Sequence record: NC_027399.1
Length of the DNA stretch: 64,000 bases
Reading direction: 5' to 3' (one strand)
Positions within the stretch are counted from its first letter, which is position 1. Every line of letters starts with the position of its first letter. Below, in pieces: positions 1-64,000 of the stretch. The notes beneath the pieces were generated by a model. The model saw nothing but the letters and a program-made list of their open reading frames with translations, did not search any database and was not told the DNA's origin. The position numbers and the translations under genes are program-made.

Positions 1-18
1 TATAAAATTTGATATAAT

Positions 19-46
19 AAAAGCCTCCCTTCGTGGAGGCTTTTTT
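19..46 (+). terminator. Intrinsic terminator
   Basis: AAAAGCCTCC-CTTCGT-GGAGGC-TTTTTTT hairpin plus T-run. Confidence 0.85.
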
Positions 47-72
47 CGTTCTTTTTTAATTTAAATTGAGTC

Positions 73-101
73 TTGACAAATAATACATTTTTATGTATAA
101 T
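73..101 (+). promoter_or_regulatory. sigma70 promoter
   Basis: TTGACA-17bp-TATAAT, perfect consensus. Confidence 0.9.
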
Positions 102-136
102 AATCCTAATAATTAGAAAAGTATCAGGTGTGATTT

Positions 137-721
137 ATGTTAAGTACTTTTAAGCGAGTTTATTTAAGAAACAACAAAATGCAAGTTCGTTTACACAAAG
201 ACGAAGCTGATTCGTTTATGGCTAAAGCTATTGTTAAATCTGAATTGTACAAACGCCTTTCACCAAAAGAAAGCTCGCCATATGGATTTAATCACCCACA
301 CAGCCATTATGTTGGATTGGTGTGTGAACACGCTGCTTATGTGTTGTTCACGGAACTGGAAGAAATGACTGGCATCAAATACGATATCGATCCAGCATTC
401 CAGAATAGTAAAAGAGATGGTGAATGTGATTTAATTGTTAACAATCTACGTATAGAAGTGAAGGGTATTAAGTACAAATCATGGACTAATTATGGTCCGT
501 GTATCAGTACAAGACAATTAAAGAATATTGAGAAAAAAGCAGATATCATTCTGTGGGTTTTGTATAATGAAAAACGTCATGAATTTTCGTTTGAAGGTTT
601 TAATTATGTAAAAGATGTACATACTGTACCAGTTAAAATTACTGGTGCTAAAGGTAAACCACAAATTAAAAATCATCCAGTTATTGATATTATTAAACCA
701 TTACAGGAATTACCAATATGA
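137..721 (+). CDS. PD-(D/E)XK restriction-endonuclease-like protein
   Basis: GLVCEHA helix, then DGECDLIV...RIEVKG: E...D...ExK motif order. Confidence 0.6.
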   Translation: MLSTFKRVYLRNNKMQVRLHKDEADSFMAKAIVKSELYKRLSPKESSPYGFNHPHSHYVGLVCEHAAYVLFTELEEMTGIKYDIDPAFQNSKRDGECDLIVNNLRIEVKGIKYKSWTNYGPCISTRQLKNIEKKADIILWVLYNEKRHEFSFEGFNYVKDVHTVPVKITGAKGKPQIKNHPVIDIIKPLQELPI

Positions 722-975
722 TCAAATGTAATATCGTAGTGTATAATTATGAGATTAATTCACGCGATGGAAGTGAAGAATTAGTGAATTCATATTTAGA
801 ATATGTAGTTAATTTTCCAGTACTGCCAGCGATTGGTTCTGAATTGAAAATTTATACATACAATGAAAAAGTATATGTAGTACTGGATATTGAATACAGA
901 ACACGTATTATGGACTGTCATAATGTTGACAATCCAAGTACTATGGAAATTAATATCATTGTTAAGGAAGTATAA
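718..975 (+). CDS. Hypothetical protein
   Basis: ATGA overlap with upstream gene; LPAIGSEL motif resembles next ORF (LPRTGEL). Confidence 0.75.
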   Translation: MIKCNIVVYNYEINSRDGSEELVNSYLEYVVNFPVLPAIGSELKIYTYNEKVYVVLDIEYRTRIMDCHNVDNPSTMEINIIVKEV

Positions 976-1217
976 TGAACCAACAATACATGATTAAAGT
1001 GGTTTTGTACAAAAATGATAATCAGAGAACTAAAATCTGTTCTTCTTATGTTCAGTCATTACCAAGAACCGGAGAACTTATTACAGTACTTAATGATAAA
1101 TTCATTGTTGAACAGATTGAACACACACTGTATCCAATTAGTACAACCGATACTGTTTCGTGGAATATGAATCAACATTCTGAATCTGGTATTGCTATTA
1201 TTTGTACAAAAACATAA
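975..1217 (+). CDS. Hypothetical protein
   Basis: TAATG coupling; probable paralog of 718..975. Confidence 0.75.
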   Translation: MNQQYMIKVVLYKNDNQRTKICSSYVQSLPRTGELITVLNDKFIVEQIEHTLYPISTTDTVSWNMNQHSESGIAIICTKT

Positions 1218-1227
1218 GGTACCACAT

Positions 1228-1674
1228 ATGATGTATTTTATATTTCTGTACTTAATATGTCACCTTGTTATTGTTACTATTATGGACAGACATTCACACT
1301 TTGGATATAGTTATAAAGTTGCTAAGATTTATGGTTTTAAATCTTATTTTGTTGCACTATTTTATAGTTATATACTCGATCCAAAGTATATGATATTGTC
1401 TCTTATACTACAAAAAGAAGCAAACATTGATACTATTTCTAAAATAGAATTCGTATGTAGGCGATTTCTTAATTCAGATGATAAATGTTCAGTTAAATTT
1501 CATTCGGATAAAGTTATTTTTGTATATAACAATGTATTCACTTGTGGTATTGAATTAAATCAGGTATTAGGTATAGTTGATATTTCATGGAATCATAACG
1601 TCATTATGCATCCAAGAACTATCAAGCTAATAGAAGCATGTAAAATAAAAGTTGACAGCGACACAAAGAGATGA
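1228..1674 (+). CDS. Hypothetical membrane protein
   Basis: ATG after AAGGT; hydrophobic N-terminus. Confidence 0.7.
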   Translation: MMYFIFLYLICHLVIVTIMDRHSHFGYSYKVAKIYGFKSYFVALFYSYILDPKYMILSLILQKEANIDTISKIEFVCRRFLNSDDKCSVKFHSDKVIFVYNNVFTCGIELNQVLGIVDISWNHNVIMHPRTIKLIEACKIKVDSDTKR

Positions 1675-1710
1675 TATTATATAGAATAAACACATATTAA
1701 AGAGGTGTAT

Positions 1711-2178
1711 ATGGATGCTTTAGCTACTCTATTCAAACTGAATACTTCAGAAAAAGAAGGTTATTTGAGTATCAGTGATCTTGAAAATACAAGTGAATAT
1801 ATTTTCAAAAATACAATCAAAATTAAAGCTAATAAGGATAAAAGCAATACACATTTCACAAAATGGATTGCTTATTGGGAGGGTGTTAATTTCGCAGTTG
1901 AAATGACAGTTCTACCAAAAGTATTAAGTACCGGATTTGTTAAAGTTGTTATTATTGATAAAAATCTTCGACCAATTTCAGAAATTGGTGAATACCCGGT
2001 TAAGGGTACTAAAGTTTTTGGTACCATGATCAATAATAAGTTCATGATCGAAAAAACAAAAACTCAATACATCAATCAGGTTATTTCTGAATTCGAGAAC
2101 AAACCTAAACCAAAAACTAAAACTGAAACCAATGAAGAATATGTTAATAAAATTAAAGAAGCATGGGGATTGAAATAA
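1711..2178 (+). CDS. Hypothetical protein
   Basis: GAGGTG SD; promoter-like TTGACA..GATATT upstream. Confidence 0.8.
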   Translation: MDALATLFKLNTSEKEGYLSISDLENTSEYIFKNTIKIKANKDKSNTHFTKWIAYWEGVNFAVEMTVLPKVLSTGFVKVVIIDKNLRPISEIGEYPVKGTKVFGTMINNKFMIEKTKTQYINQVISEFENKPKPKTKTETNEEYVNKIKEAWGLK

Positions 2179-2627
2179 TGTTAACTTTAAAAAATCTAAA
2201 GTACTTAATTATGATTAGTATTATCCTATTCATCTCCAATGTACCTATGGATATTTTTAAATTTGGTGACACACGATTGGGTGCATTCATTGGTGTATAT
2301 AGTTTAATATTCTGCATCATAACATTTGTGGTTGCGTTTGTTATGTTCATTGAAGATATGTATGATGATAAAGACTTTTATTTCGAATTTCTCGGAAAAG
2401 ATAGCTATTCATTTATCTGGACATTCTCTATTTTACCAGCATTAATTTATGCATTCTTTATCGCAGAGAATGGTATCATTTATGGAGTTATGGGTATCTT
2501 CTTATTTCTCTTCTGGGAAAGAATCAGAACTATTCAAAACCGATATGCTCAAGAATATCGTGATGAAGAACTAAAAAATGAAGCAATGCGTAAGAACTAT
2601 CCACCCGAAGAGGTAGAAATTAAATGA
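2178..2627 (+). CDS. Hypothetical membrane protein
   Basis: TAATG coupling; about 4 hydrophobic segments. Confidence 0.8.
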   Translation: MLTLKNLKYLIMISIILFISNVPMDIFKFGDTRLGAFIGVYSLIFCIITFVVAFVMFIEDMYDDKDFYFEFLGKDSYSFIWTFSILPALIYAFFIAENGIIYGVMGIFLFLFWERIRTIQNRYAQEYRDEELKNEAMRKNYPPEEVEIK

Positions 2628-3052
2628 GTACTTATTTGAAAATTACACTATTTGTTTTTATTGTATTTCTTATTCAGTTATATGGTATTCTTGTACATAA
2701 CTACAATTTACCTTCATTTCTGAATGAATCTTGGTATATTGGTTCTTTTTGGGTTGCTGGAGCATTGGGTGTACTTGGGGTAATTCTGTCAATTGCAATA
2801 ATCAGTACTACCGATAACGATGCAGACAAAGAGACTACTATTAAAATGTTCGGATTTGATGAACTTAGTCCGTGGATTTATAGTAGACCATTCCTTTTAT
2901 TGGCTATCGTATTTGTACAGCTAGGTTCTCTATGGGTTGCTGTTTTCTGTTTTAGTGTGTGGTCTTACCAGACTCTTCAGATTGGTGAACACCGCGACTA
3001 TTTGATTGAAAAGCTAACAAAAGAGGCAGAAAAAGGCACCAAAAATCATTAA
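2624..3052 (+). CDS. Hypothetical membrane protein
   Basis: ATGA overlap; about 4 hydrophobic segments; probable paralog of previous gene. Confidence 0.8.
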   Translation: MSTYLKITLFVFIVFLIQLYGILVHNYNLPSFLNESWYIGSFWVAGALGVLGVILSIAIISTTDNDADKETTIKMFGFDELSPWIYSRPFLLLAIVFVQLGSLWVAVFCFSVWSYQTLQIGEHRDYLIEKLTKEAEKGTKNH

Positions 3053-3122
3053 TCATTGACAAGTGTGCTTCACATGAGGTAATATCATTACCTCATTTTA
3101 ATTCAAAAGAAGGAATGCAACC

Positions 3123-3425
3123 ATGAAAGATATTCTCATTGCAGTTGATGGTAGTGCTAAAACAATATCAAAAGGTATGCGTCTCTCCGTAGCCAAAACC
3201 CTTAGTAATGTATGCCCTGATTCTAAAATTTTATTTTGTCAAATTACAGACAAAAATATTATCGAATTAGATATTGATTTATTCTTTAAGTATGATCATC
3301 TTTTGTGTGGCACAAAAGCAAATATTGATCTGATATATTTAATTGATGATTTTGATCATAAATTCCTTATCACAGATAACAGTAATATTGAAAGTTCTGA
3401 AAACCTCAATGTAGTACTTTACTAA
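3123..3425 (+). CDS. Hypothetical protein
   Basis: AAGGA SD, promoter upstream. Confidence 0.8.
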   Translation: MKDILIAVDGSAKTISKGMRLSVAKTLSNVCPDSKILFCQITDKNIIELDIDLFFKYDHLLCGTKANIDLIYLIDDFDHKFLITDNSNIESSENLNVVLY

Positions 3426-3445
3426 TCAACTGGAGATGTATTATA

Positions 3446-3901
3446 ATGCAAAAACTCAATGCATGGGTAGAGAATACCAGGATTTATCCACCTTCTGAAA
3501 TGTTTTATCAGGCTGACTCAAAACAAGCAAAGGCCGAGAAACGCATTGTAAGCATCTGTGAAGAGCTTTATGTTTTTACCTGTACTACCCTAAGCGATAT
3601 GAGAGCGGCCTACACAGAGCTTTCTATGGCGGTTAGAATGGGTATTTCGGATATGCGTCAGGTTTATGTAGAAGAAATTTGTGGAAAGACTGCATTTCAT
3701 ATTGATAATGCAGTAAAAGCATTAGACACTATGCATAAGCGAGATCCACTTCTACAGGATTATTATAAAGAATGGTCATGTAAATCAAAGGATTTAAAAG
3801 ATGAAATTAAATCTACACTGATCAATGCTTTTCCGGGTGTTGATAAATCTGTACTTTTATCAAACCTACAGTACTGGTACGATAAAGAGAGTGAAAAATG
3901 A
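3446..3901 (+). CDS. Hypothetical protein
   Basis: GGAG SD. Confidence 0.8.
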   Translation: MQKLNAWVENTRIYPPSEMFYQADSKQAKAEKRIVSICEELYVFTCTTLSDMRAAYTELSMAVRMGISDMRQVYVEEICGKTAFHIDNAVKALDTMHKRDPLLQDYYKEWSCKSKDLKDEIKSTLINAFPGVDKSVLLSNLQYWYDKESEK

Positions 3902-4410
3902 CAACTGTTTACATCGATAAACGTTGTGGATTAGCAATGACAGATTCAAGAGTTACATCTACAATAGAACGTGCTTTTTTTGGTATCTTTCCATTGCAAT
4001 CAAAAAATCAATACAGTAAAGTACTCCAAAAATCAATGTACATCCACGACCGATTATTTTTAAGTTGTGGTACAGTATCTGAGATTAACAAGGTACTAAG
4101 GTATTTGGTTGAACAAAAACCAATAGTACCAAGTAGAAAAGATGGATGCCACTGTCTTTTACTTGATAAAGAGTATTGTATTAATTTTGTAATTCACAAT
4201 GGTGTACTGAAAAAGTTTGTACAATTCATTGATAAAAATTATGTATTCAGTATGGGTAGTGGTTCTTCTCATATGAGAAATACATTTAATGATATCGGTT
4301 CATTAAAATTAAATAATATGTCATTATCGGAATACGTTATTGATGAATTCAGTAAAGTATCAGAAAAAGATATATATACTGATAATAATATTAATTTATA
4401 CAAAATTTGA
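3898..4410 (+). CDS. HslV/proteasome-beta-like Ntn hydrolase (putative)
   Basis: N-terminal M-TT...DSR.T, later K, GSGS and D.YT pattern typical of Thr-nucleophile Ntn proteases. Confidence 0.5.
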   Translation: MTTVYIDKRCGLAMTDSRVTSTIERAFFGIFPLQSKNQYSKVLQKSMYIHDRLFLSCGTVSEINKVLRYLVEQKPIVPSRKDGCHCLLLDKEYCINFVIHNGVLKKFVQFIDKNYVFSMGSGSSHMRNTFNDIGSLKLNNMSLSEYVIDEFSKVSEKDIYTDNNINLYKI

Positions 4411-4417
4411 TTAATTT

Positions 4418-4445
4418 AAAGACCAAATTGAATTTGGTCTTTTTT
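4418..4445 (+). terminator. Intrinsic terminator
   Basis: AAAGACCAAATT-GAA-TTTGGTC-TTTTTT. Confidence 0.8.
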
Positions 4446-4473
4446 GTTTTATTACATATAAAAAGGATGAATA

Positions 4474-5373
4474 ATGAAAGAAGTTGATCTAAATGAACTA
4501 AGTGCTGAAATCATGGAAACATTATTTGATGAATCTGATATTGAGCAATCAAAAAATATTAAGAGTACAAAAGATAATAATATCAGTCTCAAACATCCAA
4601 CTGGTGTTACAAATGAAATGCTGTTAAATGAAATACATAATGGTATTAATGTAAAACAAAATCGTGAATTACTTATCCGTTATAATTATCCACTAGCAGT
4701 CAGTATTGCTAAACGTTGTAAATGTTATATTCCAGAAGAAGATAAAATTTCTTATGCAGTAGAGGGTCTTTTGAATTCAATTCATAATTTTGATGTTACA
4801 AAAGGTGTATTATTCAGTACTTATGCCAGTGCTTCCATTTACATGACAGTGATGAACATGAGTAATGAACATAATAATTTAGTTTATATCCCCCGCCATG
4901 TAAGTGTACATAATGTTAATATTCGTAAATTTGCAAATGAATACGAAAAGAAACACGGCAAAAAATGCAAACCTGAACTTATTTCAAAAGAACTCGGAAT
5001 TAATGTTGATACTGTTGAGTTGTGTTTGTCTTTCCAGGAAACCACATCTCTTGATACTCCAACTTCTGATGATAGTACTGCACTAATTGATACCATTGCC
5101 AGTGATTGTAACGTAGAACAAAATGACGTTGATAGTATTGTTCTGGAATTGATGAATGAACTAGAACCAAAAGAAAAGGAAATCCTTTCCAGAATTTATG
5201 GTTTGAATGGATATGCACCAGAAACCTATGATAGCTTGATTAGTACTGGATTTTATGATAAAAAGGGTAAACGTATTACTGTTCGCGGAACTTTACATTA
5301 CAAATTCAGTACTGCACTTGAGAAACTAAAGCGTTTGGTTCGTCTAAAAGGATTAACTGCCAAAGATGTTTAA
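4474..5373 (+). CDS. RNA polymerase sigma70-family factor (RpoD/RpoS-like regions 2-4)
   Basis: LLIRYNYPLAVSIAKR...EGLLNSIHNFD..KG..FSTYA (region 2), VYIPRHV, SLDTP (region 3), LEPKEKEILSRIYGL (region 4). Confidence 0.88.
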   Translation: MKEVDLNELSAEIMETLFDESDIEQSKNIKSTKDNNISLKHPTGVTNEMLLNEIHNGINVKQNRELLIRYNYPLAVSIAKRCKCYIPEEDKISYAVEGLLNSIHNFDVTKGVLFSTYASASIYMTVMNMSNEHNNLVYIPRHVSVHNVNIRKFANEYEKKHGKKCKPELISKELGINVDTVELCLSFQETTSLDTPTSDDSTALIDTIASDCNVEQNDVDSIVLELMNELEPKEKEILSRIYGLNGYAPETYDSLISTGFYDKKGKRITVRGTLHYKFSTALEKLKRLVRLKGLTAKDV

Positions 5374-5399
5374 ATTGATATTTTTTCTTTATTAAATAC

Positions 5400-5428
5400 T
5401 TGAACAAAATTTTTTACAGTGATATAAT
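5400..5428 (+). promoter_or_regulatory. sigma70 promoter driving a non-coding region
   Basis: TTGAAC-17bp-TATAAT. Confidence 0.75.
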
Positions 5429-5434
5429 GTTTGT

Positions 5435-6055
5435 AATACATGGATGTTGGACATTCTTTTTGAAAAGAACGTATGGATAAAAACCCGATTAGCCGAAAAT
5501 GTAACGCTACGGATGAGTATAACCAACATATACGAGATGCAGAGGATACCCGAAAGGCGAGACGGCATCTAAAAGGATAGGAAATAGCACTGCCTATCCC
5601 AAGCTTACATTAGGCTTGATAGATCGCAAATCTGGTTGAGTCCAGACAAATAAAGAGTGTAAGGGAGATTATTTTCTTTTAGATATTTTGGAAATAATCA
5701 CAGTATTGAATTGCTTGAATAGTTCGGTACTGAAGTGCAAGTATGTTTAAACTTGTGACCGTTGCATGTGACTGCGATAGGACGAAACAGGGCAACCCGC
5801 GTTCGTGTACCAAAAAGTATAATTCGCAATTCAAGGAATTTCGACAGCTACGAGCTTCAAGGCTTAGCTTTTTTATTTCTCTTCCCCTCCCTGTGGGGGG
5901 ATGAAAATATCTCGTGCAAACGCCTTCAAGTATTGAAATTCACGAAGTGAATTGAAATTACTTGTTCTGTAGTCGAACGACAGTGAGACGTGAGAACAAG
6001 TAATTTCTGCATGTATCAACGAAGTGCAAACGGAGTTGATACATAGCACTTTAAA
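5435..6055 (+). ncRNA. Long structured non-coding element of unknown family
   Basis: No credible ORF, higher GC, more than 10 hairpins (AGATGC/GCATCT, GATAGG/CCTATC, GAAATTACTTGTTCT/AGAACAAGTAATTTC, ATGTATCAAC/GTTGATACAT). Confidence 0.55.
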
Positions 6056-6119
6056 ACATTATTGAATTCAATAATTAATATTATTATGGTTATTGAAGAA
6101 ATCAAATCGGAGTACTGAA

Positions 6120-6320
6120 ATGAACACTATTATTTTTTTGATTATACTGAGTACTGGAACAACTACTACGGTAATTAAAGAAATGCCTTCTTTGGTACAA
6201 TGTAAAGTAATTATGAATTCCGTTTATACACAACAAAAAGAAAAGCAAAAAGAAACAAGTAAAACGGATTACTATTGTTTGAATTCAACAACCAACACTA
6301 AGTACTATCCAGATGAGTGA
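6120..6320 (+). CDS. Small hypothetical protein with hydrophobic N-terminus
   Basis: GGAG SD; paralog-like to 8243..8443. Confidence 0.7.
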   Translation: MNTIIFLIILSTGTTTTVIKEMPSLVQCKVIMNSVYTQQKEKQKETSKTDYYCLNSTTNTKYYPDE

Positions 6321-6519
6321 GTTCACATTTCTTTGTACTTTTTATTATTATACTTCTGCTACTTCAAAGAAGTATGTAAAAGAAGAAATAAACGTATATA
6401 CCAGTTCAGTACAAAAAGCTATTTGCGAGATACATTTGTACTTAGTTTGTTGTGAAGTAATTGATATAGAATACATACCGTACAGGAATAAATCTAATGA
6501 CTTTAAGACTAATTACTGA
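6313..6519 (+). CDS. Hypothetical protein
   Basis: Overlapping co-oriented ORF. Confidence 0.6.
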   Translation: MSEFTFLCTFYYYTSATSKKYVKEEINVYTSSVQKAICEIHLYLVCCEVIDIEYIPYRNKSNDFKTNY

Positions 6520-7387
6520 AGTAGATAAATCAGTAAGTGAATTATCAACTGAAGAATTGAATAAGTTGGACTGGAGTTCAGTCCCAAAATCACAACTTCT
6601 TTCTATTTCAGATGATCGTTTGATGAAATGTCCCATCGACATTTTAACCCAAAGTTATTCTTGTGATAACTATAGCAATGATTTGTGTTTATATATACTC
6701 ACTTCTAAAATAAAGAAGTGCAAAGATTTTCGAAATGGTTATGCATTATATCATCTATTAAGTAATTTTTTTAATCCAGATTTTATCAAGAATAATAAAA
6801 AAGAAATTCTTGAAATGTTAAAACGACATGAAGAGATTCATAGTACTGTTACGTTTCCATCAGTTATTCAATACTTGATGAAACATGGAATCATTTCATT
6901 TTTTGATTTAAATATGACATTTGAAACAATCAATGACACATGGGATGCCTTGGAATCCGATATTCCACAGGAAGATTGGATTAAATTAATCACACGTACA
7001 AATTACCTGTACTCAACACTCACTGAACACCATTCAATACAGAATAATGTAATACCATTAAGTACTGAAAACTTATGGAAATGTGGGATTAAAATTAATC
7101 CAGTTGTTGATCTGTCGTGGGTTAAAAATGGCACATATGAATGTGATGATGATTATGTAGACATTTTACTGGAAGATTTAATAGAACAATTAAATTGTAC
7201 TTCAATCACATGGGATGAAGTGCTAGAAAAATTCAATACATATAAACTTGATAGGGACAACAATCCCCCTTATGGTGTTAATTTTATCAGTACTGTATGG
7301 GAACATCACATAATTGACACAAAGTTTGAATTGAACAGAGATGATTTTTTCAAGAAAAATTTACATCTTTACAAAACTATTGGATAA
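6497..7387 (+). CDS. Hypothetical protein (296 aa)
   Basis: Long ORF with AGGA SD. Confidence 0.85.
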   Translation: MTLRLITEVDKSVSELSTEELNKLDWSSVPKSQLLSISDDRLMKCPIDILTQSYSCDNYSNDLCLYILTSKIKKCKDFRNGYALYHLLSNFFNPDFIKNNKKEILEMLKRHEEIHSTVTFPSVIQYLMKHGIISFFDLNMTFETINDTWDALESDIPQEDWIKLITRTNYLYSTLTEHHSIQNNVIPLSTENLWKCGIKINPVVDLSWVKNGTYECDDDYVDILLEDLIEQLNCTSITWDEVLEKFNTYKLDRDNNPPYGVNFISTVWEHHIIDTKFELNRDDFFKKNLHLYKTIG

Positions 7388-7453
7388 AAAGTCTTGACAT
7401 GGAGTACTATTTGAGTAATAATACTCCTATCTTAATTTAATGAGGAAACACTG

Positions 7454-7618
7454 ATGAAAACTCTATTACTTATTGTAGTCGTGGCTTTTGGTGCATGGTG
7501 GTTTTCTGAAAATTTCAGTATAACTTCAAAAAATGAACCACAACCTGTTCCACAAGAAGTACATACAGATTCTATTGGAACTAAGGTTGATAAAATAATT
7601 AAAGTAATTACGGAATAA
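7454..7618 (+). CDS. Small membrane-anchored protein (not in ORF track)
   Basis: GAGGA SD, own promoter; MKTLLLIVVVAFGAWWF... Confidence 0.7.
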   Translation: MKTLLLIVVVAFGAWWFSENFSITSKNEPQPVPQEVHTDSIGTKVDKIIKVITE

Positions 7619-7623
7619 ATGTT

Positions 7624-8016
7624 ATGGGATTAGATGTAACTGAAGCTCAAAGAATATTAGAAAACCTCAGAGAAATTAATTCAAAATTTGAACGTAATAA
7701 TCTCTGTACTGAATGGGATAAAAAACTACCCAATAGATTTAGTGAAATCACTAATGAAATTTTATTCAGTACTGGTTTAGTTTGGATTGAACATACTTCT
7801 CTATATAATGTTACGTATCGCCATGAAGGTTATGTTGTTGAATACAATGAATATCTGGATCAGGGTATGAAAGTACTCAAAATGTGGAGTACTGTTTATA
7901 ACGAGCTAGTAATTATCTGGATTAATGACAGTAATGGTGTTGACTTTGGTGATTTAGAAGAAAGCACTACTAAGGTAGCACCGATTTTCGTTGGTTTGTC
8001 TGATAATATCATGTAA
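7624..8016 (+). CDS. Hypothetical protein
   Basis: Co-oriented ORF. Confidence 0.75.
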   Translation: MGLDVTEAQRILENLREINSKFERNNLCTEWDKKLPNRFSEITNEILFSTGLVWIEHTSLYNVTYRHEGYVVEYNEYLDQGMKVLKMWSTVYNELVIIWINDSNGVDFGDLEESTTKVAPIFVGLSDNIM

Positions 8017-8033
8017 GTATTAAAAGAAAGGTT

Positions 8034-8246
8034 TTGACAATGAATGAAAAATTGGCTTTAATTTGGAAAAGTGGTTATGACTTTAAAGTAACACCAAAGG
8101 AACTTAGAGTATTTCGTACTGAATACTGTGAGTATCTTGATTTAGACCAGTATAATACCATTGTTCGTATTGAACACAATGGTGATGTTGAAGGTCATAT
8201 CAGTGAAGTACTTGATAAAGCTATTTCAATTATTGGGGTAAAATGA
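8034..8246 (+). CDS. Hypothetical protein
   Basis: Co-oriented ORF; ATG at 8040 is the likely start. Confidence 0.7.
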   Translation: MTMNEKLALIWKSGYDFKVTPKELRVFRTEYCEYLDLDQYNTIVRIEHNGDVEGHISEVLDKAISIIGVK

Positions 8247-8443
8247 TGATTAGTTTTTATTTGGCAGTGATACTTATTAATGGTAATATCGAACGAACAC
8301 TAGGAAATGGGTTTTATAAAACCCCTGAAGAATGCTATACGGCGACAAATTGGCCTCGTGATAGTGAAACTCGTGAAGAATTCAAATGCATCAAAGCTAC
8401 TGGTGATTTTGTAAATTTCAAAGTGATTGAGGTAAAAAAATGA
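8243..8443 (+). CDS. Hypothetical protein
   Basis: ATGA overlap. Confidence 0.7.
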   Translation: MMISFYLAVILINGNIERTLGNGFYKTPEECYTATNWPRDSETREEFKCIKATGDFVNFKVIEVKK

Positions 8444-8721
8444 TTCTTTCAAAAGAAGAACGTGATATTGTACTACACGCTTTATATTTCCTTGAGAATG
8501 AAAGTATGCATACAGATGCTTCTATGGCGTTGATTGAACGTCTTCAGAAAGAAGAAATGCCAAAGATTTATCGTATCCGTTATCTTGATGGGTCTGGTGG
8601 TGATCGTATTGCCATTGCTGAATCACGAGAAGAAGCAGAACAAATCTTCACTGATAATTATTTGAATCCTTTTTTGATGGAAGAAGTTTGTGAAGTGAAA
8701 AATGGTACATTTATTGGTTGA
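8440..8721 (+). CDS. Hypothetical protein (MILS.EER family)
   Basis: GAGG SD; N-terminus shared with 8891 and 49726. Confidence 0.75.
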   Translation: MILSKEERDIVLHALYFLENESMHTDASMALIERLQKEEMPKIYRIRYLDGSGGDRIAIAESREEAEQIFTDNYLNPFLMEEVCEVKNGTFIG

Positions 8722-8754
8722 CAGATAATAAAAATACGGTATAATGTTTATATC

Positions 8755-8817
8755 AAGACAAGAATGGTTCTATGTGTATCTGTGAATAAGCGGTAGTTCG
8801 ATTCCCCTTCTTGTCTT
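8755..8817 (+). ncRNA. Promoter-driven stem-loop RNA with T-arm-like motif
   Basis: TTGACA(8718)/TATAAT(8740) promoter; 10-bp closing stem AAGACAAGAA/TTCTTGTCTT; internal GGTAGTTCGATTCCCC. Confidence 0.5.
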
Positions 8818-8890
8818 GTCCTTTTTTTTAATTTAACAAAGTAACTATGTTTACTCCACATAATCAATCAGTTGTTATTGAGGTGCAGAA

Positions 8891-9133
8891 ATGATTCTTT
8901 CTAATGAAGAACGTAAAATTGTTTTGCAAGCAATGAGTCTTGTGCATTTAACTACTGAACAAGAGAGAGATTTGTTTGCTCGTCTTAAAGTCGGCAATGA
9001 TTTAATTGAACGCAAAAAAGCCAGTGCTGCTCGCCATAGTCGTTTCAAAGAGCATATGCATACATTATATGGTCCTCTGTCACATTTACATAATCATGAA
9101 TATTATGATTTTTGTAAAAAGAATGAATTTTGA
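8891..9133 (+). CDS. Hypothetical protein (MILS.EER family)
   Basis: GAGGT SD. Confidence 0.75.
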   Translation: MILSNEERKIVLQAMSLVHLTTEQERDLFARLKVGNDLIERKKASAARHSRFKEHMHTLYGPLSHLHNHEYYDFCKKNEF

Positions 9134-9169
9134 GTGATAGTACCGAATCATTGAGATAGAATCTGTATC

Positions 9170-9250
9170 AAGACGGTAGCTCAAGGGAGAGCAGCAGGTA
9201 ATAACGATAAGTTCACCTGTCAGCGTGGATTAAAACACCACCCGTCGTCA
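9170..9250 (+). ncRNA. tRNA-like RNA with 17-nt anticodon loop (pseudo-tRNA)
   Basis: Acceptor AAGACGG/CCGTCGT, D-arm GCTC-AAGGGA-GAGC, stem GCAGG/CCTGT, degenerate T-arm GTGG-ATTAAAACA-CCAC; no CCA. Confidence 0.6.
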
Positions 9251-9259
9251 TTTAATTTA

Positions 9260-9475
9260 ATGAGGTATATTATGTTTACTCCAAACACATCAAATGTAGG
9301 TAAGCGTGTAGTACTGTTAGAAGATGTATCAACACTTCGTGGGACTTTCAGTAAAGGTCACGAGATGACCATCATCGGAGAAACGTCACGTGGTTGGGAT
9401 CTCGAAGATGATGATGGTAATCGCATTTTAGAAGCTGGGATGTTTGGTCATAAAGAATTTAAACTACTTGACTAA
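9260..9475 (+). CDS. Hypothetical protein
   Basis: Co-oriented ORF; start may be ATG 9272. Confidence 0.75.
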   Translation: MRYIMFTPNTSNVGKRVVLLEDVSTLRGTFSKGHEMTIIGETSRGWDLEDDDGNRILEAGMFGHKEFKLLD

Positions 9476-9527
9476 ATTATTCAGTACTGAAGTATAATTT
9501 TGTTGTCTTAACGTGAGGAAATAAAAT

Positions 9528-9656
9528 ATGATTAAAGCTGGTGTATTTGCACTCGGTGTTATGGTTGGTGGTTTTGCTCATATGCTTTATGTTGATCATA
9601 AAGCACCTGAACCTGCACCATTTGTTGAAGTACAAAAGGGATCTGTCGGTAAATAA
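9528..9656 (+). CDS. Small membrane-anchored protein (not in track)
   Basis: GAGGA SD; MIKAGVFALGVMVGGFAH... Confidence 0.6.
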   Translation: MIKAGVFALGVMVGGFAHMLYVDHKAPEPAPFVEVQKGSVGK

Positions 9657-9723
9657 AAATTAAATCATCAAGGTAATATACATAGTGATTGACAAATAAT
9701 AGCAGTGCTGCTAATATAAGAAC

Positions 9724-9791
9724 AAGACGGGGTGATAAATTAACATTAACCTTAATCGATCAACAGGTGGCTGCGGTTATCATCCCGTCTT
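9724..9791 (+). ncRNA. Promoter-driven stem-loop RNA
   Basis: TTGACA(9689)-17-TAATAT; 15-bp closing stem AAGACGGGGTGATAA/TTATCATCCCGTCTT then T-run. Confidence 0.5.
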
Positions 9792-9815
9792 TCCTTTTTA
9801 ACAATGAGGTTTATC

Positions 9816-9956
9816 ATGAGTAAAGATGTTCACGTTCCAGTACAAAATGGTATGTCAGCATGTGGTAAACGCGTGGATTTAACTGGTTGGGTACGTTCAA
9901 TGATCACTTGCAAAAAATGCAAAAAATCTCAAGAATATCTTGAACTACCTAAGTAA
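9816..9956 (+). CDS. Small Cys-rich protein (not in track)
   Basis: GAGGT SD; H..., ACG, TCKKC. Confidence 0.6.
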   Translation: MSKDVHVPVQNGMSACGKRVDLTGWVRSMITCKKCKKSQEYLELPK

Positions 9957-9974
9957 GTGAAGTATAATGTTTAA

Positions 9975-10170
9975 CAAGTGGTGAGCTTTAGTGATACATC
10001 TATTGACGATGCGGGTGTGAGGGTGGCTACCTCAGCAGTGGCGAATTATGTAGCAACTGTGCTGAAAGATGCTAAGACAGTTCGATTCTGTCCACCCGCC
10101 GCACTAAAGGTAGGGTACTAAGTACCAGAAACTAACACGAGGCAGTCGGAATATACGCCTACACCACAAT
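9975..10170 (+). ncRNA. About 195-nt RNA containing a tRNA-like domain (10011..10103)
   Basis: TTGAAC(9940)-17-TATAAT; acceptor GCGGGTG/CACCCGC, D-arm GAGG/CCTC, stem GCAGT/ACTGT with 16-nt loop, canonical T-arm GACAG-TTCGATT-CTGTC; enclosed by CTTTAGTG/CACTAAAG and GTGGTG/CACCAC. Confidence 0.7.
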
Positions 10171-10198
10171 TACTTTTAATTTAATTGAGGAACAAAAC

Positions 10199-10546
10199 AT
10201 GTCAGAATCACTTGTAAATAAAAACTCTCAAGGATTTGTAATTGCAAATAAAAACCCTCAAGGGTTTGTAATTATTGATCTGAATCTTAACAGTGGGAGA
10301 ATGTTCCAAAGTACTGATGCATGTATGCAATTTGACTTCCTCGGTTATGAAATTAGTGTTAGTACAGGTGGTTCAGTACTACAAGGTGGTTTTCTTCAGG
10401 AAATTTTAGTTACTGATCCAGAAGAACGTCCTCACTTCATTCAGGGTTCGGTGCAAGATGCTATTATGTTTGTTATTCAGCGTGAACAAAATAGAAACTT
10501 TAATGAATTTACTAATGCAATGAGTAATAAGATTGAAGAAGTTTAA
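10199..10546 (+). CDS. Hypothetical protein
   Basis: GAGGA SD; internal duplication NKNSQGFVI/NKNPQGFVI. Confidence 0.8.
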   Translation: MSESLVNKNSQGFVIANKNPQGFVIIDLNLNSGRMFQSTDACMQFDFLGYEISVSTGGSVLQGGFLQEILVTDPEERPHFIQGSVQDAIMFVIQREQNRNFNEFTNAMSNKIEEV

Positions 10547-10778
10547 AGTTAATGTTAAGTACTTCACATTCTATAGTTTAGATCCAAATGATTGTCATCC
10601 AGGATTTTTTGAATGCACCCTAATCAGGGAGAATGAATGTGAAGTACTATACTTTATATATAAAATGTATAACAAAATAGTTGTTTATGATTATAGAAAA
10701 AGAAATCAAGAAACCTTATATTTCAATCAAACAATTATTGATTCCTACAGTATAGTTCTCACAGGAGAATATAAATGA
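10533..10778 (+). CDS. Hypothetical protein
   Basis: Co-oriented; start uncertain. Confidence 0.6.
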   Translation: MKKFKVNVKYFTFYSLDPNDCHPGFFECTLIRENECEVLYFIYKMYNKIVVYDYRKRNQETLYFNQTIIDSYSIVLTGEYK

Positions 10779-10957
10779 AGTATTATACTTTTGCATTGAA
10801 ATATATTTCAGCATATTCACCTAATGTGGAAGGTAAATGTGTTATAAAAGCACAAGGAAATAATCCAATTGAAGCCATTATGAAAATAATATCTACTAAT
10901 TCATTTCCAGATAAAAATTCAACGTTTGTACTAATTACTTCAATTGTCATTCAATGA
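10775..10957 (+). CDS. Hypothetical protein
   Basis: AGGAG SD, ATGA overlap. Confidence 0.7.
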   Translation: MKYYTFALKYISAYSPNVEGKCVIKAQGNNPIEAIMKIISTNSFPDKNSTFVLITSIVIQ

Positions 10958-10972
10958 TAATTTGGATATAGT

Positions 10973-11206
10973 ATGAATATATATACAGTAACTGGAATTC
11001 ATATGGCTCAATTTACAGGAACATTTCCATTGATTGGTGGTGTTCCTGTAAATACAATTCCTAAAAAATTTAAATTCCGAATTTCAGCAGATAATGAAGT
11101 ACATGCATATTATAAAGTTATAGAAAAATATAATTTTTATAATACCTGCAATTCTTTTTATATGATTTATGATGTTAAAGTTGACATTCATTATGCCATA
11201 GGATAG
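10973..11206 (+). CDS. Hypothetical protein
   Basis: Co-oriented ORF. Confidence 0.7.
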   Translation: MNIYTVTGIHMAQFTGTFPLIGGVPVNTIPKKFKFRISADNEVHAYYKVIEKYNFYNTCNSFYMIYDVKVDIHYAIG

Positions 11207-11245
11207 AATAACCTCATTATATCTTAATCTAAAAGAGAAAATAAA

Positions 11246-11914
11246 ATGCTTGCTAATCTGAAATACATGGTCAGTACTGAAGCACGTGATGAAAAAGGTT
11301 GCTACATTAAATCCGAAATCAAAACATTTGATGATCTTGGTATGAGTGGTGTTTTTCATGAATGTCATTTCGATCCATATCACCCATTTTGGTCTAAACA
11401 TCAGGAACCAGAGAAAGTACAAAATACTCGAATTTTTTGTGCATTACAAACAAATACACCTGGCATCATTGCGTCGTATAATGCGGATGATGTAATCGAC
11501 CACATGACGAATTATGAAGTAATCGATGAGCACCCAATGATTAGTCCAAGGGGTGAAGTTTATACACATCAAGATTTCCATTCAATGTTTAATGAAATGG
11601 AGAGGATCATTCTTCCCAGTGGTAAACAACGACCTGAATATATGAACTTGGTTGGTTCTTATGGTGTAGCAGATAACATTGAGCAAATTCTTCGTAAGTA
11701 TAAATCATTGTTAAATAGTCCAGATGAAGTTGTATTAACTATCCATCCAGTACTGAAAAAGGATCAACCAGAAAGTGGTGGTTGGCGTTGGCATAAATGG
11801 GGGTCATATATCGGCAATCACAAGATTAAGTGTGAATATTTGTATGATGAAGTTGGCATTGATAAAGTTTTGTGTTATAATTGGATCTACGTAAAACCCA
11901 AAAAAGGAATCTAA
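11246..11914 (+). CDS. Hypothetical protein, GWRWHKWG family
   Basis: C-terminal YGVADNIEQ...GGWRWHKWGSYIG shared with 23036..23623. Confidence 0.85.
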   Translation: MLANLKYMVSTEARDEKGCYIKSEIKTFDDLGMSGVFHECHFDPYHPFWSKHQEPEKVQNTRIFCALQTNTPGIIASYNADDVIDHMTNYEVIDEHPMISPRGEVYTHQDFHSMFNEMERIILPSGKQRPEYMNLVGSYGVADNIEQILRKYKSLLNSPDEVVLTIHPVLKKDQPESGGWRWHKWGSYIGNHKIKCEYLYDEVGIDKVLCYNWIYVKPKKGI

Positions 11915-11916
11915 AA

Positions 11917-12186
11917 ATGATTAATGTATTAGCATTGGTACTTATTTTGCTCTTTATTATGTTACCAACACTTATTTCTGTTACACGCAATACAGTGGAA
12001 ACTTCACTACGTGTATTTTTACTTAACTTTATGTTATTGGTTACTTCAATCATTGTTCCTTACAGTGAATCACTTATTGATGGTATCAGTAACATTTTAC
12101 TTGTTTGGTCTTATTTGATTATGTTATCTTATATTCCAGACGAATCAGATCCAAAAGATTTAAGAAATGTTGTAAGATACGTGTGA
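11917..12186 (+). CDS. Small membrane protein
   Basis: AAGGA SD; 3 hydrophobic segments. Confidence 0.75.
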   Translation: MINVLALVLILLFIMLPTLISVTRNTVETSLRVFLLNFMLLVTSIIVPYSESLIDGISNILLVWSYLIMLSYIPDESDPKDLRNVVRYV

Positions 12187-12199
12187 TTAAGGATTAATT

Positions 12200-12460
12200 G
12201 TGGCAAGTGGGTTTGTTGATGATGATGGTGTAAACAATACCATAGAAAGCACAGTACTTAATGCTATTGATTTTGCAAGAAGTAATTTATATTCAGGTGA
12301 ATCATTTAAGTACTGTACTGACTGCGGTGATGAAATACCAGAAAAACGTCGGGCAGTTCTTAATGGTGTAAAACGTTGTGTGAAATGTCAATCTAAGGTA
12401 GACAATTCATATAAAGAGTATTATAATAGACGTGGATCTAAAGATTCACAATTACGTTAA
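12200..12460 (+). CDS. DksA/TraR C4-type zinc-finger protein (YbiI-like)
   Basis: C-x2-CGDEIPEKRRAVLNGVKRC-x2-CQ signature. Confidence 0.9.
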   Translation: MASGFVDDDGVNNTIESTVLNAIDFARSNLYSGESFKYCTDCGDEIPEKRRAVLNGVKRCVKCQSKVDNSYKEYYNRRGSKDSQLR

Positions 12461-12471
12461 AAGGAAACAAA

Positions 12472-12795
12472 ATGATTGGATTAATTTCGGTTGTACTTAC
12501 TATCCCATATATTATTATTGTGTGGGCGATGGTTTGCAGTTTGTTACAGGAAAATGGTTCACTGAAGGGGAGTAGATTTAATTATAAAGAAGATTTTCTA
12601 TTAAATTCTAATACAGTGTCCTTACTATACAAAATCGTTTGGATTTGGTTAGGAGCTACAGTACTGAACTTCTTTTTCCCTGTATTTGGAATTGTACTAT
12701 ATATTATTAATATTGTTATTATTCTGGTATCATTGTATTGGTTGTACGAATGTTACAAAGCTGGAAAATTCAAAGTTTGGTTTAATAAAAAATAA
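12472..12795 (+). CDS. Membrane protein
   Basis: AAGGA SD; 3 hydrophobic segments. Confidence 0.8.
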   Translation: MIGLISVVLTIPYIIIVWAMVCSLLQENGSLKGSRFNYKEDFLLNSNTVSLLYKIVWIWLGATVLNFFFPVFGIVLYIINIVIILVSLYWLYECYKAGKFKVWFNKK

Positions 12796-12799
12796 AAAT

Positions 12800-12807
12800 T
12801 ATAAATA
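12800..12807 (+). promoter_or_regulatory. T4-type late promoter candidate
   Basis: Intergenic TATAAATA. Confidence 0.5.
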
Positions 12808-12854
12808 CCTTTGTATACTACCTACAAAGGTATTTTCTTTTTAGAGGATTTATT

Positions 12855-13190
12855 ATGCATATAATACTAAGTTTAGTACTTAGTACTATTTTGCTATCCT
12901 TTCTACCTGCCAGTGTATCAGCTAACAATGGTTCATTGTGCTTGTCTAATGATGGTGAATGGTACGAAGTACGTTCCGATCCTGATAATCCAAATAACCT
13001 CACCATTGATGGTGAAGTCTTTTACATTCTACAACAACAAACCCACCTTAATAAAAAAGTCTTGACATTTAAAAGTACCAGTGGTACACTGGCATTGTTA
13101 GTTCTGGTTGGTAATCCAGAAACTAAAAAGGTTTCAATTGACATGTTCCTCACATCTGAGATAAAATCAGTTAAAATTCAATGTAAATAA
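12855..13190 (+). CDS. Secreted hypothetical protein
   Basis: Signal peptide (ASVSA-); C.SNDGE.Y motif shared with 13568. Confidence 0.8.
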   Translation: MHIILSLVLSTILLSFLPASVSANNGSLCLSNDGEWYEVRSDPDNPNNLTIDGEVFYILQQQTHLNKKVLTFKSTSGTLALLVLVGNPETKKVSIDMFLTSEIKSVKIQCK

Positions 13191-13199
13191 GGTATAACA

Positions 13200-13571
13200 A
13201 TGCTAGACAAAATTTTTGATATTTTGTTTTTAATTCCAGTTGTATCAACTGCTATTGTAGTTTTTACAATGCTTAGTTCAGTACTGATTGGTATCCTTTG
13301 TTTGGTAATGGGTAGTGATTCTGTATTGAGATTTAGTTCTAAATATTTTGTTTGGGGAGACGTGCCAGCATTTAATGCTACATTCGTCTCCTTTTTTCTT
13401 TTTATTTGTTCTCTCATGTTACATGAATTTGAATTGCTGAGTTCGATTTATATCGTAAGCTTCTATTCAATTTTTAGTATGTGTTGTCTGTGGTACATGA
13501 TCTACAGTATTGATGTTTGGTATACAAATTATGTTGAATATAAACACAAAAAAATGAGAATAAAAATATGA
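13200..13571 (+). CDS. Membrane protein
   Basis: 3 hydrophobic segments. Confidence 0.75.
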   Translation: MLDKIFDILFLIPVVSTAIVVFTMLSSVLIGILCLVMGSDSVLRFSSKYFVWGDVPAFNATFVSFFLFICSLMLHEFELLSSIYIVSFYSIFSMCCLWYMIYSIDVWYTNYVEYKHKKMRIKI

Positions 13572-13930
13572 AAACTATTATATTCTTTGTATTAATGATG
13601 ATTTGTAGTATCAGTGCACGTGCAGAACTTATTGTTGATATGGTATGTGTTAGTAATGATGGGGAATATCATACTTATAAGGTAGACAGAGATAACTTAT
13701 TAACAATATTAATTGATAACATTCCATATGATTATGAAAAAAATACAACTATTGGTGATACTGATATTTCGAAATACACAAATACGAATAATAAATCCGA
13801 ATTGGCTTATATTTCAGTTGATGTATATGAAGATATGCGTACTAAACAACAATTTCCAGAAATTAAATTAGTACTAATGGAAAATGGTGCTAAAGTTGCT
13901 AAATTTGGAGGATTATGTCATGATAATTAA
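13568..13930 (+). CDS. Secreted hypothetical protein
   Basis: Signal peptide (SARA-); CVSNDGEY motif. Confidence 0.8.
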   Translation: MKTIIFFVLMMICSISARAELIVDMVCVSNDGEYHTYKVDRDNLLTILIDNIPYDYEKNTTIGDTDISKYTNTNNKSELAYISVDVYEDMRTKQQFPEIKLVLMENGAKVAKFGGLCHDN

Positions 13931-14195
13931 TTTATCAATTATGTATGACTCTTTTAATTTAGGAAAAAGTACTGAAAACATTTATTATTCTGGTGGTGCA
14001 CATTTATTTTTTGAAGATCATAAAATACCATATAAATTAATTGAAATTAATAATACTGATCGTATTCAATATCATGAAGATAATAGTAAAGTTTGTGTTG
14101 AAATTAATACATTAGAAGAATTAATTAAATTCATGAAAAAATATAATTGTACTATTGAATTAAAATTTGATTATGGTATAATTCATTTCATGTGA
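13920..14195 (+). CDS. Hypothetical protein
   Basis: GGAGG SD; ends like 26417 family (KKYNCTIEL). Confidence 0.7.
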   Translation: MIINLSIMYDSFNLGKSTENIYYSGGAHLFFEDHKIPYKLIEINNTDRIQYHEDNSKVCVEINTLEELIKFMKKYNCTIELKFDYGIIHFM

Positions 14196-14202
14196 GATCC
14201 AA

Positions 14203-14628
14203 ATGAAGCACTGGTCATATAAAAAAAGGTTAAAGAAGAATAAATGGTATCCAAGATATGAATATATACCGTGGGTATTGAGTTTTGCTAGATTATCTGC
14301 TTTATCTAAAAAATGTACTATTAATAAATTTCAAGTAAGTGATATAAGTACTAAAGGCGTATATAAAGTAAAAGTTAATCCAAATGATGAAATTGGTATT
14401 TGTTTATTGAATTATAATGAATTTAGTATTAACTATATATCTTCTGCGGTGAAATATTTAAATATACTAAGTACTAATTATGAATTTTCAGATTTTTTTA
14501 CTGGAGGCCGCCGACGTATAATTTGTACTAAATCTTACGAAAAGATTTCTAATGATATAGATTTTTCAAATTTAACTGAAGAGGAATATTTTCAGTACAG
14601 TACGTATATGATAATCTTGATGATTTAG
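14203..14628 (+). CDS. Hypothetical protein, FQLST-motif family
   Basis: C-terminal NLTEEEYFQYST. Confidence 0.7.
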   Translation: MKHWSYKKRLKKNKWYPRYEYIPWVLSFARLSALSKKCTINKFQVSDISTKGVYKVKVNPNDEIGICLLNYNEFSINYISSAVKYLNILSTNYEFSDFFTGGRRRIICTKSYEKISNDIDFSNLTEEEYFQYSTYMIILMI

Positions 14629-14728
14629 TTAAACTTAATACATTGTTTAAATGTATTGAAGAAAAAACCAAAGACAAATTTACATTAATGAATTTTCTAC
14701 GTGGAATTCAGAAATTTGAGGCTGAACA

Positions 14729-15136
14729 ATGAAAACGGTACTCGTTTATCGAGTTGAACTGTGTTTTACTGCTATCAGTATTAGTGGTATGAATTATGCT
14801 CAACAAGGACCATATACTACATATGATGCATGGATGAGCAAAGACAATGGATATAAACCGTGTTTAGTTTCATACGATCCAATTAATCAGCCTGAACCTG
14901 AAAATGATGGATTAGAACATACATTTGCAGTAATTTATGGATTTCGTGATAAAAACCAAATGTTTGATTGGTTTTGTTGTGATATCGTCTCTTTACATTA
15001 TGCTGGATTTGTGTTAAGCGTATATGAAGTACCAATTGAAGATGTAAATTATGGTAGAAAACAGTTGAATTTTTATCCAAATGAGAGTAGACTTATCTCT
15101 GTAGAATCGTTGTTGGACATTGCAGAGGATTATTAA
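14729..15136 (+). CDS. Hypothetical protein
   Basis: GAGG SD. Confidence 0.8.
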   Translation: MKTVLVYRVELCFTAISISGMNYAQQGPYTTYDAWMSKDNGYKPCLVSYDPINQPEPENDGLEHTFAVIYGFRDKNQMFDWFCCDIVSLHYAGFVLSVYEVPIEDVNYGRKQLNFYPNESRLISVESLLDIAEDY

Positions 15137-15420
15137 TGAAAACTGTGACAATCAAAGAAATCCAAAATAATTGGCAAGATTTAATTGAATTTAAATATAA
15201 TTTTGAAGAATACAAGAAAGATACAGCGGCAAGAAATGCTTTAAATTCTGCATTTGGTTGTAAGTTAAAAGCAGCATTCTGTACTGTATATCCTGCTGTG
15301 ACAGTTGATAAAACAGGCATCGATTTTGGTGCAGCACGTATTATTTTCATTACAGAGAAAGGTGATGTAAGAATGATCTCTTCTTCTGAATGGGGTGGTA
15401 TCAGTACTAAATTAAATTAA
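15136..15420 (+). CDS. Hypothetical protein
   Basis: GAGGA SD, TAATG coupling. Confidence 0.8.
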   Translation: MKTVTIKEIQNNWQDLIEFKYNFEEYKKDTAARNALNSAFGCKLKAAFCTVYPAVTVDKTGIDFGAARIIFITEKGDVRMISSSEWGGISTKLN

Positions 15421-15432
15421 AGGTATATTCCC

Positions 15433-15921
15433 ATGAAACCAAATAATGTTATTGTTAATGTTCCTGAATTCCATAATGTCGTTGTGCAAGGAAAGGATTA
15501 TATGACATTGGGATGTTGTGGATATGAATTGTTTACAGTACTAAAAGACCATGAACAAGATGACCGTCATCATGTTATTGTACAAAATAATGGATATCTT
15601 TGTACCATTGATAATAGTACAAATATGCTTGCAGAGAATCCAACAACAATTCAAAAATACTTAATTGAAAATCACGGTAATGACGCTGGTTTATTCTCTT
15701 TCAGTGACATGACAGAAGAAGAAGCAAATAGTTTTATTCCCATTGATCAAAATAAAAATGCACCTGTAGTATTTTTATACGAAGATGATGCATTCATTTA
15801 TCGTGACAAACTTTGTATTCTCATCAATGGAGAAGAAAAGTCTTTTCATGAAATCAGTGCGGATAAGAAATATATTTTTACTGTAGTACTAAATCGCATT
15901 AATGAAGTACTGATGGATTGA
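15433..15921 (+). CDS. Hypothetical protein
   Basis: AAGGT SD. Confidence 0.8.
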   Translation: MKPNNVIVNVPEFHNVVVQGKDYMTLGCCGYELFTVLKDHEQDDRHHVIVQNNGYLCTIDNSTNMLAENPTTIQKYLIENHGNDAGLFSFSDMTEEEANSFIPIDQNKNAPVVFLYEDDAFIYRDKLCILINGEEKSFHEISADKKYIFTVVLNRINEVLMD

Positions 15922-15996
15922 TATTAAAAATGGTTGACTTTATGTCAACCATTTTGTTATTATACGCATATATTAAGTCAATAAGGATTTATTTTA

Positions 15997-16299
15997 ATGA
16001 AAAATAAATTAGTGCTTACTATCATTTTTTTAATTCCATCAATCCCTTCATATGCAGGTAAATTGAGTGAGCCAGTTTGTGAAGTACGAGTATGTAATAA
16101 AATTTCTCGTTTTTCTTTAGATATTATGTCACATATTAAAGATGAAATGGGTGAGAAATGTGATACGGTATTATTACCTAAATCAGAATCATATGTTGGT
16201 AATGTATTATCATCAGAAAGTCGTTGGTATCAAGGTAGTTCAATCAATCCAACAAAGAAATCAGTGACGAAAGTTGTAGAAGTACTTGAATGTCAATGA
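15997..16299 (+). CDS. Secreted Cys-containing hypothetical protein
   Basis: Signal peptide (PSYA-); 4 Cys. Confidence 0.8.
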   Translation: MKNKLVLTIIFLIPSIPSYAGKLSEPVCEVRVCNKISRFSLDIMSHIKDEMGEKCDTVLLPKSESYVGNVLSSESRWYQGSSINPTKKSVTKVVEVLECQ

Positions 16300-16354
16300 T
16301 TAATAATTAAAGCCATTAAAAAAAGGTTGACTTCGGTCAGCCTTTTTGCTATTG

Positions 16355-16362
16355 TATAAATA
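16355..16362 (+). promoter_or_regulatory. T4-type late promoter
   Basis: TATAAATA 38 bp before the 564-aa ORF. Confidence 0.6.
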
Positions 16363-16399
16363 TACTCATAGGAATAGAATACTATAGAGGAATAATACA

Positions 16400-18094
16400 A
16401 TGCCTGGTCAATTCACTGACAAAAATGGCGGTAACATGGCAGGTCACAGCGACAAGTGGTCTGATAAGAACCGCCGCCCAAATTCATATCAAGCAGGTCA
16501 AGGTTCAAGAGGTTCACGAAATCAAGGTACTGGCCTGGCTGGTAAAGCAAATACTGTATCAAGCGATGAAGTAGATACTTCTAAAATGAATCCAGAAGAA
16601 AAGTTGCGTTATTTTAATAAACTTGGACTTCTTAATCCAACACAAAAACAGCAACTTGCTGATATTGATGCTAAAAAAGCAAAATCAAGTACTGCAAATG
16701 TTGAACCAGTACATAAACCTAGTACTGAACAACCTAAACCAGATGTTAATCCAGTAAAAGAATTATCTGATAAATTAGGTAAAATTTTCGCTAATAAACC
16801 ACAATTAATTCAAGGTATCGTGAAAGCATTACAATCTGTGCCGAAAGAACAATTAAAAGATAAAGCACAAGCTGTACTGAAAGCTATGAATAACAATACC
16901 AGTACTGAACCAACTGAAGTATTCAGTACTGTAATGCAAGCAATTGAAGGTTCTCCTGAAAAGGATGAAGATGATATTGATTTCGATGAAAAAGAACCAG
17001 TTAAATCTGAACCAGAAGAAGGTTCTATTGACTGGATTCGTAAAATACATAAGTTTGTTTTTGATAAGTATTTTAATCAAGATTTTGATAGTTATAAATC
17101 TTATAGGGATTTACTAAAAAATAAACACGATGCTAATATTTTTCAGGATTATCTTGAAAAAATGGAAAAAAATCCAAAAATAAAACCATTGTATGATCTA
17201 GCTATGAATAAATTAAATGACTTCGATCCAGAAGAAGGTGAAGATTCTAAATTCATTAACATTGGTGACGCAGTATTCAGTATCATCAAAGATGGTGAAA
17301 ATGTACAGCAAAGTGCCGGTACTGAAGAAAGTGATAAGTACGCTCAAGACTATGAAAGAGAAGAAGAAAAAAGTCGTGATCTAGAACGTCAGTACAGTAC
17401 TATGTCAGAGAATGATTTTAGAAAAGATTTTCATTTCTTAGATAGTAAAGATGTAGAAGCATTAATTAAACAAGCTAAGCAATTCAAAAATTATCAATCA
17501 GCACTATCAGCTATTGCTTCTGGTGTTGATAATAGTACAGATGGTGATAACAATGAAATTCTTTCTTCCATGTATGCTATCGCTGATGATTTAGGTAGTA
17601 TGGGATTTGAATTGAAAGATAACGATAACAGTACTTCAGATAATAATGAATATGGTTTTGTTATGTCTCCAGAAGAATTATCATCTACTGGAAAACATAG
17701 TTATAATAATGATCCAGAAGTATATCAACAGCCAACATTGGATGATGCCTTAGTACTTGCACGTAAACATGCAGCGGCTGCACGTAAAGAAGATTTTGAT
17801 AAATTCTTGAAATATGTAGCTGATGGTATGAAAGAACAGGGTACTAAACCAGCAATTATTAACAGAACTCTTAGTCATTATATGCATGAACTAAAAAATA
17901 ATGGTTTTAAATTTCAATCTGCACTAAATTCTATGGTAGATAATGCCGAGGCTTATGATCCAGATGATGATTATGGTACTGAATTTGACCACAACATAGC
18001 TTCATTTGAAGGTGGGATGGAAAACTATGATAAAGATCAATCAAAATATGAAGATCAAATAATTCACGTTTACAATCAATTACACGGAAAATAA
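16400..18094 (+). CDS. Large acidic hypothetical protein (564 aa), possibly virion-internal
   Basis: GAGGA SD; disordered G/S/N-rich N-terminus, D/E-rich body. Confidence 0.9.
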   Translation: MPGQFTDKNGGNMAGHSDKWSDKNRRPNSYQAGQGSRGSRNQGTGLAGKANTVSSDEVDTSKMNPEEKLRYFNKLGLLNPTQKQQLADIDAKKAKSSTANVEPVHKPSTEQPKPDVNPVKELSDKLGKIFANKPQLIQGIVKALQSVPKEQLKDKAQAVLKAMNNNTSTEPTEVFSTVMQAIEGSPEKDEDDIDFDEKEPVKSEPEEGSIDWIRKIHKFVFDKYFNQDFDSYKSYRDLLKNKHDANIFQDYLEKMEKNPKIKPLYDLAMNKLNDFDPEEGEDSKFINIGDAVFSIIKDGENVQQSAGTEESDKYAQDYEREEEKSRDLERQYSTMSENDFRKDFHFLDSKDVEALIKQAKQFKNYQSALSAIASGVDNSTDGDNNEILSSMYAIADDLGSMGFELKDNDNSTSDNNEYGFVMSPEELSSTGKHSYNNDPEVYQQPTLDDALVLARKHAAAARKEDFDKFLKYVADGMKEQGTKPAIINRTLSHYMHELKNNGFKFQSALNSMVDNAEAYDPDDDYGTEFDHNIASFEGGMENYDKDQSKYEDQIIHVYNQLHGK

Positions 18095-18165
18095 TAAAAA
18101 AGGGGTTGACTTAGGTCAGCCCTTTTGTTATTATATATACATCCAAACAAAATAGGAATACTACA

Positions 18166-18558
18166 ATGTCTTTAATTAAATTGGAAACTCATATCGCTGC
18201 TATCGAATCCATGATGAAACAACTGGATGTTCTTGAACTGACAACTGATAGTCCAGTACTGAATCATTGTCTCAGTCTTGAAGATATGGGTGAATTGGGT
18301 AATGGTATTGAAGCAATTCGCCGTAATTTGAATAATGCTAAAGCATGGGCTGTTGAGCAATATAATACACAAGTGTTGCAATTATCGTACACTACCAACA
18401 AAGGTGATTTTGCTCGTTTCCACGGTACTAAAGATGAACTTCGTAAATTCTGGAATTCATCAAAAGATAATATGAAGTACGTTGAAATCTATTACAATTA
18501 TTCTCGTGCTCCAATATGTGGTGATAAAGCCGTTGGAATATTTTTATCCACAAATTAA
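18166..18558 (+). CDS. Hypothetical protein
   Basis: Promoter and AGGA SD. Confidence 0.8.
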   Translation: MSLIKLETHIAAIESMMKQLDVLELTTDSPVLNHCLSLEDMGELGNGIEAIRRNLNNAKAWAVEQYNTQVLQLSYTTNKGDFARFHGTKDELRKFWNSSKDNMKYVEIYYNYSRAPICGDKAVGIFLSTN

Positions 18559-18636
18559 TTAAAAAAAGGTTGACTTAGGTCAGCCTTTTTATTATTATAT
18601 AAGTACTGAATAGTTAATTTAAAAGGATATCACATC

Positions 18637-19165
18637 ATGATCGTATCTGTACAGCCATTTGTGAATGGAACTTTTGTTCTTAAAATTGAAAGTGGATACA
18701 AAATGGGTCAATTCGTTAGTAAACCAAAGGTTAAAGATACTGATATCGAATTTCCAGAAACATTCGGCACTGAAGCGTCTGCATTAAAATGGGCAATTGA
18801 AACTGGATATCAAATTTTCAAATACCATGATGAAGTTCTTCCTGCTGNATGATTATAAAATCTTACACGCTGCCTTACAAAAAATCATGGAAGGCGAACG
18901 TAATGAAGATTATGGCATTTGTTATAATCTACAATCTAAAGTACTAAACTATATTGAAAAACGATTCATTTATCAATTCCTTCAAGAATCACTAAAAAGT
19001 ATTCTTGGTGGTAAATGTGGTCAATATCCAATTGAAGGGTCGTATGAAGATTTCAAACGAAACAATGAAAAATGGAATACATTTACTGAATTCGGATTTA
19101 AGCGTTTAAATCTACTTAAATCAATGATTGAGCGTACTGAAAAACTTTCTTTGGGAGAAAAATAA
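18637..19165 (+). CDS. Hypothetical protein, probably one gene split at the N (18848)
   Basis: 18637 frame ends at the ambiguous base and 18797 frame continues with DYKILHAALQK, paralogous to 24247 ORF. Confidence 0.55.
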
Positions 19166-19587
19166 TGTCCAACTGTCCACATTGTAATAAAGAATTAAAA
19201 ATTGACTACTGTGTATATATGAACGTAGAGACTTATGGTAAATCCACATTAGCAACATCTAAATGTTGTGGGCGTGCTGTGGTGGTTTCTCGTGTAGTCA
19301 ACTTTGGTATCAGTGCTTATAATGGTGAACGAACTGAAGATGATTGGGGTAACAGTATTCTTCAAACAATTCCAGTATCACAAAGTTGTATCAATGATGA
19401 ATTGGCTATTAATGTTACTGAACTCTTAAAAGCAGATAGACTATATGAAGCATTGGAAATTATTCGTGGTATTAAAAATCCACTGACTGCTGGTTGGTTA
19501 GTACAAGAAGTATTAAATGAATTAAATGTTCCAAGTCGTACACAAACAAAAAACTGGCTAATTAATGCTCTTTATAATGGTAAATGA
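19165..19587 (+). CDS. Hypothetical protein with N-terminal Zn ribbon
   Basis: CPHC...KCC; TAATG coupling. Confidence 0.8.
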   Translation: MSNCPHCNKELKIDYCVYMNVETYGKSTLATSKCCGRAVVVSRVVNFGISAYNGERTEDDWGNSILQTIPVSQSCINDELAINVTELLKADRLYEALEIIRGIKNPLTAGWLVQEVLNELNVPSRTQTKNWLINALYNGK

Positions 19588-19907
19588 TTATGTTTGAATT
19601 ATACAGATTCGCTGGAATTGCTATTGTTTTATCTGGATTTGTGTATATTTTAATTTGTGGAATGCTTTTATTCTTTAAGCACAGTACATTATTAAATAAA
19701 ATAACTCCAGAAATAGAAGATGAAGCATTTAAAGATACCTTTATTATCTTCTTTGTTGTTTTTGGAATTGGTGTATTAATACTTGATATTGGTATACCAA
19801 CCGCATGTGCTAGTGCATTATTTTCTTCTATTATACTAGCCGCCGTAATTATGTGCAAAATAATTGATATACTAATTAAAATTCGTAATAAATTACCACA
19901 GAGGTAA
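19584..19907 (+). CDS. Membrane protein, NKLP family
   Basis: 3 hydrophobic segments; C-terminal KIRNKLPQR. Confidence 0.75.
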   Translation: MIMFELYRFAGIAIVLSGFVYILICGMLLFFKHSTLLNKITPEIEDEAFKDTFIIFFVVFGIGVLILDIGIPTACASALFSSIILAAVIMCKIIDILIKIRNKLPQR

Positions 19908-19963
19908 TATTTGACCAAATAGAACCTAAAAGTTCTATTTTTTATAAAAAGGACTATAATTTT

Positions 19964-20338
19964 ATGCTTATTAAAGAAACTGGTAGTAAAATTAATTTTA
20001 TTGATGTAAACGATGTATACGTAGGATATGATATTAGTCAGTCTTGTTGTGAACACGCTGATTGGTTTATCCACCCAATGCAATGTGAATCACCATATAT
20101 TGAGGAATATGGTGATTCATACAGTGGTATTGTTAATAAAGAATTTGATTTAAATGGATTTGTATTTGATACTAAGTTTGTTGAATACTCAACCAAAGAT
20201 ACAGATTCTGGTGCAATGGTTATTTTCCGCATGGTGAAAGGTAATAATCAATTGTTTTTGCATCTATTCAATGTCCACAACGGTTACTATGGTCATGGTT
20301 TTGATACCAATCTTCCATGTGGTAATGGTTGTCTATGA
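19964..20338 (+). CDS. Conserved-looking phage hypothetical protein
   Basis: SQSCCEHA...HNGYYGHG motifs; AAGGA SD. Confidence 0.8.
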   Translation: MLIKETGSKINFIDVNDVYVGYDISQSCCEHADWFIHPMQCESPYIEEYGDSYSGIVNKEFDLNGFVFDTKFVEYSTKDTDSGAMVIFRMVKGNNQLFLHLFNVHNGYYGHGFDTNLPCGNGCL

Positions 20339-20611
20339 AAAATAACAGCAATTTGTGAATTATCCGATCAAGATTGTGGTATTAAAGATGCACGCATCAT
20401 TGATAATAGTACTGAATCAATGCAAACATATGAAGATGGGTGGGAATATAAAATGTGGGGATTTGGATATCGTATATACTTTTATGACGCCATCTATCCT
20501 CGTCAAGATGAATATGAAGACAAACGTTATGCATATGATTGGATGAATTATAATAGAGATAAAGAAATTGATTATTTTGTCAACCTTTTTACTATGATAT
20601 ATGTAATTTAA
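20335..20611 (+). pseudogene. Hypothetical gene with +1 frameshift in an A-run (likely sequencing error)
   Basis: Removing one A from ATGAAAAATA gives MKITAICELS... in frame with the 20420 ORF. Confidence 0.55.
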
Positions 20612-20678
20612 TAGTACCTAAGATTGATGGATATGGGATTTCAAATTATCTAAATTAATTAATTGGAGTGGGTATAAA

Positions 20679-21116
20679 ATGAAATTAACATTAGCAGTAT
20701 TGAAACATGTTGGGGCTTGTAAAAGTGGTATTGATTTTTTTGTTCGTAATAATTTGGAAGGTTTTCCAATTGATAAAATACATGAAGTTAAAGGTTCATA
20801 TAGCAATTATCTCACTTGGATTAATGAAAAAATTGATGATATTATTTCTTCACAAAATGTAGAAAGTAATATTCAATATACACTTCTTCCACATAAGAAA
20901 AATTCAAAGAATTGTATCCGTGTATATGATTCACATGGGAACTGCACTAAATTTTCTTATACTGTCCCAGAAGAAAAAGAAGATGAACATGGGAATATTA
21001 CGATTGTTGAACGTACTTATATTGAAGAACGTGAATATACATATATCAATAATGTTCTCAGTACTATTAAAGATGCAGAAACAAACGAAATACTTCTTAG
21101 CATTCCACAATTTTAA
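20679..21116 (+). CDS. Hypothetical protein
   Basis: MKLTLAVLKHVGACKSGI N-terminus. Confidence 0.8.
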   Translation: MKLTLAVLKHVGACKSGIDFFVRNNLEGFPIDKIHEVKGSYSNYLTWINEKIDDIISSQNVESNIQYTLLPHKKNSKNCIRVYDSHGNCTKFSYTVPEEKEDEHGNITIVERTYIEEREYTYINNVLSTIKDAETNEILLSIPQF

Positions 21117-21189
21117 TAAAAATAAGGGTTGACTTCGGTCAACCTTTTTGCTATTATGTAATTACAATTGTATACCGAGGTTATTTAAT

Positions 21190-21444
21190 ATGTTCGCATT
21201 GCAAAATAAAAATACTAAACAGATAATGAAAGTATCTTATTATTTCACGAATAGTGATGCAGGGGTGGAATTTGATTCACATGGTGATTATTTTTATTTA
21301 GAAAATGATCGTGAAGAACTGGAAAAACTACTTGAATTCTATCGTGAAGAAGGTAAAATAACACAGTTTGATGATTATCCAGAATGTGGGGTAGGAGAGT
21401 TGGATGGTTACGAAATAGTTGAAATTGAATTGGTAGTTAAATGA
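21190..21444 (+). CDS. Hypothetical protein
   Basis: GAGG SD after promoter cassette. Confidence 0.8.
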   Translation: MFALQNKNTKQIMKVSYYFTNSDAGVEFDSHGDYFYLENDREELEKLLEFYREEGKITQFDDYPECGVGELDGYEIVEIELVVK

Positions 21445-21465
21445 AAACACATTAGGAATTATATC

Positions 21466-21648
21466 ATGAAAAACATCATCAAAAAAGATTCAGGCGGTTA
21501 TTCTGTAGTATTGAATGGTATCGGTATTGGCGACGCAACAACTATGAAAGAAGCACGTAATATGATTGCTCAATACAAACGCAATCTTAAACACTCAAAT
21601 TTAGTTCATAAGTATACTAAATTTTCTAATGATTTTAAGTCGAAATAA
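21466..21648 (+). CDS. Hypothetical protein
   Basis: AGGA SD. Confidence 0.7.
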   Translation: MKNIIKKDSGGYSVVLNGIGIGDATTMKEARNMIAQYKRNLKHSNLVHKYTKFSNDFKSK

Positions 21649-21652
21649 AAAT

Positions 21653-22036
21653 ATGAAAATTCAATTAAGTACTACACTACAAGACACAGAAAACAAAGAT
21701 GATGTTGAGGTACAGGTTTCTGTTGATGTTACAAAACCAGATTCAGTACTGATTAATATTGATGGTAAAACTTTTAAGTTAACAGATATTGAACGTATCA
21801 TTGATTGTGCTGATAAATTAGTCAATTTAAGTACTGAATTCAATGAAGAAAACAGTGAAGAAGTATCTGATTTAAAATATTTTGATATTGATTTCTTTAA
21901 TCAACAGGGTGAACACAATAAAGTAACACTTTTAGCAAAAGATCCAGCACAAGCTGTGATATCTTTCTATGGTTCTGCTCATGCGGAACTCCACCCAAAC
22001 TCTACAATCGTCAGTGTAATGCTGAAAAAATATTGA
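21653..22036 (+). CDS. Hypothetical protein
   Basis: Co-oriented ORF. Confidence 0.8.
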   Translation: MKIQLSTTLQDTENKDDVEVQVSVDVTKPDSVLINIDGKTFKLTDIERIIDCADKLVNLSTEFNEENSEEVSDLKYFDIDFFNQQGEHNKVTLLAKDPAQAVISFYGSAHAELHPNSTIVSVMLKKY

Positions 22037-22093
22037 CAGTGTGGTTTTCTTTTGATATTATGTATACATGTTGAGTGTACAGAGGATTTAATC

Positions 22094-22366
22094 ATGCATG
22101 GCGTATTGACTTCACAAAGTATGAAAGTTGTATTCAAAGGTGAAGATGAAATCAGTTTAGAATCTGAGATTGTTCAAGAATGTCGCAGCTTTTCTGAGTT
22201 TAAAGACTTAGACATTCATACACACGGTGATTATTTTCATCACTATACAATTCAGTACAGTACTAATAGTATTGAACCGAAAAACTTTGCACCACAAATT
22301 ATGAAAGCAGCACTGTTATTGATTTCAATTGCAACAAAACGTGGATTGGTACTAGTTAATTTATAA
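22094..22366 (+). CDS. Hypothetical protein
   Basis: GAGGA SD. Confidence 0.8.
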   Translation: MHGVLTSQSMKVVFKGEDEISLESEIVQECRSFSEFKDLDIHTHGDYFHHYTIQYSTNSIEPKNFAPQIMKAALLLISIATKRGLVLVNL

Positions 22367-22446
22367 TAGTGTTTGACAAATCTTAATGACTGCGGTACTA
22401 TATCTATGTACCGCAAAACAACAAATTTTAATCTAAGGATATAAAC

Positions 22447-23034
22447 ATGAACGTTGCTTTCCATAAAACTGCTAACCACAAACATGAAATCCACATCAAT
22501 GGTTTTAAAGCTGGTCTTATTCAACTTCTATCACATCATCCTGATCATAAAGTTAATGATGAACAGCGTATGGATTGGCGTGTATTCTTTTGGGGAAAAT
22601 ATCAACAATTCCAAATGAATTATCGTGCAGTAGGTATCTGGCCTCAGACTCGCGGTTGCAATAGTGATATCTCTCTAAATCAAATGAAAAAAGATTTGGA
22701 ATTTCTTTTGCAAAATAATATCGACATTGTGCTTCCTAAAAAGTATTTTGAAGATAAAGGATATGTATTCGCCCATTTCAATGATGGTGATATCTATACT
22801 ATTGATACTGAATATCAAGATAAATGGACAGAATATTTCCATATCGGAGGAAAACATCATTTGTTTGCATCTGAACAAGAACTGACTGAACGCGTACAAA
22901 AACTGTTTGATTATGAAAAACGTAATTACGCTGGTAAAACCCACTTATTGAGTGAAAATAAAATCCTGGATATTGAATATCGTATGGTAAATGCAATGTT
23001 CGATACTTCTTATTATAATAGCATTAAGGATTAA
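22447..23034 (+). CDS. Hypothetical protein
   Basis: Promoter plus AAGGA SD. Confidence 0.85.
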   Translation: MNVAFHKTANHKHEIHINGFKAGLIQLLSHHPDHKVNDEQRMDWRVFFWGKYQQFQMNYRAVGIWPQTRGCNSDISLNQMKKDLEFLLQNNIDIVLPKKYFEDKGYVFAHFNDGDIYTIDTEYQDKWTEYFHIGGKHHLFASEQELTERVQKLFDYEKRNYAGKTHLLSENKILDIEYRMVNAMFDTSYYNSIKD

Positions 23035-23035
23035 C

Positions 23036-23623
23036 ATGTTAGTTAAACTACATTTTGATTTAGAAAAAATGAATGCTGAAGGTGTCAGAAATGGCACCTC
23101 TTATGAAGTAATCGATCACGATGGAAAGTATGCACATATTGTGAAAGTAGATTATTCTCATTCATTGTGGGATGGTTTCGATGCAGAAGGTGTACAGGAT
23201 GTTGATTTCTTAATTGAACATCAACCTGGTGTATATGAAACTCTAAGTGCAAACTTTCATTTAGAGATCGAAGAAACACAAATGAAAATTTGTGATAAGG
23301 ATAACATTACCACAAACGGTGAAGTACTTGGATACGATGAATATGAACCGTATAGTACTGAATTCTTACCAAGTTATGGTGTATGTGATAACATCGAACA
23401 AGTATTAGAACTCTATAAACCTTGTATTGACCATAGTACTAATAAATTTGTTATTTCATTAACACCAATATATAAAAATACACAACCAGAATTACATGGC
23501 TGGCGTTGGCATAAATGGGGTGAGTATATTGGTACTCAAGAAATTACAACCGAATACATTGCTGATGAACCACTAATTGAAATGGTATATTGCTTCCATA
23601 TCTATTGTGTAGAAGAAAAATAA
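23036..23623 (+). CDS. Hypothetical protein, GWRWHKWG family
   Basis: YGVCDNIEQ...HGWRWHKWGEYIG. Confidence 0.85.
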   Translation: MLVKLHFDLEKMNAEGVRNGTSYEVIDHDGKYAHIVKVDYSHSLWDGFDAEGVQDVDFLIEHQPGVYETLSANFHLEIEETQMKICDKDNITTNGEVLGYDEYEPYSTEFLPSYGVCDNIEQVLELYKPCIDHSTNKFVISLTPIYKNTQPELHGWRWHKWGEYIGTQEITTEYIADEPLIEMVYCFHIYCVEEK

Positions 23624-23694
23624 TAAAAAGGGTTGACATAAGTCAACCCTTTTTATTATAATAAAATCACATTAATTAAAAGTGATAATCAATT

Positions 23695-24093
23695 ATGTCA
23701 AAATATCGTTCAGTACTTAAAGTAAAGAAAGAAGAAATTAAACCAGAAATGTTTGAAAATAAGAAAAGTTATGAATACTTTATGACTTTGTATTATGAAT
23801 TTCGTTGGTTGGAATTATTACGTAAACAAGGTGCAATCATCTTTATGGATGGTGAACCTATGGATAAAAAAGAATTTTTCTCTTTCGGTATTGATGATGA
23901 TGGAACTATGCCACGTCTTGGAACCAGTACTACTAATAATAGTATGACTGTGTATTGTGGTTTTACTTATGGTAACAAACCAAATACAGTATTCGTTTAT
24001 AAGAAAGAGATCAATGAAGCATTGAAAAATATCACTTACGTAGAAAAGAAAGATATTAAAAAATTCACTACACAAAAATATTCATTTCAATAA
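23695..24093 (+). CDS. Hypothetical protein
   Basis: Follows promoter cassette. Confidence 0.8.
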   Translation: MSKYRSVLKVKKEEIKPEMFENKKSYEYFMTLYYEFRWLELLRKQGAIIFMDGEPMDKKEFFSFGIDDDGTMPRLGTSTTNNSMTVYCGFTYGNKPNTVFVYKKEINEALKNITYVEKKDIKKFTTQKYSFQ

Positions 24094-24106
24094 AGGAATA
24101 GAAAAT

Positions 24107-24537
24107 ATGTTCCAAAAAGAAACAGTACTTAAAAAATTAGATGAATGTATTGATACTCTTCAATATCATATTTCTGAATCGAACAGTAGTACTGAAATTT
24201 TAGATCATACTTCAATACTTAATAAAAAAAGAAAAAGAATTATAAATTGATTCTTTCTGCTCTTGAAGAAATTAAAAGTGGGAACAGAAATGAACTTCAT
24301 GGTATTTGTAACAACTTGTACTTTAAAGTGGACAATACCGATATGGTAGAGGAATTTATTAAGTATTCTTTTAATAGCATTTATGGAAGTAATCATGATT
24401 ATCCAATTGAGGGTTCTCGATTTCACTATCAAATGAATAAAAACAAATGGGACGAATCAACAGTACACGGTAAAAATCGATTAAATCTTTTGGACTCGAT
24501 GATTCAGTACTGTAAATGTCGATTGCTTTCTATTTAA
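24107..24537 (+). CDS. Hypothetical protein, probably one gene broken in an A7 run
   Basis: AAGGA SD at 24107; one extra A at about 24224-30 joins it to the 24247 frame, paralog of the 18797 frame. Confidence 0.5.
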
Positions 24538-24598
24538 AAATATTAAAATATATGTATCCTCTTTAAATTCTAAATATATTAAAAAGGGGATACATTAA

Positions 24599-25279
24599 AT
24601 GGTTAAATTATTAAAAACATTAGTTCTTATTACAATATTTTATATTCCATTTGCATTTGGTGATATTAATTGCAGTGATAAGTTTCTTAATTCAACTATA
24701 CCTGATGTTAAATACGATCAACAAGTTTGTTATACTAAATTTGCAGTACTATACAATTACAATTATAAAATCCCAATGGTGAGTGCTGAATACTTAACGC
24801 CAGATGATATCAACGCATCAAGTAAATTGAAGAGAAAAGATGCATTCCATTCAGATAAATCCATTCCACCAGAATTTAATCAAACCGTGGCTATGTATAA
24901 AGGCACTGGATATGATAAAGGTCACATGACACCAGCAGGTGATATGGATAATGCTTTTGATCAATCAGAAAGTTTTAGCTTAGCAAATATGACTCCACAG
25001 ACTAAAAAGTTAAATGAAATAGTATGGAGAGGAATTGAAGAAAAAGTACGAAATTCTATATTATCTGATGGTGCCGCCTATGTTATTACTGGTAGTATAG
25101 TTCAGAATGGTTCAAATAGACTTAATACTATTGTCATACCAGATTATATCTATAAAGCAGTATACTTTGTTAATACAAAAAAATCCATTGTATATGTAGC
25201 AAAAAATGATAATTCAGGTGCAGAAGAGGAATTATCAGAAAAGGATTTTGAAGTGAAATATAAAATTAAACTTTTTTAA
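24599..25279 (+). CDS. Secreted DNA/RNA non-specific endonuclease (NucA/EndA, beta-beta-alpha-Me)
   Basis: Signal peptide; YDKGHMTPAGD, FSLANMTPQ, LN..VW..IE motifs. Confidence 0.93.
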   Translation: MVKLLKTLVLITIFYIPFAFGDINCSDKFLNSTIPDVKYDQQVCYTKFAVLYNYNYKIPMVSAEYLTPDDINASSKLKRKDAFHSDKSIPPEFNQTVAMYKGTGYDKGHMTPAGDMDNAFDQSESFSLANMTPQTKKLNEIVWRGIEEKVRNSILSDGAAYVITGSIVQNGSNRLNTIVIPDYIYKAVYFVNTKKSIVYVAKNDNSGAEEELSEKDFEVKYKIKLF

Positions 25280-25345
25280 TAAAATGGGTTGACTTCGGTC
25301 AGCCCTTTTTGCTATAATCAATGAATCAATTAAAGGAGATACACA

Positions 25346-25789
25346 ATGACTCGTATTAATTTAGTACATGTTAAAGAACTCGCTGATCAACATTTGATGG
25401 CTGAATACAGAGAACTTCCTCGTGTGTTTGGTGCAGTTCGTAAACATGTACAAGATGGCAAACGTGTTTCTGATTTCAAAATCAACCGTACTTACATCTT
25501 AGGTACAGGACATGTGACATTCTTCTATAACAAATTATTGTACTTGCAGAAGCGTCACATTGATATTGTAAATGAATGTTTACGCCGTGGAATGAAGATT
25601 CAAAACACCGACATAAACGACCTCAGTGGTATTCCTACAGCTTTCTGTAATGATTATAACCCATTACCTCATGAGATCGATGTATCTCGTTCCAGATTGA
25701 TTGAGAAGATTCAGATGAAGCCTACCTGGTATAAGTTTACCAATGTGGAGTTTCCATCTTATTATATTACTATGTTGGATAAGTACTAA
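25346..25789 (+). CDS. denV: Pyrimidine-dimer DNA glycosylase / endonuclease V
   Basis: MTRINL...[24 protein letters not shown]...GHVTFFY, near-identical to T4 DenV. Confidence 0.97.
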
Positions 25790-25829
25790 TATAGTGTTTG
25801 AATAAAATAAATTAGGTGGTTTTTATACT

Positions 25830-26063
25830 ATGAAATTTAAAAAATTTAATGGTACTGTCTATTCGTGTGACGATATATACTGTAATCCGTCTTATCATGA
25901 TGGATTTTTCATCAAAACAAAAGATCATGAAGTACTGAAAGTTTCCTTACAGTGGGAAGAGGGTAGAACAAATAACTATAGATTTGTTCGCGGTGATAAA
26001 TTTTCATACACACCAAAGGATATAATTTGGCCGGATAGTGTAGTTGAAATAGAAATTAAATAA
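25830..26063 (+). CDS. Hypothetical protein
   Basis: AGGTG SD. Confidence 0.75.
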   Translation: MKFKKFNGTVYSCDDIYCNPSYHDGFFIKTKDHEVLKVSLQWEEGRTNNYRFVRGDKFSYTPKDIIWPDSVVEIEIK

Positions 26064-26064
26064 G

Positions 26065-26346
26065 GTGGAAATTATTATGCCATTTCTCTTTATGATACTG
26101 TACTATTTGATTGTTGTTCCATCTTATAAGATTGGTGATTTAGTAGAATCCAGATTTGGTAATAAAGTTGGTACCGAGATTAAATGGATAGTAGTACATC
26201 TTATTGTTCATTTAATAATCTTTTCGTTATTCATCGCATTACCATTATGGTTGTTTGGTGTAAAAATATTAATAATTGCAATTATTTTTTTAGTTCTGGA
26301 AGTAATATGTTTCTATCTTATTCATAAACATAATTCAAAAAAATGA
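26065..26346 (+). CDS. Small membrane protein
   Basis: 3 hydrophobic segments. Confidence 0.7.
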   Translation: MEIIMPFLFMILYYLIVVPSYKIGDLVESRFGNKVGTEIKWIVVHLIVHLIIFSLFIALPLWLFGVKILIIAIIFLVLEVICFYLIHKHNSKK

Positions 26347-26416
26347 AAAAAGGGTTGACGAAAGTCAGCCCTTTTGCTATTATATATACATCCAAACGAA
26401 ACAGGAATTTAATTTA

Positions 26417-26863
26417 ATGAAACTTCAATTCGACGCAATCAGTGCTGGTTCTAAAACAATCACAATCAACTGTGGTTCTATGACTCGTGAGTTTCTTGAA
26501 GAACATAATATCCCATATAAGATGCATTATGACGATATCAAACTTGATATCAATACAGAAGTAGAAGTTGATATTCGTTCTTTTGAAGATATCAAGCACT
26601 TCTGTAAAAAGTATTGTGCAAACATTACATTCGGTAATGGTACTCCTGATATCACATTCTATTCTTTACACGAAGAAGATCTACCAGTGCATTGTGCATG
26701 GGATTATAAAGATATACCAGTTCAGCAATTACGTTCAATGTATGCTGCTTTTATTCAGGAATGCAGTGAAATCAATGGAAGTACCGAAATGAATGAAGAT
26801 GAAAAAGAACAAATGAAACTCTTCGAAGAAACCATTGAATGGGTAAAAGGTCGAAATAAATGA
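26417..26863 (+). CDS. Hypothetical protein
   Basis: Promoter cassette plus AGGA SD. Confidence 0.85.
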   Translation: MKLQFDAISAGSKTITINCGSMTREFLEEHNIPYKMHYDDIKLDINTEVEVDIRSFEDIKHFCKKYCANITFGNGTPDITFYSLHEEDLPVHCAWDYKDIPVQQLRSMYAAFIQECSEINGSTEMNEDEKEQMKLFEETIEWVKGRNK

Positions 26864-27054
26864 AAGATTCAGTACTGAAATGTTCAGAAGGTGCTGATTG
26901 GTTAGTTGACAGAATACCAAATGCAGAGTATAATGCAATGAAATCTGAGATTGAATTGTGCGTTCATGCTATCTTCCAGAAATATGGATATGGTAAAGAA
27001 TTGCAAGATGCATTCAATGAATCTATTCCAGTTAAATTAGAAAGAAGGAAATGA
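26860..27054 (+). CDS. Hypothetical protein
   Basis: ATGA overlap. Confidence 0.75.
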   Translation: MKDSVLKCSEGADWLVDRIPNAEYNAMKSEIELCVHAIFQKYGYGKELQDAFNESIPVKLERRK

Positions 27055-27239
27055 CAATGAATAAGGCACAAGAACTGAAACTCTGTATTCAACAACTTTG
27101 TACACTTCGTTGTGAAAACCTTCGTGCTATCTATGAAGGGGTGAATACAATTGAATTGTCACGTTGTGAAACTGCAATCAAAGCAAAAGAATTTGAAGTC
27201 AACCGCTTAATTGATGAACTTTGTGGAGAAAAGAAATGA
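27051..27239 (+). CDS. Hypothetical protein
   Basis: ATGA overlap, AAGGA SD. Confidence 0.75.
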   Translation: MTMNKAQELKLCIQQLCTLRCENLRAIYEGVNTIELSRCETAIKAKEFEVNRLIDELCGEKK

Positions 27240-27529
27240 ACGTATTTAAGTTAAAATTTTATGCAAATGATACCCGCCCATTAGGAAAGAAAGTAGATTA
27301 CGATCTGTACTTTAATAGTACTGAACTGGCATTAGAATACCTCAATACTAAGATGCCAGGACACAAAGAAATCACAGAAGAAGTTGTTAAGCCGTGGTTC
27401 ACTAATTACAATACTCGTACTTTTACATGGGAAGGTAAGCGTTATGATGAAAACGGTGAATGGGATTATCCAGTAGAATTCACGGTTGAACTCGACAAAA
27501 TTGAAGTAATTCAAACATTAGAGGAATAG
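27236..27529 (+). CDS. Hypothetical protein
   Basis: GGAG SD, ATGA overlap. Confidence 0.8.
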   Translation: MNVFKLKFYANDTRPLGKKVDYDLYFNSTELALEYLNTKMPGHKEITEEVVKPWFTNYNTRTFTWEGKRYDENGEWDYPVEFTVELDKIEVIQTLEE

Positions 27530-27530
27530 T

Positions 27531-27773
27531 ATGTGGTTGCTAATTTTTCCTGTACTGACTGTTTTACTGACACTTTATTATTTTGTTCCACAATTAGCAG
27601 CAACGATATTTGTATTCGTTTTTTGTGGAACTATCTATAATATGTTGTTGGTACTATTATGGTTAATTGGTATTCATATTATACCACAAAAATATGAAAA
27701 CCATTTTGCTGTTGCAATAATTGCTTTATTTGTAGTACTGAATGGTGTATGGATCTGGGCTATCTGGTTTTAG
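27531..27773 (+). CDS. Small membrane protein
   Basis: GAGGA SD; 3 hydrophobic segments. Confidence 0.75.
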   Translation: MWLLIFPVLTVLLTLYYFVPQLAATIFVFVFCGTIYNMLLVLLWLIGIHIIPQKYENHFAVAIIALFVVLNGVWIWAIWF

Positions 27774-27872
27774 TAAAAAAGTTCAGTTAAGAAATTACTT
27801 ATCAAAGATAAGAAGAATATTTCTATCCAGATGTGTAATTTTTTTACTATATGACATAGGATAATATATAAA

Positions 27873-28067
27873 ATGTATGTTACTGTTCAAACTAATGATA
27901 GAACTCAAGTGTATACTAAAGAGTTTTTAAATAAAGTGGGGATTGTTGAACTAACTCGTATAGCTTTTGAGCATTATAATGCACAAGAACAATATGATAA
28001 TGTTCCACAAAATTATAAGAAAAAAATCAACCTCTTTACTGGTCTTGTAGTAGGTGAAATAGTATGA
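27873..28067 (+). CDS. Hypothetical protein
   Basis: Co-oriented ORF. Confidence 0.7.
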   Translation: MYVTVQTNDRTQVYTKEFLNKVGIVELTRIAFEHYNAQEQYDNVPQNYKKKINLFTGLVVGEIV

Positions 28068-28279
28068 AAGGAATCAAAGCTAAAAATAGTGTCTTATTTT
28101 CTTTGATCGATGGAAAATATACATATGAAGTAATGTATGGAACTACTAGATCTGTAGTATTATATATTGATGATGTATTATCATTATCAATGAATAAAAC
28201 TACTATGAATTGTATGACAAATCGTGCTGTTCCATTTTCAGTACTGGAACGTATGCAATCATTTGTCAATAACGTATAG
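28064..28279 (+). CDS. Hypothetical protein
   Basis: AGGTG SD, ATGA overlap. Confidence 0.7.
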   Translation: MKGIKAKNSVLFSLIDGKYTYEVMYGTTRSVVLYIDDVLSLSMNKTTMNCMTNRAVPFSVLERMQSFVNNV

Positions 28280-28426
28280 TCTATTCTATTACATTAATAT
28301 TTCTATTATGGAATTATAAATGTGGTGGTTACACCAGAAAAAGAACTGAAAAAAGGGTTGACGAAAGTCAGCCTTTTTGCTAATATAATAATCATCTAAA
28401 AAAACCATTTTAATTTGAGGTATATT

Positions 28427-28585
28427 ATGTCACGTAAAGTTCTTATCAATCGTTTAGCTGAAGCCCTGAATTGCAAACCGCATGAGATTCCTCATGTTAA
28501 TGAACTGACCAGTAATCAAATATACTGGATGATTCAACATGAACGTATGCATAAACGCTATGGTGATTTATATCGTTCAAAATGA
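28427..28585 (+). CDS. Small hypothetical protein (not in track)
   Basis: Promoter cassette plus GAGGT SD; MSRKVLINRLAEAL... Confidence 0.65.
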   Translation: MSRKVLINRLAEALNCKPHEIPHVNELTSNQIYWMIQHERMHKRYGDLYRSK

Positions 28586-28760
28586 TCATATAAAAGATAT
28601 AATAATTAATCCAGTACTGACTATTGTGTTATAATATTTGTAGTATTCGAATTGATATATTTTGTGATAAACTCCGTTAAAAAATAAATTATATAAAAGG
28701 GTTGACTTATGTCGGCCCTTTTGTTATTATGGTTGTACAACAAATTATTTGGATACTGTT

Positions 28761-29348
28761 ATGAAAGTTATTAAATTAAAGAAACGAAAATTCATTAAAC
28801 AATATAAACGTGATTCGGTTGTATTTCATGTATACTTGTCTGATGGTGTTCCTGGTAGTTTATTGACAAAACAGTATTTTACCGCAGTACACAATGCTGA
28901 TGTACGTTATATGGATATAGACAAAAATATTCTCAAATTAAGAGATGATATCAATAACAGTACTGATAAAAAAGTACAAAGAATTGAAGTAACGATTAAC
29001 AATAATTTAGGTTACTTCCGTTTGTATCATTTGATTGGTGATAAATTTATTCCTCACCGAGAACTAATGATTCACTGGAATTCAAAAGGTTTCAATTGTA
29101 AATCTCATATGATACAGTACAGGGATAATTGTATTCATCCTATATCTGGAAAACCATATTGTGTATTGTGGTATAAAGATATTATTGCATATGATTATTA
29201 TCGTATTTCTGAATCAAGGAGAACCATCGATAATAGTATCCATAAATTTGAATTATTATTGAATGACATTGAATCAGGTAAGTTTAATAAACCAACAAAG
29301 AACATTAGTTATACTGCACATTGTTTAGATGTTTTTCTTAAAGATTAA
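28761..29348 (+). CDS. Hypothetical basic protein
   Basis: Follows promoter cassette. Confidence 0.75.
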   Translation: MKVIKLKKRKFIKQYKRDSVVFHVYLSDGVPGSLLTKQYFTAVHNADVRYMDIDKNILKLRDDINNSTDKKVQRIEVTINNNLGYFRLYHLIGDKFIPHRELMIHWNSKGFNCKSHMIQYRDNCIHPISGKPYCVLWYKDIIAYDYYRISESRRTIDNSIHKFELLLNDIESGKFNKPTKNISYTAHCLDVFLKD

Positions 29349-29421
29349 CAAAGAAGGGGGTTGACTTTGGTCAGCCCTTTTGTTATTATATTTGTATATT
29401 AAGTCAATGAGGCGTTGTATT

Positions 29422-29694
29422 ATGATTCGTTATGCTCTGCGTCATAGAACTTCCAAACAGTACGTTGGATTTCGTACTGTGCAATGGGAATTCGGTACTG
29501 ATATTCATTTGGATTTCGATGATGATTATATTTGGTTGAAAGAAGATCGCACATTAATGGATACACTTATTGAAAATAGAAAGTCAAGTGATGCATCGTT
29601 ACAATTGAGTGATTCAGTACTGAAGGCGTTAAAAGATTATAAATTAGAAGTGATGGAAATTAATTTCCCAGATACTGATTGGTGGGATGATTAA
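29422..29694 (+). CDS. Hypothetical protein
   Basis: GAGG SD. Confidence 0.75.
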   Translation: MIRYALRHRTSKQYVGFRTVQWEFGTDIHLDFDDDYIWLKEDRTLMDTLIENRKSSDASLQLSDSVLKALKDYKLEVMEINFPDTDWWDD

Positions 29695-29748
29695 TGATTG
29701 TGAAATACAATTTTAATTTCATAAACTAAATTATCTAAAGGTGAAATA

Positions 29749-29895
29749 ATGCAATACTCTATCTATGCTCGTATGGGAGTTGATTATGAATGGAACAGAC
29801 TTCGTACAGTGTACAATGAAGAGAAAGCAATTGAATTGAAAGAGTATTACGAACAAACATGGCGTATCGTTGAAATTCGTAATGAAAGCAAATAA
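29749..29895 (+). CDS. Small hypothetical protein (not in track)
   Basis: AAGGTG SD. Confidence 0.6.
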   Translation: MQYSIYARMGVDYEWNRLRTVYNEEKAIELKEYYEQTWRIVEIRNESK

Positions 29896-29960
29896 GCGTT
29901 GACAACATACATCAGTACTGTATAATATATACAATCTTAATCGAAAAGGTAAAAACATAA

Positions 29961-30302
29961 ATGAAAGTTACTCTGACTGGTAGTACAATCAATGTAGCAA
30001 CAATCAAATCAGTACTGGAAAACAATAGCCGAGTATATATTTCACTTCCAATTAATGATGTTTGTGAAATTTTAGTAACTCGTTTGGAATCGCATTTTAA
30101 CGGGTATATTAAACAAGATAGTATTGAAGTTAAATACGCCGAACGAGATTGTGGTGAAATCCAGTGTATGGCAACAGAATACTTCAACATCAATATGATG
30201 GAAAAAGCCGCAATGGCTGCCGTTGAGCGATATAATTCAGAAGATCCATGTGAATTTTCTAATTATTCAGTGGCATTTGAAAATACATTTATTAAAGAAT
30301 AA
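29961..30302 (+). CDS. Hypothetical protein
   Basis: TTGACA/TATAAT promoter, AAGGT SD. Confidence 0.8.
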   Translation: MKVTLTGSTINVATIKSVLENNSRVYISLPINDVCEILVTRLESHFNGYIKQDSIEVKYAERDCGEIQCMATEYFNINMMEKAAMAAVERYNSEDPCEFSNYSVAFENTFIKE

Positions 30303-30359
30303 CAAAATGAAGTCATACCTTTTCCTATAATATAGTATTACTAAAATAGAGAATATTGT

Positions 30360-30710
30360 ATGAAACTTGATTATGCATTAATAAGCAAAACGTTTAAATT
30401 AATATATTTTATTTTTGGTTATAGTAAAAATTCTAATTTTTTTCCAATATTATTTGACCTTGATGAAAATGATATTCACCAAGAATACAAGAAAATATTG
30501 AATAGAGAGTTACATTTATCAATTAAAGAATTAGTAATTAATAAGTATATTCATTATAAAAATAAAAATTTTGATGGATATTTGCGAATTATTGGATATG
30601 ATTTTGATACATCGAACTTAATAGTAAATGCACCTAATAATACAGGAATTTTCCAAATAACTTGGGTGAATTTAAAAATTTTTGACAGTATACCATCAAA
30701 AAAGGGTTGA
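30360..30710 (+). CDS. Hypothetical protein
   Basis: Co-oriented AT-rich ORF. Confidence 0.65.
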   Translation: MKLDYALISKTFKLIYFIFGYSKNSNFFPILFDLDENDIHQEYKKILNRELHLSIKELVINKYIHYKNKNFDGYLRIIGYDFDTSNLIVNAPNNTGIFQITWVNLKIFDSIPSKKG

Positions 30711-30763
30711 CGAAAGTCAGCCTTTTTTGTTATAATGTGTTTATTAAGAAAGGAGAAATAAAA

Positions 30764-31534
30764 ATGCATCCTCGTTTAGTTAGAAGTCAGAAAATCCAGA
30801 AAAACTTCGATTCAATGCTCGCAGTACTGGAAAGTATGCTTAAACCAAATAGCCCTATTAATAGCATGATTGTAAGTGGTGCTCCGGGTATTGGTAAAAC
30901 ATACTCACTCTCTAACCGACTCAATAAAGCACATTCTAATGCTGAATGTAATGTAACTACCGTTAGCGGTAAAATGACTACCCTAGCACTCTTCGAAGTA
31001 CTGTACAAAAACCGGTTCAGTACTAATATCATTGTACTTGATGATATGGACAGTATTTTTGATTCAGAAGATGGTATGAATCTGCTCAAAGCAGTACTTG
31101 ATACGTCAAAACGTACAGTATCATATATGTCATCTTCTAAGTACTTAAAAGATAATGGCATCCCAAGTACTTTTGATTTTTTTGGTAAAATTGTATTCAT
31201 TACAAATAAAGATTTAACTCGTATTGCTGCATCCAAAAGCAAACAAGCACCACATTGTCAAGCTTTGATTTCTCGTTCAGTGTATATTGATCTTGAAATT
31301 CAAAGCAAAGAAGATATCATGATTCATATCGAAAATGTTATGCTCAGTACTAATATTCTTGAAAAATATAATGTTAATCAAAATGGTAGTAACATGATTC
31401 TTAATTGGATGCTGAAACACCAGGAACGTCTACAGTCTCCATCATTACGTACACCTGTGCTTATTAGTGCTCTGTATAATTCCAATCCATATGATTGGGA
31501 AGAAATTTGCGAAAATGTTTATCTGGAGAAGTAA
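30764..31534 (+). CDS. AAA+ ATPase
   Basis: Walker A GAPGIGKT, Walker B IIVLDDMD, sensor FITN, ALISRS; AGGAG SD. Confidence 0.9.
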   Translation: MHPRLVRSQKIQKNFDSMLAVLESMLKPNSPINSMIVSGAPGIGKTYSLSNRLNKAHSNAECNVTTVSGKMTTLALFEVLYKNRFSTNIIVLDDMDSIFDSEDGMNLLKAVLDTSKRTVSYMSSSKYLKDNGIPSTFDFFGKIVFITNKDLTRIAASKSKQAPHCQALISRSVYIDLEIQSKEDIMIHIENVMLSTNILEKYNVNQNGSNMILNWMLKHQERLQSPSLRTPVLISALYNSNPYDWEEICENVYLEK

Positions 31535-31848
31535 TGAAATACAAATGTACAGTATACAAAGAAGGAATTGTATTCATTGAAGTCTATGTAGATGATGATA
31601 TTTGGTTTGAAGTTGATGAATGTTTTGATACAAATGTATACGTATCAAAAAATGGATATATCTATGAATATAATTTAAATAACGATTTTGGTTCAATGCA
31701 AGATGATGAATTATTTCAATTGAGTACTGTAAGTCCGATTCCTTTTGACTTAAAAATCATTAGAGAAGCCCATAAACAATTCAGTACTATTATAAAAGAA
31801 AATTCATCATTATTGTATCATTATATATTAGTAACAGAGGACGAATAA
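31534..31848 (+). CDS. Hypothetical protein, FQLST-motif family
   Basis: DDELFQLSTV. Confidence 0.75.
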   Translation: MKYKCTVYKEGIVFIEVYVDDDIWFEVDECFDTNVYVSKNGYIYEYNLNNDFGSMQDDELFQLSTVSPIPFDLKIIREAHKQFSTIIKENSSLLYHYILVTEDE

Positions 31849-31978
31849 TGAAACCAGAACAATGGATCATCGATGATATGCGTGCTATGCGTAAGATTGA
31901 AAATAAATCATACGAAGAACAAGCATACTTAGATCTTCTTCAATGGTATGTTAAAGTAATCCAATCAAAGGAATAATT

Positions 31979-32326
31979 ATGTTAGACTTTATGCTAAAAA
32001 GTGAACTATCTCATACTATTGGATATAGTATTGCAGTACTGATCGTATTCAGCTTTCTGTTTGAAAAAATCAATTGGCTATTCAAAACCAATATCTATAA
32101 AAAGTATTATAAAGTTAAAAGTTTTGACAGACAATTCTTTTTGGGTGTAATGTATACATTAACATTATATTGTAGTGTATTTGAAATTGGATTTGTACTG
32201 GCTGATTCACCATTAACATTATATCTTTCATTGTATACACTTTTTGTTATACCATTTTCTTTGTATATTTTTTGTACTAAAGTGTTCGATAAAATTATTG
32301 AATTCCGAAATAAACTACCAGACTGA
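31979..32326 (+). CDS. Membrane protein, NKLP family
   Basis: 3 TM segments; ends IIEFRNKLPD. Confidence 0.8.
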   Translation: MLDFMLKSELSHTIGYSIAVLIVFSFLFEKINWLFKTNIYKKYYKVKSFDRQFFLGVMYTLTLYCSVFEIGFVLADSPLTLYLSLYTLFVIPFSLYIFCTKVFDKIIEFRNKLPD

Positions 32327-32341
32327 TATGGAGTAATATAA

Positions 32342-32689
32342 ATGATTGAGTTTATATTCAAAAGTGATTTCGCATATAGTGTTGGGTATTGTATCTTTAT
32401 TGCTATTATTTTTAATTACTTATTTGAGAAAATTAATTATTTTTTTAAGACTAATATTCACAAAAAGTATTATACAAACAAGAGCAGTAAAAGAAAAAAC
32501 ATTGAATTCACTCTGTATATTAGTACTATATATCTGATAACAATTGAACTTCCTTCAGTACTAACTGATAAAAATGTAACAATGCTATTTTGTGTATATA
32601 GTGCAGTGATTATCTTCTTTTGGGTATATTATACAATCAAAGCATTGAATCAAAAATTAACTGAATTCCATAATAAACTACCGGATTAA
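32342..32689 (+). CDS. Membrane protein, NKLP family
   Basis: Clear paralog of previous gene; ends LTEFHNKLPD. Confidence 0.8.
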   Translation: MIEFIFKSDFAYSVGYCIFIAIIFNYLFEKINYFFKTNIHKKYYTNKSSKRKNIEFTLYISTIYLITIELPSVLTDKNVTMLFCVYSAVIIFFWVYYTIKALNQKLTEFHNKLPD

Positions 32690-32695
32690 TTAAAA

Positions 32696-33040
32696 ATGAA
32701 TGAATTTCTACGAAGTGAACTATTGTGTTCAGTACTACAATGCTTTTTGTTGTTATTCATTGTGTACCATTTGTATATTTTAGTACTATGGTACTTTAAA
32801 CGTAAATCGTATTTGACATTATGGCAAAACAATAAGTTAGCAGTTCCATTTCTTACTACTACAACAATAGCTTATGCTCTTTCCGGGATTTTCCTGTTTC
32901 CGGTAGATGATCCTGTAATGCAAGAAAGTGGGATAGCAATTGCTAATCTTATTAGATCATTGTTCATTAGTGCATGGTTTTTCTTTGTATTAATCAGGTA
33001 CTTAGTGCGTTTACGTACTAAAATCGAAGGGGCATTCTAA
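32696..33040 (+). CDS. Membrane protein
   Basis: 3 TM segments in tandem array. Confidence 0.8.
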   Translation: MNEFLRSELLCSVLQCFLLLFIVYHLYILVLWYFKRKSYLTLWQNNKLAVPFLTTTTIAYALSGIFLFPVDDPVMQESGIAIANLIRSLFISAWFFFVLIRYLVRLRTKIEGAF

Positions 33041-33041
33041 A

Positions 33042-33377
33042 ATGATGGAGTACATTAATCTGTTTGATACATCATTCATTATAGTTAGTACTTATTATAT
33101 TTGTAGTACTATTTTTTACTTTCTGATGTGGTTCTTTAAACGTAAACTGGATAACTTCATTAAGCAATATTCGTTACAACTGGTATTACAATTGTATTAC
33201 TGGATTGGATTTGGTTTAATGTATTTGCATTACTATTTTGTATTATATAATATCCGTGAAAATAATACATTTATGCTTTATATGCTACAAATTATCGGTA
33301 CTGCAATCTATGTAGGTTATCTAATGTCGATTGTACTGTCAAAATTAAGAAACAAAATCCCTGATATGAGGAATTAA
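33042..33377 (+). CDS. Membrane protein, NKLP family
   Basis: Ends KLRNKIPD. Confidence 0.8.
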   Translation: MMEYINLFDTSFIIVSTYYICSTIFYFLMWFFKRKLDNFIKQYSLQLVLQLYYWIGFGLMYLHYYFVLYNIRENNTFMLYMLQIIGTAIYVGYLMSIVLSKLRNKIPDMRN

Positions 33378-33380
33378 AAA

Positions 33381-33686
33381 ATGACATATATTTTTATTGC
33401 ATTAGCAATGTATTACTGGATTTCGTGGACTGGATATCTCTTTGCATTAAAATCTTTTGATTATTTCAGTACTTCCTGTAAAGAAAGTTGGGGATGGCAT
33501 GTAATGGCAACTTCGTCAGTAACATACTGTGCTTATGAAAGCATCACTGATAAGACATTCAATGATATTGTATTGAGTACAGTACTGATGTATTTGTGGG
33601 GTTTTGCATTTATTGTTCATATTTCACCTTTAATTAGAGATAAAATTGTAAAATTTCATAATAAACAAAAGGAAAAACGTACATGA
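33381..33686 (+). CDS. Membrane protein, NKLP family
   Basis: Ends IVKFHNKQK. Confidence 0.8.
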   Translation: MTYIFIALAMYYWISWTGYLFALKSFDYFSTSCKESWGWHVMATSSVTYCAYESITDKTFNDIVLSTVLMYLWGFAFIVHISPLIRDKIVKFHNKQKEKRT

Positions 33687-34036
33687 TCCTTACATTAAAT
33701 TTACTGACATTTTTTAGTGTATTAACGTGTTTAATCTTTATTGGAAAATTCTTTTGTGTTAAAATAGCAGAAAAGATTTATGATTCATGGGAAAACGAAA
33801 TGTCTTTATGGGTTCCTATATTCTGGACTGTTAGTAATGTATTTTTAATTCCAGCCTGGATTGGTGCAACAAAGGAAATCTTCCCACTTTTTTTATTCAG
33901 TGCAATGTTCAGTGCTGGTTTTTGTTTTATGTATATGGCATTTGAATTGATTGTTGTACTAAATGCTGTATTAGTACCTGCATTAAAGAATGTGCATGTA
34001 AAAATTAAACTCAAGAAATCACAGGGCAAATTATGA
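33683..34036 (+). CDS. Membrane protein
   Basis: 3 TM segments. Confidence 0.8.
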   Translation: MILTLNLLTFFSVLTCLIFIGKFFCVKIAEKIYDSWENEMSLWVPIFWTVSNVFLIPAWIGATKEIFPLFLFSAMFSAGFCFMYMAFELIVVLNAVLVPALKNVHVKIKLKKSQGKL

Positions 34037-34422
34037 CTTACAGAGATTATTTTTGTATATTCGAAGTACTGGTTTTCACTTCAGGTAGTTTAGTATTGTT
34101 ATTGCATTATTTTTGTGTTGAGCCTTTTTACAAATTATTAAAACCAAAAACCGAAATGGGTGTATTTTGTTTATTTCAGTTTTTGTATTACTATTTTCTG
34201 TCTATTCTTTCTGTTGTTGTAGAAGTAATTTTCGGAGGATTTGTTAATGCAGACAAAATGCCGTCATACGAGTTGTTTACAATCTTCAATGTACTTATGA
34301 TTGCGTTAATAGTGTTCGTTTCAATTCTTGCTGGAATTTACAAATTTTTCGTATTCCTTGGTAACAAACACAATGATATAGTACTAAAACGAAAAGGAAC
34401 CCTGACAAATGAGCGTAATTGA
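34033..34422 (+). CDS. Membrane protein
   Basis: 3 TM segments. Confidence 0.8.
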   Translation: MTYRDYFCIFEVLVFTSGSLVLLLHYFCVEPFYKLLKPKTEMGVFCLFQFLYYYFLSILSVVVEVIFGGFVNADKMPSYELFTIFNVLMIALIVFVSILAGIYKFFVFLGNKHNDIVLKRKGTLTNERN

Positions 34423-34768
34423 AATAATTGTAATTGCATACCACATTTTAGCAGTACTCCTTATTTTATCTGTTCTTGTGGATTATGCATTAGGATTTGA
34501 TAAACTTAAATTTATCTATCAGTACTTTGATGATAATTTCGATAGTGATAATCCAGTACACGTATTTCTTGGATTAGAATTTATGTGCTTAATTCTTGTA
34601 CTGTTTATTCCCATTATCGGTACTGGAACATCTCTTTTCTTCATTACTGCAATTACATTATTGTACTTCGTAGTAATAGTTCTTATTTTAGTACTATATT
34701 CTGTTGCATATGGAATAGAAAAAATTAGAAATAAACGCCTAACAAAAAAAATAAAAAATAGTTCCTGA
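34409..34768 (+). CDS. Membrane protein
   Basis: 3 TM segments; ends EKIRNKR. Confidence 0.8.
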   Translation: MSVIEIIVIAYHILAVLLILSVLVDYALGFDKLKFIYQYFDDNFDSDNPVHVFLGLEFMCLILVLFIPIIGTGTSLFFITAITLLYFVVIVLILVLYSVAYGIEKIRNKRLTKKIKNSS

Positions 34769-34825
34769 ACTTGACAATGCGGGATTTTTATATATAATAA
34801 CACAATAAAATAATAGAGGCACAAA

Positions 34826-35413
34826 ATGAAACGCATAACTCGCAGCAAAAATGTGATCAGGGATAGATTTCGCAAGGTAAACATTATTAAGTACAGTACT
34901 ATTGCATTAGCATTAAGTACTACATTTGTACTCACTGCATGTGATGAACCAACAAATGTAGACGTATACAAATCATTAGAACAATGCAAAACTTCTGGAA
35001 AAAATCCAGCACAATGTGAAGAAGATTACAAAAATGCACTAAAGCAAAGTGTCAGTACTGCACCGCATTATAAATCACAAAGCGAATGCTACGCAGACTT
35101 TGATACAGTATGTCAGGAAGGACATTACAGTACTGGTGGTATGTTCTTCTATCCTATGATGACAGGATTCCATAGTTCAGGACAAGGATATCATTCACAA
35201 CCTTTATATAGTCATAAAGGTAATTACGTTGATGCTGGTGGAAATAATTACGGATCAACTTACAGTACCACTACTAACAGAACTGTACCAAGATCCGGTC
35301 TGACACAAAAAGCACCAACCAGTACTATAACCAGAAGTGGATTTGGTAGTACTGTTTCAAGTCGTAGTTTTTCAAGTTCTCATAGTTCATCAAGCCATTC
35401 ATTTGGTGGTTAA
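34826..35413 (+). CDS. DUF1190 (YgiB/YjfM-like) lipoprotein
   Basis: Lipobox LTAC; Y.S...C...C..APHY.S...C..DF; FYPMMTGF; SQPLY; TITRSGFG; Ser/Gly tail. Confidence 0.88.
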   Translation: MKRITRSKNVIRDRFRKVNIIKYSTIALALSTTFVLTACDEPTNVDVYKSLEQCKTSGKNPAQCEEDYKNALKQSVSTAPHYKSQSECYADFDTVCQEGHYSTGGMFFYPMMTGFHSSGQGYHSQPLYSHKGNYVDAGGNNYGSTYSTTTNRTVPRSGLTQKAPTSTITRSGFGSTVSSRSFSSSHSSSSHSFGG

Positions 35414-35430
35414 ACAACAAAGGAAAATAA

Positions 35431-36063
35431 ATGAAATATTCTAGCCTGAATCTTTATAATAATCCAGCAGTCGCTACTCATGCAATCACTGGTAGTATCA
35501 ATGATTCTTCTTATAAAGAATTCCGTGAGTTCATCAAAGCAGTACTGGAAAATAATCAGAAAATCTCCGACGAAGAACGTATCCATAAAGAGAAAGAAGA
35601 ATTCAATAAAATTCATAACCCAGAAGCTAAACCAGAATTCTTTAGCCCTAAAACTAAAGTACAACGTATTAACCTTATCGTAGATTCATATGGCGGTCAA
35701 TGTTCTTCTATGACCAGTATTGTTGCACTAATGAATAGTTCTCCTATTCCTATTGATACATATTGCTTCGGTGCTGCTATGTCAGCAGGATTTATGATTT
35801 TTATTCATGGAAAAAATCGTTATGTAGGTAATGCAGCAGACCTTATGATGCATAGTTTAAGTACTGGTGTATATGATCACGCACCTGGTATTAAATCAAA
35901 AGCCGAACACCTGCTGAAAATTAATACAGTCTATCAACAAATGGTAGCAAATAAAACTGGTCTTACAATGGAATGGCTTAAAGAGCACGAAGAAAAGGAT
36001 ATGCACTTCCTTGCAGATGATTGTATTGAATACAAAATTGCAGATGCAATCATTGAGGAATAA
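35431..36063 (+). CDS. ClpP-like serine protease subunit
   Basis: INLIVDSYGG, TYCFGAAMSAG (catalytic Ser), LMMH (His), EKDMHFLA..C..Y.IAD. Confidence 0.9.
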   Translation: MKYSSLNLYNNPAVATHAITGSINDSSYKEFREFIKAVLENNQKISDEERIHKEKEEFNKIHNPEAKPEFFSPKTKVQRINLIVDSYGGQCSSMTSIVALMNSSPIPIDTYCFGAAMSAGFMIFIHGKNRYVGNAADLMMHSLSTGVYDHAPGIKSKAEHLLKINTVYQQMVANKTGLTMEWLKEHEEKDMHFLADDCIEYKIADAIIEE

Positions 36064-36066
36064 TAT

Positions 36067-36306
36067 ATGACAATATTATTCAGTACTAAAGATCCGGTAG
36101 GCGATTCTAGTAATGTAATTAGTAACTTCTACAATCATGTTCGTCGTAAGACACATCATGGTTCATGGGGTGCTGATAAACATACACGTAAGCTATTCCC
36201 GAGGGGAAAGGCGTATGATCGTCTGTTTGAATTACAATTGGATTGTTGGAAAAAACCGCTACGATTATTTCTAAGAGAACACTATGACTCCAGACCAATC
36301 ACGTGA
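36067..36306 (+). CDS. Hypothetical protein
   Basis: GAGGA SD. Confidence 0.7.
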   Translation: MTILFSTKDPVGDSSNVISNFYNHVRRKTHHGSWGADKHTRKLFPRGKAYDRLFELQLDCWKKPLRLFLREHYDSRPIT

Positions 36307-36727
36307 GGTGGAAGAAGCCAGTACATTGTTTAGTCAATCCAGTAGTGATATCACATCACCATATACTGGCCTCGCCAAACATTATATGCGAGGTTTAGAA
36401 TCTATTCATCGCATTTATAATGAACGGGACTGGTTTGATTCTGCTTCAATTGATGATGTTGAATACATTAAAAACATGTGCAAGTACTATGAAGATAACA
36501 AAGAGTTTTATGATAATATTGGTTATCACGACCACGATTATAATACAGTATTTGAGATTGTAGATATTCATAACTTAGCACATAAAAACGCAATTAAAAG
36601 TATGATGAACGTTTACAAAATGGCATACAATGAGTTTCATCGCACACACTATCCAAACGAACCCGATGTGATATACGCCGGAACCGTTCTCAAGAAAATG
36701 GAAGAAATATTCCCAGAACTATTCTAA
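36284..36727 (+). CDS. Hypothetical protein
   Basis: Co-oriented ORF. Confidence 0.8.
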   Translation: MTPDQSREVEEASTLFSQSSSDITSPYTGLAKHYMRGLESIHRIYNERDWFDSASIDDVEYIKNMCKYYEDNKEFYDNIGYHDHDYNTVFEIVDIHNLAHKNAIKSMMNVYKMAYNEFHRTHYPNEPDVIYAGTVLKKMEEIFPELF

Positions 36728-36796
36728 GATAAAAGGTTGACTTCGGTCAGCCTTTTTTGTTATTATAACAGTACTATATCAAAGAGGTAATTAATA

Positions 36797-37396
36797 ATGA
36801 AAAAAGTCAAAAAATTATACAAAGATTGGTACAACAAAATTAAACAACAACATTTAAAAGAAAAACGCAACCCGCAATCTACTTATGTGTTTAGATGGAC
36901 TTTCAAATCTTCAGATAGTATGAAAAAGATTAAACCGGGTGCTACATTTAAAATTGCTAAAGTACTAAAAATATTTCTCAGAGCTAATAATATCCATCTC
37001 AATGAAGTAGGGTGGAATAATAGAGGGAAAATTACTTGTACTAATAAAATTAAATCAGCAACCTTTGATGTATATATCAAAAATATTCCATGCTCAATTA
37101 TGATATCCGCCACAGGAGCATTTATACTCACCAATTATCATAAACATAAAAAAAATAATACATTAGAAAATTGCATTGTATATAATTCACATAATGATCT
37201 CTTTCTTCAGGGTCGTCAAATACTTGAAGAATTAAACATTGATTATAATAACTTAACAGAAGAAGAAATGTTTCAACTAAGTACTATATTCGATGTGTAT
37301 TTCTATAAAACCGTCAAAAATATAGGAATAGAATTACATAGAACAAAAAACCTAAATTGTAATAAACTCGTAGCAGTACTAAACAAATACAAATAA
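36797..37396 (+). CDS. Hypothetical basic protein, FQLST-motif family
   Basis: NLTEEEMFQLSTI; GAGGT SD. Confidence 0.8.
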   Translation: MKKVKKLYKDWYNKIKQQHLKEKRNPQSTYVFRWTFKSSDSMKKIKPGATFKIAKVLKIFLRANNIHLNEVGWNNRGKITCTNKIKSATFDVYIKNIPCSIMISATGAFILTNYHKHKKNNTLENCIVYNSHNDLFLQGRQILEELNIDYNNLTEEEMFQLSTIFDVYFYKTVKNIGIELHRTKNLNCNKLVAVLNKYK

Positions 37397-37418
37397 AACC
37401 AATGAAGGATTTAAGTAA

Positions 37419-37976
37419 ATGATCATCCAAATCAATAGCTATAAAACAAAAGAAGAACTGACCACCCTTATCATTAAAGCTATTCAAAAAGGGGAAAGTT
37501 ATATCAAAATTCCATTGGATAAAACAAGCAATCGTAATATGGTTATTTCCCAAATTGATAAAGATTTTGATATCAATATATGCTATATGGAAGAAACCAG
37601 TACTGATATCATTTACTCAGGTACTGAATCATTTAAACCAGACCAAATCATTACAGCAGTGTATAATTGCGTCCAACGTTATTTCAGTACTGAACCCAAT
37701 AAAACAATCAGAGAACAACAAAAATATAATACACGAAATATACAAGAAGTAGAAAAACATAGCAAAAACTTCCCCGGTGGTATGACCGTCAAAGAATTAA
37801 AAGAATTAATTAAAGATTGGCCTGAAACCAATCAGTACGGAGAAGATACTTTAGTATATATCAGTACTGAGTCAGATACGGATTGTACTGTACATTCTTC
37901 GTGGTGTTCATCAGTAAGAACTAATGATAATGGTACACTTGTATATGACTTGACTCTTGATACAGAACAAAGATAA
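37419..37976 (+). CDS. Hypothetical protein
   Basis: AAGGA SD; GMTVKELKELIKDWPE domain. Confidence 0.8.
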   Translation: MIIQINSYKTKEELTTLIIKAIQKGESYIKIPLDKTSNRNMVISQIDKDFDINICYMEETSTDIIYSGTESFKPDQIITAVYNCVQRYFSTEPNKTIREQQKYNTRNIQEVEKHSKNFPGGMTVKELKELIKDWPETNQYGEDTLVYISTESDTDCTVHSSWCSSVRTNDNGTLVYDLTLDTEQR

Positions 37977-37980
37977 TTAA

Positions 37981-38026
37981 AAAGACTCCCCGTAAAACTC
38001 GATCAAACGGATTCTACGGGGAGTAT
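37981..38026 (+). terminator. Hairpin closing the left gene block
   Basis: ACTCCCCGTA / TACGGGGAGT inverted repeat; no T-run. Confidence 0.55.
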
Positions 38027-38454
38027 ACTATATTGGACGATATGGTCATTATAGTAGACAATTTAATGGATATAGGTGATTCAGTACTGATAATAATGAA
38101 TATAAATGAATAAGAATGATTCTGAATGATTAAGTACTATTAAGAATGATTAAGTACTATTCAGTACTGATATGCCACTAAGTCCGTTTATAAAGTCGCA
38201 CCCAGTGGGCTACATTTGTAACTATTCAGTACTGAATAGTTCAATTCATCAACTATTTCAAATCTAATTACCCCATTAACTAAATCCCCAAATTATATAT
38301 TAACAAAAATCTGAATAGCATGTCAAGAAAAATCTGGATTACCAACGAGAAAAAATCTGGATTTTAAAAATTTTGAAATGTCGTTTATAGTTCAGGAAAA
38401 AAATGAAATTATAACAAGAAAATTGTTGACACGTATATGATGCCATTATATAAT

Positions 38455-38945
38455 GTAATCCTCAAGACGAGAGAATGTTCTCTCACAGAAAATGCGAAGA
38501 AGCCGAGTTTATCTGTCCCTGCGTGAGTGGGCTAACATTTGAATAGGACAATACGTGGATGAATGAAAAAGGTTCAAAGGGAAGTATTTGATTCCCTGTA
38601 GTATAGTTAATGAGTTAGTACTGATATAGTTTTAATCATTGAGTAGTACTACTGTCGCAAAGGGAAACCTTTGGCTTCCATGGGGAGTGATGACAGAAGG
38701 GCATTATCCTCCATATAGAGTTACTGCGAATAACTCCGTAAGTTGGGTTGTGGCAAACCTCCTAAAATAGTGAATCTACAGTACTACTGATTGGTAGTAC
38801 TGCTTTTAATTCAAAGTGTTTCTTTCCATAGAGAAAAGGTGCATGTAACTTGAACATGTGAACTACGGGAACAGTACTGAACAATTCCAGTACTGATTCC
38901 TCTCCAAATTTTGGATACAATAATGCTAGGCTTCAGTTAGTACTG
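38455..38945 (+). ncRNA. Long structured non-coding transcript of unknown family
   Basis: TTGACA(38426) promoter with TATAAT; no ORF; many hairpins (GAGAGAA/TTCTCTC, CTGTC..GACAG, GAGTTA/TAACTC, CAGTACTAC/GTAGTACTG). Confidence 0.55.
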
Positions 38946-38947
38946 AG

Positions 38948-39066
38948 TGAGAATGATAATGATTCTCATTTGAATTGGATGAGAACGATTCTCATTTACT
39001 ATTGCAAATGATAATAGATTGCATTTACGAATGGTTCTCATTCGCAGATGATAATGATTCTTATTC
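38948..39066. promoter_or_regulatory. Tandem array of five Fur-box-like sites
   Basis: 7-1-7 inverted repeats TGATAAT-G-ATTCTCA, TGAGAAC-G-ATTCTCA, TGATAATAGATTGCA, TACGAAT-G-GTTCTCA, TGATAAT-G-ATTCTTA. Confidence 0.8.
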
Positions 39067-39198
39067 AAAATTGATTTTTCCGATTTTTTCCATTAGTCCC
39101 CCTTCAGCGTAGGGTTAATTTTTCCCCTGCCGAATCAGTTATATATTTTCAAAATCTGGATTAATCATATCAGTACTAACCCAGATAAACAATACCCT

Positions 39199-39213
39199 TT
39201 TACAAATCTTTAC
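39199..39213 (-). promoter_or_regulatory. CpxR-type box
   Basis: TTTACAAATCTTTAC = GTAAA-N5-GTAAA on minus strand. Confidence 0.55.
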
Positions 39214-39227
39214 AAAAAGATTCTAAA

Positions 39228-39257
39228 TGCGAATACAAATGATAATGATTCTCATTT
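39228..39257. promoter_or_regulatory. Extended Fur box
   Basis: TGCGAATACAAATGATAATGATTCTCATTT. Confidence 0.8.
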
Positions 39258-39345
39258 ACAGTACTGAATACTTTTTCCCACGCCCTGGCGTCTCCGGTTA
39301 CTCCCGTCTATATAAACATTATACAGTACTGAAATATTAAGTCAA
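39240..39345 (-). ncRNA. Gene-less promoter element, divergent member of the CCC..GGGTG family
   Basis: TTGACT-16-TATAAT on minus strand; GACGCCAGGGCGTGGG core; runs into Fur box. Confidence 0.5.
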
Positions 39346-39377
39346 TACTATTTTTCAAAAAGATTAAAATAAAATAC

Positions 39378-39484
39378 TTGCAATCATTGTATTATTATAT
39401 TATAATGTTTACAGTACTGAGAAAGTTCTTTTGCCCGCTAGGGTGCGGGGGAGTATGCGTTAAATGAGAATGATAATCATTTAC
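39378..39484 (+). ncRNA. Gene-less promoter element (CCC..GGGTG family) ending in Fur box
   Basis: TTGCAA-17-TATAAT; GCCCGCTAGGGTGCGGGGGAGTAT; GAGAATGATAATCATTTAC (16/19 to Fur consensus). Confidence 0.6.
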
Positions 39485-39489
39485 AGTAC

Positions 39490-39584
39490 TGGACGGATTT
39501 TCCCACCCTCGGGGGTCTCTTTTTGTCTATGTAGTAATTATACAGTACTGGAATACTATATCAAGTCTCTTTACAAATCTTTAC
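39490..39584 (-). ncRNA. Gene-less promoter element convergent on the same Fur box
   Basis: CpxR-type box 39570..39584, TTGATA-16-TATAAT, CCCCCGAGGGTGGGA. Confidence 0.55.
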
Positions 39585-39678
39585 AATTCACCCGGGTAGA
39601 TTTATCTTTACTGTAAAAGTACTTGCATAATTCTTTCAGTACTGCTATTATATATTCATACCAAACAGGAGAACTACC

Positions 39679-39831
39679 ATGAAATACGCGTACTCTTATT
39701 TTATTGTAAACGGTGAACGTTTGACCATCGGCCAGGCTGCTGTAAAACATGAAATCATTTGCGATGATCTGGCAAAGATGCTACCAGGTGAAACGCAAGA
39801 GTTTTACAAAGGCTTCAGAAAGTCATTGTAA
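39679..39831 (+). CDS. Small early hypothetical protein (not in track)
   Basis: Own promoter, AGGAG SD. Confidence 0.7.
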   Translation: MKYAYSYFIVNGERLTIGQAAVKHEIICDDLAKMLPGETQEFYKGFRKSL

Positions 39832-39913
39832 CACGTTGTGAAGATTGATCCAGTATTAGGGGTAGGAATACCCCTAAAACGTCCTATAACGCATTATAAG
39901 AGGTTTTTATAAT

Positions 39914-40141
39914 ATGGCTATAGAAGTTAACGCTGGGGATATAAAGGCGGCTGTACTGCGTACCCTGAAAGCATACGGCAGAAAGCTGAATGATCGAAAC
40001 GTTCCCTATTATTTCCTTGCTGCTACTCATAAAATGGCAATCGCTGAGGCTCGCGGGTGGCTGAATGATCGCAGTACTGTAAAGAGTACCAGAACAAGAA
40101 ACGCAATTGAGCGATGGATAAAAGAATTAAATCATTTCTAA
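39914..40141 (+). CDS. Hypothetical protein
   Basis: GAGG SD, host-like codons. Confidence 0.75.
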   Translation: MAIEVNAGDIKAAVLRTLKAYGRKLNDRNVPYYFLAATHKMAIAEARGWLNDRSTVKSTRTRNAIERWIKELNHF

Positions 40142-40214
40142 TAGTTCAGTAAAGGGAATCAGTACTGATTCCCTGTTTAGTACTGAAATTATAAGGGGAG
40201 TTAATTAATTCCCC

Positions 40215-40345
40215 TTTACAAATCTTTACAAAAGAATTGTTGACATAGTATCCCAGTACTGGTATTATGTATTCATAGACAGAACAAGTCTTTGGCCCAC
40301 AGGGTGCGGAGGAGTATCTATTAAATGAGAATGATAATCATTTAC
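40215..40345 (+). ncRNA. Gene-less promoter element (CCC..GGGTG family) ending in Fur box
   Basis: CpxR-type box 40215..40229; TTGACA-17-TATTAT; AGAC-AGAACAA-GTCT hairpin; GCCCACAGGGTGCGGAGGAGTATCTAT; Fur box 40327..40345. Confidence 0.65.
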
Positions 40346-40349
40346 AGTA

Positions 40350-40452
40350 CTGAATATATTTCCGCACCCTTTTGGGCTTTTCGATTCCTCTCTACTTGCT
40401 AATAAGTATATCATAATCATTACTGAATGCAATGGTCTTTACAAATCTTTAC
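40350..40452 (-). ncRNA. Convergent gene-less promoter element
   Basis: CpxR-type box 40438..40452; TTGCAT-16-TATACT; GCCCAAAAGGGTGCGGA. Confidence 0.55.
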
Positions 40453-40549
40453 AAAAGAAAATAATTATAAAAAGTACTGAAAAAGTACTTGACGTAATAA
40501 TGTAGTACTGGCATAATGAGTACATACCAAACAGAACGGAGTAACTAAA

Positions 40550-40837
40550 ATGTTTAATGAAAATGATCATATTGTTAAAGAGTTTTCTTTCAGTAAGCCG
40601 ATCCATTTAGAAAACGGTGAAACACTGGACAATAAATTTTATGGTAGTATTATTAAGCGTTATACATCGCGGAGTAGTACTGGAATTTTATGGGAAGTGA
40701 ATAAACAGTACAATGGTAATTCGCTGGTTGTCAATGAGTGGGAAAGTTATGCAGTAGCGGAAATGGATTTTTCTAACTTCATTACTGAATCTTTGAACGA
40801 TGATATCTTTTACAAGTTCACAGCGGAAAGGGTTTAA
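40550..40837 (+). CDS. Early hypothetical protein
   Basis: Promoter plus GGAG SD. Confidence 0.8.
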   Translation: MFNENDHIVKEFSFSKPIHLENGETLDNKFYGSIIKRYTSRSSTGILWEVNKQYNGNSLVVNEWESYAVAEMDFSNFITESLNDDIFYKFTAERV

Positions 40838-40956
40838 AAAGTTTTAAAGAGTACTTGACAACATAATTCAGTACTGTATAATGTATTGCATAGAAAGGAG
40901 ATTCCAGAATAATGGAATCTCCGATAAAACAAACTATCAGTGAAGGAGTAATTGCC

Positions 40957-41568
40957 ATGAATGTTATCGATACCATCTATTCTAAATCTTTTATCGAACT
41001 GAATGAAGAGCAGAAAGAAAAAGCAATCGATGTTATGCGGGAACTGGATCGCCATGATTCAGATCCATTCTGGGCACAATTAATTAATGAAGATAAACAA
41101 GAATTAATGAATAATGAATATGGTTTTACTGATGCTGTAATTCATTATAGCGGCTTTTGCTCACAAGGTGACGGGGCGTCAATTAGTACTGAATCAATCG
41201 ACGCTGAGACGTTTTTACGCAAAATTAAAGCATGGTCGAAATTCCGTGTATTGCATAAACATTTCAATGATGGTACTATTACATTAAAGATCGAACGCAA
41301 CGATCATCGTTATTCGCATGAAAATACTGTTTCTGGTGTGGTGGATTTGGATTATTATACTGAATTCACTGCTAAACAAGAAGAGAAAGCGGAAGAGCTG
41401 GAGACGCTTTTGACTGAAACTATCCGTGATCTTTCACGTCAACATTACCAGGAGTTAAGCGACGAAAACGATTATCAAAATAGTGATGAAGCATTGATTG
41501 AATCGATTAATGCAAATGATTATAATTTCAAAGTTAACAGTACTGGTAACGTATTGGGGTTAGCGTAA
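40957..41568 (+). CDS. Early hypothetical protein
   Basis: AAGGAG SD; YSGFCSQGDGASI motif. Confidence 0.85.
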   Translation: MNVIDTIYSKSFIELNEEQKEKAIDVMRELDRHDSDPFWAQLINEDKQELMNNEYGFTDAVIHYSGFCSQGDGASISTESIDAETFLRKIKAWSKFRVLHKHFNDGTITLKIERNDHRYSHENTVSGVVDLDYYTEFTAKQEEKAEELETLLTETIRDLSRQHYQELSDENDYQNSDEALIESINANDYNFKVNSTGNVLGLA

Positions 41569-41666
41569 TGACTAAATTATATATTCGTTTCTGTTTTGCC
41601 TGGTATTTGTATAATCTACAAAATGGTTATACAACGAAATAATATATCTTTTTACTGATATACTGT

Positions 41667-41698
41667 AAAACGTCCTGTAAACGATTATGGGACGTTTT
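41667..41698. repeat. 32-bp imperfect palindrome, copy at 49893..49924
   Basis: AAAACGTCCTGTAA(A/T)CGATTATGGGACGTTTT; relatives at 39876, 41734, 44918, 54579. Confidence 0.8.
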
Positions 41699-41769
41699 AA
41701 GGAATATTAGTACAATGTTAGTACTGAATGATTTAAACGCCTTACAGTGGCTTACAGGAGATTATATCA

Positions 41770-41982
41770 ATGGCTAAATGTACTATTTGTAATAAAGAAA
41801 TTATTCTTTCCCCTAGTGCAGAGGATCGAGCTAAAAAGTACGGTGGTAAAGCCAGCGACTACACGAAACTTTTTACTACTCATGCGTCTTGTGTTGTTAA
41901 TAAACGTTCAAATGTCAACATTGAATTAATGCGTAAAATCAATAATGATTTTATTAATTCCTGTAAAAAAGTACTTGCATAA
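41770..41982 (+). CDS. Small Zn-binding hypothetical protein
   Basis: CTIC...H..C; AGGAG SD. Confidence 0.8.
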   Translation: MAKCTICNKEIILSPSAEDRAKKYGGKASDYTKLFTTHASCVVNKRSNVNIELMRKINNDFINSCKKVLA

Positions 41983-42061
41983 AGTTTTCAGTACTGGCAT
42001 AATACATCTATACCAAACAAAAAGGGAATCAGTACTGATTCCAAGATAAGGAGTAACTGAA

Positions 42062-42376
42062 ATGAGTACTAAAGAACTGAATGTAACTACCAACACTTAT
42101 AAGACGTTATGCGGTCGGTTGTTACGTGATTATTACACTGTAGAGATTGAAGAACGCGAATTACCCGAAGATAAACACTATTGGGAAAGTGGTGTGAGTC
42201 CTCTGTTACGGGTAACAACGTCTAAGCATGTTTTCTTTACTTCTCGCATTCATGTTAATAAGCGTGTCGAATTGACTTTCTCGTTTAGTGGAAGCTATAA
42301 AGATTATGAGATATTAAATGATCATATCGTTATCAGCAAATTTATTCAAATGTATGGTGCGGATTCTTTACTTTAA
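42062..42376 (+). CDS. Early hypothetical protein
   Basis: Promoter-stem-loop-AAGGAG cassette. Confidence 0.8.
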   Translation: MSTKELNVTTNTYKTLCGRLLRDYYTVEIEERELPEDKHYWESGVSPLLRVTTSKHVFFTSRIHVNKRVELTFSFSGSYKDYEILNDHIVISKFIQMYGADSLL

Positions 42377-42462
42377 GTATTTGACAATTCGATCCAGTAC
42401 TGTATAATGTATTACACCAAAGGGGATACATAGTGTATCCCTGATATAAAGGAGTAGCGACT

Positions 42463-42822
42463 ATGCGAGCTTTTAACGTTTATAAGAATGACAAAAAAAT
42501 TGACGTTGTTTATTATTCCGAAGTAATGACGGCAAAAGAAGTAACCGATTTGCTGAATAGCCGTGGTGAATACAACGGCGAAGTAAAAGCATTTCGGTCA
42601 TTGAATAGTGCGAATATTCGCACAGTACTGAAAAATGCTAAAACTGTTTTATTCAATGATGACGAATATTTTAATAAAGATGTTACGGGTATTAAAAACC
42701 TGGAAGATCTGAAAAGCCTTATTGGTATTAAAGGCAACGTATACAAAGTGGGGGAAGTCGGATCTCGCCATGAATATAAATTAGCCAATAGTGATTATAA
42801 ATTTTCAATCCTGGTAATGTAA
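42463..42822 (+). CDS. Early hypothetical protein
   Basis: Promoter-stem-loop-AAGGAG cassette. Confidence 0.8.
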   Translation: MRAFNVYKNDKKIDVVYYSEVMTAKEVTDLLNSRGEYNGEVKAFRSLNSANIRTVLKNAKTVLFNDDEYFNKDVTGIKNLEDLKSLIGIKGNVYKVGEVGSRHEYKLANSDYKFSILVM

Positions 42823-42823
42823 T

Positions 42824-43027
42824 ATGAAAGTTTATATTTTGGAAGTGGAAGAATGTAATTCATATTCTTACAGTGGTACACTATCACGCGTGGAGGCTGT
42901 ATTTGCAAGCGAGCAAGAAGCCCACGCCGCCGGGATTCAAAAAGTAAAAGAAGGCTATGAAGGTTATAGCGTCGATGCTTATGATATTCAGGGCGATCTT
43001 TCAGTACTGTTAAAGGAATTAAAATAA
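42824..43027 (+). CDS. Early hypothetical protein
   Basis: Coupled to upstream gene. Confidence 0.75.
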   Translation: MKVYILEVEECNSYSYSGTLSRVEAVFASEQEAHAAGIQKVKEGYEGYSVDAYDIQGDLSVLLKELK

Positions 43028-43242
43028 TGGAATATGAATTAATATATCACACTCGGTTATATGTTATTTTCTTTGAAATAACGTTATGGGGAGTAAAGGC
43101 AACGATTTATAATAAAGACGTTGCCGACGATCAAGAATGGATCGTTGTTGCAGAAGATAAAACGCCTCATGATTCGTTAAGTACTGATTTTAAATTATGC
43201 CGTGAATTATTAAAGAGAATAAGAAAAGATAATAATATATAA
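43027..43242 (+). CDS. Early hypothetical protein
   Basis: AAGGA SD, TAATG coupling. Confidence 0.75.
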   Translation: MEYELIYHTRLYVIFFEITLWGVKATIYNKDVADDQEWIVVAEDKTPHDSLSTDFKLCRELLKRIRKDNNI

Positions 43243-43245
43243 AAC

Positions 43246-43272
43246 AAAGGGGATCAATCGATCCCCTTTTTG
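43246..43272. terminator. Bidirectional intrinsic terminator
   Basis: AAAGGGGATC-AATC-GATCCCCTTTT. Confidence 0.85.
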
Positions 43273-43289
43273 TTTCAGTACTGAATTAA

Positions 43290-43400
43290 TAATAGATACA
43301 CTACGGCACCCTATGGGTCAGTGCCTTGTGTCCGGCTTATGTGGTTATTATGCCAGTACTGCGAACATAAGTCAATAGATGATTTGTAAAGAAGTGTAAA
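43290..43400 (-). ncRNA. Gene-less promoter element (CCC..GGGTG family)
   Basis: GTAAA-N5-GTAAA 43386..43400; TTGACT-17-CATAAT; GCC-GGACACAA-GGC; GACCCATAGGGTGCCGTAGTGTATCTAT. Confidence 0.65.
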
Positions 43401-43567
43401 TGCACAGGAAGCGTTTTAAGGCGTTAATCTGTTGCTGGTGGCTGATAGTACAGAGAAGTGTTTTAGATTGATTGTAGGCCGTTGTAGGCGTTTATAGATA
43501 GTAAAGTACTGATAATGTTTAATGATCCTGGTATGTGCAAATTATTTTAATTTTTTTCGTATTGGGT

Positions 43568-43950
43568 ATTGACGGATTATGTCAGTACTGGCATAATGTA
43601 TCACATAGAGCGACGGGCAAGACAAGTAGTCAACCTGTAAGACATACGAAAACCAGGTGACGTTGCACTGATTCAGTACTGAATAATACATAACATCTAA
43701 ATGTTGACAGTACTGAAAAATGTAGTATAATGATTCACAGAAAGAAGCAATCCAGTAAGCATGGATTAGTGATAAACGTAGGCCGGAATCACGAAAAACT
43801 TTCAAGGAAATACCCTTGTATAAAAAGGGAAGCGTTAAGCGTAGAACGTAAACGCGAAAATCCTAGCCTTGAACTGAAAAAGTAAACAAGGCAATTACAG
43901 AAAAAAGATTTAAAAAAGTAGTTGACAAGTACTAACGAGAATGAGATAAT
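43568..43950 (+). promoter_or_regulatory. Tandem strong promoters upstream of the H-NS-like gene
   Basis: TTGACG/CATAAT, TTGCAC/AATAAT, TTGACA/TATAAT, TTGACA/GATAAT, each containing AGTACT. Confidence 0.7.
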
Positions 43951-44003
43951 CTCTCTCGTTGAAACAAACAAACAATCTTAATCAAAACTTAAAGGTGAAT
44001 AAA

Positions 44004-44504
44004 ATGGCTAAACTGAATTCTGTTGTTGTTGCTCTGATCGCTGGTGATATCGCTGCTCTGAATGCTTCTTTCGCGTCGGTATCGATGGAAGATATGAAAA
44101 CTGTTCGTAACAACTTTAACGATTTTTACTCTAAATTCAAAGCTGCAAATGAAGCGGCGGAAGCGGCTGCAAAAGAGCGTAAAGCACAGATCGAAACCGA
44201 AACGAAAGAACTGGTAGACGCCCTGGTAACTGCTGGCCTGGATCTGGAAATGGCCGCCGAAGTCGCCAGCCAGAAAATGGCGGTGAAATATCCCGAACTG
44301 GCTCCGAAGTCGGGAACTGGTAAAACCTGGTCGTTTGAAACCGTATTCGTTAACGTTGACGGTGAAAAACTGGAAATTGGCACCAAAGGCAACAAAGGCA
44401 GTATGAAAGCACTGGCGGCGGCACGCGAAGCAATTGCCGCTGGCAAATACAAAGATCGTGCTGAATGGATCGCCGCTCACGCCTGGACTGAAACCGAAGC
44501 GTAA
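44004..44504 (+). CDS. H-NS/MvaT-like nucleoid-associated protein (putative)
   Basis: Ala/Glu-rich coiled coil ending ALVTAGLD (H-NS MLIADGID); KY...GTGKTWS (H-NS KY...GETKTWTG); GEKLEIGTKGN (MvaT GEVIETKGGN); highly expressed codon bias; AAGGTG SD. Confidence 0.55.
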   Translation: MAKLNSVVVALIAGDIAALNASFASVSMEDMKTVRNNFNDFYSKFKAANEAAEAAAKERKAQIETETKELVDALVTAGLDLEMAAEVASQKMAVKYPELAPKSGTGKTWSFETVFVNVDGEKLEIGTKGNKGSMKALAAAREAIAAGKYKDRAEWIAAHAWTETEA

Positions 44505-44525
44505 TAATTCAGTACTGTAATAATT

Positions 44526-44550
44526 AGCCTCCTGTAATTAGGAGGCTTTT
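44526..44550 (+). terminator. Intrinsic terminator
   Basis: AGCCTCCT-GTAATT-AGGAGGCT-TTT. Confidence 0.85.
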
Positions 44551-44583
44551 TATTTTGTTCAAAAAAATATTTTAATTTATTTT

Positions 44584-44740
44584 TTGAACGGACTTAAAAA
44601 ATCGGATATAATAATAAAGGGTGTTAATTACAGAGACCCCCATAGTGTTCGCTACGCTCACATAATGATCTTACTCGTTGCACTCGTAAGATCATTATCC
44701 AATCGGCCTTCGGCGATTTCTTTTTGATTTCCTACGGAAA
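44584..44740. other. Promoter followed by cluster of GNA-triloop hairpins
   Basis: TTGAAC-17-TATAAT; 13-bp perfect stem ATAATGATCTTAC/GTAAGATCATTAT; minus-strand GCGTAGC, GCCGAAGGC, TCCGTAGGA. Confidence 0.6.
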
Positions 44741-45111
44741 CCAAACGAAACCACCAGCAAAGGCAGATCCCATTATTTGATTTAGTTAGTACTGCAATGA
44801 ATTAGTTTAATCGCACTACAAAGCAATCAATCCCTTTTGTAATAGCTCATAGAACGCAATAAGACGCGTTTAAATGACTTCCCTATGTAATGCCATTCCT
44901 TTTTAATAAGTCCTCTTAAAACGCGTTACAGTTCGTTATACGGCGTTTAATAATACTCATCATTTCTTTTTCAAAAAGTACTTGCATTAATGATCCAGTA
45001 CTGCAATAATGTACTCACTGAAACGCAGTAAGTAAATGCAAATAAGTACTTGACAAAGTGTTGTAGTACTGGCATAATGAATACATCAAAACGATTAAGG
45101 AGAAACACCAA

Positions 45112-45585
45112 ATGTTAAAACTTCATAAAGTACTTGATAACGCAGTTGTAACCGACTTTTTCCTGTCTCTTAACAACGAACCTAAAACAGCAAAAGAAAT
45201 TGTTTTGAGTGGTTACATTGCCAGCAAGTCAGAGATCGCACATTTGGAAAGTGCTTTCAAGTCCGGCGATGCATTGTACCGAAAAATGCAAAATACCATC
45301 GAAGATTTGCAATATATCAATTTACGTGATATTGTAGACAATAAATTGGATATTTCAGAAGAAGCACGCGAAAACCTGGTAAGTAAATTATGTTACCGCT
45401 GCCGAACTGCAAAATGGAATCGCATTCGTAGTATTATTACTTACGATTTAAGTAAGATCGATTCTAAATCAATTCTTGAACGTATGTTATTAAATTTGCA
45501 AAGCAATGAATGGTTTTATACTGCTGCCCAATCTCATAGCGAAGAAATTGCATATATTCGTGATTATGTAATTTACAGCAAGTAA
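45112..45585 (+). CDS. Early hypothetical protein
   Basis: Two tandem promoters, AAGGAG SD. Confidence 0.85.
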   Translation: MLKLHKVLDNAVVTDFFLSLNNEPKTAKEIVLSGYIASKSEIAHLESAFKSGDALYRKMQNTIEDLQYINLRDIVDNKLDISEEARENLVSKLCYRCRTAKWNRIRSIITYDLSKIDSKSILERMLLNLQSNEWFYTAAQSHSEEIAYIRDYVIYSK

Positions 45586-45658
45586 TTAATAATTGATTAG
45601 CCATCATTAAAGCTGGTGGCTAATAGAATATTAATAACCTGTTAGGAGAATAATCTTT

Positions 45659-45928
45659 ATGAAAGGTATTAGTACTTTAATTGATAAAAACACTCATGTA
45701 AGACGTTCAATGATTGCCGTATCACTGGCTAAAGTTGTTGCAAGTGGTTATCTGGTTTTTGTTGTAGATGGTAAATTGCAAGAGCGTTCAATTGCATTTA
45801 GTACTAAAGAAAATTGCCGTTATATTGTATACAAGAAAGAAGCATACAAGATAGATTTACCAGCGAAACCGATCTCAGGCGGTTACAATGTTGAAAGCCT
45901 TTATGAAAGGCCACCGTATACTGCGTAG
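45659..45928 (+). CDS. Early hypothetical protein
   Basis: AGGAG SD. Confidence 0.75.
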   Translation: MKGISTLIDKNTHVRRSMIAVSLAKVVASGYLVFVVDGKLQERSIAFSTKENCRYIVYKKEAYKIDLPAKPISGGYNVESLYERPPYTA

Positions 45929-46182
45929 AATCGATTTTGAGCGGCTTTAATGAAATATAGGGTATCAGTACTGATACCCGTTTAAAACAGTGTAGGAGTG
46001 ATTCTGTGAAGCGTGAACAAGCTTTATTGACGCCTGAAGAGGCAAGACGCTATGAAATGTTTTCAAACCAGGAAACGATCAAAGCGGCACAATATAACCC
46101 GGTTGCTTGTACAGTACAAAGAAAGAATTTTGTACTAAATGAAGTAGAAAGTATTATCAAATCAAATAAGGAGTAAAACGCT

Positions 46183-46455
46183 ATGCAAAATAACCGTCCA
46201 ATGATCCGCAACATGCTTTTCGTATTCCAGAAAAAAGTTAATGTAACTTCGGTAAATGGTGAACGTAAATTAAATGCAGCTTTCGCCAAATATACCCAAA
46301 GTAAAAACATCCATTACTTTTATCTTACTCTGAATGAGTTTAATGATCTGGTAAAAGAAATGTTTGTCAGTACTGAAATTGTTGCACCTGTAAGCACTGA
46401 TATCATTCTAAAAGAATGGGAAAGTTTTTACAAAAGTTCTGTTGTAATCGCTTGA
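46183..46455 (+). CDS. Early hypothetical protein
   Basis: AAGGAG SD. Confidence 0.8.
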   Translation: MQNNRPMIRNMLFVFQKKVNVTSVNGERKLNAAFAKYTQSKNIHYFYLTLNEFNDLVKEMFVSTEIVAPVSTDIILKEWESFYKSSVVIA

Positions 46456-46509
46456 CAACATAATCCAGTACTGGCATAATAACTACATAGACCACAAAGG
46501 AGAAACATA

Positions 46510-46689
46510 ATGGAAACTGTAATTGCTACTACCAAAATCAATGGACTGGATAATGAAGTTTCATTGATCCATGACGGTAACGAATATGTTGTGTCATATG
46601 GTATCTATAAAACCTATCATGACACTATCAATGAAGCTTTTGAGGATTATATGAAAGCAATTGAAATTGCTTATGATGATTATCGTTAA
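46510..46689 (+). CDS. Small early protein (not in track)
   Basis: Promoter plus AAGGAG SD; METVIATTKING... Confidence 0.7.
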   Translation: METVIATTKINGLDNEVSLIHDGNEYVVSYGIYKTYHDTINEAFEDYMKAIEIAYDDYR

Positions 46690-46772
46690 AAGTACTTGCT
46701 TTAATCATTCAGTACTGTATAATGTATTACATCAAAGGGAATGAATGATTCATTCCCACATAACCAGGAGTA

Positions 46773-47132
46773 ATGACTATGTTTGATAAAGTTTTATTTT
46801 CTGATAACACTTCTGAAACCGAGATCCCGGAAGCGGTAAAAGCTTTTGCTCAATTAGTTGCCCAGCGTCAATCTGATAATTACGACGGGCCTTATTCTTT
46901 CCTTACTGAGATTAGTAAAGGCAAAAAGTTTATTAAACTTATTCGCCGCGAGAAGTGGAAAGATAACGGACAATTAACAGGCGGATCGGTATTTACCTTT
47001 ATTGATCCCGATGGTAACATTTACAAATCAGCGACGGCTAAAGCACCAGCTAAAGGTATTCGCGGAAATGTTAACATCAACGGCGGCAATGATGCAATCG
47101 GACGTGATGGTTATATTCGTTACTTTCGTTAA
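46773..47132 (+). CDS. Early hypothetical protein
   Basis: Cassette with AGGAG; FID.DGNIYKSA..KAPAKGIRGN motif. Confidence 0.85.
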   Translation: MTMFDKVLFSDNTSETEIPEAVKAFAQLVAQRQSDNYDGPYSFLTEISKGKKFIKLIRREKWKDNGQLTGGSVFTFIDPDGNIYKSATAKAPAKGIRGNVNINGGNDAIGRDGYIRYFR

Positions 47133-47246
47133 TTGACAAATCTTTACAAATCGGGGTTGACTTCGGTCGCCCCTTTTGTTATTATATATTCATACCACAG
47201 AGCAAGTGGTTTAGCCCACAGGGTGCCGAGATGTATCTATAGTTTA
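47133..47246 (+). ncRNA. Gene-less promoter element (CCC..GGGTG family)
   Basis: TTGACAAATCTTTAC; TTGACT-17-TATTAT; ACCAC-AGAGCAA-GTGGT; GCCCACAGGGTGCCGAGATGTATCTATAGTTTA. Confidence 0.7.
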
Positions 47247-47342
47247 ATAATTTGAAGTACTGAAAAATAATTATAAAAAGTACTTGTATTTGTGATTCAG
47301 TACTGCTATTATATATTCATACCAATTAAGGAGATTATCCAA

Positions 47343-47501
47343 ATGAATACACAATATGTGCCGGTGATGAATATCACTATAGGAAATGGAAAAGGTATGC
47401 ATCGATTCAGTACTACAAAGAGTTATACTCAGCGTACATTAGAATCGTGTGCAATTACTAAATGGCAAATCAAACATTACTTCACTACGGACAAGAAATA
47501 A
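47343..47501 (+). CDS. Small early protein
   Basis: AAGGAG SD. Confidence 0.65.
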   Translation: MNTQYVPVMNITIGNGKGMHRFSTTKSYTQRTLESCAITKWQIKHYFTTDKK

Positions 47502-47613
47502 TGATTGTAAAAGTATTGACAACGATAATTCAGTACTGTATCATAACTGGTGTAGCGTTCGTGTTAGCAGTTGCTATAGTGTTTAGTACTGTAATTGTAT
47601 TGGGGAATATATT

Positions 47614-47919
47614 ATGATTAAAAATATTGAATCATTTGATAAAGCATATCTTTATACCAGTACTTTTCGGAATAGCGATGGCGTACCGGTTGAATTTAAA
47701 AGCGTAGTATTGATCCGCCCAGGGTTCGATATTATTCACATCTGGAATTCATGGAATCAGGCCGCCGGCAATCGCTATACTATTGATAAAGAAATTTCAA
47801 TAGAAGAAGCGTTAAAACTTCCAACATTGCCGGAACGTTTATCCCTGGCTAGTCGCGTGGAACTGGTAGGCGATACCGCACAATATATCACGCATGAGTA
47901 TGAATTTAAGTACTTATAA
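47614..47919 (+). CDS. Early hypothetical protein
   Basis: GGGG SD. Confidence 0.75.
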   Translation: MIKNIESFDKAYLYTSTFRNSDGVPVEFKSVVLIRPGFDIIHIWNSWNQAAGNRYTIDKEISIEEALKLPTLPERLSLASRVELVGDTAQYITHEYEFKYL

Positions 47920-48004
47920 GTGTTGACAACATAATTCAGTACTGTATAATGTATTACATCAAAGGGGTACATAGTGTATCCCTGAATTAACAGGAGTAAC
48001 CCAT

Positions 48005-48253
48005 ATGTCTAGTATCGTTATCAATGAAACCTTATTATCTGTTACTTATGACAATGACAGTGTTTTTCCGGGTAAAGATTATGGGGACGAAATTCCCGTA
48101 AAAGTTGAACTCGATCAGAGTGTCGGTAATTCCGATGATATTAAACGCACTATGGTAGTTAAAATCGGTCATATTACTTTATTGCCCGGTGATATTGATT
48201 ATATCAAAAGCATGATTGATCGTGCAAATATCATCGCCAATACTTTTAAATAA
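48005..48253 (+). CDS. Early hypothetical protein
   Basis: Promoter-stem-loop-AGGAG. Confidence 0.8.
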   Translation: MSSIVINETLLSVTYDNDSVFPGKDYGDEIPVKVELDQSVGNSDDIKRTMVVKIGHITLLPGDIDYIKSMIDRANIIANTFK

Positions 48254-48346
48254 GTACTTGACAACTGATTTCAGTACTGTATAATGTATTACATAGAAAA
48301 GAGATTCCAGTACTGGAATCTCTAAGATAACCCCAGGAGATTAAAA

Positions 48347-48535
48347 ATGGCAGTAGTATACGGTTATATCAGCAAATATGATTTGACTTTCCGGGAAGTC
48401 GGCACTGAATTAGGTGCAAAGAATGCAGCAACGCGAAACGGCTCGACCCGTGTGGGATATCGCAGTAATATTAATAACATGTATATTGAAACGCATATCC
48501 GCAACGATAAAAAGGGTAAATGGGAAAAAGTGTAA
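48347..48535 (+). CDS. Early hypothetical protein
   Basis: Promoter-stem-loop-AGGAG. Confidence 0.8.
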   Translation: MAVVYGYISKYDLTFREVGTELGAKNAATRNGSTRVGYRSNINNMYIETHIRNDKKGKWEKV

Positions 48536-48545
48536 TCTAATTTCA

Positions 48546-48658
48546 TTTACAAATCTTTACAAAACCAGTACTTGATTTAATTATTGAGTACTGGTATTAT
48601 ATATTCATTGGCAGATAAGCCGCAGCCCACAGGGTGGGGAAGTGTATCTATATGATTT
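48546..48658 (+). ncRNA. Gene-less promoter element (CCC..GGGTG family)
   Basis: CpxR-type box 48546..48560; TTGATT-17-TATTAT; GGC-AGATAA-GCC; GCCCACAGGGTGGGGAAGTGTATCTAT. Confidence 0.7.
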
Positions 48659-48775
48659 AAGTACTGATTTGTTTTTTTTATTTCAAAATAACGCTTGCAT
48701 TACTTTTGGGTTAGTGTATAATGTTTTATATCGAGAGGGGAATTGTTTTCCCCTCCACATTAAGGAAATGAAATT

Positions 48776-48958
48776 ATGTCTATCATCTTAACTGTTCGTC
48801 AATCAAACGCCCTGGCAGCACTTAACAAATCTCTGCAAGAAGCGAGCGATTGCGGGATGTTTGATGTAGTTGATGCTACACCGTCGATCATTAACGCTTT
48901 CTGTGATGAAATGGCTTACTGTCAGGAGCAGGATGATAAGACAAAAGAAATAAAATAA
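48776..48958 (+). CDS. Early hypothetical protein
   Basis: Promoter-stem-loop-AAGGA. Confidence 0.75.
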   Translation: MSIILTVRQSNALAALNKSLQEASDCGMFDVVDATPSIINAFCDEMAYCQEQDDKTKEIK

Positions 48959-48984
48959 GTACTGAAAAGTTTTCAAATAAGGGG

Positions 48985-49070
48985 TTGACTTCGGTCGGCC
49001 CTTTTGCTATTATATATTCATTGGCAGATAAGCCGCAGCCCACAGGGTGCCGAGGTGTATCTATAGTTTA
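48985..49070 (+). ncRNA. Gene-less promoter element (CCC..GGGTG family)
   Basis: TTGACT-17-TATTAT; same 5' hairpin as 48.6 kb copy; GCCCACAGGGTGCCGAGGTGTATCTATAGTTTA. Confidence 0.7.
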
Positions 49071-49338
49071 TTGAATTGAAGTACAGAAAAATATTTCTTG
49101 CATAATTCATTTCTTATGATATAATAGTAATCACATAAATTAATTGGAGTGAACAAAAATGTTATTAGATTGGCTCAATACTTTATCCCCTGCTGCTGGC
49201 CGTCGCTGGGCTATCGGTTCGTCGGTTGCCATCGTTGTAGGCGTCATTGTACTTTTAGTGATGATTTTCTAAAAAGTACTTGCTTTAATGATCCAGTACT
49301 GTATAATGTACTTATACCAAATAACAGGAGTAAAACCG

Positions 49339-49695
49339 ATGAAAGATGTAACTTTACCAGTAGTTCAAACTAACTTTGAAAACCAATTCCTGGCCGAAGT
49401 GTTCAAGATTGATAATGGCGTTGTATCAATCAATTACGGTTTCAATAGCGGCGGTTATGAAAAATTCATTTATTTCGTTACTGCCGATGGTGGATGCCTG
49501 GCAATTGATACGGTACTGAATGAATTCAGTAAAGTAGATTTTAATGATGATAATGATCCTCAGTGGTATATCGTCGGTTATGACGTGAACTATGAAGATG
49601 AAGATCTTTATGATGATCATACTAATCAAAAAATTGAATCAGCTTGGGGTGATATTGAGGACGATTATCAGTCAGTCCCCGAGGATTTTGAATAA
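49339..49695 (+). CDS. Acidic early hypothetical protein
   Basis: AGGAG SD. Confidence 0.85.
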   Translation: MKDVTLPVVQTNFENQFLAEVFKIDNGVVSINYGFNSGGYEKFIYFVTADGGCLAIDTVLNEFSKVDFNDDNDPQWYIVGYDVNYEDEDLYDDHTNQKIESAWGDIEDDYQSVPEDFE

Positions 49696-49725
49696 AAAAA
49701 CACTGGCATATACAGGGGAATAAAA

Positions 49726-49881
49726 ATGATCATCGTACTATCAGAGAAAGAAAAGAAATTAGTTCTTTCAGTACTGAAAGAATATCCCAGAAATATGCGG
49801 GAGCCGTTTGAAACAAATAGTGAATTCGAAGAGCATTTAAACGATATCGATTTATTGATATCCAAGATCGAATCACAATAG
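49726..49881 (+). CDS. Small protein, MILS.EER family (not in track)
   Basis: AGGGG SD; MIIVLSEKEKKLVLSVL. Confidence 0.65.
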   Translation: MIIVLSEKEKKLVLSVLKEYPRNMREPFETNSEFEEHLNDIDLLISKIESQ

Positions 49882-50041
49882 TGATGTACTGTAAAACGTC
49901 CTGTAATCGATTATGGGACGTTTTAAGGAATAGCACTATGATTTATTCAGTACAGTGGAAAAAACGCTTGTAAATTGATTCCAGTACTGTATAATGCTTT
50001 ACATGGAAAAATTATTCTCCACATTATTAGGAATAAAGAAT

Positions 50042-50269
50042 ATGTTTTATCTTGGAACTGTTAAAGAAAATTCGAATGTAATTGAGGCGTCATTGATTTG
50101 TACTAATAATGAAGTCGCTGGCTATGATTTTGCAAAAGAGCGATTCATGAAATATTACACTGGTGATAATTCAGTGTCATTCGATTTTGAACGTATCGGT
50201 GATGGTGTTACAATTATGAAATTTGAAGATCTCCCTGAAATCGATTTTGATTTTGTCGTTACACTGTAA
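50042..50269 (+). CDS. Early hypothetical protein
   Basis: AGGA SD. Confidence 0.75.
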   Translation: MFYLGTVKENSNVIEASLICTNNEVAGYDFAKERFMKYYTGDNSVSFDFERIGDGVTIMKFEDLPEIDFDFVVTL

Positions 50270-50367
50270 AAAAGTACTTGCATAATTCTTTCAGTACTGT
50301 ATACTGTACTTATACCAAACAAAAGCAAATGGAATCAGTACTGATTCCCTGTAAAGGAGATAGACCA

Positions 50368-50619
50368 ATGTCAGATCGTATCACTCGCAAAATGGTAGCA
50401 GATAAAGTTGCTGGGCTGAATCTTGCTATTGACCGTCGTGGATTACCTGAAAAATATCAGGTAGTACTGGAAGATGGTAAATTCAATATTGAATTACAGC
50501 CGTCTCATGTTTATACTAATCCAAAAGTGATACAAAAGAATTTGAGTACACGAGAAGCATATTTTTATCTGAAAGGTATGTTTCAAATTCTTCTCGACAA
50601 TGTACCACATAAAGATTAA
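50368..50619 (+). CDS. Early hypothetical protein
   Basis: AAGGAG SD; MSDRITRKMV... Confidence 0.8.
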   Translation: MSDRITRKMVADKVAGLNLAIDRRGLPEKYQVVLEDGKFNIELQPSHVYTNPKVIQKNLSTREAYFYLKGMFQILLDNVPHKD

Positions 50620-50621
50620 AG

Positions 50622-50653
50622 AAAAAGGGGAGACAACAAGTCTCCCTTTTTTT
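50622..50653. terminator. Bidirectional intrinsic terminator
   Basis: AAAAAGGGGAGAC-AACAA-GTCTCCC-TTTTTTT. Confidence 0.85.
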
Positions 50654-50669
50654 GTATTCAGTACTAAAT

Positions 50670-50755
50670 TATATAGATACATTTATGCACCCTGTGGGTT
50701 AGTAGCTTGTTCTGCTTTATGTAGTAATTATATGATAAAGCTGGTGGCTTGTCAA
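50670..50755 (-). ncRNA. Gene-less promoter element (CCC..GGGTG family)
   Basis: TTGACA-17-TATAAT on minus; AGC-AGAACAA-GCT; AACCCACAGGGTGCATAAATGTATCTAT. Confidence 0.7.
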
Positions 50756-50848
50756 CACTTATTTTAAAATAAAAAAAATACTGAATAGTACTTGCAAAAA
50801 GTATTCAGTACTGTATAATGTTTGTATTGAGATTAAGGAGTACTTACT

Positions 50849-51388
50849 ATGTTAATCAAAATGTATCACGGTTCTAATAATTTTGATCACCGCCGGGGAT
50901 ATCTGGGCGGAAAGCCAGGTAATTTTCATATGGGCTTTGGACTCTATCTAACTAACTCTTATCGCTGGGCTGATAATTATGGGCGACGTCATTATGAGTT
51001 AGATTTAGATATTTGTAGTACTGGTGCCGCACATAATGTATGGATTCCTACTAAACACTTTATGGAATTCATAAGAGTATATTGCACCAAAAAGTTTTAT
51101 ACAATGTGCTGTAAAGAATTTAAAGACCGTGAATCGTTGAATGTAGAACGCGTTGAATTGCTTATTATCAATATGGAAAGGCACGTTACGAAAATCGCTA
51201 AACCATTTGCTGAATTCGTCGCTGCCTGGGGTTGCACGCATAGCATTGAAATATCCGGTAACTATGGTGGTGTTTGCGTGCGGCTTTATGATTTCAGTAC
51301 TATAAAGAATTGTATCATAAGCCAGGAAACGCAGGATTTTTATTATCCAGATGAATTGACAAGATATCCTCAAAAAAACTTGTATTAA
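50849..51388 (+). CDS. ADP-ribosyltransferase-fold protein (putative, H-Y class)
   Basis: MYHGS...GFGLYLT.S...A..YG signature. Confidence 0.55.
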   Translation: MLIKMYHGSNNFDHRRGYLGGKPGNFHMGFGLYLTNSYRWADNYGRRHYELDLDICSTGAAHNVWIPTKHFMEFIRVYCTKKFYTMCCKEFKDRESLNVERVELLIINMERHVTKIAKPFAEFVAAWGCTHSIEISGNYGGVCVRLYDFSTIKNCIISQETQDFYYPDELTRYPQKNLY

Positions 51389-51651
51389 TGATTCAGTACT
51401 GATATAATGTATTAAATTAACAGGAGGAATTATCTTAAATGAATAAACGTCAATTGATGATTGATGCATCTCGTTTCCGTTCAAAAGAAGAAAAGAAAAG
51501 TTGCATTAAATGGGTTTTGTCAACTTTCATTATTGGATTACTTATTGTTGCTTTTGTTTATAGTTAGTACTTGACAATATAATCCAGTACTGTATAATGT
51601 TTATCAAAGGGAATGAATTATTCATTCCCGATTAATCAAAGGAGTTTTGCC

Positions 51652-51876
51652 ATGATCTATATTATCAAAGTATCCCCGACCGTAGGAAAATCAGAAGTTG
51701 TAGCTGTTATCACTTCCCTGGAAGCGAAAGATCTTCATACCCCGTTTAATGTATGGGTGGAGGATAATTTCGGACAATTCAGTACTGCTGAATATATCGA
51801 ACAATTCGCCGTCCCGGATACTGGTAAAATCAAAGTGGATCGTATCCTGGATTTTGATAACAGTAATTACTTTTAA
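51652..51876 (+). CDS. Early hypothetical protein
   Basis: Promoter-stem-loop-AAGGAG. Confidence 0.75.
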   Translation: MIYIIKVSPTVGKSEVVAVITSLEAKDLHTPFNVWVEDNFGQFSTAEYIEQFAVPDTGKIKVDRILDFDNSNYF

Positions 51877-52174
51877 AAACGTTTGACAACTGATTTCAGT
51901 ACTGTATAATGTTTATCAAAGGGAATGAATTATTCATTCCCGATTAATCAAAGGGGTTTATCATGAAAGAGTATATCTTTGAAGTAACTTTCACCTTTGG
52001 CCCGCACCAACTGATCCGGTCTTCTGGCTACAACCGCGAACAAGCATTCAGCAACCTTCGCCGTATGTACCCCAATGTCGTGACCTGGGTCAAGTGTGAA
52101 GAAGCATAAAATAATTAGTCAGTACTATTGACAACGCGTGATAGTACTGCTATAATTATTTTAACTTATACGGA

Positions 52175-52426
52175 ATGGAGTTAAAACAAATGTTCAGTGT
52201 CAGCAAACAAGGCGACAAATTTCTGGTTCAATACCATCATTTTGATCTGGTATACACTCAGCCAGATTGTGTATTCAGTACTCAGGAAGGTGCTGAAAAG
52301 CACAAAAAAGCCTTGATCGAAAATAGCAACAGTGGTACATTAGATTTCATCCAACAGTACTGGAATGAATCTAAGCTGGTGGACGGTTATTCCAACACAG
52401 TTTATTATGTAGGTATCACTGATTAA
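52175..52426 (+). CDS. Early hypothetical protein
   Basis: Follows promoter; start may be ATG 52190. Confidence 0.75.
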   Translation: MELKQMFSVSKQGDKFLVQYHHFDLVYTQPDCVFSTQEGAEKHKKALIENSNSGTLDFIQQYWNESKLVDGYSNTVYYVGITD

Positions 52427-52713
52427 TCGGGAGTACTGTTAATGTATATGCCAATTATCATACCGTTAGCAGTACTGTTAATCGCCGCCGTTATCTGCGA
52501 ACAATATCATTTGTTAGGAATGTAAACTATGATTCAATGTGAATTGTCAGTACTGATCACGCTGTTCTATATGTTGGGGCAAAAGAAACAAGATATTTCT
52601 GGTGATAATGCATTATTGTATCAATCATTAGACCAATGGCAACGATCTGAATTAAGCAATGCATGGGCGAAAGGTTACAACGATAGTACTGCAAAATAAT
52701 TTAAAAAAAGGGG

Positions 52714-52801
52714 TTGACTTACGCCAGCCCTTTTGTTATCATTAGTACATAGCAAGAACAATGCTCAAGCCCACAGGGTGCCGAAGTGTATCTATAGTTT
52801 A
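52714..52801 (+). ncRNA. Gene-less promoter element (CCC..GGGTG family)
   Basis: TTGACT-17-TATCAT; AGCA-AGAACAA-TGCT; GCCCACAGGGTGCCGAAGTGTATCTATAGTTTA. Confidence 0.7.
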
Positions 52802-52886
52802 TGTTGGTCTGAATCATTAATTTTTCTTGACAATTGGTTTAGTACTGGATATAATAGCCGCCATTGAATACAGGAGGATTTTAAAA

Positions 52887-53153
52887 ATGGCCTATCATAC
52901 ACCACATAGACACTTCATTGATAAACGCGGTATGGCTTTTAAAGCAATGAGTGACAATCGTAACACACAAATGTACTTTAAAGATATGACATTAGAAGAA
53001 GCAATTGAAGCCGTAAGGAATGATCGTAAGCTTTCCAAGAAAGTTGCATCAGTACTTAATGCTTTTTGGTTTGAACGTACTACCAACAAAGAATACAAAG
53101 AAAAGATGATTGCACTTGGTAAAGTAGTAAGAGAAGAAAAATTATATCTTTAA
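52887..53153 (+). CDS. Early hypothetical protein
   Basis: AGGAGG SD. Confidence 0.8.
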   Translation: MAYHTPHRHFIDKRGMAFKAMSDNRNTQMYFKDMTLEEAIEAVRNDRKLSKKVASVLNAFWFERTTNKEYKEKMIALGKVVREEKLYL

Positions 53154-53435
53154 GTACTTGACTATGTGATTCAGTACTGTATACTGTACTTATACCAAAC
53201 AAAAGCAAAGGGAATCAGTACTGATTCCCTGTAAAGGAGATAGACCAAATGAAACAAGCAAAATTTAATTCAGAAATTAAAGCAGCAAAAGCACACAAAG
53301 TACAGTTAGCAGTACTGGCTATCGTATCAATCTTTTTGCTGTGCAACATCGGCTAAAATAATTATCACAGTACTATTGACAACCAACGATAGTACTGGTA
53401 TAATTAGTTTACCAAATCAAAAAGGAGTAACTAAA

Positions 53436-53711
53436 ATGCGGATTAAACTTACCAGTGATGAAATTCATTCAGTACTTACTACCAATATGCAGGACTGGAA
53501 AAAGTACGCTGATATCGAAGAAGTCCAGGAACTCAATGATGATTTGAGTGTAGATGAAATTATTACTATTTGCTCATCTCAATTCTTTGATGATATCAAT
53601 GATGAAGAGCAAGATGTATTTGATATCATGGAAAAACATTTTATTGCGTATGATGTTTTCCCGTATACTCGCCAGGCTTATATTCTTATTCACAACATTT
53701 ATAACAAATAA
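53436..53711 (+). CDS. Acidic early hypothetical protein
   Basis: AAGGAG SD. Confidence 0.8.
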   Translation: MRIKLTSDEIHSVLTTNMQDWKKYADIEEVQELNDDLSVDEIITICSSQFFDDINDEEQDVFDIMEKHFIAYDVFPYTRQAYILIHNIYNK

Positions 53712-53723
53712 GGAATAATAATC

Positions 53724-54089
53724 ATGGAAAAAGAATTTAAAATCAAATACAATATCAGTACTGATTGCGGTTTCGAAGTACCAGAAGAAGATCAAGAACG
53801 TCTTAATGATGTTATTATGATTGACATTTCAAATAAAATCATTCAAGGCTACCGTGAAGGCGAATTGTGTGAATCGTTGATGGATCAATTCAATGAAGTG
53901 GAAACGTTTTATCGTGGCTGGTGGAGTATCGAAGAAGTTCACAAAGTACACGAATACCGTGTATTCTGGATTAACGGCGTTAATGATATCGAAGATATCA
54001 TTGTAAAAGAAAGTAGTGAATCCGCCGCCATTCAGTACTTTAAAGATCACTACCCCAACAAACGTTATCACCATTTAGAAAAAATTTAA
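53724..54089 (+). CDS. Early hypothetical protein
   Basis: AAGGA SD. Confidence 0.8.
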   Translation: MEKEFKIKYNISTDCGFEVPEEDQERLNDVIMIDISNKIIQGYREGELCESLMDQFNEVETFYRGWWSIEEVHKVHEYRVFWINGVNDIEDIIVKESSESAAIQYFKDHYPNKRYHHLEKI

Positions 54090-54176
54090 AAAGTACTTGA
54101 CACCTAATACCAGTACTGATATATTAATACGCATAGGGGCAAACAACTTGCCCCACTAAACAAAAGGAACTACCAA

Positions 54177-54533
54177 ATGATTACTAAATTCTATTCTTCC
54201 CGCGAAAAAGCTCGGATCGTAGCACGTGAAGAAGGCGAAACCTTCAAAGATATGGGTAAAGATTCCCCTGCTGGTCAACGCTGGGCAGTACTGTTCCGCG
54301 AGGTCAAAGACCTGGTAGAAAACGCTAAAGCGGTTGAAATGAACGTACCCACCAAAGAAGATAAAGATCTGACTGATGCCCTCGCCGCTGCATTCTCCGC
54401 GATGGATAAAGCCGCAGCGGTAGTACTGAAAGTACCGGAATTTGTAACCCGCAAAGTGCATTCAGTACTGCAAAATAAATTCAACGGTAAACAGGTTCAA
54501 GTGTTTACTAAACGTAAAATTCCGGTCATGTAA
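54177..54533 (+). CDS. Highly expressed early hypothetical protein
   Basis: Cassette with AAGGA; strong host-like codon bias; YSSREKAR...GQRWAV. Confidence 0.85.
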   Translation: MITKFYSSREKARIVAREEGETFKDMGKDSPAGQRWAVLFREVKDLVENAKAVEMNVPTKEDKDLTDALAAAFSAMDKAAAVVLKVPEFVTRKVHSVLQNKFNGKQVQVFTKRKIPVM

Positions 54534-54641
54534 GACCTGATTATTACAGTACTAACAAAGGGGCTTCAAAGCCCCTTTAAACGTCCTGTAAGCCATTCTA
54601 AGAGGTTTTACATGAAAAAGGTACAACTACACAAAGGAGTA

Positions 54642-54860
54642 ATGAAAGTTCATTATAATGCCCCGCAACGCATTATAGATAGAGCCATTGAACTAGCCAA
54701 TCAATATCTAGCTGGTGGATTAACTCCCAGGAAGTTAAGCAACGGGAAGTTATATGTAATCAACGTTGATACTAATAATCGTATAGTAATCAAAGGTGAA
54801 AGCATATCACTGTATGAACATCAACAGTATAACAAGAAAGTAAAAAATATTAGTAGATAA
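54642..54860 (+). CDS. Small basic protein, possibly RelE/ParE-like fold
   Basis: AAGGAG SD; RKL...I.V..NNRIV...HQQYN pattern. Confidence 0.45.
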   Translation: MKVHYNAPQRIIDRAIELANQYLAGGLTPRKLSNGKLYVINVDTNNRIVIKGESISLYEHQQYNKKVKNISR

Positions 54861-54939
54861 GTGTTGACAACTGATTTCAGTACTACCATAATGTATACAT
54901 ACAAGGCAATACCGCCTAATAACATAGGAGTAACTGAAA

Positions 54940-55362
54940 ATGAAAAAATCAACTAAAATTGTCTTAGGTGTATTTGTTGTTCCGGCAGTCGCCTTTTTTT
55001 CTTGTGCTATGATTTTTGGTGATGCTTCTCGGGTTGCCGCAAAAATCGAAAAAGAAAAACAAGTCCAGGAACAAGTTAAGAAAGAAGAAAAACCAAATTA
55101 TAACACTGTATGGGAAGCAATTTGCCATACCAGTACAGGTAAACGAATTTCCATCCTTACAGCAATGAATAATGGAAAATCAATCGTCGGAAACGAATAC
55201 ATGGAAGTGACTTCCAGTACTGGTAAAGAATTTGTAATGACGAACTATAATAACAATAACGTTGCAATTGTTACACAGGATTTTAAAGGTAATGCAGTAC
55301 TTGAATATCATATGCAATATGAAGTAATTTTTGCAAAATGCACATTTGAATGGGGTGCATAA
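54940..55362 (+). CDS. Membrane-anchored early hypothetical protein
   Basis: N-terminal hydrophobic helix; AGGAG SD. Confidence 0.8.
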   Translation: MKKSTKIVLGVFVVPAVAFFSCAMIFGDASRVAAKIEKEKQVQEQVKKEEKPNYNTVWEAICHTSTGKRISILTAMNNGKSIVGNEYMEVTSSTGKEFVMTNYNNNNVAIVTQDFKGNAVLEYHMQYEVIFAKCTFEWGA

Positions 55363-55389
55363 AAATAAACATAATAAACAAAAAAGGGG

Positions 55390-55472
55390 TTGACACAGGT
55401 CAGCCCTTTTGCTATTATTAATATCAAGAAAACAAGCTAACCCACAGGGTGCATAAATGTATCTATAGTTTA
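55390..55472 (+). ncRNA. Gene-less promoter element (CCC..GGGTG family)
   Basis: TTGACA-17-TATTAT; AACCCACAGGGTGCATAAATGTATCTATAGTTTA. Confidence 0.7.
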
Positions 55473-55543
55473 TTAAAGAATTTTAGTACTTGACAACGTA
55501 GTACAGCAGTACTAAAATATCTACATACAAAGGAGATTACCAA

Positions 55544-56128
55544 ATGAACAAACATCTTAAAGTACTGAATAAATGTAAATCCAATACCGAAATGTTACTG
55601 TACTGTTACAAAAATTTAATTAAACTCGGGAGAGGTTCATCAAGAACAGTATTTTTGTTAACAAAAAATAAAGTACTGAAAGTTGCTCATAACCATATTG
55701 GCAACCAACAGAATACAGCAGAAATCACTGCATGGTTGTATATTGATTATGACCGCTATTATAATAAACGCTTTTTCGCTAAAGTGTTCCCTGATATGTC
55801 ACATTTCAAAGATGTATACATAGTACAGGAGTACTGCGACAATATCAGTACTAAAGAAGCGAAGCCATACATCGAACATTACTTGACACCTCGCACTATT
55901 GAAAATGAGCGTGCTAAACGCTTCCACACGGCGTTAAGAGATGTAGACAATACCCTTAACTATAAAACGCTGGTGGACTTAAACATGGGCAATATAGGCC
56001 GTTCTGTAAGGGGTGCAATCAAAATCCGTGATTATGGATTATCTGAGCATATTGCTAAACAGTACCGAGAAGCCCGCTTCCAATACCAGCAACTCAAAAG
56101 TATTAGTAACATAAGTATTGATTTATAA
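55544..56128 (+). CDS. Ser/Thr protein kinase-like protein
   Basis: Gly loop LGRGSSRTV, VLKVA (Lys), NTAE (alphaC Glu), IVQEYC hinge, DLNMGN catalytic loop, DYG. Confidence 0.8.
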   Translation: MNKHLKVLNKCKSNTEMLLYCYKNLIKLGRGSSRTVFLLTKNKVLKVAHNHIGNQQNTAEITAWLYIDYDRYYNKRFFAKVFPDMSHFKDVYIVQEYCDNISTKEAKPYIEHYLTPRTIENERAKRFHTALRDVDNTLNYKTLVDLNMGNIGRSVRGAIKIRDYGLSEHIAKQYREARFQYQQLKSISNISIDL

Positions 56129-56193
56129 TTTCAGTACTGCTATAGTACTTTCACAGGGGAGATAATCTCCCCAATCACAGAGGAGATTTTACC

Positions 56194-56556
56194 ATGAGTA
56201 CTAAACCATTCGTTACTACCCGTTCAAATCTGACCGAAATCTATGTACACGGCGGATACGAGGAAACGTATGTCACTGGTATTATGGTAGAATTCCATCA
56301 GGGTTATCGGTTTATGTTGGTAGATTCAGAAATCTATCATACCCAACAAGATAAACATGGTTATGTCAATAAGTACTCCACCGATGAAGTACTGAAACGC
56401 CTGGATAACAAAATTAAACAAATTCAAAAACATCTTGACAACGGCGGAAAACTTAATCATTTACTTTGGGATAGCTTAGATCCCTGCTACGGTTCGGATG
56501 CATATGGTAAAAGCCGTGACACTGCAATGAAAGTACTTAAAGATTATTTCTTTTAA
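56194..56556 (+). CDS. Early hypothetical protein
   Basis: GAGGAG SD. Confidence 0.8.
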   Translation: MSTKPFVTTRSNLTEIYVHGGYEETYVTGIMVEFHQGYRFMLVDSEIYHTQQDKHGYVNKYSTDEVLKRLDNKIKQIQKHLDNGGKLNHLLWDSLDPCYGSDAYGKSRDTAMKVLKDYFF

Positions 56557-56630
56557 GTATTGACAAGCAATTCCAGTACTGGCATAATGTATTTCAAGGA
56601 GGTAATAACACCTCCTACCTTCAAGGAGTA

Positions 56631-56879
56631 GTGACTATGAATACTAAAGAAATGCTTTGTGAGTTCGCCAGTAACAATCTTGGTAACGCCGCTTTCATTG
56701 ATGGTTTTAATTATGTAGCAACTCGTGATCAAGAAGGTAAAGTATTCGTTAAAGATCGTATGGGCTTTTCTATCCAGGTTCAATCTGGTACTGCAAGCCA
56801 TATNGATNGTNNGAANGNNTGGNNNNGNTNCTATCCCCGGNGATGGAACATATCATTTCCGTATCGTAAAATAATTTAA
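56631..56879 (+). CDS. Early hypothetical protein (3' end unreliable, many Ns)
   Basis: AAGGAG SD. Confidence 0.6.
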   Translation: MTMNTKEMLCEFASNNLGNAAFIDGFNYVATRDQEGKVFVKDRMGFSIQVQSGTASHXDXXXXWXXXYPRXWNISFPYRKII

Positions 56880-56973
56880 AAAGTNCTGGACAATACAATC
56901 CAGTACTGTATAATGTTTTGCATACACAAGAGATTCCAGTNCTGGAATCTNTAATNTAAAGGAGAATACCAAA

Positions 56974-57255
56974 ATGATTAACGGCACTCTGATTAANTAT
57001 GCAAAACGCCGCGATGTAGAAATAGAAGTACTGAAAGCAGGCGAAGTTGACGATGACGCTCAGGTATGGTTCTACACCGCAGACAATGACTGTGAACCAG
57101 TACTGATGTACCTGATTAATAATGATGGTTCTCTTACTTATCGTAGCAAACTGATGAAGTCACTGGAAGATATGCCAGCACATATCAATAATAAAGAAGT
57201 ACTGAAACGCGTAATCTGCTACATCTCAGACCAGCACAAAGCGGATATGATGTAA
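56974..57255 (+). CDS. Early hypothetical protein
   Basis: AAGGAG SD. Confidence 0.8.
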   Translation: MINGTLIXYAKRRDVEIEVLKAGEVDDDAQVWFYTADNDCEPVLMYLINNDGSLTYRSKLMKSLEDMPAHINNKEVLKRVICYISDQHKADMM

Positions 57256-57274
57256 TCTTTACAAATATGGGGGG

Positions 57275-57362
57275 TTGACTAATGTCAGCCCTTTTGGTAT
57301 TATATATTCAATCCAGCGAAATGGTCTAACCCTCAAGGGTGCCGAGATGTATCTATAATTTA
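57275..57362 (+). ncRNA. Gene-less promoter element (CCC..GGGTG family)
   Basis: CTTTACAAAT upstream; TTGACT-17-TATTAT; AACCCTCAAGGGTGCCGAGATGTATCTATAATTTA. Confidence 0.7.
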
Positions 57363-57506
57363 ATGATTTGAAGTACTGAAAAATAATTATAAAAAGTACT
57401 TGTATTTGTGATTCAGTACTGCCATAATATATCCATACAAGGGAAACATAGTGTTTCCCGATAATCCACAGCAATAGTGCTGGTGGATGAACCAGGAGTA
57501 ATAACC

Positions 57507-57803
57507 ATGCAAGACAAATCAATTCACGTTCAAGTAGTTTCAAGCCGTGGCTATGACGATGTAGTACTGGATATCATGGTTAAAGATCTGCGGGACTATG
57601 CAATCATTGCACGTCATATCATGGTTAACTCCATTTGTATCAGTACTGGTGCTGATATGGAAGAAAACCGCTTACATATAGAGGAACATCTATACAAAGC
57701 ACGCATGAATGACAGCAGTGTATTCATCATTGAAGGTGCTGAGGGTAAAGAGTATACCGTATACCTTCGCCAGTACCTGGAAGTAGAAAAAGAAGAAGAT
57801 TAA
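57507..57803 (+). CDS. Early hypothetical protein
   Basis: AGGAG SD. Confidence 0.8.
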   Translation: MQDKSIHVQVVSSRGYDDVVLDIMVKDLRDYAIIARHIMVNSICISTGADMEENRLHIEEHLYKARMNDSSVFIIEGAEGKEYTVYLRQYLEVEKEED

Positions 57804-57894
57804 TTTATAAAAAGTACTTGCTTTAATAGTTCAGTACTGTATACTGTTTATCAAGGGGAAGCAATAGTGCCTCCCCACTCATAGGAGATACACC

Positions 57895-58293
57895 ATGTTT
57901 ACCATCACTTCTCGCCAGGATGTTCTGTACGTTGCTAAAACTTTTGGTCTGGAAGCACTGGATCATATCATCCGCAACAGTACTTTAACCCCTGAAGCCA
58001 ATCAGACTATCACTGAATGTCAGCGGTGGGCTGCATCAGAAGTGGTCAACATTGATTCATTCAATGATGGCAATACTGTATGGGAACTGGATGCATCTTT
58101 CAACGCTGTTAAAGTAGCAGGGATGTATATCACTGGCATTGATGATATTACTATCATCCGTTCGGGTATGGGTAACTTCTCCATGCCTTTACGTTCAGCA
58201 ATGGAAAGTAAAGAGATCAGTACAGAACAATGTGCAAATTTAATCAATGAGATTACCGCACGTAATGAAGCTGCTGCTATCCTTTACCCGTAG
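57895..58293 (+). CDS. Early hypothetical protein
   Basis: Promoter-stem-loop-AGGAG. Confidence 0.85.
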   Translation: MFTITSRQDVLYVAKTFGLEALDHIIRNSTLTPEANQTITECQRWAASEVVNIDSFNDGNTVWELDASFNAVKVAGMYITGIDDITIIRSGMGNFSMPLRSAMESKEISTEQCANLINEITARNEAAAILYP

Positions 58294-58312
58294 TAGTTCA
58301 GTACAGTACTGT

Positions 58313-58343
58313 AAGCCCATAGGATAAACCCTGTGGGCTTTTT
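58313..58343 (+). terminator. Intrinsic terminator closing the early island
   Basis: AAGCCCATAGG-ATAAAC-CCTGTGGGC-TTTTT. Confidence 0.85.
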
Positions 58344-58757
58344 CTTTATGGGTAATATGATTGGGTAGGTTATGGTGTAAGTACTGTCAGAATTGATTAC
58401 AGGAGGATAGCGTAAAAATTGATTAATTGATTTCAGTACTGAACTGTTATTGAGAAAAAATATTAGTCAAAAAATAATTGACTTAGAAAATATTTAAACC
58501 AATACCTTATACTGTATGAAATAGTTTCGGACTGTGATTATATATTTGACTAAGTAAAGTGGTATTAGGCTTAGCACTTTTATATAGTATTACAGTACTG
58601 GAACAATTTATGCTATTCTGTACTGAATCCTGAACATCATCCTAATCTGAATTCTATACATCTACAATGAGGGCTATTCTATGCCCCTCAAAAAAGTTTG
58701 ACACACAATAAGATTTATTTTAAATTACATTCTAGACGGCGACGCTGGAACTTATAA

Positions 58758-58946
58758 ATGAAAATATTTACAGAAGATGAAAGAATTCTATTGGAAGCAC
58801 TAATATATTCAACATTAAAGAAACAATATGTAGCCAAAGATTTGATGTTTGGATTTTTGGGTACTAACTATCAGGAAATATATGTTTTGAATTATATAGA
58901 TGCATTGAAAAGAAAGTTAAAAATACAAGTACAGAGTAACACATAG
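58758..58946 (+). CDS. Small hypothetical protein (right-end paralog family)
   Basis: QEIYVLNYIDALKRK. Confidence 0.7.
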   Translation: MKIFTEDERILLEALIYSTLKKQYVAKDLMFGFLGTNYQEIYVLNYIDALKRKLKIQVQSNT

Positions 58947-59087
58947 TACTGAACAATTTATACTATTCTGTACATCATTCTGTACTACACTAATTGAAAT
59001 TCATGGATATAAAACCCTTGTCACCCCAATAAAACTGTGATATGATGCAATTGACATGTTTTTTATAATTAAATCAGGGGACACAAA

Positions 59088-59288
59088 ATGAAAACCAGAC
59101 CATATTATGATGAAATAGAAGAAGCTTTTTCTGATGGTAATACATTAAGAAGCATTGAATTATTTTTGCTTCGTAGTTTAGGTACAGCACTTCAAGAAGA
59201 GTATGTACAAGAATACATAAATCATTTGATAACTAAGTCAATACTAAGACATATTCAAAACAAAGAGATAGTGTTAGATGATATTTAA
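59088..59288 (+). CDS. Small hypothetical protein (right-end paralog family)
   Basis: QEEYVQEYINHLITK; AGGGG SD. Confidence 0.7.
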   Translation: MKTRPYYDEIEEAFSDGNTLRSIELFLLRSLGTALQEEYVQEYINHLITKSILRHIQNKEIVLDDI

Positions 59289-59320
59289 TGATGTAACCAA
59301 TGTCTTGAACAGGAATAGTA

Positions 59321-59686
59321 ATGCAACCTAAATTAATAAATTTTAAAAAATTCGATTCAAGAGTTAGTAAATCATGTCAAGAGCATACAAAAAGATATTC
59401 AATTCAACCTAATACTGTTAGGGTAAAAGAAATCTATCTACTTCATGCACTGGATACTAATGTACAATACGGGTACTCATTGCAGTACATTGATGCATTA
59501 ATGCAAGAAATAAAAAGAAAGTGTATATGCGTGTACATTACTGGTATGAATTATGAGAAGTTCAGATTTGCAGTAAAAGACTGGAACGATCCTGCTGTGG
59601 TACTGAAAGAATGTGAAACGATGGAAGAAGCCTTGGTGTTTATCAAGACCAACAATTATCTTTGTGTAGAAAATTTATCAATTTGA
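59321..59686 (+). CDS. Hypothetical protein (right-end paralog family)
   Basis: C-terminus resembles 62666. Confidence 0.75.
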   Translation: MQPKLINFKKFDSRVSKSCQEHTKRYSIQPNTVRVKEIYLLHALDTNVQYGYSLQYIDALMQEIKRKCICVYITGMNYEKFRFAVKDWNDPAVVLKECETMEEALVFIKTNNYLCVENLSI

Positions 59687-59783
59687 CTAACCTTTGTTTG
59701 CATTAAAAGTAGACAAAGGTTTTTCTTTTTGATATGATATCAGTACTACATAATTGTATCAACTCATTGGTGAGGAATCAAAA

Positions 59784-60182
59784 ATGGCAAAGAAAAAGAA
59801 AAAGATTGACAGAACATTACGGCATCCTAAGTACAGAGTTCAATATCATGATAGTGAACAGATAGAAGTAGATTTGGGAGGTGGAAGTAGGTTAAAATAT
59901 GCTAACAATGCATATGTGAATAATAAATTTGTATTAACATTGTATAAAAATTTCAAGTATCATTCAAGTAATGATCTTCTTGATTATACATTTATTAGTA
60001 CTGAAGAAGAATTATTTCAGCATTCTTTGCTGTGTACTGTTGATATTGATTTTTCTGTACTGGTACAGTTACAGAAAGCTTTAAAGCATCAAATGTATCA
60101 ATATATTTTTCCAAATAAACTGGAAATGATTAATATGAAGAATAGATATGTTTTGGATATTACTGGTACTGAAATTGTTTAA
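59784..60182 (+). CDS. Hypothetical protein, FQLST-motif family
   Basis: GAGGA SD; STEEELFQHS. Confidence 0.75.
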   Translation: MAKKKKKIDRTLRHPKYRVQYHDSEQIEVDLGGGSRLKYANNAYVNNKFVLTLYKNFKYHSSNDLLDYTFISTEEELFQHSLLCTVDIDFSVLVQLQKALKHQMYQYIFPNKLEMINMKNRYVLDITGTEIV

Positions 60183-60206
60183 TAACAATATAACTAATGA
60201 GCCAAA

Positions 60207-60734
60207 ATGAAAATTAATATCAAAGATGATAGTGGATTAAGTACATTAGTACAAGATATATGTACTGTATACAATAAGATGAAATCCGTAACTAAAGATA
60301 AAGGAAGGATAGATGTATTACGCGGCGAATACAGATTTAATCATATATTGAGTAAAAATTTATCTGTACTGCAAACTTGTATTAGTAATGTTCAATACAA
60401 TATCATTGAATACGGTTCTTTCTTTTCTGATTATTGTTATGATAATATGATAAAGATTGACAGTACTGGTAATATTTTGGATGTTTATTTAGCACCGAGT
60501 AGTCCAGTATTAGAAATTATTAAAATTGATAATATTAATAACACATTGGAACACATTGAATTACCTCCAAGGTCCACAGAGATGACAGAGGAATATGTAT
60601 TCCAGTTAAGTACAGTACATGAATATTTTTCTGCTATTATAATGATCACAGAGTTAAAGAAAAGAATTAATCGCAAGATGCGTGTTCATGTACCTGATTT
60701 CAGTACTGAATTGATCAAGTACATTGAGATATAA
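60207..60734 (+). CDS. Hypothetical protein, FQLST-motif family
   Basis: MTEEYVFQLSTV...PDFSTEL. Confidence 0.8.
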   Translation: MKINIKDDSGLSTLVQDICTVYNKMKSVTKDKGRIDVLRGEYRFNHILSKNLSVLQTCISNVQYNIIEYGSFFSDYCYDNMIKIDSTGNILDVYLAPSSPVLEIIKIDNINNTLEHIELPPRSTEMTEEYVFQLSTVHEYFSAIIMITELKKRINRKMRVHVPDFSTELIKYIEI

Positions 60735-60807
60735 AATGTCTTGACATTGGCTTTTATTTTTGTTATTATAAACCATCATTATCATTTACAAAGAGTAAGA
60801 AAATAAA

Positions 60808-61452
60808 ATGACTACAAGTGAATTATCTGAACTGTTTGGAATTTTATCAGTACTGATGCCTAAGATTGAAAGTAATCCACATCATTTATTGAGTCCAAAA
60901 GCACAATCTATTTTCAGTATTGAAGAACTCGTGGATATGGAATATAATGTATATCGTGCTTATTTCAAAGCTATTGAAAATGGTGAGATCATTCCAAAAG
61001 AATATCTTGTTAGTATTAATGAATTGAGTTCTTACACTCGTTGTGAAATCACTCGTCGTAAAAGTTATTATAATGCTACTTGTACTTGTGAGCGAGTATT
61101 AACAGTGAAAGAAAATTCACATGATTTTAATGTAATTAATCTTACTGATGATGGTAAAGTGAAAGAAGTTATGTATCATCCTACATCAGAAGAAATTATG
61201 ATCAACAAAGGTGGTATTTGGGGAAGTCGACATAAAATTAAAATTCCTAATTACAAAGACTATGATGATGTTGATGCTTACATGTTTCAGTTAAGTACTG
61301 TAAAGGATATTAGTACTGAAGAAGAAAATATTATGAAGTTCTTTATGTTCTTACAGAAGTTTAAAAGTTCACGAAAGCGTTTGCCTAAATTTAGTACAAA
61401 CATTGAACTGATTTCATTATCTAAACTGCTAGAGTTATATGACCAAAATTGA
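60808..61452 (+). CDS. Hypothetical protein, FQLST-motif family
   Basis: AYMFQLSTV...PKFSTNI; paralog of 60207. Confidence 0.8.
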   Translation: MTTSELSELFGILSVLMPKIESNPHHLLSPKAQSIFSIEELVDMEYNVYRAYFKAIENGEIIPKEYLVSINELSSYTRCEITRRKSYYNATCTCERVLTVKENSHDFNVINLTDDGKVKEVMYHPTSEEIMINKGGIWGSRHKIKIPNYKDYDDVDAYMFQLSTVKDISTEEENIMKFFMFLQKFKSSRKRLPKFSTNIELISLSKLLELYDQN

Positions 61453-61726
61453 ATACTATTCAGTACTGAATATACAGGAAGTATGCAACGAATTATACTT
61501 CACTCCTTATACAGAAGTATTGCGTTCTGTACTACAATCACTACAGAAGGAATTCAATGCAAAGTACAAAGGAACGCCAGTGCGAACAAAAAACAATGAA
61601 TTTGTCTATGAGACTGTAATTGATCATTATATTATATCGTTCATTGATTGTGTGTTCAAAACTGATGATATTGGATGGAACAGATATTTTGATGAAACTG
61701 TTATGATCATTGGGGATAAAAAATGA
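61439..61726 (+). CDS. Hypothetical protein (MTK.EY family)
   Basis: Paralog of 61723 and 63737. Confidence 0.8.
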   Translation: MTKIEYYSVLNIQEVCNELYFTPYTEVLRSVLQSLQKEFNAKYKGTPVRTKNNEFVYETVIDHYIISFIDCVFKTDDIGWNRYFDETVMIIGDKK

Positions 61727-62004
61727 CTAAAGATGAATATAAATCTGTTTCTATTATTAGAAAAATGTGTGATTCTTTTTACAGAAATACAGAATACGGT
61801 ACTGCTATGCGTTCAGTACTGAATACGTTATCAAAAGATTTTACTCATAAGTATCATGGCCGAAAGATAAAAATTAATACTATTAATGCAGAATATTACA
61901 CAAAAATTAAAAAGTACAAGATTACATTAGGTGAATGTGATTTTCGTACTAACACTGGAATTAATGGTTCATTTTTTGGTGATTATGTGACGCTATGTGA
62001 TTAA
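61723..62004 (+). CDS. Hypothetical protein (MTK.EY family)
   Basis: ATGA overlap. Confidence 0.8.
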   Translation: MTKDEYKSVSIIRKMCDSFYRNTEYGTAMRSVLNTLSKDFTHKYHGRKIKINTINAEYYTKIKKYKITLGECDFRTNTGINGSFFGDYVTLCD

Positions 62005-62074
62005 AAATGTTTTTTTACTTACCATGTTAGTACATCGATAAAACAACCATGATATTTAATATAAAGGAAACGTT

Positions 62075-62329
62075 ATGAAACAAATTTTTAAAACCATCTG
62101 GAATTCACTGTTTAGTAAAAATACCAGTAATGTCGTTGATACTGTTGATAGTACTGTTACTACAAATACACAAAGTACATACATTCCGGTATATAGCGAT
62201 GAAAATCCATTCTATACAGAAGAAGAGAAGAAACAATGGATTGAGGATGAGATTCGTTTACGCAAAGAAGAAGCAGAGCGTATGAAACTTGAAAAAAGTA
62301 ATAAGAAATGCAACCAATGCAACAAATAA
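62075..62329 (+). CDS. Hypothetical protein
   Basis: AAGGA SD. Confidence 0.75.
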   Translation: MKQIFKTIWNSLFSKNTSNVVDTVDSTVTTNTQSTYIPVYSDENPFYTEEEKKQWIEDEIRLRKEEAERMKLEKSNKKCNQCNK

Positions 62330-62490
62330 ATTCTGACTATTATTACAGTACTGTACAGTACAATATGTATTTAAGTTCTTTTATGAATTTAAAAACGAGT
62401 TCAATAGACAAAGACGTATATGAAAGTATATTGGGTTGTTTGAATCATAGTATTCATAAATTATATAAATTAAAAGGTACGTTGGGATGA
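62308..62490 (+). CDS. Small hypothetical protein (right-end family)
   Basis: Ends IHKLYKLKGTL. Confidence 0.6.
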   Translation: MQPMQQINSDYYYSTVQYNMYLSSFMNLKTSSIDKDVYESILGCLNHSIHKLYKLKGTLG

Positions 62491-62669
62491 TTGATAATTA
62501 CCAACAAATAAAAATACTATCTGAGTATTATAAAATTGATACTAATTATATAGTACGGATGCCTGTAGAGTTGGATGAATCTTTACATAAGTGGAGATAT
62601 TTTTCAGTATTAAATAATTTGAATTTTGTCATTAATAGTTTATATGAATTACAAGGTAAATTACCATGA
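62487..62669 (+). CDS. Small hypothetical protein (right-end family)
   Basis: Ends INSLYELQGKLP. Confidence 0.7.
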   Translation: MIDNYQQIKILSEYYKIDTNYIVRMPVELDESLHKWRYFSVLNNLNFVINSLYELQGKLP

Positions 62670-63013
62670 AATATAAACGATGTGATGATGGATATCTGGC
62701 TGCCAGGTATTACAGTAAATTTGTATCTACAACTAACAAAGATGATTTGTTATTGCTTATGTTAGTAGGTACAATTAAACAAGAAATGGCGGTGGAAAGA
62801 TATATCAACACGTTAATACATAAAATGGTACTGAAACACAGGCTGGTTAAGATCAGGACTATTGGTGGTTATGAACCTTATAAATTTGGTGTATTTTATC
62901 TTGACAATACTAAATTAGCTGCTGCTGATTCTATTATAATTTGTGAGTCCATTGAAAAAGCAGTTCAGTACTGTAAAAATAATAATTATAGATTGATTGG
63001 TACAGAGGTATGA
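62666..63013 (+). CDS. Hypothetical protein (right-end family)
   Basis: QEMAVERYINTLIHK. Confidence 0.75.
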   Translation: MKYKRCDDGYLAARYYSKFVSTTNKDDLLLLMLVGTIKQEMAVERYINTLIHKMVLKHRLVKIRTIGGYEPYKFGVFYLDNTKLAAADSIIICESIEKAVQYCKNNNYRLIGTEV

Positions 63014-63016
63014 ATT

Positions 63017-63259
63017 ATGATGAGTTTAAAATTTTATGACCATTTACCAAAAAGTATTAAATTCAGTAATATACAATATTATACATTAGAAGATTGGGAA
63101 ATGCATTATCGAAAGATACTCGGTTTTTCTTTGGGATTTGAAGAAACTGAGTACCAGGAAATACATTATAATTATTATATTGAAATATTAAAATGTATGA
63201 TACATAAAGATTATGAAATTTTAATTTCCAGATATATAGTGACGAGTAAAAATGGATAA
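63017..63259 (+). CDS. Hypothetical protein (right-end family)
   Basis: QEIHYNYYIEILK. Confidence 0.7.
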   Translation: MMSLKFYDHLPKSIKFSNIQYYTLEDWEMHYRKILGFSLGFEETEYQEIHYNYYIEILKCMIHKDYEILISRYIVTSKNG

Positions 63260-63415
63260 AGAAACAAAGAAGAAATTAACTGAACTTATTGAAGCATCTA
63301 TTAATGCTGAGGGTGCTTTCTTTGAACACTACGATAAGTATGATAAAAAAGGACGAGTATTGTGGGAGAAGCGTAATAGTACCAGGAAGGAGTTGGATGA
63401 ATTTATTTCTAAATT

Positions 63416-63634
63416 GTGAGGAAATTAGTGAATAGTCCAAATGGTCGTGCATCTATATCCCAACTATATTTGTATAATCTTAAATTATCTTATATTATAA
63501 AATCAATAAAAACTCAAAATAACTTCATTGGTTTGCCTAATTATGTAAGAGAAATGGAGATAGATTCATTTGTTAAGGATATGATAGAAATATATAAAAT
63601 TCAAGGTAAGTTACCACCGTTTGATGCGTTGTAA
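63416..63634 (+). CDS. Small hypothetical protein (right-end family)
   Basis: Ends IEIYKIQGKLP; start uncertain. Confidence 0.6.
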   Translation: MRKLVNSPNGRASISQLYLYNLKLSYIIKSIKTQNNFIGLPNYVREMEIDSFVKDMIEIYKIQGKLPPFDAL

Positions 63635-63736
63635 TACTATTCACTTCATCCCCACCGTGTGTCTTTTTTAAACACTTGACTTCCAGTCAAATCTGTGTTA
63701 TTGTTATCATTGTAATAATAAAAATGGTACAATATA

Positions 63737-64000
63737 ATGACCAAAAGTGAATACTATTCTGTACTGAATATTCAGGAAGCGTGCAAAGGTTTATACTTTA
63801 CTCCTTATACTGAAGTTATGCGTTCTGTGTTACACTCATTACAGATGGAATTTAATGCAAAGTACAAAGGGACACCCATTTCCATAAAATGTTATAATGA
63901 AGATTTTGGTGTTTTAATTAATAGTTATAGTATAACATTTATTGTTTGTTATTTTGAAACATCGGGTTCTATAGCAGTGACAAGAAAATATTTTGATTCT
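63737..64000 (+). CDS. Partial hypothetical protein (MTK.EY family), runs off window
   Basis: MTKSEYYSVLNIQEACKGLYFTPYTEV, close paralog of 61439. Confidence 0.8.
   Translation, partial: MTKSEYYSVLNIQEACKGLYFTPYTEVMRSVLHSLQMEFNAKYKGTPISIKCYNEDFGVLINSYSITFIVCYFETSGSIAVTRKYFDS

What the first reader, a model, noticed from the sequence alone, without database searches (positions are those of the whole stretch)
39199..57265. Perfect CpxR-type boxes (GTAAA-N5-GTAAA) specifically upstream of the gene-less elements
Seen: TTTACAAATCTTTAC at 39199, 39570, 40215, 40438, 48546; GTAAAGAAGTGTAAA at 43386; a TTGAC variant at 47133; and a half site at about 57257. Most lie about 5-15 bp upstream of the -35 box of a family promoter, and I did not see the motif at ordinary gene promoters. 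Established: GTAAA-N5-GTAAA is the CpxR consensus, and OmpR-family regulators bind similar 10-bp direct repeats. Inference: the phage couples these transcripts to envelope-stress signalling that its own adsorption or injection could trigger; a phage-encoded winged-helix factor is the alternative.
Basis: partly seen in the sequence, partly recalled or inferred. Interest (0 to 1): 0.68.

Follow-up and report, generated by a model that had tools for sequence, protein, structure and literature searches.

The report
Tandem CpxR-like box at phage promoters
A giant Klebsiella phage carries, only in the first-injected end of its genome, a strictly conserved 17-20 base tandem repeat just upstream of some early non-coding promoters; it matches the binding site of the host envelope-stress regulator CpxR perfectly, but what binds it is still unproven.

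Summary
The window is Klebsiella jumbo phage K64-1. Bases 38181 to about 58573 are its roughly 20 kb terminal repeat and early island.

- **Copies.** TTTACAAATCTTTAC(AA) occurs five times exactly, plus two one- or two-mismatch variants and one half site, all inside this island. The other 326 kb of the genome holds only one unrelated TTTAC-N5-TTTAC.
- **Repeat unit.** The true unit is CTTTACAAA twice, at a 10-bp period.
- **Conservation.** The box is invariant in five other Alcyoneusviruses while flanks vary (1/136 versus 58/941 variable columns). One copy with the same geometry survives in E. coli Asteriusviruses.
- **Position.** The box ends 10-11 bp upstream of the -35 of co-directional promoters of the non-coding family. 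In inverted orientation it ends 5 bp from antisense family promoters. It occurs at 4 of 11 strong family promoters and 1 of 118 other promoter-like sites.

The box fits the CpxR consensus and natural cpxP boxes. No phage OmpR-type domain was found. However, the box occupies the UP-element position, scores as UP-like, and is replaced by A-tracts in paralogues and relatives.

My odds:

| Reading | Odds |
|---|---|
| Host CpxR-type regulator site | about 0.4 |
| Other specific factor | about 0.3 |
| UP element only | about 0.2 |

Envelope-stress coupling is untested. An earlier follow-up in this scan (s1-160328, another piece of this genome) reached a similar reading.

The parts
38181..58573 (+). 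Terminal-repeat / early island of the phage, mapped by homology to the PhageTerm-predicted 20,030 bp repeat of phage Muenster. All boxes lie inside it.
39199..39215 (+). Box 1, exact 17-mer. No strong promoter beside it in K64-1. In KP13-7 the same place holds an A-tract plus a + strand family promoter.
39570..39586 (+). Box 2, exact. It lies 5 bp from the -35 of the minus-strand family promoter 39564..39537 (GTAAA orientation) and 38 bp from the -35 of the gene promoter for ORF 39679-39831.
40215..40231 (+). Box 3, exact. It lies 10 bp upstream of the -35 of + strand family promoter 40240-40268.
40438..40454 (+). Box 4, exact. It lies 5 bp from the -35 (40432..40427) of minus-strand family promoter 40432..40405 and 36 bp from the -35 of gene promoter 40489-40517.
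43384..43400 (-). Box 5, variant TTTACACTTCTTTACAA. Both pentamers are intact and there are two spacer changes. It lies 10 bp upstream of minus-strand family promoter 43375..43347.
47133..47149 (+). Box 6, variant TTGACAAATCTTTACAA (GTAAA-N5-GTCAA on the other strand). It lies 9 bp upstream of family promoter 47157-47185 in K64-1 and 11 bp in the five relatives.
48546..48562 (+). Box 7, exact. It lies 11 bp upstream of family promoter TTGATT-17-TATTAT (48572-48600). Homology with KP13-7 starts exactly at the box.
57256..57266 (+). Half box, proximal unit only. The distal unit is overwritten by the end of ORF 56974-57255. It lies 12 bp upstream of family promoter 57275-57303 in K64-1 and 11 bp in relatives.
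40240..40395 (+). Example of the driven non-coding unit: a promoter followed by a long hairpin cassette that holds a Fur-like box (40327-40345) and is met by the convergent minus-strand promoter.

Best explanation
The box is a sequence-specific cis-regulatory site of two head-to-tail CTTTACAAA units, one helical turn apart. It lies at about -61 to -42 of a subset of host-RNA-polymerase (sigma-70 type) early promoters in the phage's terminal repeat. Those promoters mostly drive small non-coding units.

The most likely reader is a tandem dimer of a host OmpR/PhoB-family response regulator. Phosphorylated CpxR is the best fit. It would bind immediately upstream of the -35, where such regulators touch RNA polymerase, and so tie the output of these promoters to the cell's envelope-stress state. 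With up to a dozen perfect sites per incoming genome, it might also soak up CpxR~P.

Shown here: the motif, its restriction to the early island, its conserved geometry, its purifying conservation, and its fit to CpxR sites. Inferred: that a protein binds it, that the protein is CpxR, and the direction of the effect.
For: - **Real repeat.** There are five identical 17-mers plus two variants, with unrelated flanks and different promoter subtypes downstream. The 17-mer itself is therefore the conserved unit.
- **Restricted location.** All copies lie in the 20 kb terminal repeat of a 346.6 kb genome.
- **Conservation within the genus.** One of 136 motif columns varies across six Alcyoneusviruses, against 58 of 941 flank columns (one-sided Fisher p = 0.003).
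- **Conservation across genera.** The box is 17/17 identical in Asteriusviruses such as 121Q, where the surrounding 107 bp are about 77% identical, with the same 11-bp gap to the -35.
- **Geometry.** The gap to the -35 is 10-11 bp in six independent places.
- **Consensus match.** It is a perfect GTAAA-N5-GTAAA, the CpxR consensus.
- **Fit to natural sites.** Natural cpxR/cpxP boxes in E. coli, Pantoea, Rahnella, Proteus, Vibrio, Photobacterium and Marinomonas have the same architecture. The Vibrio box GTAAAGAATCGTAAAG matches the phage GTAAAGATTTGTAAAG at 14 of 16 positions.
- **Orientation.** The E. coli cpxP box reads TTTAC..TTTAC toward cpxP, like the phage's co-directional boxes, and it also sits between divergent promoters.
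- **Variants spare the pentamers.** Box 43386 changes only the spacer. Box 47133 is GTAAA-N5-GTCAA, an alternative CpxR SELEX motif according to PMC12802237.
- **Rarity in the host.** E. coli K-12 has only 21 perfect boxes in 4.64 Mb.
- **No phage candidate.** No OmpR-type domain is found in the phage.
- **Second host-type motif.** Fur-like boxes share the same cassettes: 4 against 0.12 expected.
Against: - No binding or expression data exist. Public RNA runs hold only wastewater contigs and are uninformative.
- The promoters are near-consensus, some with an extended -10, so they do not need an activator.
- The box region scores 10-11 of 15 against the UP-element consensus, like box-less family promoters at 11-13 of 15.
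- It is replaced by A-tracts at the orthologous place in KP13-7, in the distal half in EJP2, and entirely in Munch, fENko-Kae01, GAP32 and Yen9-03, whose hosts also have CpxR.
- The spacer and flanking bases are conserved beyond what the CpxR consensus asks for.
- The base before the second pentamer is T in the phage, whereas natural cpxP boxes have C.
- An AT-rich tandem half-site could contain GTAAA by chance in a few per cent of cases (my estimate).
- Three boxes face their nearest family promoter in the opposite orientation, at a different distance.
Confidence: 0.4

Rival explanations
1. The box is an operator for a phage-encoded DNA-binding protein, or for another host one, whose site merely resembles the CpxR consensus. 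An example would be an early or virion-borne factor that shuts off or times the non-coding early promoters.
For: - Seventeen bases are identical between copies, more than the 10 bases of the CpxR consensus.
- The box is limited to two phage genera although all the hosts have CpxR.
- Most early ORFs are orphans, so a novel binder could be hidden among them.
- An unrelated viral contig, L082, carries an array of six TTTACAA units upstream of a gene. This shows that such repeats can arise as phage-specific sites.
Against: - No candidate was found. No Trans_reg_C, HTH_3, HTH_23 or Sigma70_r4 match above cut-off exists in six frames of the genome.
- The only DNA-binding domain in the island is H-NS-like.
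- The 75-aa ORF between the boxes, noted elsewhere as sigma-like, models as a plain three-helix bundle with no fold match. It is absent from Asteriusviruses, which keep the box.
Confidence: 0.28
2. The box is a factor-independent upstream promoter element (UP-like, phased A-tracts) that is read by the alpha subunit C-terminal domains of host RNA polymerase. The CpxR match is coincidental.
For: - It lies at -61..-42.
- It scores 10-11 of 15 against the UP consensus, against a random mean of 6.9 and a median of 8 for all strong promoters.
- Box-less family promoters and relatives have A/T tracts at the same place.
- RpoD-like promoters with UP-like elements are reported for the related phage CBB (PMC5259590).
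Against: - UP elements are degenerate and contain no conserved C.
- Here both C positions and 17 of 17 bases are fixed across paralogues with unrelated flanks and across two genera.
- Variant 43386 breaks the A-tract but keeps both pentamers.
- Three boxes are inverted relative to their nearest family promoter.
Confidence: 0.2
3. The box is a module boundary used in recombination, or an origin or packaging-type iteron, rather than a transcription signal.
For: - Homology breakpoints fall at box edges. K64-1 against KP13-7 ends at 39197 and resumes at 40230. KP13-7 homology starts at box 48546. The Asteriusvirus alignment starts at the first base of the box.
- Direct copies flank the palindromic cassettes.
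Against: - The fixed 10-11 bp distance to the -35 in six places points to a promoter function.
- No recombinase or initiator gene was seen beside the boxes.
- Early promoters are known shuffling points in T4-type phages in any case (general knowledge).
Confidence: 0.08

Closest known systems
CpxR box of the divergent cpxP-cpxRA promoters (E. coli and relatives)
   Same: - Both are a tandem GTAAA-N5-GTAAA.
- Both read TTTAC..TTTAC toward the activated promoter.
- Both sit between divergent promoters within about 100 bp.
- Natural boxes in six gamma-proteobacterial genera plus E. coli have the same architecture.
   Different: - The phage has 6-7 full copies in 10 kb of a lytic phage genome.
- They stand in front of strong consensus promoters of non-coding units.
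- The spacer and flanks are also fixed.
- The base before the second pentamer is T, not C.
- Binding is untested.
OmpR sites F1-F3 and C1-C3 of ompF and ompC
   Same: - Both are 10-bp head-to-tail half sites containing TTTAC or xxxAC.
- Both abut the -35 region.
- Both are read by a winged-helix tandem dimer.
   Different: OmpR half sites are followed by T-rich runs (ACATTTT, ACTTTTG) and tolerate GAAAC and GTTAC. The phage units are ACAAAT and ACAAAA with two perfect TTTAC, so the fit is worse than for CpxR.
UP elements of strong sigma-70 promoters (rrnB P1, T4-type and CBB early promoters)
   Same: - The position is the same (-40 to -60).
- Both are A/T-rich.
- The box is interchangeable with A-tracts in paralogues and relatives.
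   Different: The box has exact sequence conservation, including two C per turn, and inverted copies. These features are not expected of UP elements.
Dispersed phage operators and activator boxes (P1 C1 operators, T4 MotA boxes)
   Same: Both are a short asymmetric sequence repeated at a fixed place in a subset of phage promoters.
   Different: - No cognate phage protein was identified here.
- MotA boxes replace the -35, whereas these boxes lie upstream of an intact -35.

Membership tests
CpxR binding site (CpxR box) | Tandem direct repeat GTAAA-N5-GTAAA (N4-8 in the loose form) | tested here: met
   There are six perfect sites in the window and one GTAAA-N5-GTCAA variant. The consensus is taken from PMC12802237, PMC3158067 and PMC8831704.
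CpxR binding site (CpxR box) | Location within about 100 bp upstream of a transcription start | tested here: met
   The boxes end 5-12 bp upstream of predicted -35 hexamers. Transcription starts are predicted, not mapped.
CpxR binding site (CpxR box) | Resemblance to natural, conserved CpxR target sites beyond the pentamers | tested here: inconclusive
   The phage box matches the Vibrio cpxP box at 14 of 16 positions and shares the GTAAAG units. The phage has T where all cpxP boxes have C before the second pentamer.
CpxR binding site (CpxR box) | Bound by phosphorylated CpxR, with promoter output dependent on cpxR/cpxA | not testable with these tools
   This needs EMSA or footprinting, plus reporters in cpx mutants.
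UP element | A/T-rich sequence at -59 to -38 that matches the UP consensus | tested here: met
   The box region scores 10-11 of 15, against a random mean of 6.9 (sd 1.7) and 11-13 for box-less family promoters.
UP element | Degenerate sequence with stimulation dependent on the alpha C-terminal domain | tested here: not met
   The degeneracy part is not met: 17 of 17 bases are fixed in five paralogues, six genomes and a second genus. Alpha dependence is not testable here.
OmpR box | Two 10-bp half sites of the type (G/T)TTAC followed by a T-rich run | tested here: inconclusive
   The TTTAC cores and the 10-bp period fit. The A-rich runs after AC differ from the real ompF and ompC sites.
Operator of a phage OmpR-type winged-helix protein | Phage encodes a Trans_reg_C-type domain | tested here: not met
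   There is no match at E <= 1 in six frames of the whole K64-1 record, while the control rings in 12 of 14 genomes.

The most novel reading that the evidence does not exclude
A strictly lytic jumbo phage places a battery of perfect host CpxR sites, together with Fur sites, on the first DNA to enter the cell. It thereby reads, or titrates, the host's envelope-stress and iron regulators to set the output of its early non-coding RNAs. One possible use is sensing superinfection or envelope damage.
Probability: 0.3. Interest if true: 0.8.

Novelty: new variant of a known kind. Interest (0 to 1): 0.55.

Why it matters
If CpxR (or a close paralogue) binds these boxes, this would be a first case of a virulent giant phage wiring its immediate-early programme to a host two-component envelope-stress pathway.

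One incoming genome would carry about half as many perfect CpxR boxes as the whole E. coli chromosome: 12 with both repeats, against 21. After replication the phage boxes would far outnumber the host's. That could blunt the host stress response.

Either way the box gives a defined 20-bp handle for pull-downs and reporters in a phage group used for Klebsiella therapy research, whose early biology is unknown.

Tried and rejected
- **Phage OmpR-type factor.** No Trans_reg_C domain in six frames. No HTH_3, and only sub-threshold HTH_23 and Sigma70_r4 matches elsewhere in the genome.
- **Early ORFs.** About 40 ORFs of the early island were scanned against Pfam and 10 against PHROGs. These gave only an H-NS-like N-domain, a ParE-like domain, a kinase-like domain and DUFs.
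- **75-aa ORF 39914-40141.** Muenster's annotators noted HHpred hits to sigma factors. Here it gave no PDB sequence match and only a weak atlas lead. A single-sequence model (pLDDT 79) is a three-helix bundle with no Foldseek match at E <= 0.001. Homologues are absent from Asteriusviruses. I rejected it as a candidate binder.
- **RNA evidence.** No infection RNA-seq exists. Wastewater metatranscriptome contigs cover scattered parts, including promoter-upstream DNA, so they say nothing about starts or regulation.
- **Rfam and tRNA scans of the window.** Nothing found.
- **IMG/VR scan for the 17-mer.** Mostly single chance hits. Only RaK2 and 121Q are related.
- **RNA-level role (3' UTR or terminator tail).** The positions relative to terminators are inconsistent. 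The short units do not fold better than shuffles, although the long cassette does, with z = -5.
- **Box as a tandem -35.** No consistent -10 follows it.
- **Literature.** Price and Raivio 2009 could not be read, so the exact cpxP start site was not used. No paper was found on CpxR sites in lytic phages or on this motif in RaK2-like phages.
- **CpxR relatives scan.** The genome-contig scan returned no Klebsiella record. Host CpxR identity is inferred from 87-92% identity in more distant Enterobacterales.

Full report
**Identity and setting**

The window is Klebsiella phage K64-1 (Alcyoneusvirus, RaK2-like jumbo phage). Window position equals record position minus 186000.

The related phage Muenster is deposited with a PhageTerm-predicted 20,030 bp terminal repeat. 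Its first base aligns to window 38181 and its last to about 58573. About 20 kb direct terminal repeats are reported for several relatives (PMC13070987, PMC5259590). The finding therefore lies wholly in the terminal repeat.

This region is packed with small ORFs behind near-consensus sigma-70 promoters. It also holds a family of promoter-driven non-coding units with a core of the type CCCACAGGGTGC..GTATCTAT.

**The observation**

- TTTACAAATCTTTAC is present at 39199, 39570, 40215, 40438 and 48546.
- A variant lies on the minus strand at 43386, a TTGAC variant at 47133, and a half site at about 57257.
- Shuffles give 0.54 TTTAC-N5-TTTAC per window against 6 observed.
- The whole 346.6 kb record has 7 such sites, 6 of them in the island.
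- With up to three mismatches to the 17-mer, the only other good copy lies inside a structural gene and is taken as chance.

The copies share TTTACAAATCTTTACAA and often a preceding C and following AAG. The unit is therefore CTTTACAAA twice, 10 bp apart. Sequences outside it are unrelated between copies, and the promoters downstream are of different subtypes. The short box itself, not a larger duplicated block, is what is kept.

**Conservation**

In Muenster, RaK2, KP13-7, RCIP0023 and OU509535 the box is unchanged at every orthologous site. After paralogous and replaced stretches are removed, 1 of 136 box columns varies against 58 of 941 flank columns (p = 0.003).

K64-1's odd spacings at 47133 (9 bp) and 57257 (12 bp) are private indels. 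The relatives have 11 bp at both.

E. coli and Salmonella Asteriusviruses (121Q, vB_Ec-M-J, CMSTMSU) keep exactly one copy per terminal repeat. It is 17/17 identical and lies 11 bp upstream of TTGACT-17-CATAAT and a family unit. The surrounding 107 bp are only about 77% identical.

Natural variants exist. SD-1_S14 has CTTAC in the distal unit, and EJP2 has replaced the distal unit by an A/T tract. KP13-7 lacks boxes 1 and 2 and has an A-rich tract plus a family promoter where box 1 would be. Munch, fENko-Kae01, GAP32 and Yen9-03 keep the family unit but have no box, only A/T tracts.

**Geometry**

Co-directional boxes end 10-11 bp before the -35. These are boxes 40215, 43386 on the minus strand, 47133, 48546 and the half site 57257, plus the 121Q copy. 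The 15-mer therefore spans about -60 to -46.

Boxes 39570 and 40438 lie 5 bp from the -35 of minus-strand family promoters, which form the right arms of two convergent-promoter hairpin cassettes. Here they stand in the GTAAA orientation, and they lie 36-38 bp from ordinary gene promoters.

Of 129 promoter-like sites with at least 10 of 12 matches in the window, the box accompanies 4 of 11 family promoters and 1 of 118 others. Two further family promoters, 48572 and 40432(-), score below that cut but also have it. About half of the family promoters have none.

**What might read it**

The box is a perfect CpxR consensus.

| Test | Result |
|---|---|
| Real cpxR-cpxP intergenic regions (E. coli, Pantoea, Rahnella, Proteus, Vibrio, Photobacterium, Marinomonas) | All carry a perfect GTAAA-N5-GTAAA. 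The Vibrio version differs from the phage box at 2 of 16 positions. The E. coli box reads TTTAC..TTTAC toward cpxP. |
| Perfect boxes in E. coli K-12 | Only 21, including those at cpxP, ppiA, psd and motA by position. The phage island is more than 100-fold denser. |
| Phage variants | The two variants spare the pentamers or use GTCAA, reported as an alternative CpxR SELEX half site. |
| Real OmpR sites of ompF and ompC | They fit less well. |
| Phage OmpR-type domain | None exists. |
| Fur-like boxes in the same cassettes | 4 against 0.12 expected. A second host-regulator-type motif raises the prior for host factors. |

**Against a CpxR reading**

- The promoters are near consensus.
- The box occupies the UP position and scores 10-11 of 15 against the UP consensus, like box-less paralogues.
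- A-tracts replace it in several lineages whose hosts all have CpxR.
- More bases are fixed than CpxR is known to need.

Against a UP-only reading stand the fixed C positions, the exact identity across paralogues and genera, the 43386 variant that breaks the A-tract but keeps the pentamers, and the inverted copies.

A phage-encoded reader cannot be excluded, because most early ORFs are orphans. The one annotated lead, the 75-aa ORF at 39914-40141, models as a plain three-helix bundle and does not co-occur with the box in Asteriusviruses.

**Verdict**

The box is best described as a sequence-specific tandem site at the UP position of a subset of early non-coding promoters.

| Reading | Odds |
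|---|---|
| Host CpxR-type regulator | about 0.4 |
| Another specific factor | about 0.3 |
| UP element only | about 0.2 |
| Recombination or replication role | under 0.1 |

The proposed link to envelope stress from adsorption or injection is speculation that ordinary bench tests can settle.

No literature on this motif in RaK2-like phages, or on CpxR sites in lytic phages, was found. An earlier follow-up of this scan on another piece of the same genome (s1-160328) came to a similar undecided reading. I treat that as agreement, not as independent evidence.

The operators' limit for read laying was kept (5901 letters).

Noticed in passing
whole window, e.g. 38082-62973: The palindrome CAGTACTG occurs 107 times against 0.6 expected. 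It is often inside promoter spacers and at hairpin tips.
   Followed up: no
38949-38967, 39241-39259, 39466-39484, 40327-40345: Fur-box-like 19-mers match the consensus at 16 of 19 positions. There are 4 against 0.12 expected. They sit at the centres of the hairpin cassettes and in an array at 38940-39060. A similar box is kept in Salmonella phage Munch.
   Followed up: partly
47153-47191, 48981-49019, 52710-52748, 55386-55424, 57271-57309: These are composite terminator-promoters. A GGGG..CCCC hairpin with a TTCG-type loop encloses the -35 hexamer. Its T-run leads into the -10, so upstream transcripts would stop exactly where a new one starts.
   Followed up: no
40276-40395: The cassette between convergent promoters folds as one long hairpin (-39.6 kcal/mol, z = -5.0). 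The short family units do not fold better than shuffles.
   Followed up: partly
7363-7410: Outside the terminal repeat, TTTACATCTTTACAAA (two TTTAC with N3 spacing) lies 19 bp upstream of a TTGACA promoter.
   Followed up: no
L004 17180-17480 (phage KP13-7): KP13-7 lacks boxes 1 and 2. It has one hairpin cassette whose two promoters are preceded by A-rich tracts, then a 528-bp ORF that is absent from K64-1.
   Followed up: partly
L082 480-560 (IMGVR_UViG_3300028925_008341): An unrelated 9 kb viral contig has six TTTACAA units in about 70 bp upstream of a small gene, near an ArdC-like anti-restriction gene.
   Followed up: partly
56800-56997: The window holds 20 N letters here (ambiguous bases in the source). 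They touch ORF 56974-57255 just upstream of the half box.
   Followed up: no
L115 / E. coli K-12 chromosome: Perfect GTAAA-N5-GTAAA is not enriched genome-wide in E. coli: 21 against 18 for the reversed control. A perfect box alone is therefore weak evidence of function in a host genome.
   Followed up: no

Follow-up and report, generated by a model that had tools for sequence, protein, structure and literature searches.

A promoter-linked family of putative structured non-coding RNAs in the terminal repeat of Klebsiella phage K64-1 and related jumbo phages

Results

The window analyzed here, a stretch of 64,000 nucleotides from sequence record NC_027399.1, comes from Klebsiella phage K64-1, the whole genome of which is 346.6 kb. 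An earlier note on this DNA had listed 13 promoter-driven, gene-less elements and placed all of them in an early island. Every one of these copies is present (Table 1), together with one promoter-less core at 38.2 kb that lies beyond the range of that note. The location stands as well, with the correction that the island is the segment that matches, by BLAST alignment, the direct terminal repeat (DTR) of Muenster, a close relative (repeat_region 1-20030, a PhageTerm prediction). Across the whole K64-1 genome, the family occupies only about 20 kb, inside this DTR-aligning region, its copies lying 0.07–4 kb apart, each with its own promoter. The copies at 39.3–39.5 and 40.4 kb, said to carry the first part only, are all four partial units. 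The 57.3-kb unit lies in a segment (57254–57403) that is a duplicate of 47139–47322, both aligning at about 86% identity with the same segments of Muenster. The phage also carries T4-like replication genes, and one of its terminal-repeat proteins has an H-NS N-terminal domain. The Fur-box-like sites in Table 1 were scored against a published consensus (PMC4506495).

Table 1. Copies of the element and associated features in the K64-1 window
Feature	Position	Strand	Description
Region aligning to the Muenster DTR	38181–58573 (end approximate)		BLAST alignment
Orphan core (H2 motif only)	38198–38210	-	no promoter at normal distance, no H1, no 3' box
Partial unit	39259–39345	-	promoter 11/12; variant core with compensated stem CGC/GCG; runs into Fur-box-like site
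Partial unit	39378–39465	+	promoter and core with 4-nt loop; left member of convergent pair 1
Fur-box-like site	39466–39484	+	16/19; between members of convergent pair 1
Partial unit	39484–39564	-	promoter 11/12 and core, hairpin absent; right member of convergent pair 1
Full unit	40240–40326	+	promoter 11/12, H1, H2, 3' box with 1 mismatch; left member of convergent pair 2
Fur-box-like site	40327–40345	+	16/19; between members of convergent pair 2
Partial unit	40345–40432 (approximate)	-	weaker promoter, core with 4-nt loop; right member of convergent pair 2
Stand-alone unit	43238–43375	-	promoter, H1, H2, 3' box, bidirectional terminator 43246–43269; predicted RNA ~105 nt
Full unit	47157–47245	+	-35 within stem of terminator-like hairpin; then second promoter and gene
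Full unit	48572–48656	+	then second promoter and gene
Full unit	48985–49069	+	then second promoter and gene
Stand-alone unit	50618–50755	-	promoter 12/12, H1, H2, 3' box, terminator 50628–50646; predicted RNA ~105 nt
Full unit	52714–52800	+	promoter inside terminator-like hairpin 52707–52734; then 12/12 second promoter and gene
Short form without H1	55390–55471	+	promoter inside hairpin 55383–55410; then second promoter and protein-kinase gene
Full unit	57275–57361	+	H2 with 4-nt loop

The core motif described earlier, CCC-N3/4-GGGTG, is real. The window has 10 occurrences of CCC-N3-GGGTG where 0.18 would be expected, and CCC-N3/4-GGGTG has 14 sites there, all between 38.2 and 57.3 kb; 14 of the 15 sites in the whole genome fall within that 19-kb stretch. 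The minus-strand copy at 39.3 kb does have a core, but with CGC/GCG in place of CCC/GGG, a compensated change. All eight exact copies of the TGTATCTAT box in the window lie between 43.3 and 57.4 kb, with a 1-mismatch copy at 40313, and an A/U-rich single-stranded tract follows the box on its 3' side. Scanning the K64-1 genome for an enriched complement of the box revealed none, and no complementary target was found in the phage genome. Among the hairpin loops listed earlier we recovered AGAACAA (three times), AGAGCAA, AGATAA (twice) and GGACACAA, and the loop of the 57.3-kb copy is GCGAAA; the 55.4-kb copy, however, has no hairpin.

A search with a model of the element, R1, retrieved 100 copies in relatives, 80 of them distinct, and over the complete K64-1 genome matched in the terminal repeat only. 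The family is common to all RaK2-like jumbo phages examined, with 8–12 copies per genome in relatives that infect Klebsiella, Escherichia, Salmonella, Cronobacter, Pectobacterium/Erwinia and Yersinia. Its unpaired positions are near-invariant over phages from six host genera, and convergent gene-less pairs are present in every relative examined. The family had no match in 185,579 bacterial and archaeal genomes. The 4227 models of Rfam 15 gave no matches at the gathering threshold over the whole window; at E≤5 there were 15 weak matches in the 38.0–58.7 kb region, none recurring on copies. We also found no description in the literature searched. The earlier opinion that this is not a described family, for which a comparison with Rfam had been proposed, is thus borne out.

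Consistent with the near-consensus sigma70 promoters noted before, every listed K64-1 copy is preceded by a promoter matching the consensus at 10–12 of 12 positions, and 80 of 91 copies overall have at least 10 matches. In most copies the -10 element stops 5 nt short of the first model position, and 98% have an A at model position 2. Given this fixed distance, the RNA would start 1–2 nt before the first hairpin.

What follows the element differs among copies. A strong terminator lies about 21 nt past the model in 21 of 91 copies, including those at 43.3(-) and 50.7(-) kb in K64-1, and for terminator-linked copies RNAs of about 100 nt are predicted. Four of the 13 K64-1 copies, and 21 of 91 overall, face only a terminator with no gene beyond and are antisense to early genes; that two antisense copies point into bidirectional terminators was confirmed. 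Roughly half of all copies lie in sense ahead of a second promoter and a gene, with no clear or canonical terminator between. The next gene had already been credited with its own promoter, correctly. In one relative, a copy runs directly into a Shine–Dalgarno (SD) sequence and ATG. The earlier assertion that the elements are not leaders is therefore too strong. By the definition of a stand-alone sRNA gene (own promoter, own intrinsic terminator, no ORF), a subset of 21 of 91 copies qualifies, whereas those with a second promoter and gene downstream do not.

The claim that no copy has an SD or an ORF also needs qualification. The spacer is purine-rich and SD-like, and a 3-codon start-Tyr-Leu-stop reading frame occurs in five of nine full copies, but neither feature is conserved across the family. 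We rejected a protein-coding micro-ORF: the putative start codon has its G in only 67% of copies and so is not conserved, indels in loop length break the frame, and under half of the copies have a stop at codon 4.

The element has three possible pairings. In H1, the 5' hairpin, 94% of cells are paired, double-sided changes occur at all four pairs, and these are the four top mutual-information pairs. As an independent check, hairpins of at least 4 bp were sought at the fixed H1 position and found in 25 of 51 segments, compared with 5.2 ± 2.1 in shuffles. The loop ends in two A residues, present in 98% and 87% of copies respectively, and H1 is absent in about 20 of 80. H2, a short 4-bp G+C hairpin, has compensated variants in bona fide copies (CCU/AGG twice, CGC/GCG) and A-U/G-U alternation at its outer pair; its loop varies from 3 to 4 nt with no compensation elsewhere. 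RNAalifold predicted the same H1 and H2. The covariation of both hairpins, a test suggested in the earlier note, supports its view that selection acts on a folded RNA.

H3 is an alternative to H2, in which the invariant GGGUGC pairs with the TGTATCTAT-type box. It is represented by 30 distinct sequence combinations, nearly all with at least 5 of 6 pairs as against about 5% by chance, although the variation is mostly one-sided (U and C interchange opposite G, A and G opposite U) and what was counted is sequences rather than independent events. Median energies are -4.0 kcal/mol for H2 and -4.4 kcal/mol for H3. That GGGUGC can pair in either at near-equal energy suggests a two-state RNA.

These pairing data also bear on whether the core and box could instead be bound as duplex DNA by a phage or host protein, for early-promoter shut-off, as a roadblock or for a terminal-repeat or genome-end function. 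Such a site would suit the strict limitation of the family to the terminal repeat, the H-NS-domain protein encoded there, the host Fur-box-like sites adjoining partial copies and the promoter-less orphan core, whose distance to the left physical end, as mapped in Muenster, is 19–29 nt. However, H1 covariation with free sequence and the compensated H2 variants imply pairing within one strand rather than duplex recognition, the uncompensated 3- or 4-nt H2 loop argues likewise, and G-U/A-U alternation fits RNA. Moreover, orientation is always fixed relative to the promoter, and no core was found at the mapped ends of five other relatives. We regard a DNA-level site as quite improbable.

Very improbable, in our estimation, is a role as replication-origin primer, in which the promoter-driven RNA would form a persistent R-loop in A+T-rich DNA downstream, as at T4 oriF/oriG. 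The arrangement fits, with a strong promoter, then an RNA segment containing G and then A+T-rich DNA, in a phage with T4-like replication genes. Yet the conserved RNA self-pairing would compete with hybrid formation and speaks against a persistent RNA–DNA hybrid of the kind that the earlier note had envisaged; G-richness is modest, and the 8–14 copies are in both orientations with face-to-face pairs and with terminators 40 nt downstream.

The position of H1 raises the question of 5'-end stability. If H1 shielded early RNAs from 5'-end-dependent decay and the box were a cleavage or binding site setting mRNA lifetime, one could account for a hairpin that begins 1–2 nt from the predicted 5' end and for the A/U-rich single-stranded tract after the box. 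We consider this improbable, because it leaves the near-invariant H2 core, the terminated stand-alone units and the convergent pairs unexplained, mRNAs from the second promoters would not carry the element, and about a quarter of copies do without H1.

Discussion

We estimate a probability of about 0.9 that the copies form a functional structured RNA family. Our best reading of the sequence is an undescribed, abundant immediate-early non-coding RNA module, which agrees with the earlier proposal of a multicopy family under host-type early promoters, often stand-alone and ending at a terminator. Each copy would form a small immediate-early unit that the unmodified sigma70 RNA polymerase of the host transcribes once the terminal repeat enters the cell, presumably starting at the conserved A seven bases past the -10 element. 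The first ~55 nt would fold into the 5'-terminal H1, with its free stem and purine-rich loop ending in AA, and the 4-bp G+C H2, the 3' arm of which (GGGU, plus GC) could re-pair with the downstream TGTATCTAT-type box as H3. Sequence statistics make H2 and H3 nearly isoenergetic, and the module may behave as a switch. The module would emerge either as a terminated RNA of ~100 nt or at the 5' end of a longer early RNA. With no promoter at the usual distance, the orphan core at 38.2 kb counts against an explanation in terms of RNA units.

With regard to mechanism, we tentatively favor, at somewhat below even odds, a protein-binding RNA that acts in trans: made in large amounts from 8–14 paralogous genes, it would mainly sequester or recruit a conserved host or phage factor. 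Scans of 21 terminal-repeat proteins (Pfam on 20, PHROGs on 10) revealed no RNA-binding domain and no candidate partner. The element RNA probably ranks with the most abundant phage products of early infection, given its conservation in at least six host genera, its 8–14 copies, its near-consensus promoters and its restriction to the terminal repeat.

A role in cis may exist as well, since about half of the copies precede a second promoter and gene and one runs into an SD and ATG. In its strong form, which we think unlikely, nascent hairpins and a programmed pause would load a factor onto polymerase, or modify it, and so alter the reach of early transcription. The two-hairpin architecture, the fixed position from +1 of early promoters and the sense orientation of about half of the copies fit such a signal. 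The put RNAs of HK022 are cis-acting antitermination RNAs with two stems, about 50–70 nt long and ORF-free, located right after phage early promoters. The family, compared by description only, resembles them in position, in its two stems and in the lack of an ORF. However, genomes with put have two copies of it, in sense and ahead of terminator-containing operons, whereas the family has 8–14 copies, many facing gene-less terminators or each other. The lambda nut site (boxA + boxB) combines a free-stem hairpin with a conserved purine-rich loop and a conserved linear sequence near early promoters. H1, with four covarying pairs, is boxB-like in its free stem and conserved purine-rich loop, but order and content differ in the family, and minus-strand and convergent copies exist.

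A pause signal is suggested by the invariant GG and the conserved TG 8 nt apart (T 93%, G 67%). In ops12, GG occupies positions 1–2 and TG positions 11–12 (PMC5995543), and the family shares with ops and the consensus pause the GG-N8-TG spacing, the non-template strand and the leader region. It nevertheless lacks the central bases needed for RfaH, only two thirds of copies retain the TG, and a search for ops12 allowing up to 3 mismatches found none within any copy. Further evidence against the cis signal comes from the copies that face only a terminator antisense to early genes (4 of 13 in K64-1, 21 of 91 overall), from the convergent pairs, which would collide, and from the consensus promoter that every downstream gene has for itself. 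The scans of the 21 terminal-repeat proteins also detected no N-family protein and none that is Q- or NusG-like.

The trans-acting reading invites comparison with other small RNAs. Hfq-type sRNAs, CsrB and 6S are enterobacterial trans-acting sRNAs and protein-sponge RNAs. The stand-alone copies resemble them in length (about 100 nt) and in having their own promoter, a U-tailed intrinsic terminator, a conserved tract that stays unpaired and a high expected abundance. They differ in being multicopy, paralogous, phage-encoded and confined to the terminal repeat, with no GGA-loop repeats and no promoter-mimic fold. RNA anti-CRISPRs (solitary repeat units) and ToxI-type RNAs are likewise small structured phage RNAs proposed as host-RNA mimics, and both had been considered earlier. 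A ToxI-like type III antitoxin RNA consists of tandem direct repeats of about 34–36 nt beside a toxin gene. The copies here are dispersed, a TRF scan for a tandem array of the element found none, and no adjacent toxin gene pattern is seen, which speaks against an antitoxin mimic. The solitary CRISPR-repeat mimic fares no better: no Rfam family, including the CRISPR-DR models that we take Rfam to hold, matched any copy at E≤5, a comparison that covers the repeats modelled in Rfam.

A related case comes from PA5oct, a Pseudomonas jumbo phage and distant relative, in which RNA-seq revealed two abundant ncRNAs in the terminal repeat, the single-copy ncRNA001 and ncRNA002 of 236 and 451 nt (PMC7318152). 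They show no similarity to the family model; what the two cases share is a set of non-coding RNA genes that a jumbo phage carries in its long terminal repeat, those of the present family having predicted transcripts only.

As a more speculative and rather unlikely extension, the module might be a phage host-takeover RNA of a new class: 8–14 genes on the first-entering DNA would produce a two-state (H2/H3) RNA that titrates, or co-transcriptionally recruits, an Enterobacterales-conserved factor, and the convergent pairs flanking host Fur boxes would tie RNA output, or the formation of double-stranded RNA nearby, to host iron status. If the partner is a host factor, this would be an RNA-based takeover strategy.

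RaK2-like jumbo phages are widely isolated on Klebsiella, E. coli and Salmonella; almost none of their early programme carries annotation. As a 55-nt RNA with a predicted two-state fold, the element offers a handle on how these phages start infection. Present annotations place tiny hypothetical ORFs over the element, and description of the family allows these annotations to be corrected and a new family to be added to RNA databases.

Copies of the element and their genomic setting

The core of the element, CCC-N3/4-GGGTG, occurs at 14 sites in the window, and 14 of the 15 sites in the whole genome of Klebsiella phage K64-1 (an Alcyoneusvirus, 346.6 kb; window coordinates are record coordinates minus 186000) lie within 19 kb; the N3 form is found 10 times in the window, against 0.18 expected. 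The sequence TGTATCTAT, the 3' box of the element, has eight exact matches in the window, all at 43.3-57.4 kb. Anchored alignments bore out the architecture described in the earlier note, in which a near-consensus sigma70 promoter is followed by a variable 5' hairpin, the core, a short spacer, this box and an AT-rich tail. Run on the complete K64-1 genome, R1, a covariance model made from the copies of relatives, identified nine full copies, all inside the terminal repeat; four partial copies consist of promoter and core only, and we add a promoter-less fourteenth core to the earlier list (see table).

The direct terminal repeat of the close relative Muenster (1-20030, predicted by PhageTerm) aligns to K64-1, and therefore the region previously regarded as an early island corresponds to the terminal repeat, i.e., to DNA present at both virion ends. 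Repeats of ~20 kb have been physically confirmed in this phage group (PMC13070987), including that of CBB (PMC5259590). As no core was found at the right boundary or at the ends of five other phages, a tie between core and repeat boundaries was rejected. Directly outside the left boundary, tandem 10-bp repeats (~5 copies) might serve as a signal for packaging or for forming the ends.

One segment of the repeat, holding a unit together with the following promoter, is duplicated. Both copies align to the same segments of Muenster, each with ~86% identity, which shows expansion of the family through local duplication.

Positions of features in the window
Feature	Position	Strand	Remark
Terminal repeat	38181 to ~58573		aligned to Muenster repeat
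Tandem 10-bp repeats	38090-38168		
Fourteenth core	38198-38210	-	promoter-less
Partial copy	39.3 kb	-	
Partial copy	39.4 kb	+	
Partial copy	39.5 kb	-	
Partial copy	40.4 kb	-	
Duplicated segment	47139-47322 and 57254-57403		
RefSeq tiny ORF	40265-40432	-	
RefSeq tiny ORF	47133-47255	+	
RefSeq 20-55-aa ORFs	38-58 kb		many
Composite terminator-promoters	47150-47185, 48564-48595, 52707-52734, 55383-55410, 57268-57303		
CTTTACAAA	39208, 39569, 40214-40232, 40437-40455, 47142, 48555, 57257		
CTTTACAAA	43383	-	
Fur-box-like site	38949-38967		
Fur-box-like site	39241-39259	-	
Fur-box-like site	39466-39484		between convergent units
Fur-box-like site	40327-40345		between convergent units
H-NS N-terminal domain protein	44004-44504		E=4e-6
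ParE-like toxin-domain protein	54612-54860		E=2.4e-10
Protein-kinase match	55544-56128		weak
Ambiguous bases (N)	~56894, 56941		

Conservation and novelty

BLAST located the unit in 62 phage records, and R1 detected 100 copies in relatives, 80 of them distinct, spanning RaK2, Muenster, 121Q-type coliphages, GAP32, CBB, Munch, fENko-Kae01, fHe-Yen9-03 and Erwinia-type contigs. Each phage carries 8-12 copies, which always fit into a span of ~20 kb and, in every phage with a repeat annotation, lie inside that repeat. A host origin was rejected, since the exact core-plus-box pattern had no match among 185,579 bacterial and archaeal genomes; a scan of IMG/VR with a loose 14-base pattern gave mainly chance matches and was set aside.

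The earlier note had not recognised the element as a described family, and Rfam likewise returned no family match at either gathering or permissive thresholds. The motif strings were absent from the literature searched on this phage group, in which the downstream element is unreported and CBB is credited only with "RpoD-like promoters with UP elements". As an RNA family the element is undescribed in Rfam and the literature searched. Phage early non-coding RNAs and leaders have precedents as a kind, and we think it unlikely that the element is something categorically new. Non-coding RNAs of the distant Pseudomonas jumbo phage PA5oct show that abundant transcripts of this type from a jumbo-phage terminal repeat exist; the element has no homology to them. 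No tRNA or tmRNA was found, and no tandem array of units is present; both identities were rejected.

The absence of a Shine-Dalgarno (SD) sequence or ORF, as originally claimed, holds in part: an SD-like spacer and a start-Tyr-Leu-stop do exist, and this micro-ORF was rejected as it is not conserved among copies. RefSeq annotates tiny hypothetical ORFs over units and promoters; the covariation of the RNA, and indels that disrupt the reading frame from copy to copy, make it probable that these are over-calls.

RNA structure

The proposal of a folded RNA with covarying stems is supported for the 5' hairpin (H1), in which 94% of cells are paired and all four pairs show double-sided changes across ~16 different stems. 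These are also the four highest mutual-information pairs in an all-column scan, which revealed no pseudoknot or long-range pairing beyond them. In an alignment-independent test, the hairpin was present in 25 of 51 segments, compared with 5.2 +/- 2.1 in shuffles. RNAalifold yields the same H1 together with H2, the short G+C hairpin of the core. Conservation of H2 is nearly complete (three C: 100, 100 and 94%; three G: 97, 100 and 100%), and bona fide copies contain the compensated variants CCU/AGG (twice) and CGC/GCG; its outer pair alternates between A-U and G-U around a loop of 3 or 4 nt.

We additionally recognised a helix, H3, which can form between the 3' box and the GGGUGC that includes the 3' arm of H2; 93% of its cells are paired. 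Nearly all of its 30 distinct sequence combinations form at least 5 of 6 pairs, versus ~5% by chance. Substitutions exchange U and C opposite G, or A and G opposite U, in opposition to the genome's A+T bias; changes on the 5' side are rare and likewise compatible. As H2 and H3 are mutually exclusive and nearly isoenergetic (median -4.0 versus -4.4 kcal/mol), we infer a two-state RNA from evidence that is statistical and partly one-sided. H3 was rejected as an intrinsic terminator, since only two of its pairs are G-C, a clean U tract is lacking and the terminator scan did not call it.

Promoters and contexts of the units

Matches to the sigma70 consensus reach at least 10 of 12 positions in 80 of 91 copies, with a spacer of mostly 17 bp; shuffles seldom reach 10. 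The -10 box mostly ends 5 nt upstream of model position 1, and A occupies position 2 in 98% of copies, so that transcription is predicted to start 1-2 nt before H1.

Units occur in several contexts. In 21 of the 91 copies, the stand-alone units, including those at 43.3(-) and 50.7(-) kb of K64-1, for which an RNA of ~105 nt is predicted, a strong intrinsic terminator follows ~21 nt past the model. Convergent gene-less pairs were seen in all relatives examined. Downstream of sense copies, a second consensus promoter with an SD and a gene appears within 40-110 nt, in agreement with the earlier statement that the next gene has its own promoter; an SD and ATG directly adjoin the element in a single copy, which is from an Erwinia-type contig. 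In several sense copies, the upstream operon's terminator-like hairpin includes the -35 of the unit's own promoter. At five composite terminator-promoters, a G+C hairpin carries the -35 hexamer in its stem and its T tail runs into the -10, so that the end of one operon is the start of the next unit.

Possible function

Comparison of the copies shows that the element is conserved, multicopy, coupled to promoters and selected for pairing within one strand. We infer that host polymerase would transcribe the units immediately and that the product would act as RNA. Our tentative reading, with a probability of roughly 0.4, is that of an abundant RNA module that would bind protein and act mainly in trans; it is suggested by the stand-alone and convergent gene-less units, by copy number and promoter strength, and by unpaired and loop positions that are near-invariant across phages of different hosts. 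The main rival, a signal acting in cis on polymerase, appears less probable: the invariant GG and conserved TG of the element are spaced by 8 nt, as in the RfaH recruitment signal ops12, which is reported to match the consensus pause (PMC5995543), yet the ops sequence is absent from the element, and such a signal fits poorly with terminator-facing, antisense and face-to-face copies and with the presence of a separate promoter for each downstream gene. The stem covariation makes a DNA-level site less likely, as it does the replication-origin or R-loop primer role raised earlier; the promoter-less core, at a distance of 19-29 nt from the left end that was mapped in Muenster, would fit a DNA-level site.

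A search for binding partners among 21 proteins of the terminal repeat, 20 scanned with Pfam and 10 with PHROGs, returned no RNA-binding domain; the only matches were to an H-NS N-terminal domain, a ParE-like domain, a kinase and DUFs. In a search for related loci with the kinase, RaK2 alone matched.

Other motifs near the units

The terminal repeat has four Fur-box-like sites in its first 2.2 kb, where 0.12 would be expected; they match the published consensus at 16/19 positions. Between convergent pairs, similar sites are absent from E. coli, Yersinia and CBB relatives and present in Klebsiella, Salmonella and Erwinia relatives. Directly upstream of -35 boxes lies CTTTACAAA (inside TCTTTACAAA), often paired 10 bp apart. 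Of its 11 copies in the window, 10 fall inside the terminal repeat, and the sequence may act like an UP element or bind a factor. The K64-1 genome contains 940 copies of AGTACT (~118 expected), often inside CAGTACTG or AGTACTGAA, and their density in the terminal repeat reaches 71 per 10 kb. Many -35 boxes have the motif at their upstream edge and many -10 boxes are immediately preceded by it; it is also found after genes. It probably has a regulatory or protein-binding role throughout the genome. The two ambiguous bases of the deposited sequence lie within AGNACT-type motifs.

Follow-up and report, generated by a model that had tools for sequence, protein, structure and literature searches.

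Head-to-head copies of a promoter-leader module, with central Fur-like boxes, in the terminal repeat of Klebsiella jumbo phage K64-1

The window analysed here is a 64,000-nt stretch of record NC_027399.1, from the 346.6-kb genome of the Klebsiella jumbo phage K64-1, a Rak2-like Alcyoneusvirus. Two full cassettes (39360-39590 and 40215-40454) were identified in it, along with a partial third (39199-39345). All are built from sigma-70-type promoters that converge, cores rich in GC, a Fur-like box at the centre adjoining CAGTACTG, and outer TTTACAAATCTTTACAA boxes (Table 1). The cassettes are located 1.2-2.3 kb inward from the left end of a ~20-kb direct terminal repeat (DTR), close to that end of the genome which enters the cell. 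The equivalent of this left boundary is the physical genome end in the relative Muenster (PhageTerm repeat 1-20030), and the GC content inside 38181-58210 rises from 0.31 to 0.36.

The DTR of K64-1 is an early region. In the distant relative Pseudomonas phage PA5oct, abundant non-coding RNAs arise from the early DTR, which is transcribed by the host RNA polymerase (PMC7318152). The genes neighbouring the cassettes have no recognisable function, and no iron-related function was found among them. No conserved ORF was found in the cassettes, a tRNA search returned nothing relevant, and no GC-skew turn or origin signature was seen around the cassettes. The public RNA runs with matches were wastewater libraries only, in which the matches occurred as contigs and the coverage resembled DNA of related phages. 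Literature searches for promoters and transcriptomes of Alcyoneusvirus, Asteriusvirus and Kae01 yielded nothing specific, and the RaK2 genome paper makes no mention of promoters.

Table 1. Coordinates of the cassette parts, the Fur-like arrays and the other canonical leader copies in the window
Feature	Position	Strand	Details
DTR left boundary, approximate	38181		position 1 of the Muenster record aligns here
Fur-like hexamer arrays outside cassettes	38944-39075		at most 5 mismatches: 38949, 38955, 38981, 39050
TTTACAAATCTTTACAA box, left edge of partial cassette 3	39199-39215	+	exact match
Centre of partial cassette 3	39235-39266		Fur-like array 39235-39259 adjoining CAGTACTG 39259-39266
Cassette 3 leftward unit	39277-39345	-	promoter TTGACT-16-TATAAT (39345-39318), 11/12; degenerate core 39291-39277
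Cassette 1 rightward promoter	39378-39406	+	TTGCAA-17-TATAAT; -35 39378-39383, -10 39401-39406; 10/12
Cassette 1 rightward unit	39378-39451	+	CAGTACTG at predicted start; degenerate core GCCCGCTAGGGTGCGGGGG 39433-39451
Cassette 1 centre	39466-39491		Fur-like box 39466-39484, CAGTACTG 39484-39491
Cassette 1 leftward unit	39502-39564	-	promoter TTGATA-16-TATAAT (39564-39537), 11/12; core 39515-39502
TTTACAAATCTTTACAA box, cassette 1 right edge	39570-39586	+	exact match
GGGGA...TCCCC hairpin between A/T runs	40195-40214		palindrome in sequence
TTTACAAATCTTTACAA box, about -60 to -44 of cassette 2 rightward promoter	40215-40231	+	exact match
Cassette 2 rightward promoter	40240-40268	+	TTGACA-17-TATTAT; -35 40240-40245, -10 40263-40268; 11/12; TG upstream
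Cassette 2 rightward unit, canonical member	40240-40319	+	predicted start ~40275; 5' hairpin 40277-40291; core 40295-40310; GTATCT partner 40314-40319
Cassette 2 centre	40327-40352		Fur-like box 40327-40345, CAGTACTG 40345-40352
Cassette 2 right arm and T run	40361-40381	+	TCCGCACCCTTTTGGGC 40361-40377, TTTT 40378-40381; terminator-like hairpin with left arm
Cassette 2 leftward unit	40361-40432	-	-35 40432-40427 TTGCAT, -10 40410-40405 TATACT, 8/12; degenerate leader
TTTACAAATCTTTACAA box, cassette 2 right edge	40438-40454	+	exact match
Other canonical members	47193, 48604, 49017, 52748, 55419, 57308	+	covariance model, E 1e-8 to 5e-16
Other canonical members	50720-50671, 43340-43290	-	covariance model, E 1e-8 to 5e-16

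The initial annotation had described a duplicated convergent promoter cassette, and its parts were confirmed at or near the positions proposed for them, well above chance, with the partial third cassette as an addition. A single Fur-like box lies between the promoters at the centre of both full copies (16/19 at 39466 and 40327), and the outer TTTACAAATCTTTACAA boxes are exact copies (39570, 40215 and 40438, with another at 39199). The facing promoters of the pairs are ~110-190 bp apart. An 80-nt direct repeat (39430-39509 versus 40291-40370) is 83% identical between the full copies, and the Fur box and right core recur in the third copy at 39237-39294. CAGTACTG stands beside both boxes, as had been claimed, but it is not cassette-specific, with 107 copies in the window versus 0.6 expected; a LexA-box reading of it was rejected, as the resemblance is limited to a half-site. 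TTTACAAATCTTTACAA is also found at an equal distance upstream of the solitary family members at 47133, 48546 and, on the minus strand, 43384.

Of the promoter pairs claimed for the two copies, that of copy 1 matches well on both sides (10/12 and 11/12), whereas in copy 2 only the rightward promoter is strong (11/12). The leftward one, which was read from the sequence and not called by the promoter scan, matches at only 8/12, and the pair is therefore asymmetric. The rightward leader of cassette 2 matches the covariance model described below with 58.4 bits (E = 1e-14), compared to 18.9 bits (E = 0.0016) for its leftward leader (40348-40398) and a weak match (39412-39462, E = 0.23) for the rightward leader of cassette 1. 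Overall, three of the four arms of cassettes 1 and 2, as well as the arm of partial cassette 3, are degenerate (11-19 bits or sub-threshold, versus 37-64 for canonical members), and parts of the cassettes may therefore be decaying duplicates. On the plus strand, the leftward core of cassette 1 forms a terminator-like site (39500-39515) with a T run at 39520-39524. Cassette 2 is flanked by identical direct repeats of 23 nt (40214-40236 and 40437-40459), and the hairpin to its left is likely a bidirectional terminator bounding the cassette on that side.

The cores belong to a leader RNA family that is coupled to promoters. In the complete module, TTTACAAATCTTTACAA occupies the UP-element position of a strong host sigma-70 promoter, which in most cases has AGTACTG right before its -10, and the promoter is followed by a leader of ~55 nt. 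The leader begins ~3 nt past the predicted start with a short 5' hairpin, which has a GA-rich loop and compensatory changes in its stem, and continues with CCC-N3-4-GGGUGC, a 6-nt loop and a YRYCY strand able to pair with GGGUG; AGUACUG follows ~10 nt downstream. The covariance model carries the second helix only, because MAFFT/RNAalifold cannot register the 5' hairpin, the stem and linker lengths of which vary. Nine canonical matches to this model were found in the window, all within the DTR, and 54 matches were found in 14 sources from at least five phage lineages, covering Rak2-like phages of Klebsiella, E. coli, Cronobacter and Salmonella. These results establish the anatomy of the cassettes and the existence of a leader family that is confined to the DTR and conserved across genera.

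All 76 unique instances of CCC-N3-4-GGGTG lie downstream of a promoter; for 69% of them, a sigma-70 match scoring 10/12 or better precedes the motif, its -10 ending 22-29 nt before it, compared to 2.8% of random positions. The 5' hairpin, with at least three Watson-Crick pairs at a fixed place, is seen in 39 of 61 distinct leaders (1000 shuffles: mean 9, maximum 17). Its stems comprise 20 different sequences, and double changes occur at all four pairs in the same-geometry subset, which was selected for forming the hairpin. An unconstrained search for the best hairpin anywhere in the 5' leader did not distinguish real from shuffled sequences, whereas the position-constrained test did. For the second helix, GGGUG and YRYCY are fully paired at one fixed offset in 52 of 65 leaders (0 at neighbouring offsets, 8 in shuffles), and 94% of the cells are paired, versus 23-68% when the strands are slid. 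This helix varies on one side only, mostly by transitions, which is consistent with pairing but is not proof of it. The solitary members are thermodynamically unremarkable (z about 0); those on the plus strand have a second promoter between leader and gene, and the leftward ones run directly into terminators. The DNA downstream of the modules is AT-rich.

No match to Rfam at the gathering score was obtained in the window, nothing relevant appeared up to E = 5 in 38000-58500, and no earlier description of the family was found. A host origin of the leader was rejected, since its exact pattern gave 19 matches in unrelated taxa among 185,579 species genomes, for an estimated ~35 by chance, and 0 in enterobacteria. 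Also rejected were complementarity to or mimicry of E. coli 16S, 23S and 5S rRNA and tRNA-Glu (at most 8 nt, the same as shuffled sequences), a CsrA sponge (only about half of the copies have GGA in their 6-nt loop), and a CRISPR-repeat mimic (no likeness by eye).

The cores of copy 2 had been read as an inverted repeat. The arms GCCCACAGGGTGCGGA (40295-40310) and TCCGCACCCTTTTGGGC are complementary except for one mismatch and one bulge, and the predicted rightward RNA folds into a long hairpin around the Fur box (-38.7 kcal/mol, z = -5.5). However, the cores are not a dedicated inverted repeat, but two inverted copies of the widespread promoter-proximal leader. The core pairs do not co-vary for complementarity, and the two loops of a pair are unlike each other (copy 2, ACA/AAAA; copy 1, GCTA/CCGA; E. 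coli phage, ATA/ACC). The arms of copy 1 pair poorly (z about -2). In copy 2, a 16-bp interrupted stem is followed by UUUU at 40378-40381, as in an intrinsic terminator, and the two together predict an RNA of ~105 nt. The loop of this hairpin is unusually long (50 nt), which makes the terminator efficiency uncertain. Overlapping transcripts are predicted from the convergent arrangement of the promoters.

The Fur-like sites were scored against the 19-bp consensus GATAATGATAATCATTATC, which represents two overlapping 7-1-7 repeats. With at most 3 mismatches, four matches were found in the window, all in 38949-40345, versus 0.12 expected, and the same scan of the whole 346.6-kb genome gave only six, including these four, which lie within 1.4 kb. 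The four (38949, 39241, 39466 and 40327) are 16/19 matches in AT-rich DNA, and each cassette centre carries two overlapping 7-1-7 matches of 13/15. With at most 5 mismatches, there are eight overlapping matches in 38100-40500, versus 0.27 in block shuffles, corresponding to ~6 Fur-like sites clustered in 1.5 kb within the first 2.3 kb of the DTR. Overlapping sites are phased by 6 bp (38949/38955 and 39235/39241 in the window, 3002/3008 in RaK2), and this offset matches that described for real Fur clusters, in which overlapping sites lie 6 bp apart (PMC2189734).

From the 16/19 match to the consensus, we infer that Fur may bind the K64-1 boxes. The boxes are situated at about +25 to +75 from the predicted starts or distant from promoters, and that of copy 2 is overlapped only by a 9/12 promoter-like match. 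In E. coli, Fur clusters that lie downstream of promoters, not over them, repress weakly (PMC2189734). The cluster at 38944-39075 is kept in RaK2, Muenster, RCIP0023 and KP13-7, with an analogous cluster in Kae01/Munch. At the centre of copy 2, relatives and wastewater variants carry 6-nt and 5-nt insertions and retain the hexamer array. Literature searches for Fur sites in lytic phages found nothing specific.

The comparison with relatives separates the pair of modules from the Fur block. The Fur-like centre is kept in Alcyoneusvirus, in Kae01/Munch and in two IMG/VR jumbo phages, whereas the E. coli phage vB_Ec-M-J and the Cronobacter phage GAP32 have the head-to-head cassette without it. 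The central Fur-like operator is thus an 18-30-bp lineage-specific insert, and Fur a lineage-specific add-on. Phages of four host genera, only ~73-78% identical, share a head-to-head arrangement that shows homology over its whole extent, which argues for selection on the pair itself. The modules also appear to behave as recombination joints: in phiKp_21, a fusion joins the left half of copy 1 with the right half of copy 2, and two genes are lost, and wastewater and environmental contigs show mosaic joints at promoter, leader and module boundaries.

The closest analogues, by resemblance, are the promoter-early stem-loop (PeSL) cassettes of T4-type phages, which are repeated intergenic units of ~100 bp (Arbiol et al. 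2010, PMC2839356; Comeau et al. 2014, PMC4122927). In PeSLs, a strong early promoter of sigma-70-like type is combined with an upstream part rich in AT and with a G/C stem-loop, which in one subclass is a GGGG...CCCC hairpin around the -35; PeSLs cluster among small genes whose function is unknown and act as indel crossover points between close relatives (PMC2839356, PMC4122927). Similarly, most K64-1 members have a putative sigma-70-like promoter (10-12/12), GGGG..CCCC hairpins surround the -35 at 47150, 49000, 52720, 55400 and 57290, CCC..GGG and 5' hairpins lie downstream of the -10, and the modules are crossover points between relatives (phiKp_21, environmental contigs). In contrast to PeSLs, the K64-1 modules occur in a phage group that is not T4-type and carry a conserved strand-specific leader RNA past the start, for which no counterpart is reported in PeSLs. 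Furthermore, whereas PeSLs end in a Shine-Dalgarno sequence and start codon, the K64-1 units face each other or a terminator, being head-to-head or directed against all genes with no gene to serve, and some enclose a Fur-like operator.

Other known systems share single features with the cassettes. ColE1 RNA I/RNA II, IS10 RNA-OUT/RNA-IN and lambda OOP are antisense RNA modules with convergent promoters, in which one partner is an mRNA or primer with a known job. The K64-1 promoters also face each other, and fully overlapping, complementary, structured RNAs of ~100 nt are predicted from them, but neither cassette transcript has a visible target, and there is no conserved ORF or origin signature. 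Lambda nut boxB and HK022 put are promoter-proximal RNA elements that act on RNA polymerase. The K64-1 leader may be likened to them in form only, as its boxB-like hairpin, with a variable stem and a GA-rich GNRA-like loop, occupies the first ~20 nt and precedes conserved sequence; no N-like protein is recognisable in K64-1, and members running into terminators or each other do not fit anti-termination. The Fur operator clusters of enterobacterial iron genes such as iucA, fepA-fes and fhuF (Chen et al. 2007, PMC2189734) share the arrays of GATAAT-like hexamers, the 16/19 match and the 6-bp overlap. However, 39 of 42 strong E. coli Fur clusters overlap a promoter (PMC2189734), whereas the K64-1 sites lie between converging promoters or off promoters, and the virulent phage that carries them has no iron gene in their vicinity. 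PA5oct, compared by description and not by sequence, likewise produces early non-coding transcripts from a long terminal repeat with the host polymerase, but its RNAs are 236-451 nt long (PMC7318152).

We propose that Rak2-like jumbo phages carry a repeated early regulatory module and that two such modules, placed head to head, make up each cassette, an explanation in which, taken as a whole, we have slightly better than even confidence. Upon entry of the DTR, the host RNA polymerase would fire from both promoters toward each other and produce short non-coding RNAs. In cassette 2, the strong rightward promoter would give the ~105-nt RNA, ending where the inverted cores pair and are followed by UUUU, and the weaker leftward transcript, antisense to it, should stop at the hairpin at 40195-40214. 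The central Fur-like operator would most likely recruit the Fur-Fe(II) of the host, and under plentiful iron the two converging units would thereby be dampened or kept apart. Fur would modulate the cassette, which would work without it; because homologous cassettes in vB_Ec-M-J and GAP32 have no Fur box, Fur cannot be what makes the cassette work. The interpretation in the initial annotation, an iron-responsive RNA switch, appears partly supported, in that it fits the anatomy but is not required by it. A bolder version, which we regard as doubtful, is that the phage wires host Fur into its first exposed DNA by an array of operators, three of which lie exactly between converging leader copies, two in the full cassettes and one in the partial one, and thereby reads iron or drains Fur in the opening minutes of an infection, and that the leader represents a new class of phage regulatory RNA spanning at least four host genera.

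In the switch as originally conceived, Fur-Fe at the centre would block both polymerases and leave two ~50-nt RNAs, and without Fur, read-through would yield a long hairpin or a ~120-bp dsRNA that reports on iron. The convergent promoters, the central Fur-like box, the complementary arms of copy 2 and the retention of the Fur-like centre in several lineages agree with such a switch. Nevertheless, it is unlikely given the box-less cassettes of the E. coli and Cronobacter relatives, the arms without pairing-preserving co-variation, the weak leftward promoter of copy 2, the weak repression exerted in E. coli by clusters downstream of promoters (PMC2189734), and neighbouring genes among which no downstream target or effector is visible. 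It also leaves aside the Fur-like boxes clustered at 38949-39075, outside any convergent pair, which would be expected if the sites were a decoy: ~6 sites per DTR, in two DTRs and hundreds of replicating genomes, would soak up Fur, and iron uptake, together with other genes under Fur control, would be de-repressed, which would favour the iron-dependent ribonucleotide reductases of the phage. K64-1 codes for ribonucleotide reductases of both kinds, aerobic and anaerobic; of the six best sites in its genome, four are gathered within 1.4 kb, and Kae01/Munch has an analogous cluster. De-repression of the regulon by multicopy Fur boxes is established, as it is the basis of the Fur titration assay. 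However, a decoy does not explain why boxes are placed exactly at the cassette centres, and related E. coli phages do without them; we consider it quite unlikely.

The degenerate arms and the partial third copy could also be recombination debris, the modules being PeSL-like gene-shuffling joints and the head-to-head pairs and partial copies their functionless by-products. The fusion and deletion in phiKp_21, the mosaic joints at module borders in environmental contigs, the 23-nt direct repeats around cassette 2 and the precedent of PeSL biology (PMC2839356, PMC4122927) are in line with this explanation, which the full-length homology of the pairs in four host genera at ~73-78% identity renders improbable. 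As for coding functions, the ATG within the Fur box opens an ORF of 25 aa in copy 2, one of 50 aa at 39464-39616 and one of 37 aa in copy 3. These ORFs might be small protein genes or, with the opposite transcript as antisense regulator, part of a type I toxin-antitoxin-like pair. They are annotated by RefSeq, and the copy 2 ORF remains in frame in RaK2 despite an internal 6-nt insertion. We find this scarcely credible, however, as the reading frame stops after 10 codons in the KP13-7 copy, the C-termini differ among copies, GGAGG lies at least 13 nt from the ATG, RaK2 and RCIP0023 have no gene annotated in any of the three cassettes, Muenster annotates only the 50-aa CPT_Muenster_001, which starts in the copy 1 Fur box, and the E. 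coli and Cronobacter cassettes lack the ATG-bearing block. A transcription-activated replication origin, in which RNAs of the GC-rich cores would form R-loops beside AT-rich DNA and prime synthesis as at T4 oriF/oriG or ColE1, is very unlikely. Every module does combine a promoter with a G-rich stretch of RNA and, downstream, AT-rich DNA, and the location near the genome end would suit an origin, but there are nine or more copies, GC skew does not turn at the cassettes, and the leftward solitary members run straight to terminators. In addition, according to the twin-domain model, converging transcription overwinds the DNA between the promoters and does not unwind it.

Rak2-like jumbo phages are under development for use against Klebsiella and E. 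coli. For their early gene control, of which next to nothing has been mapped, the present analysis supplies a specific layout of predicted early promoters, a leader RNA motif that is conserved, occurs in more than 50 copies and has no Rfam entry, and a candidate link to host iron regulation. If Fur really binds, a lytic phage would here, unusually, be using or sequestering a global repressor of its host, and if the leader RNA is itself active, it would represent a new family of phage non-coding RNAs. Even on the minimal reading, PeSL-type mobile regulatory cassettes extend from T4-type to jumbo phages, which explains the mosaic gene content of jumbo phage terminal repeats.

The duplicated convergent cassette proposed in the initial annotation was borne out, since its promoters, Fur-like boxes and repeats are all present in the sequence (table); all promoters, starts, ends and folds reported here are predictions. 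In each copy, converging sigma-70-type promoters each precede a CCC-N3-4-GGGTG element (the core), and a Fur-like box with an abutting CAGTACTG lies between them. The central CAGTACTG was likewise found, but is not cassette-specific (107 copies in the window versus 0.6 expected). The inverted cores of copy 2 do pair as arms, but belong to a wider promoter-linked family. For the copy 2 rightward RNA, the predicted fold (-38.7 kcal/mol, z = -5.5) comprises a 5' hairpin and a long interrupted hairpin with UUUU after it; this end resembles a terminator and lies about 105 nt beyond the predicted start. The copy 1 fold (z about -2) is often matched by chance.

Features of the cassettes and of the surrounding terminal repeat (window positions)
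Feature	Position	Strand	Basis or detail
Rightward promoter, copy 1	39378-39406	+	scan, 10/12
Rightward promoter, copy 2	40240-40268	+	scan, 11/12, with TG
Leftward promoter, copy 1	39564-39537	-	scan, 11/12
Leftward promoter, partial cassette 3	39345-39318	-	scan, 11/12
Leftward promoter, copy 2		-	8/12 by reading of sequence; absent from promoter scan list
TTTAC box TTTACAAATCTTTACAA, exact copies	39199, 39570, 40215, 40438		
80-nt repeat	39430-39509 / 40291-40370		83% identity
Third copy of Fur-box-plus-right-core segment	39237-39294		
Fur-like cluster outside cassettes	38949-39075		
Solitary leftward leaders	50720-50671, 43340-43290	-	
Composite terminator-promoters	47150-47185, 49000-49035, 52715-52750, 55395-55430, 57285-57320		
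AGTACT examples	40846-40882, 42381-42408, 47937-47975		

The 2.2 kb around the cassettes matches Klebsiella phage K64-1 (Alcyoneusvirus, 346.6 kb; record position = window + 186000) at 100% identity, and RaK2, Muenster, RCIP0023, KP13-7 and phiKp_21 at 93-97%. In Muenster, whose genome ends were set by PhageTerm, the homologous stretch occupies 641-3089 within a 20,030-bp direct terminal repeat (DTR). Muenster position 1 aligns to window 38181, which puts the cassettes 1.2-2.3 kb in from the left physical end. The DTR (38181 to ~58210; G+C 0.36 versus about 0.30 in the surroundings) carries dense predicted consensus sigma-70 promoters ahead of small genes of unknown function. The DTR of PA5oct, a distant relative, is that phage's early region: the host polymerase transcribes it, and abundant non-coding RNAs arise from it (PMC7318152).

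The stretch 37977-39678 is without a credible gene: its homologue has zero annotated genes in RaK2 and RCIP0023, and one 50-aa ORF in Muenster, whose start lies within the copy 1 Fur box. The K64-1 RefSeq entry places numerous 20-50-aa 'hypothetical proteins' (gp400-gp416) on both strands of 37977-39678 and 40142-40549; these calls look like over-annotation, as curated relatives annotate almost none of these ORFs. Downstream of a perfect 12/12 promoter (38426-38454) come ~350 ORF-free nt and then a terminator-like hairpin (38779-38802); this stretch (38426-38812; predicted fold z = -2.8) is a candidate non-coding RNA, which would be the first DTR transcript. A core-like GCCCACTGGGTGCGAC (38195-38210, - strand) with no convincing promoter lies 14 nt in from the DTR boundary, very close to the predicted terminus of the genome. 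It adjoins a 22-bp palindrome (38220-38241) centred on CAGTACTG and may be linked to end formation.

The hexamer AGTACT is over-represented about 10-fold outside the DTR and 22-fold inside it (genome totals, 940 AGTACT and 242 CAGTACTG). Two copies 21 bp apart form part of an early promoter pattern, AAAGTAC-TTGACA-N9-CAGTACTG-TATAAT; others form the loop or stem of terminator hairpins or lie within coding regions, and the motif is probably a site for a putative DNA-binding factor. The window contains 10 copies of the Chi sequence GCTGGTGG versus 0.34 expected; nine are in the DTR, eight of these on the + strand (43434-57486) and one on the - strand (44751), and genome-wide 9 of 13 + strand sites fall within the DTR. 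In this orientation, they would act on RecBCD coming from the right end. A single ambiguous base (n) stands at about 56886, within promoter-like sequence of the deposited genome.

On both strands and throughout the DTR, other strong promoters are followed ~20 nt on by the 16-mer core of copy 2, with 0-4 mismatches. In this setting, the window and the loci of relatives contain 76 unique CCC-N3-4-GGGTG instances, 69% of which have a sigma-70 match of at least 10/12 with the -10 ending 22-29 nt upstream, versus 2.8% of random positions. A covariance model built from 19 instances gave nine strong matches in the window (E = 1e-8 to 5e-16), all within the DTR; it also picked up copy 2's degenerate partner (E = 0.0016) and, only just, the copy 1 left core (E = 0.23). 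Run over 162 kb of DTR sequence, the model gave 54 matches; the sequence came from Alcyoneusvirus, Asteriusvirus (121Q, vB_Ec-M-J), Cronobacter phage GAP32, Kae01/Munch and another two jumbo contigs of IMG/VR. Across the whole K64-1 genome, the core and the TTTAC box occur only in the DTR. An Rfam search returned no counterpart of the leader, and an exact-pattern search with each bacterial species represented by one genome gave only scattered matches in unrelated taxa, consistent with our own chance estimate.

Between the predicted start (cAU...) and the core, the leaders carry a 3-5-pair hairpin whose loop is rich in G and A (AGAACAA, GAGAAA, AGAUAA, GCGAAA). When position, loop size and Watson-Crick pairing were set beforehand, 39 of 61 distinct leaders formed this hairpin; 1000 shuffles gave 9 on average and 17 at most. 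Leaders in a subset of the same geometry show both-side changes at all four stem pairs; their 100% pairing is not independent evidence, because they were chosen for forming the hairpin. The diversity of the stems, of which there are 20 different sequences, does offer such evidence for the predicted hairpin. In addition, GGGUG pairs at one fixed offset with a downstream strand varying as Y-R-Y-C-Y: 52 of 65 are fully paired there, against 0 at neighbouring offsets and 8 in shuffles, and 94% of cells are paired, against 23-68% with the partner slid. Since its variation is one-sided and largely transitions, and it depends on G-U pairs, this second helix, which competes with an invariant CCC/GGG mini-hairpin, is strand-specific and plausible, not proven. 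Overall, the leader has the appearance of a structured RNA. Downstream of solitary rightward leaders, a second promoter comes after 50-70 nt, ahead of a gene; both solitary leftward leaders meet strong bidirectional terminators ~60 nt on, and could by prediction yield only ~100-nt non-coding RNAs.

When up to 3 mismatches are allowed, the 19-bp Fur consensus has four matches in the 64 kb, all within 38949-40345 (0.12 expected); when up to 5 are allowed, it has eight in 38100-40500 (0.27 in composition-preserving block shuffles). The cassette-region sites comprise four of the six best matches in the entire K64-1 genome. Overlapping matches lie 6 bp apart, as in footprinted E. coli Fur clusters (PMC2189734). 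In sequence, these Fur-like boxes fit the definitions of a Fur box, but they lack the usual promoter overlap; one cluster lies outside the cassettes, as does one in Kae01. In RaK2, Muenster, RCIP0023, KP13-7 and wastewater variants, the copy 2 box (40319-40330) has gained insertions of 6 nt (AATGAT) and 5 nt (ATTAG), which extend the hexamer array rather than destroy it.

Alignment revealed promoter-to-promoter homology among K64-1 copies 1 and 2, an extra KP13-7 copy, Kae01, vB_Ec-M-J and GAP32. The E. coli and Cronobacter cassettes lack the 18-nt block bearing the Fur-like sequence; further convergent pairs have a Fur-like centre in two IMG/VR phages and none in a 378-kb E. coli phage. These alignments point to an old head-to-head pair with an optional Fur block. 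Complementarity within pairs is no better than family resemblance, because their core loops often differ.

The initial annotation read the cassettes as an iron switch in which a Fur roadblock selects between short and long RNAs, one version of a Fur-modulator reading. Its convergent promoters and pairing copy 2 arms stand; however, relatives manage without the Fur box, the arms show no co-variation, one copy 2 promoter is weak, and Fur clusters downstream of E. coli promoters repress little (PMC2189734), leaving the switch doubtful. Titration of host Fur by decoy sites would fit the promoter-less cluster but not the central placement of the boxes, and is unlikely.

In phiKp_21 (locus L007, 2100-2300; window 39434-40376), a fusion unites the left half of cassette 1 with that of cassette 2 on the right, and the intervening pair of small genes (39679-40141) is missing; therefore, the cassettes recombine. 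A purely recombinational origin, which this fusion, the degenerate arms and mosaic joints at module borders in wastewater contigs would all suit, is nevertheless unlikely given that the pair is conserved across genera. Nor are the small ORFs likely to be the function: KP13-7 has a truncated version, and box-less cassettes have none. A replication origin is also unlikely, given that the skew does not turn.

Among described systems, the PeSL cassettes of T4-type phages come closest: there, a strong early promoter with a G/C stem-loop recurs between small genes of unknown function and mediates indels (PMC2839356, PMC4122927). Several features are common to both; the K64-1 family differs in its conserved leader RNA, units oriented against or toward each other and serving no gene, the Fur-like insert that some copies carry, and a different phage group. 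The composite terminator-promoters of the DTR, GGGG...CCCC hairpins with the -35 (TTGACT) in the loop and a T run leading into the -10, share the design of one PeSL subclass.

We read the cassettes as convergent non-coding early units, in which two converging copies of the family module would drive non-coding early transcription and the predicted Fur-like operator, a lineage-specific modulator, would recruit host Fur to the entering genome end.
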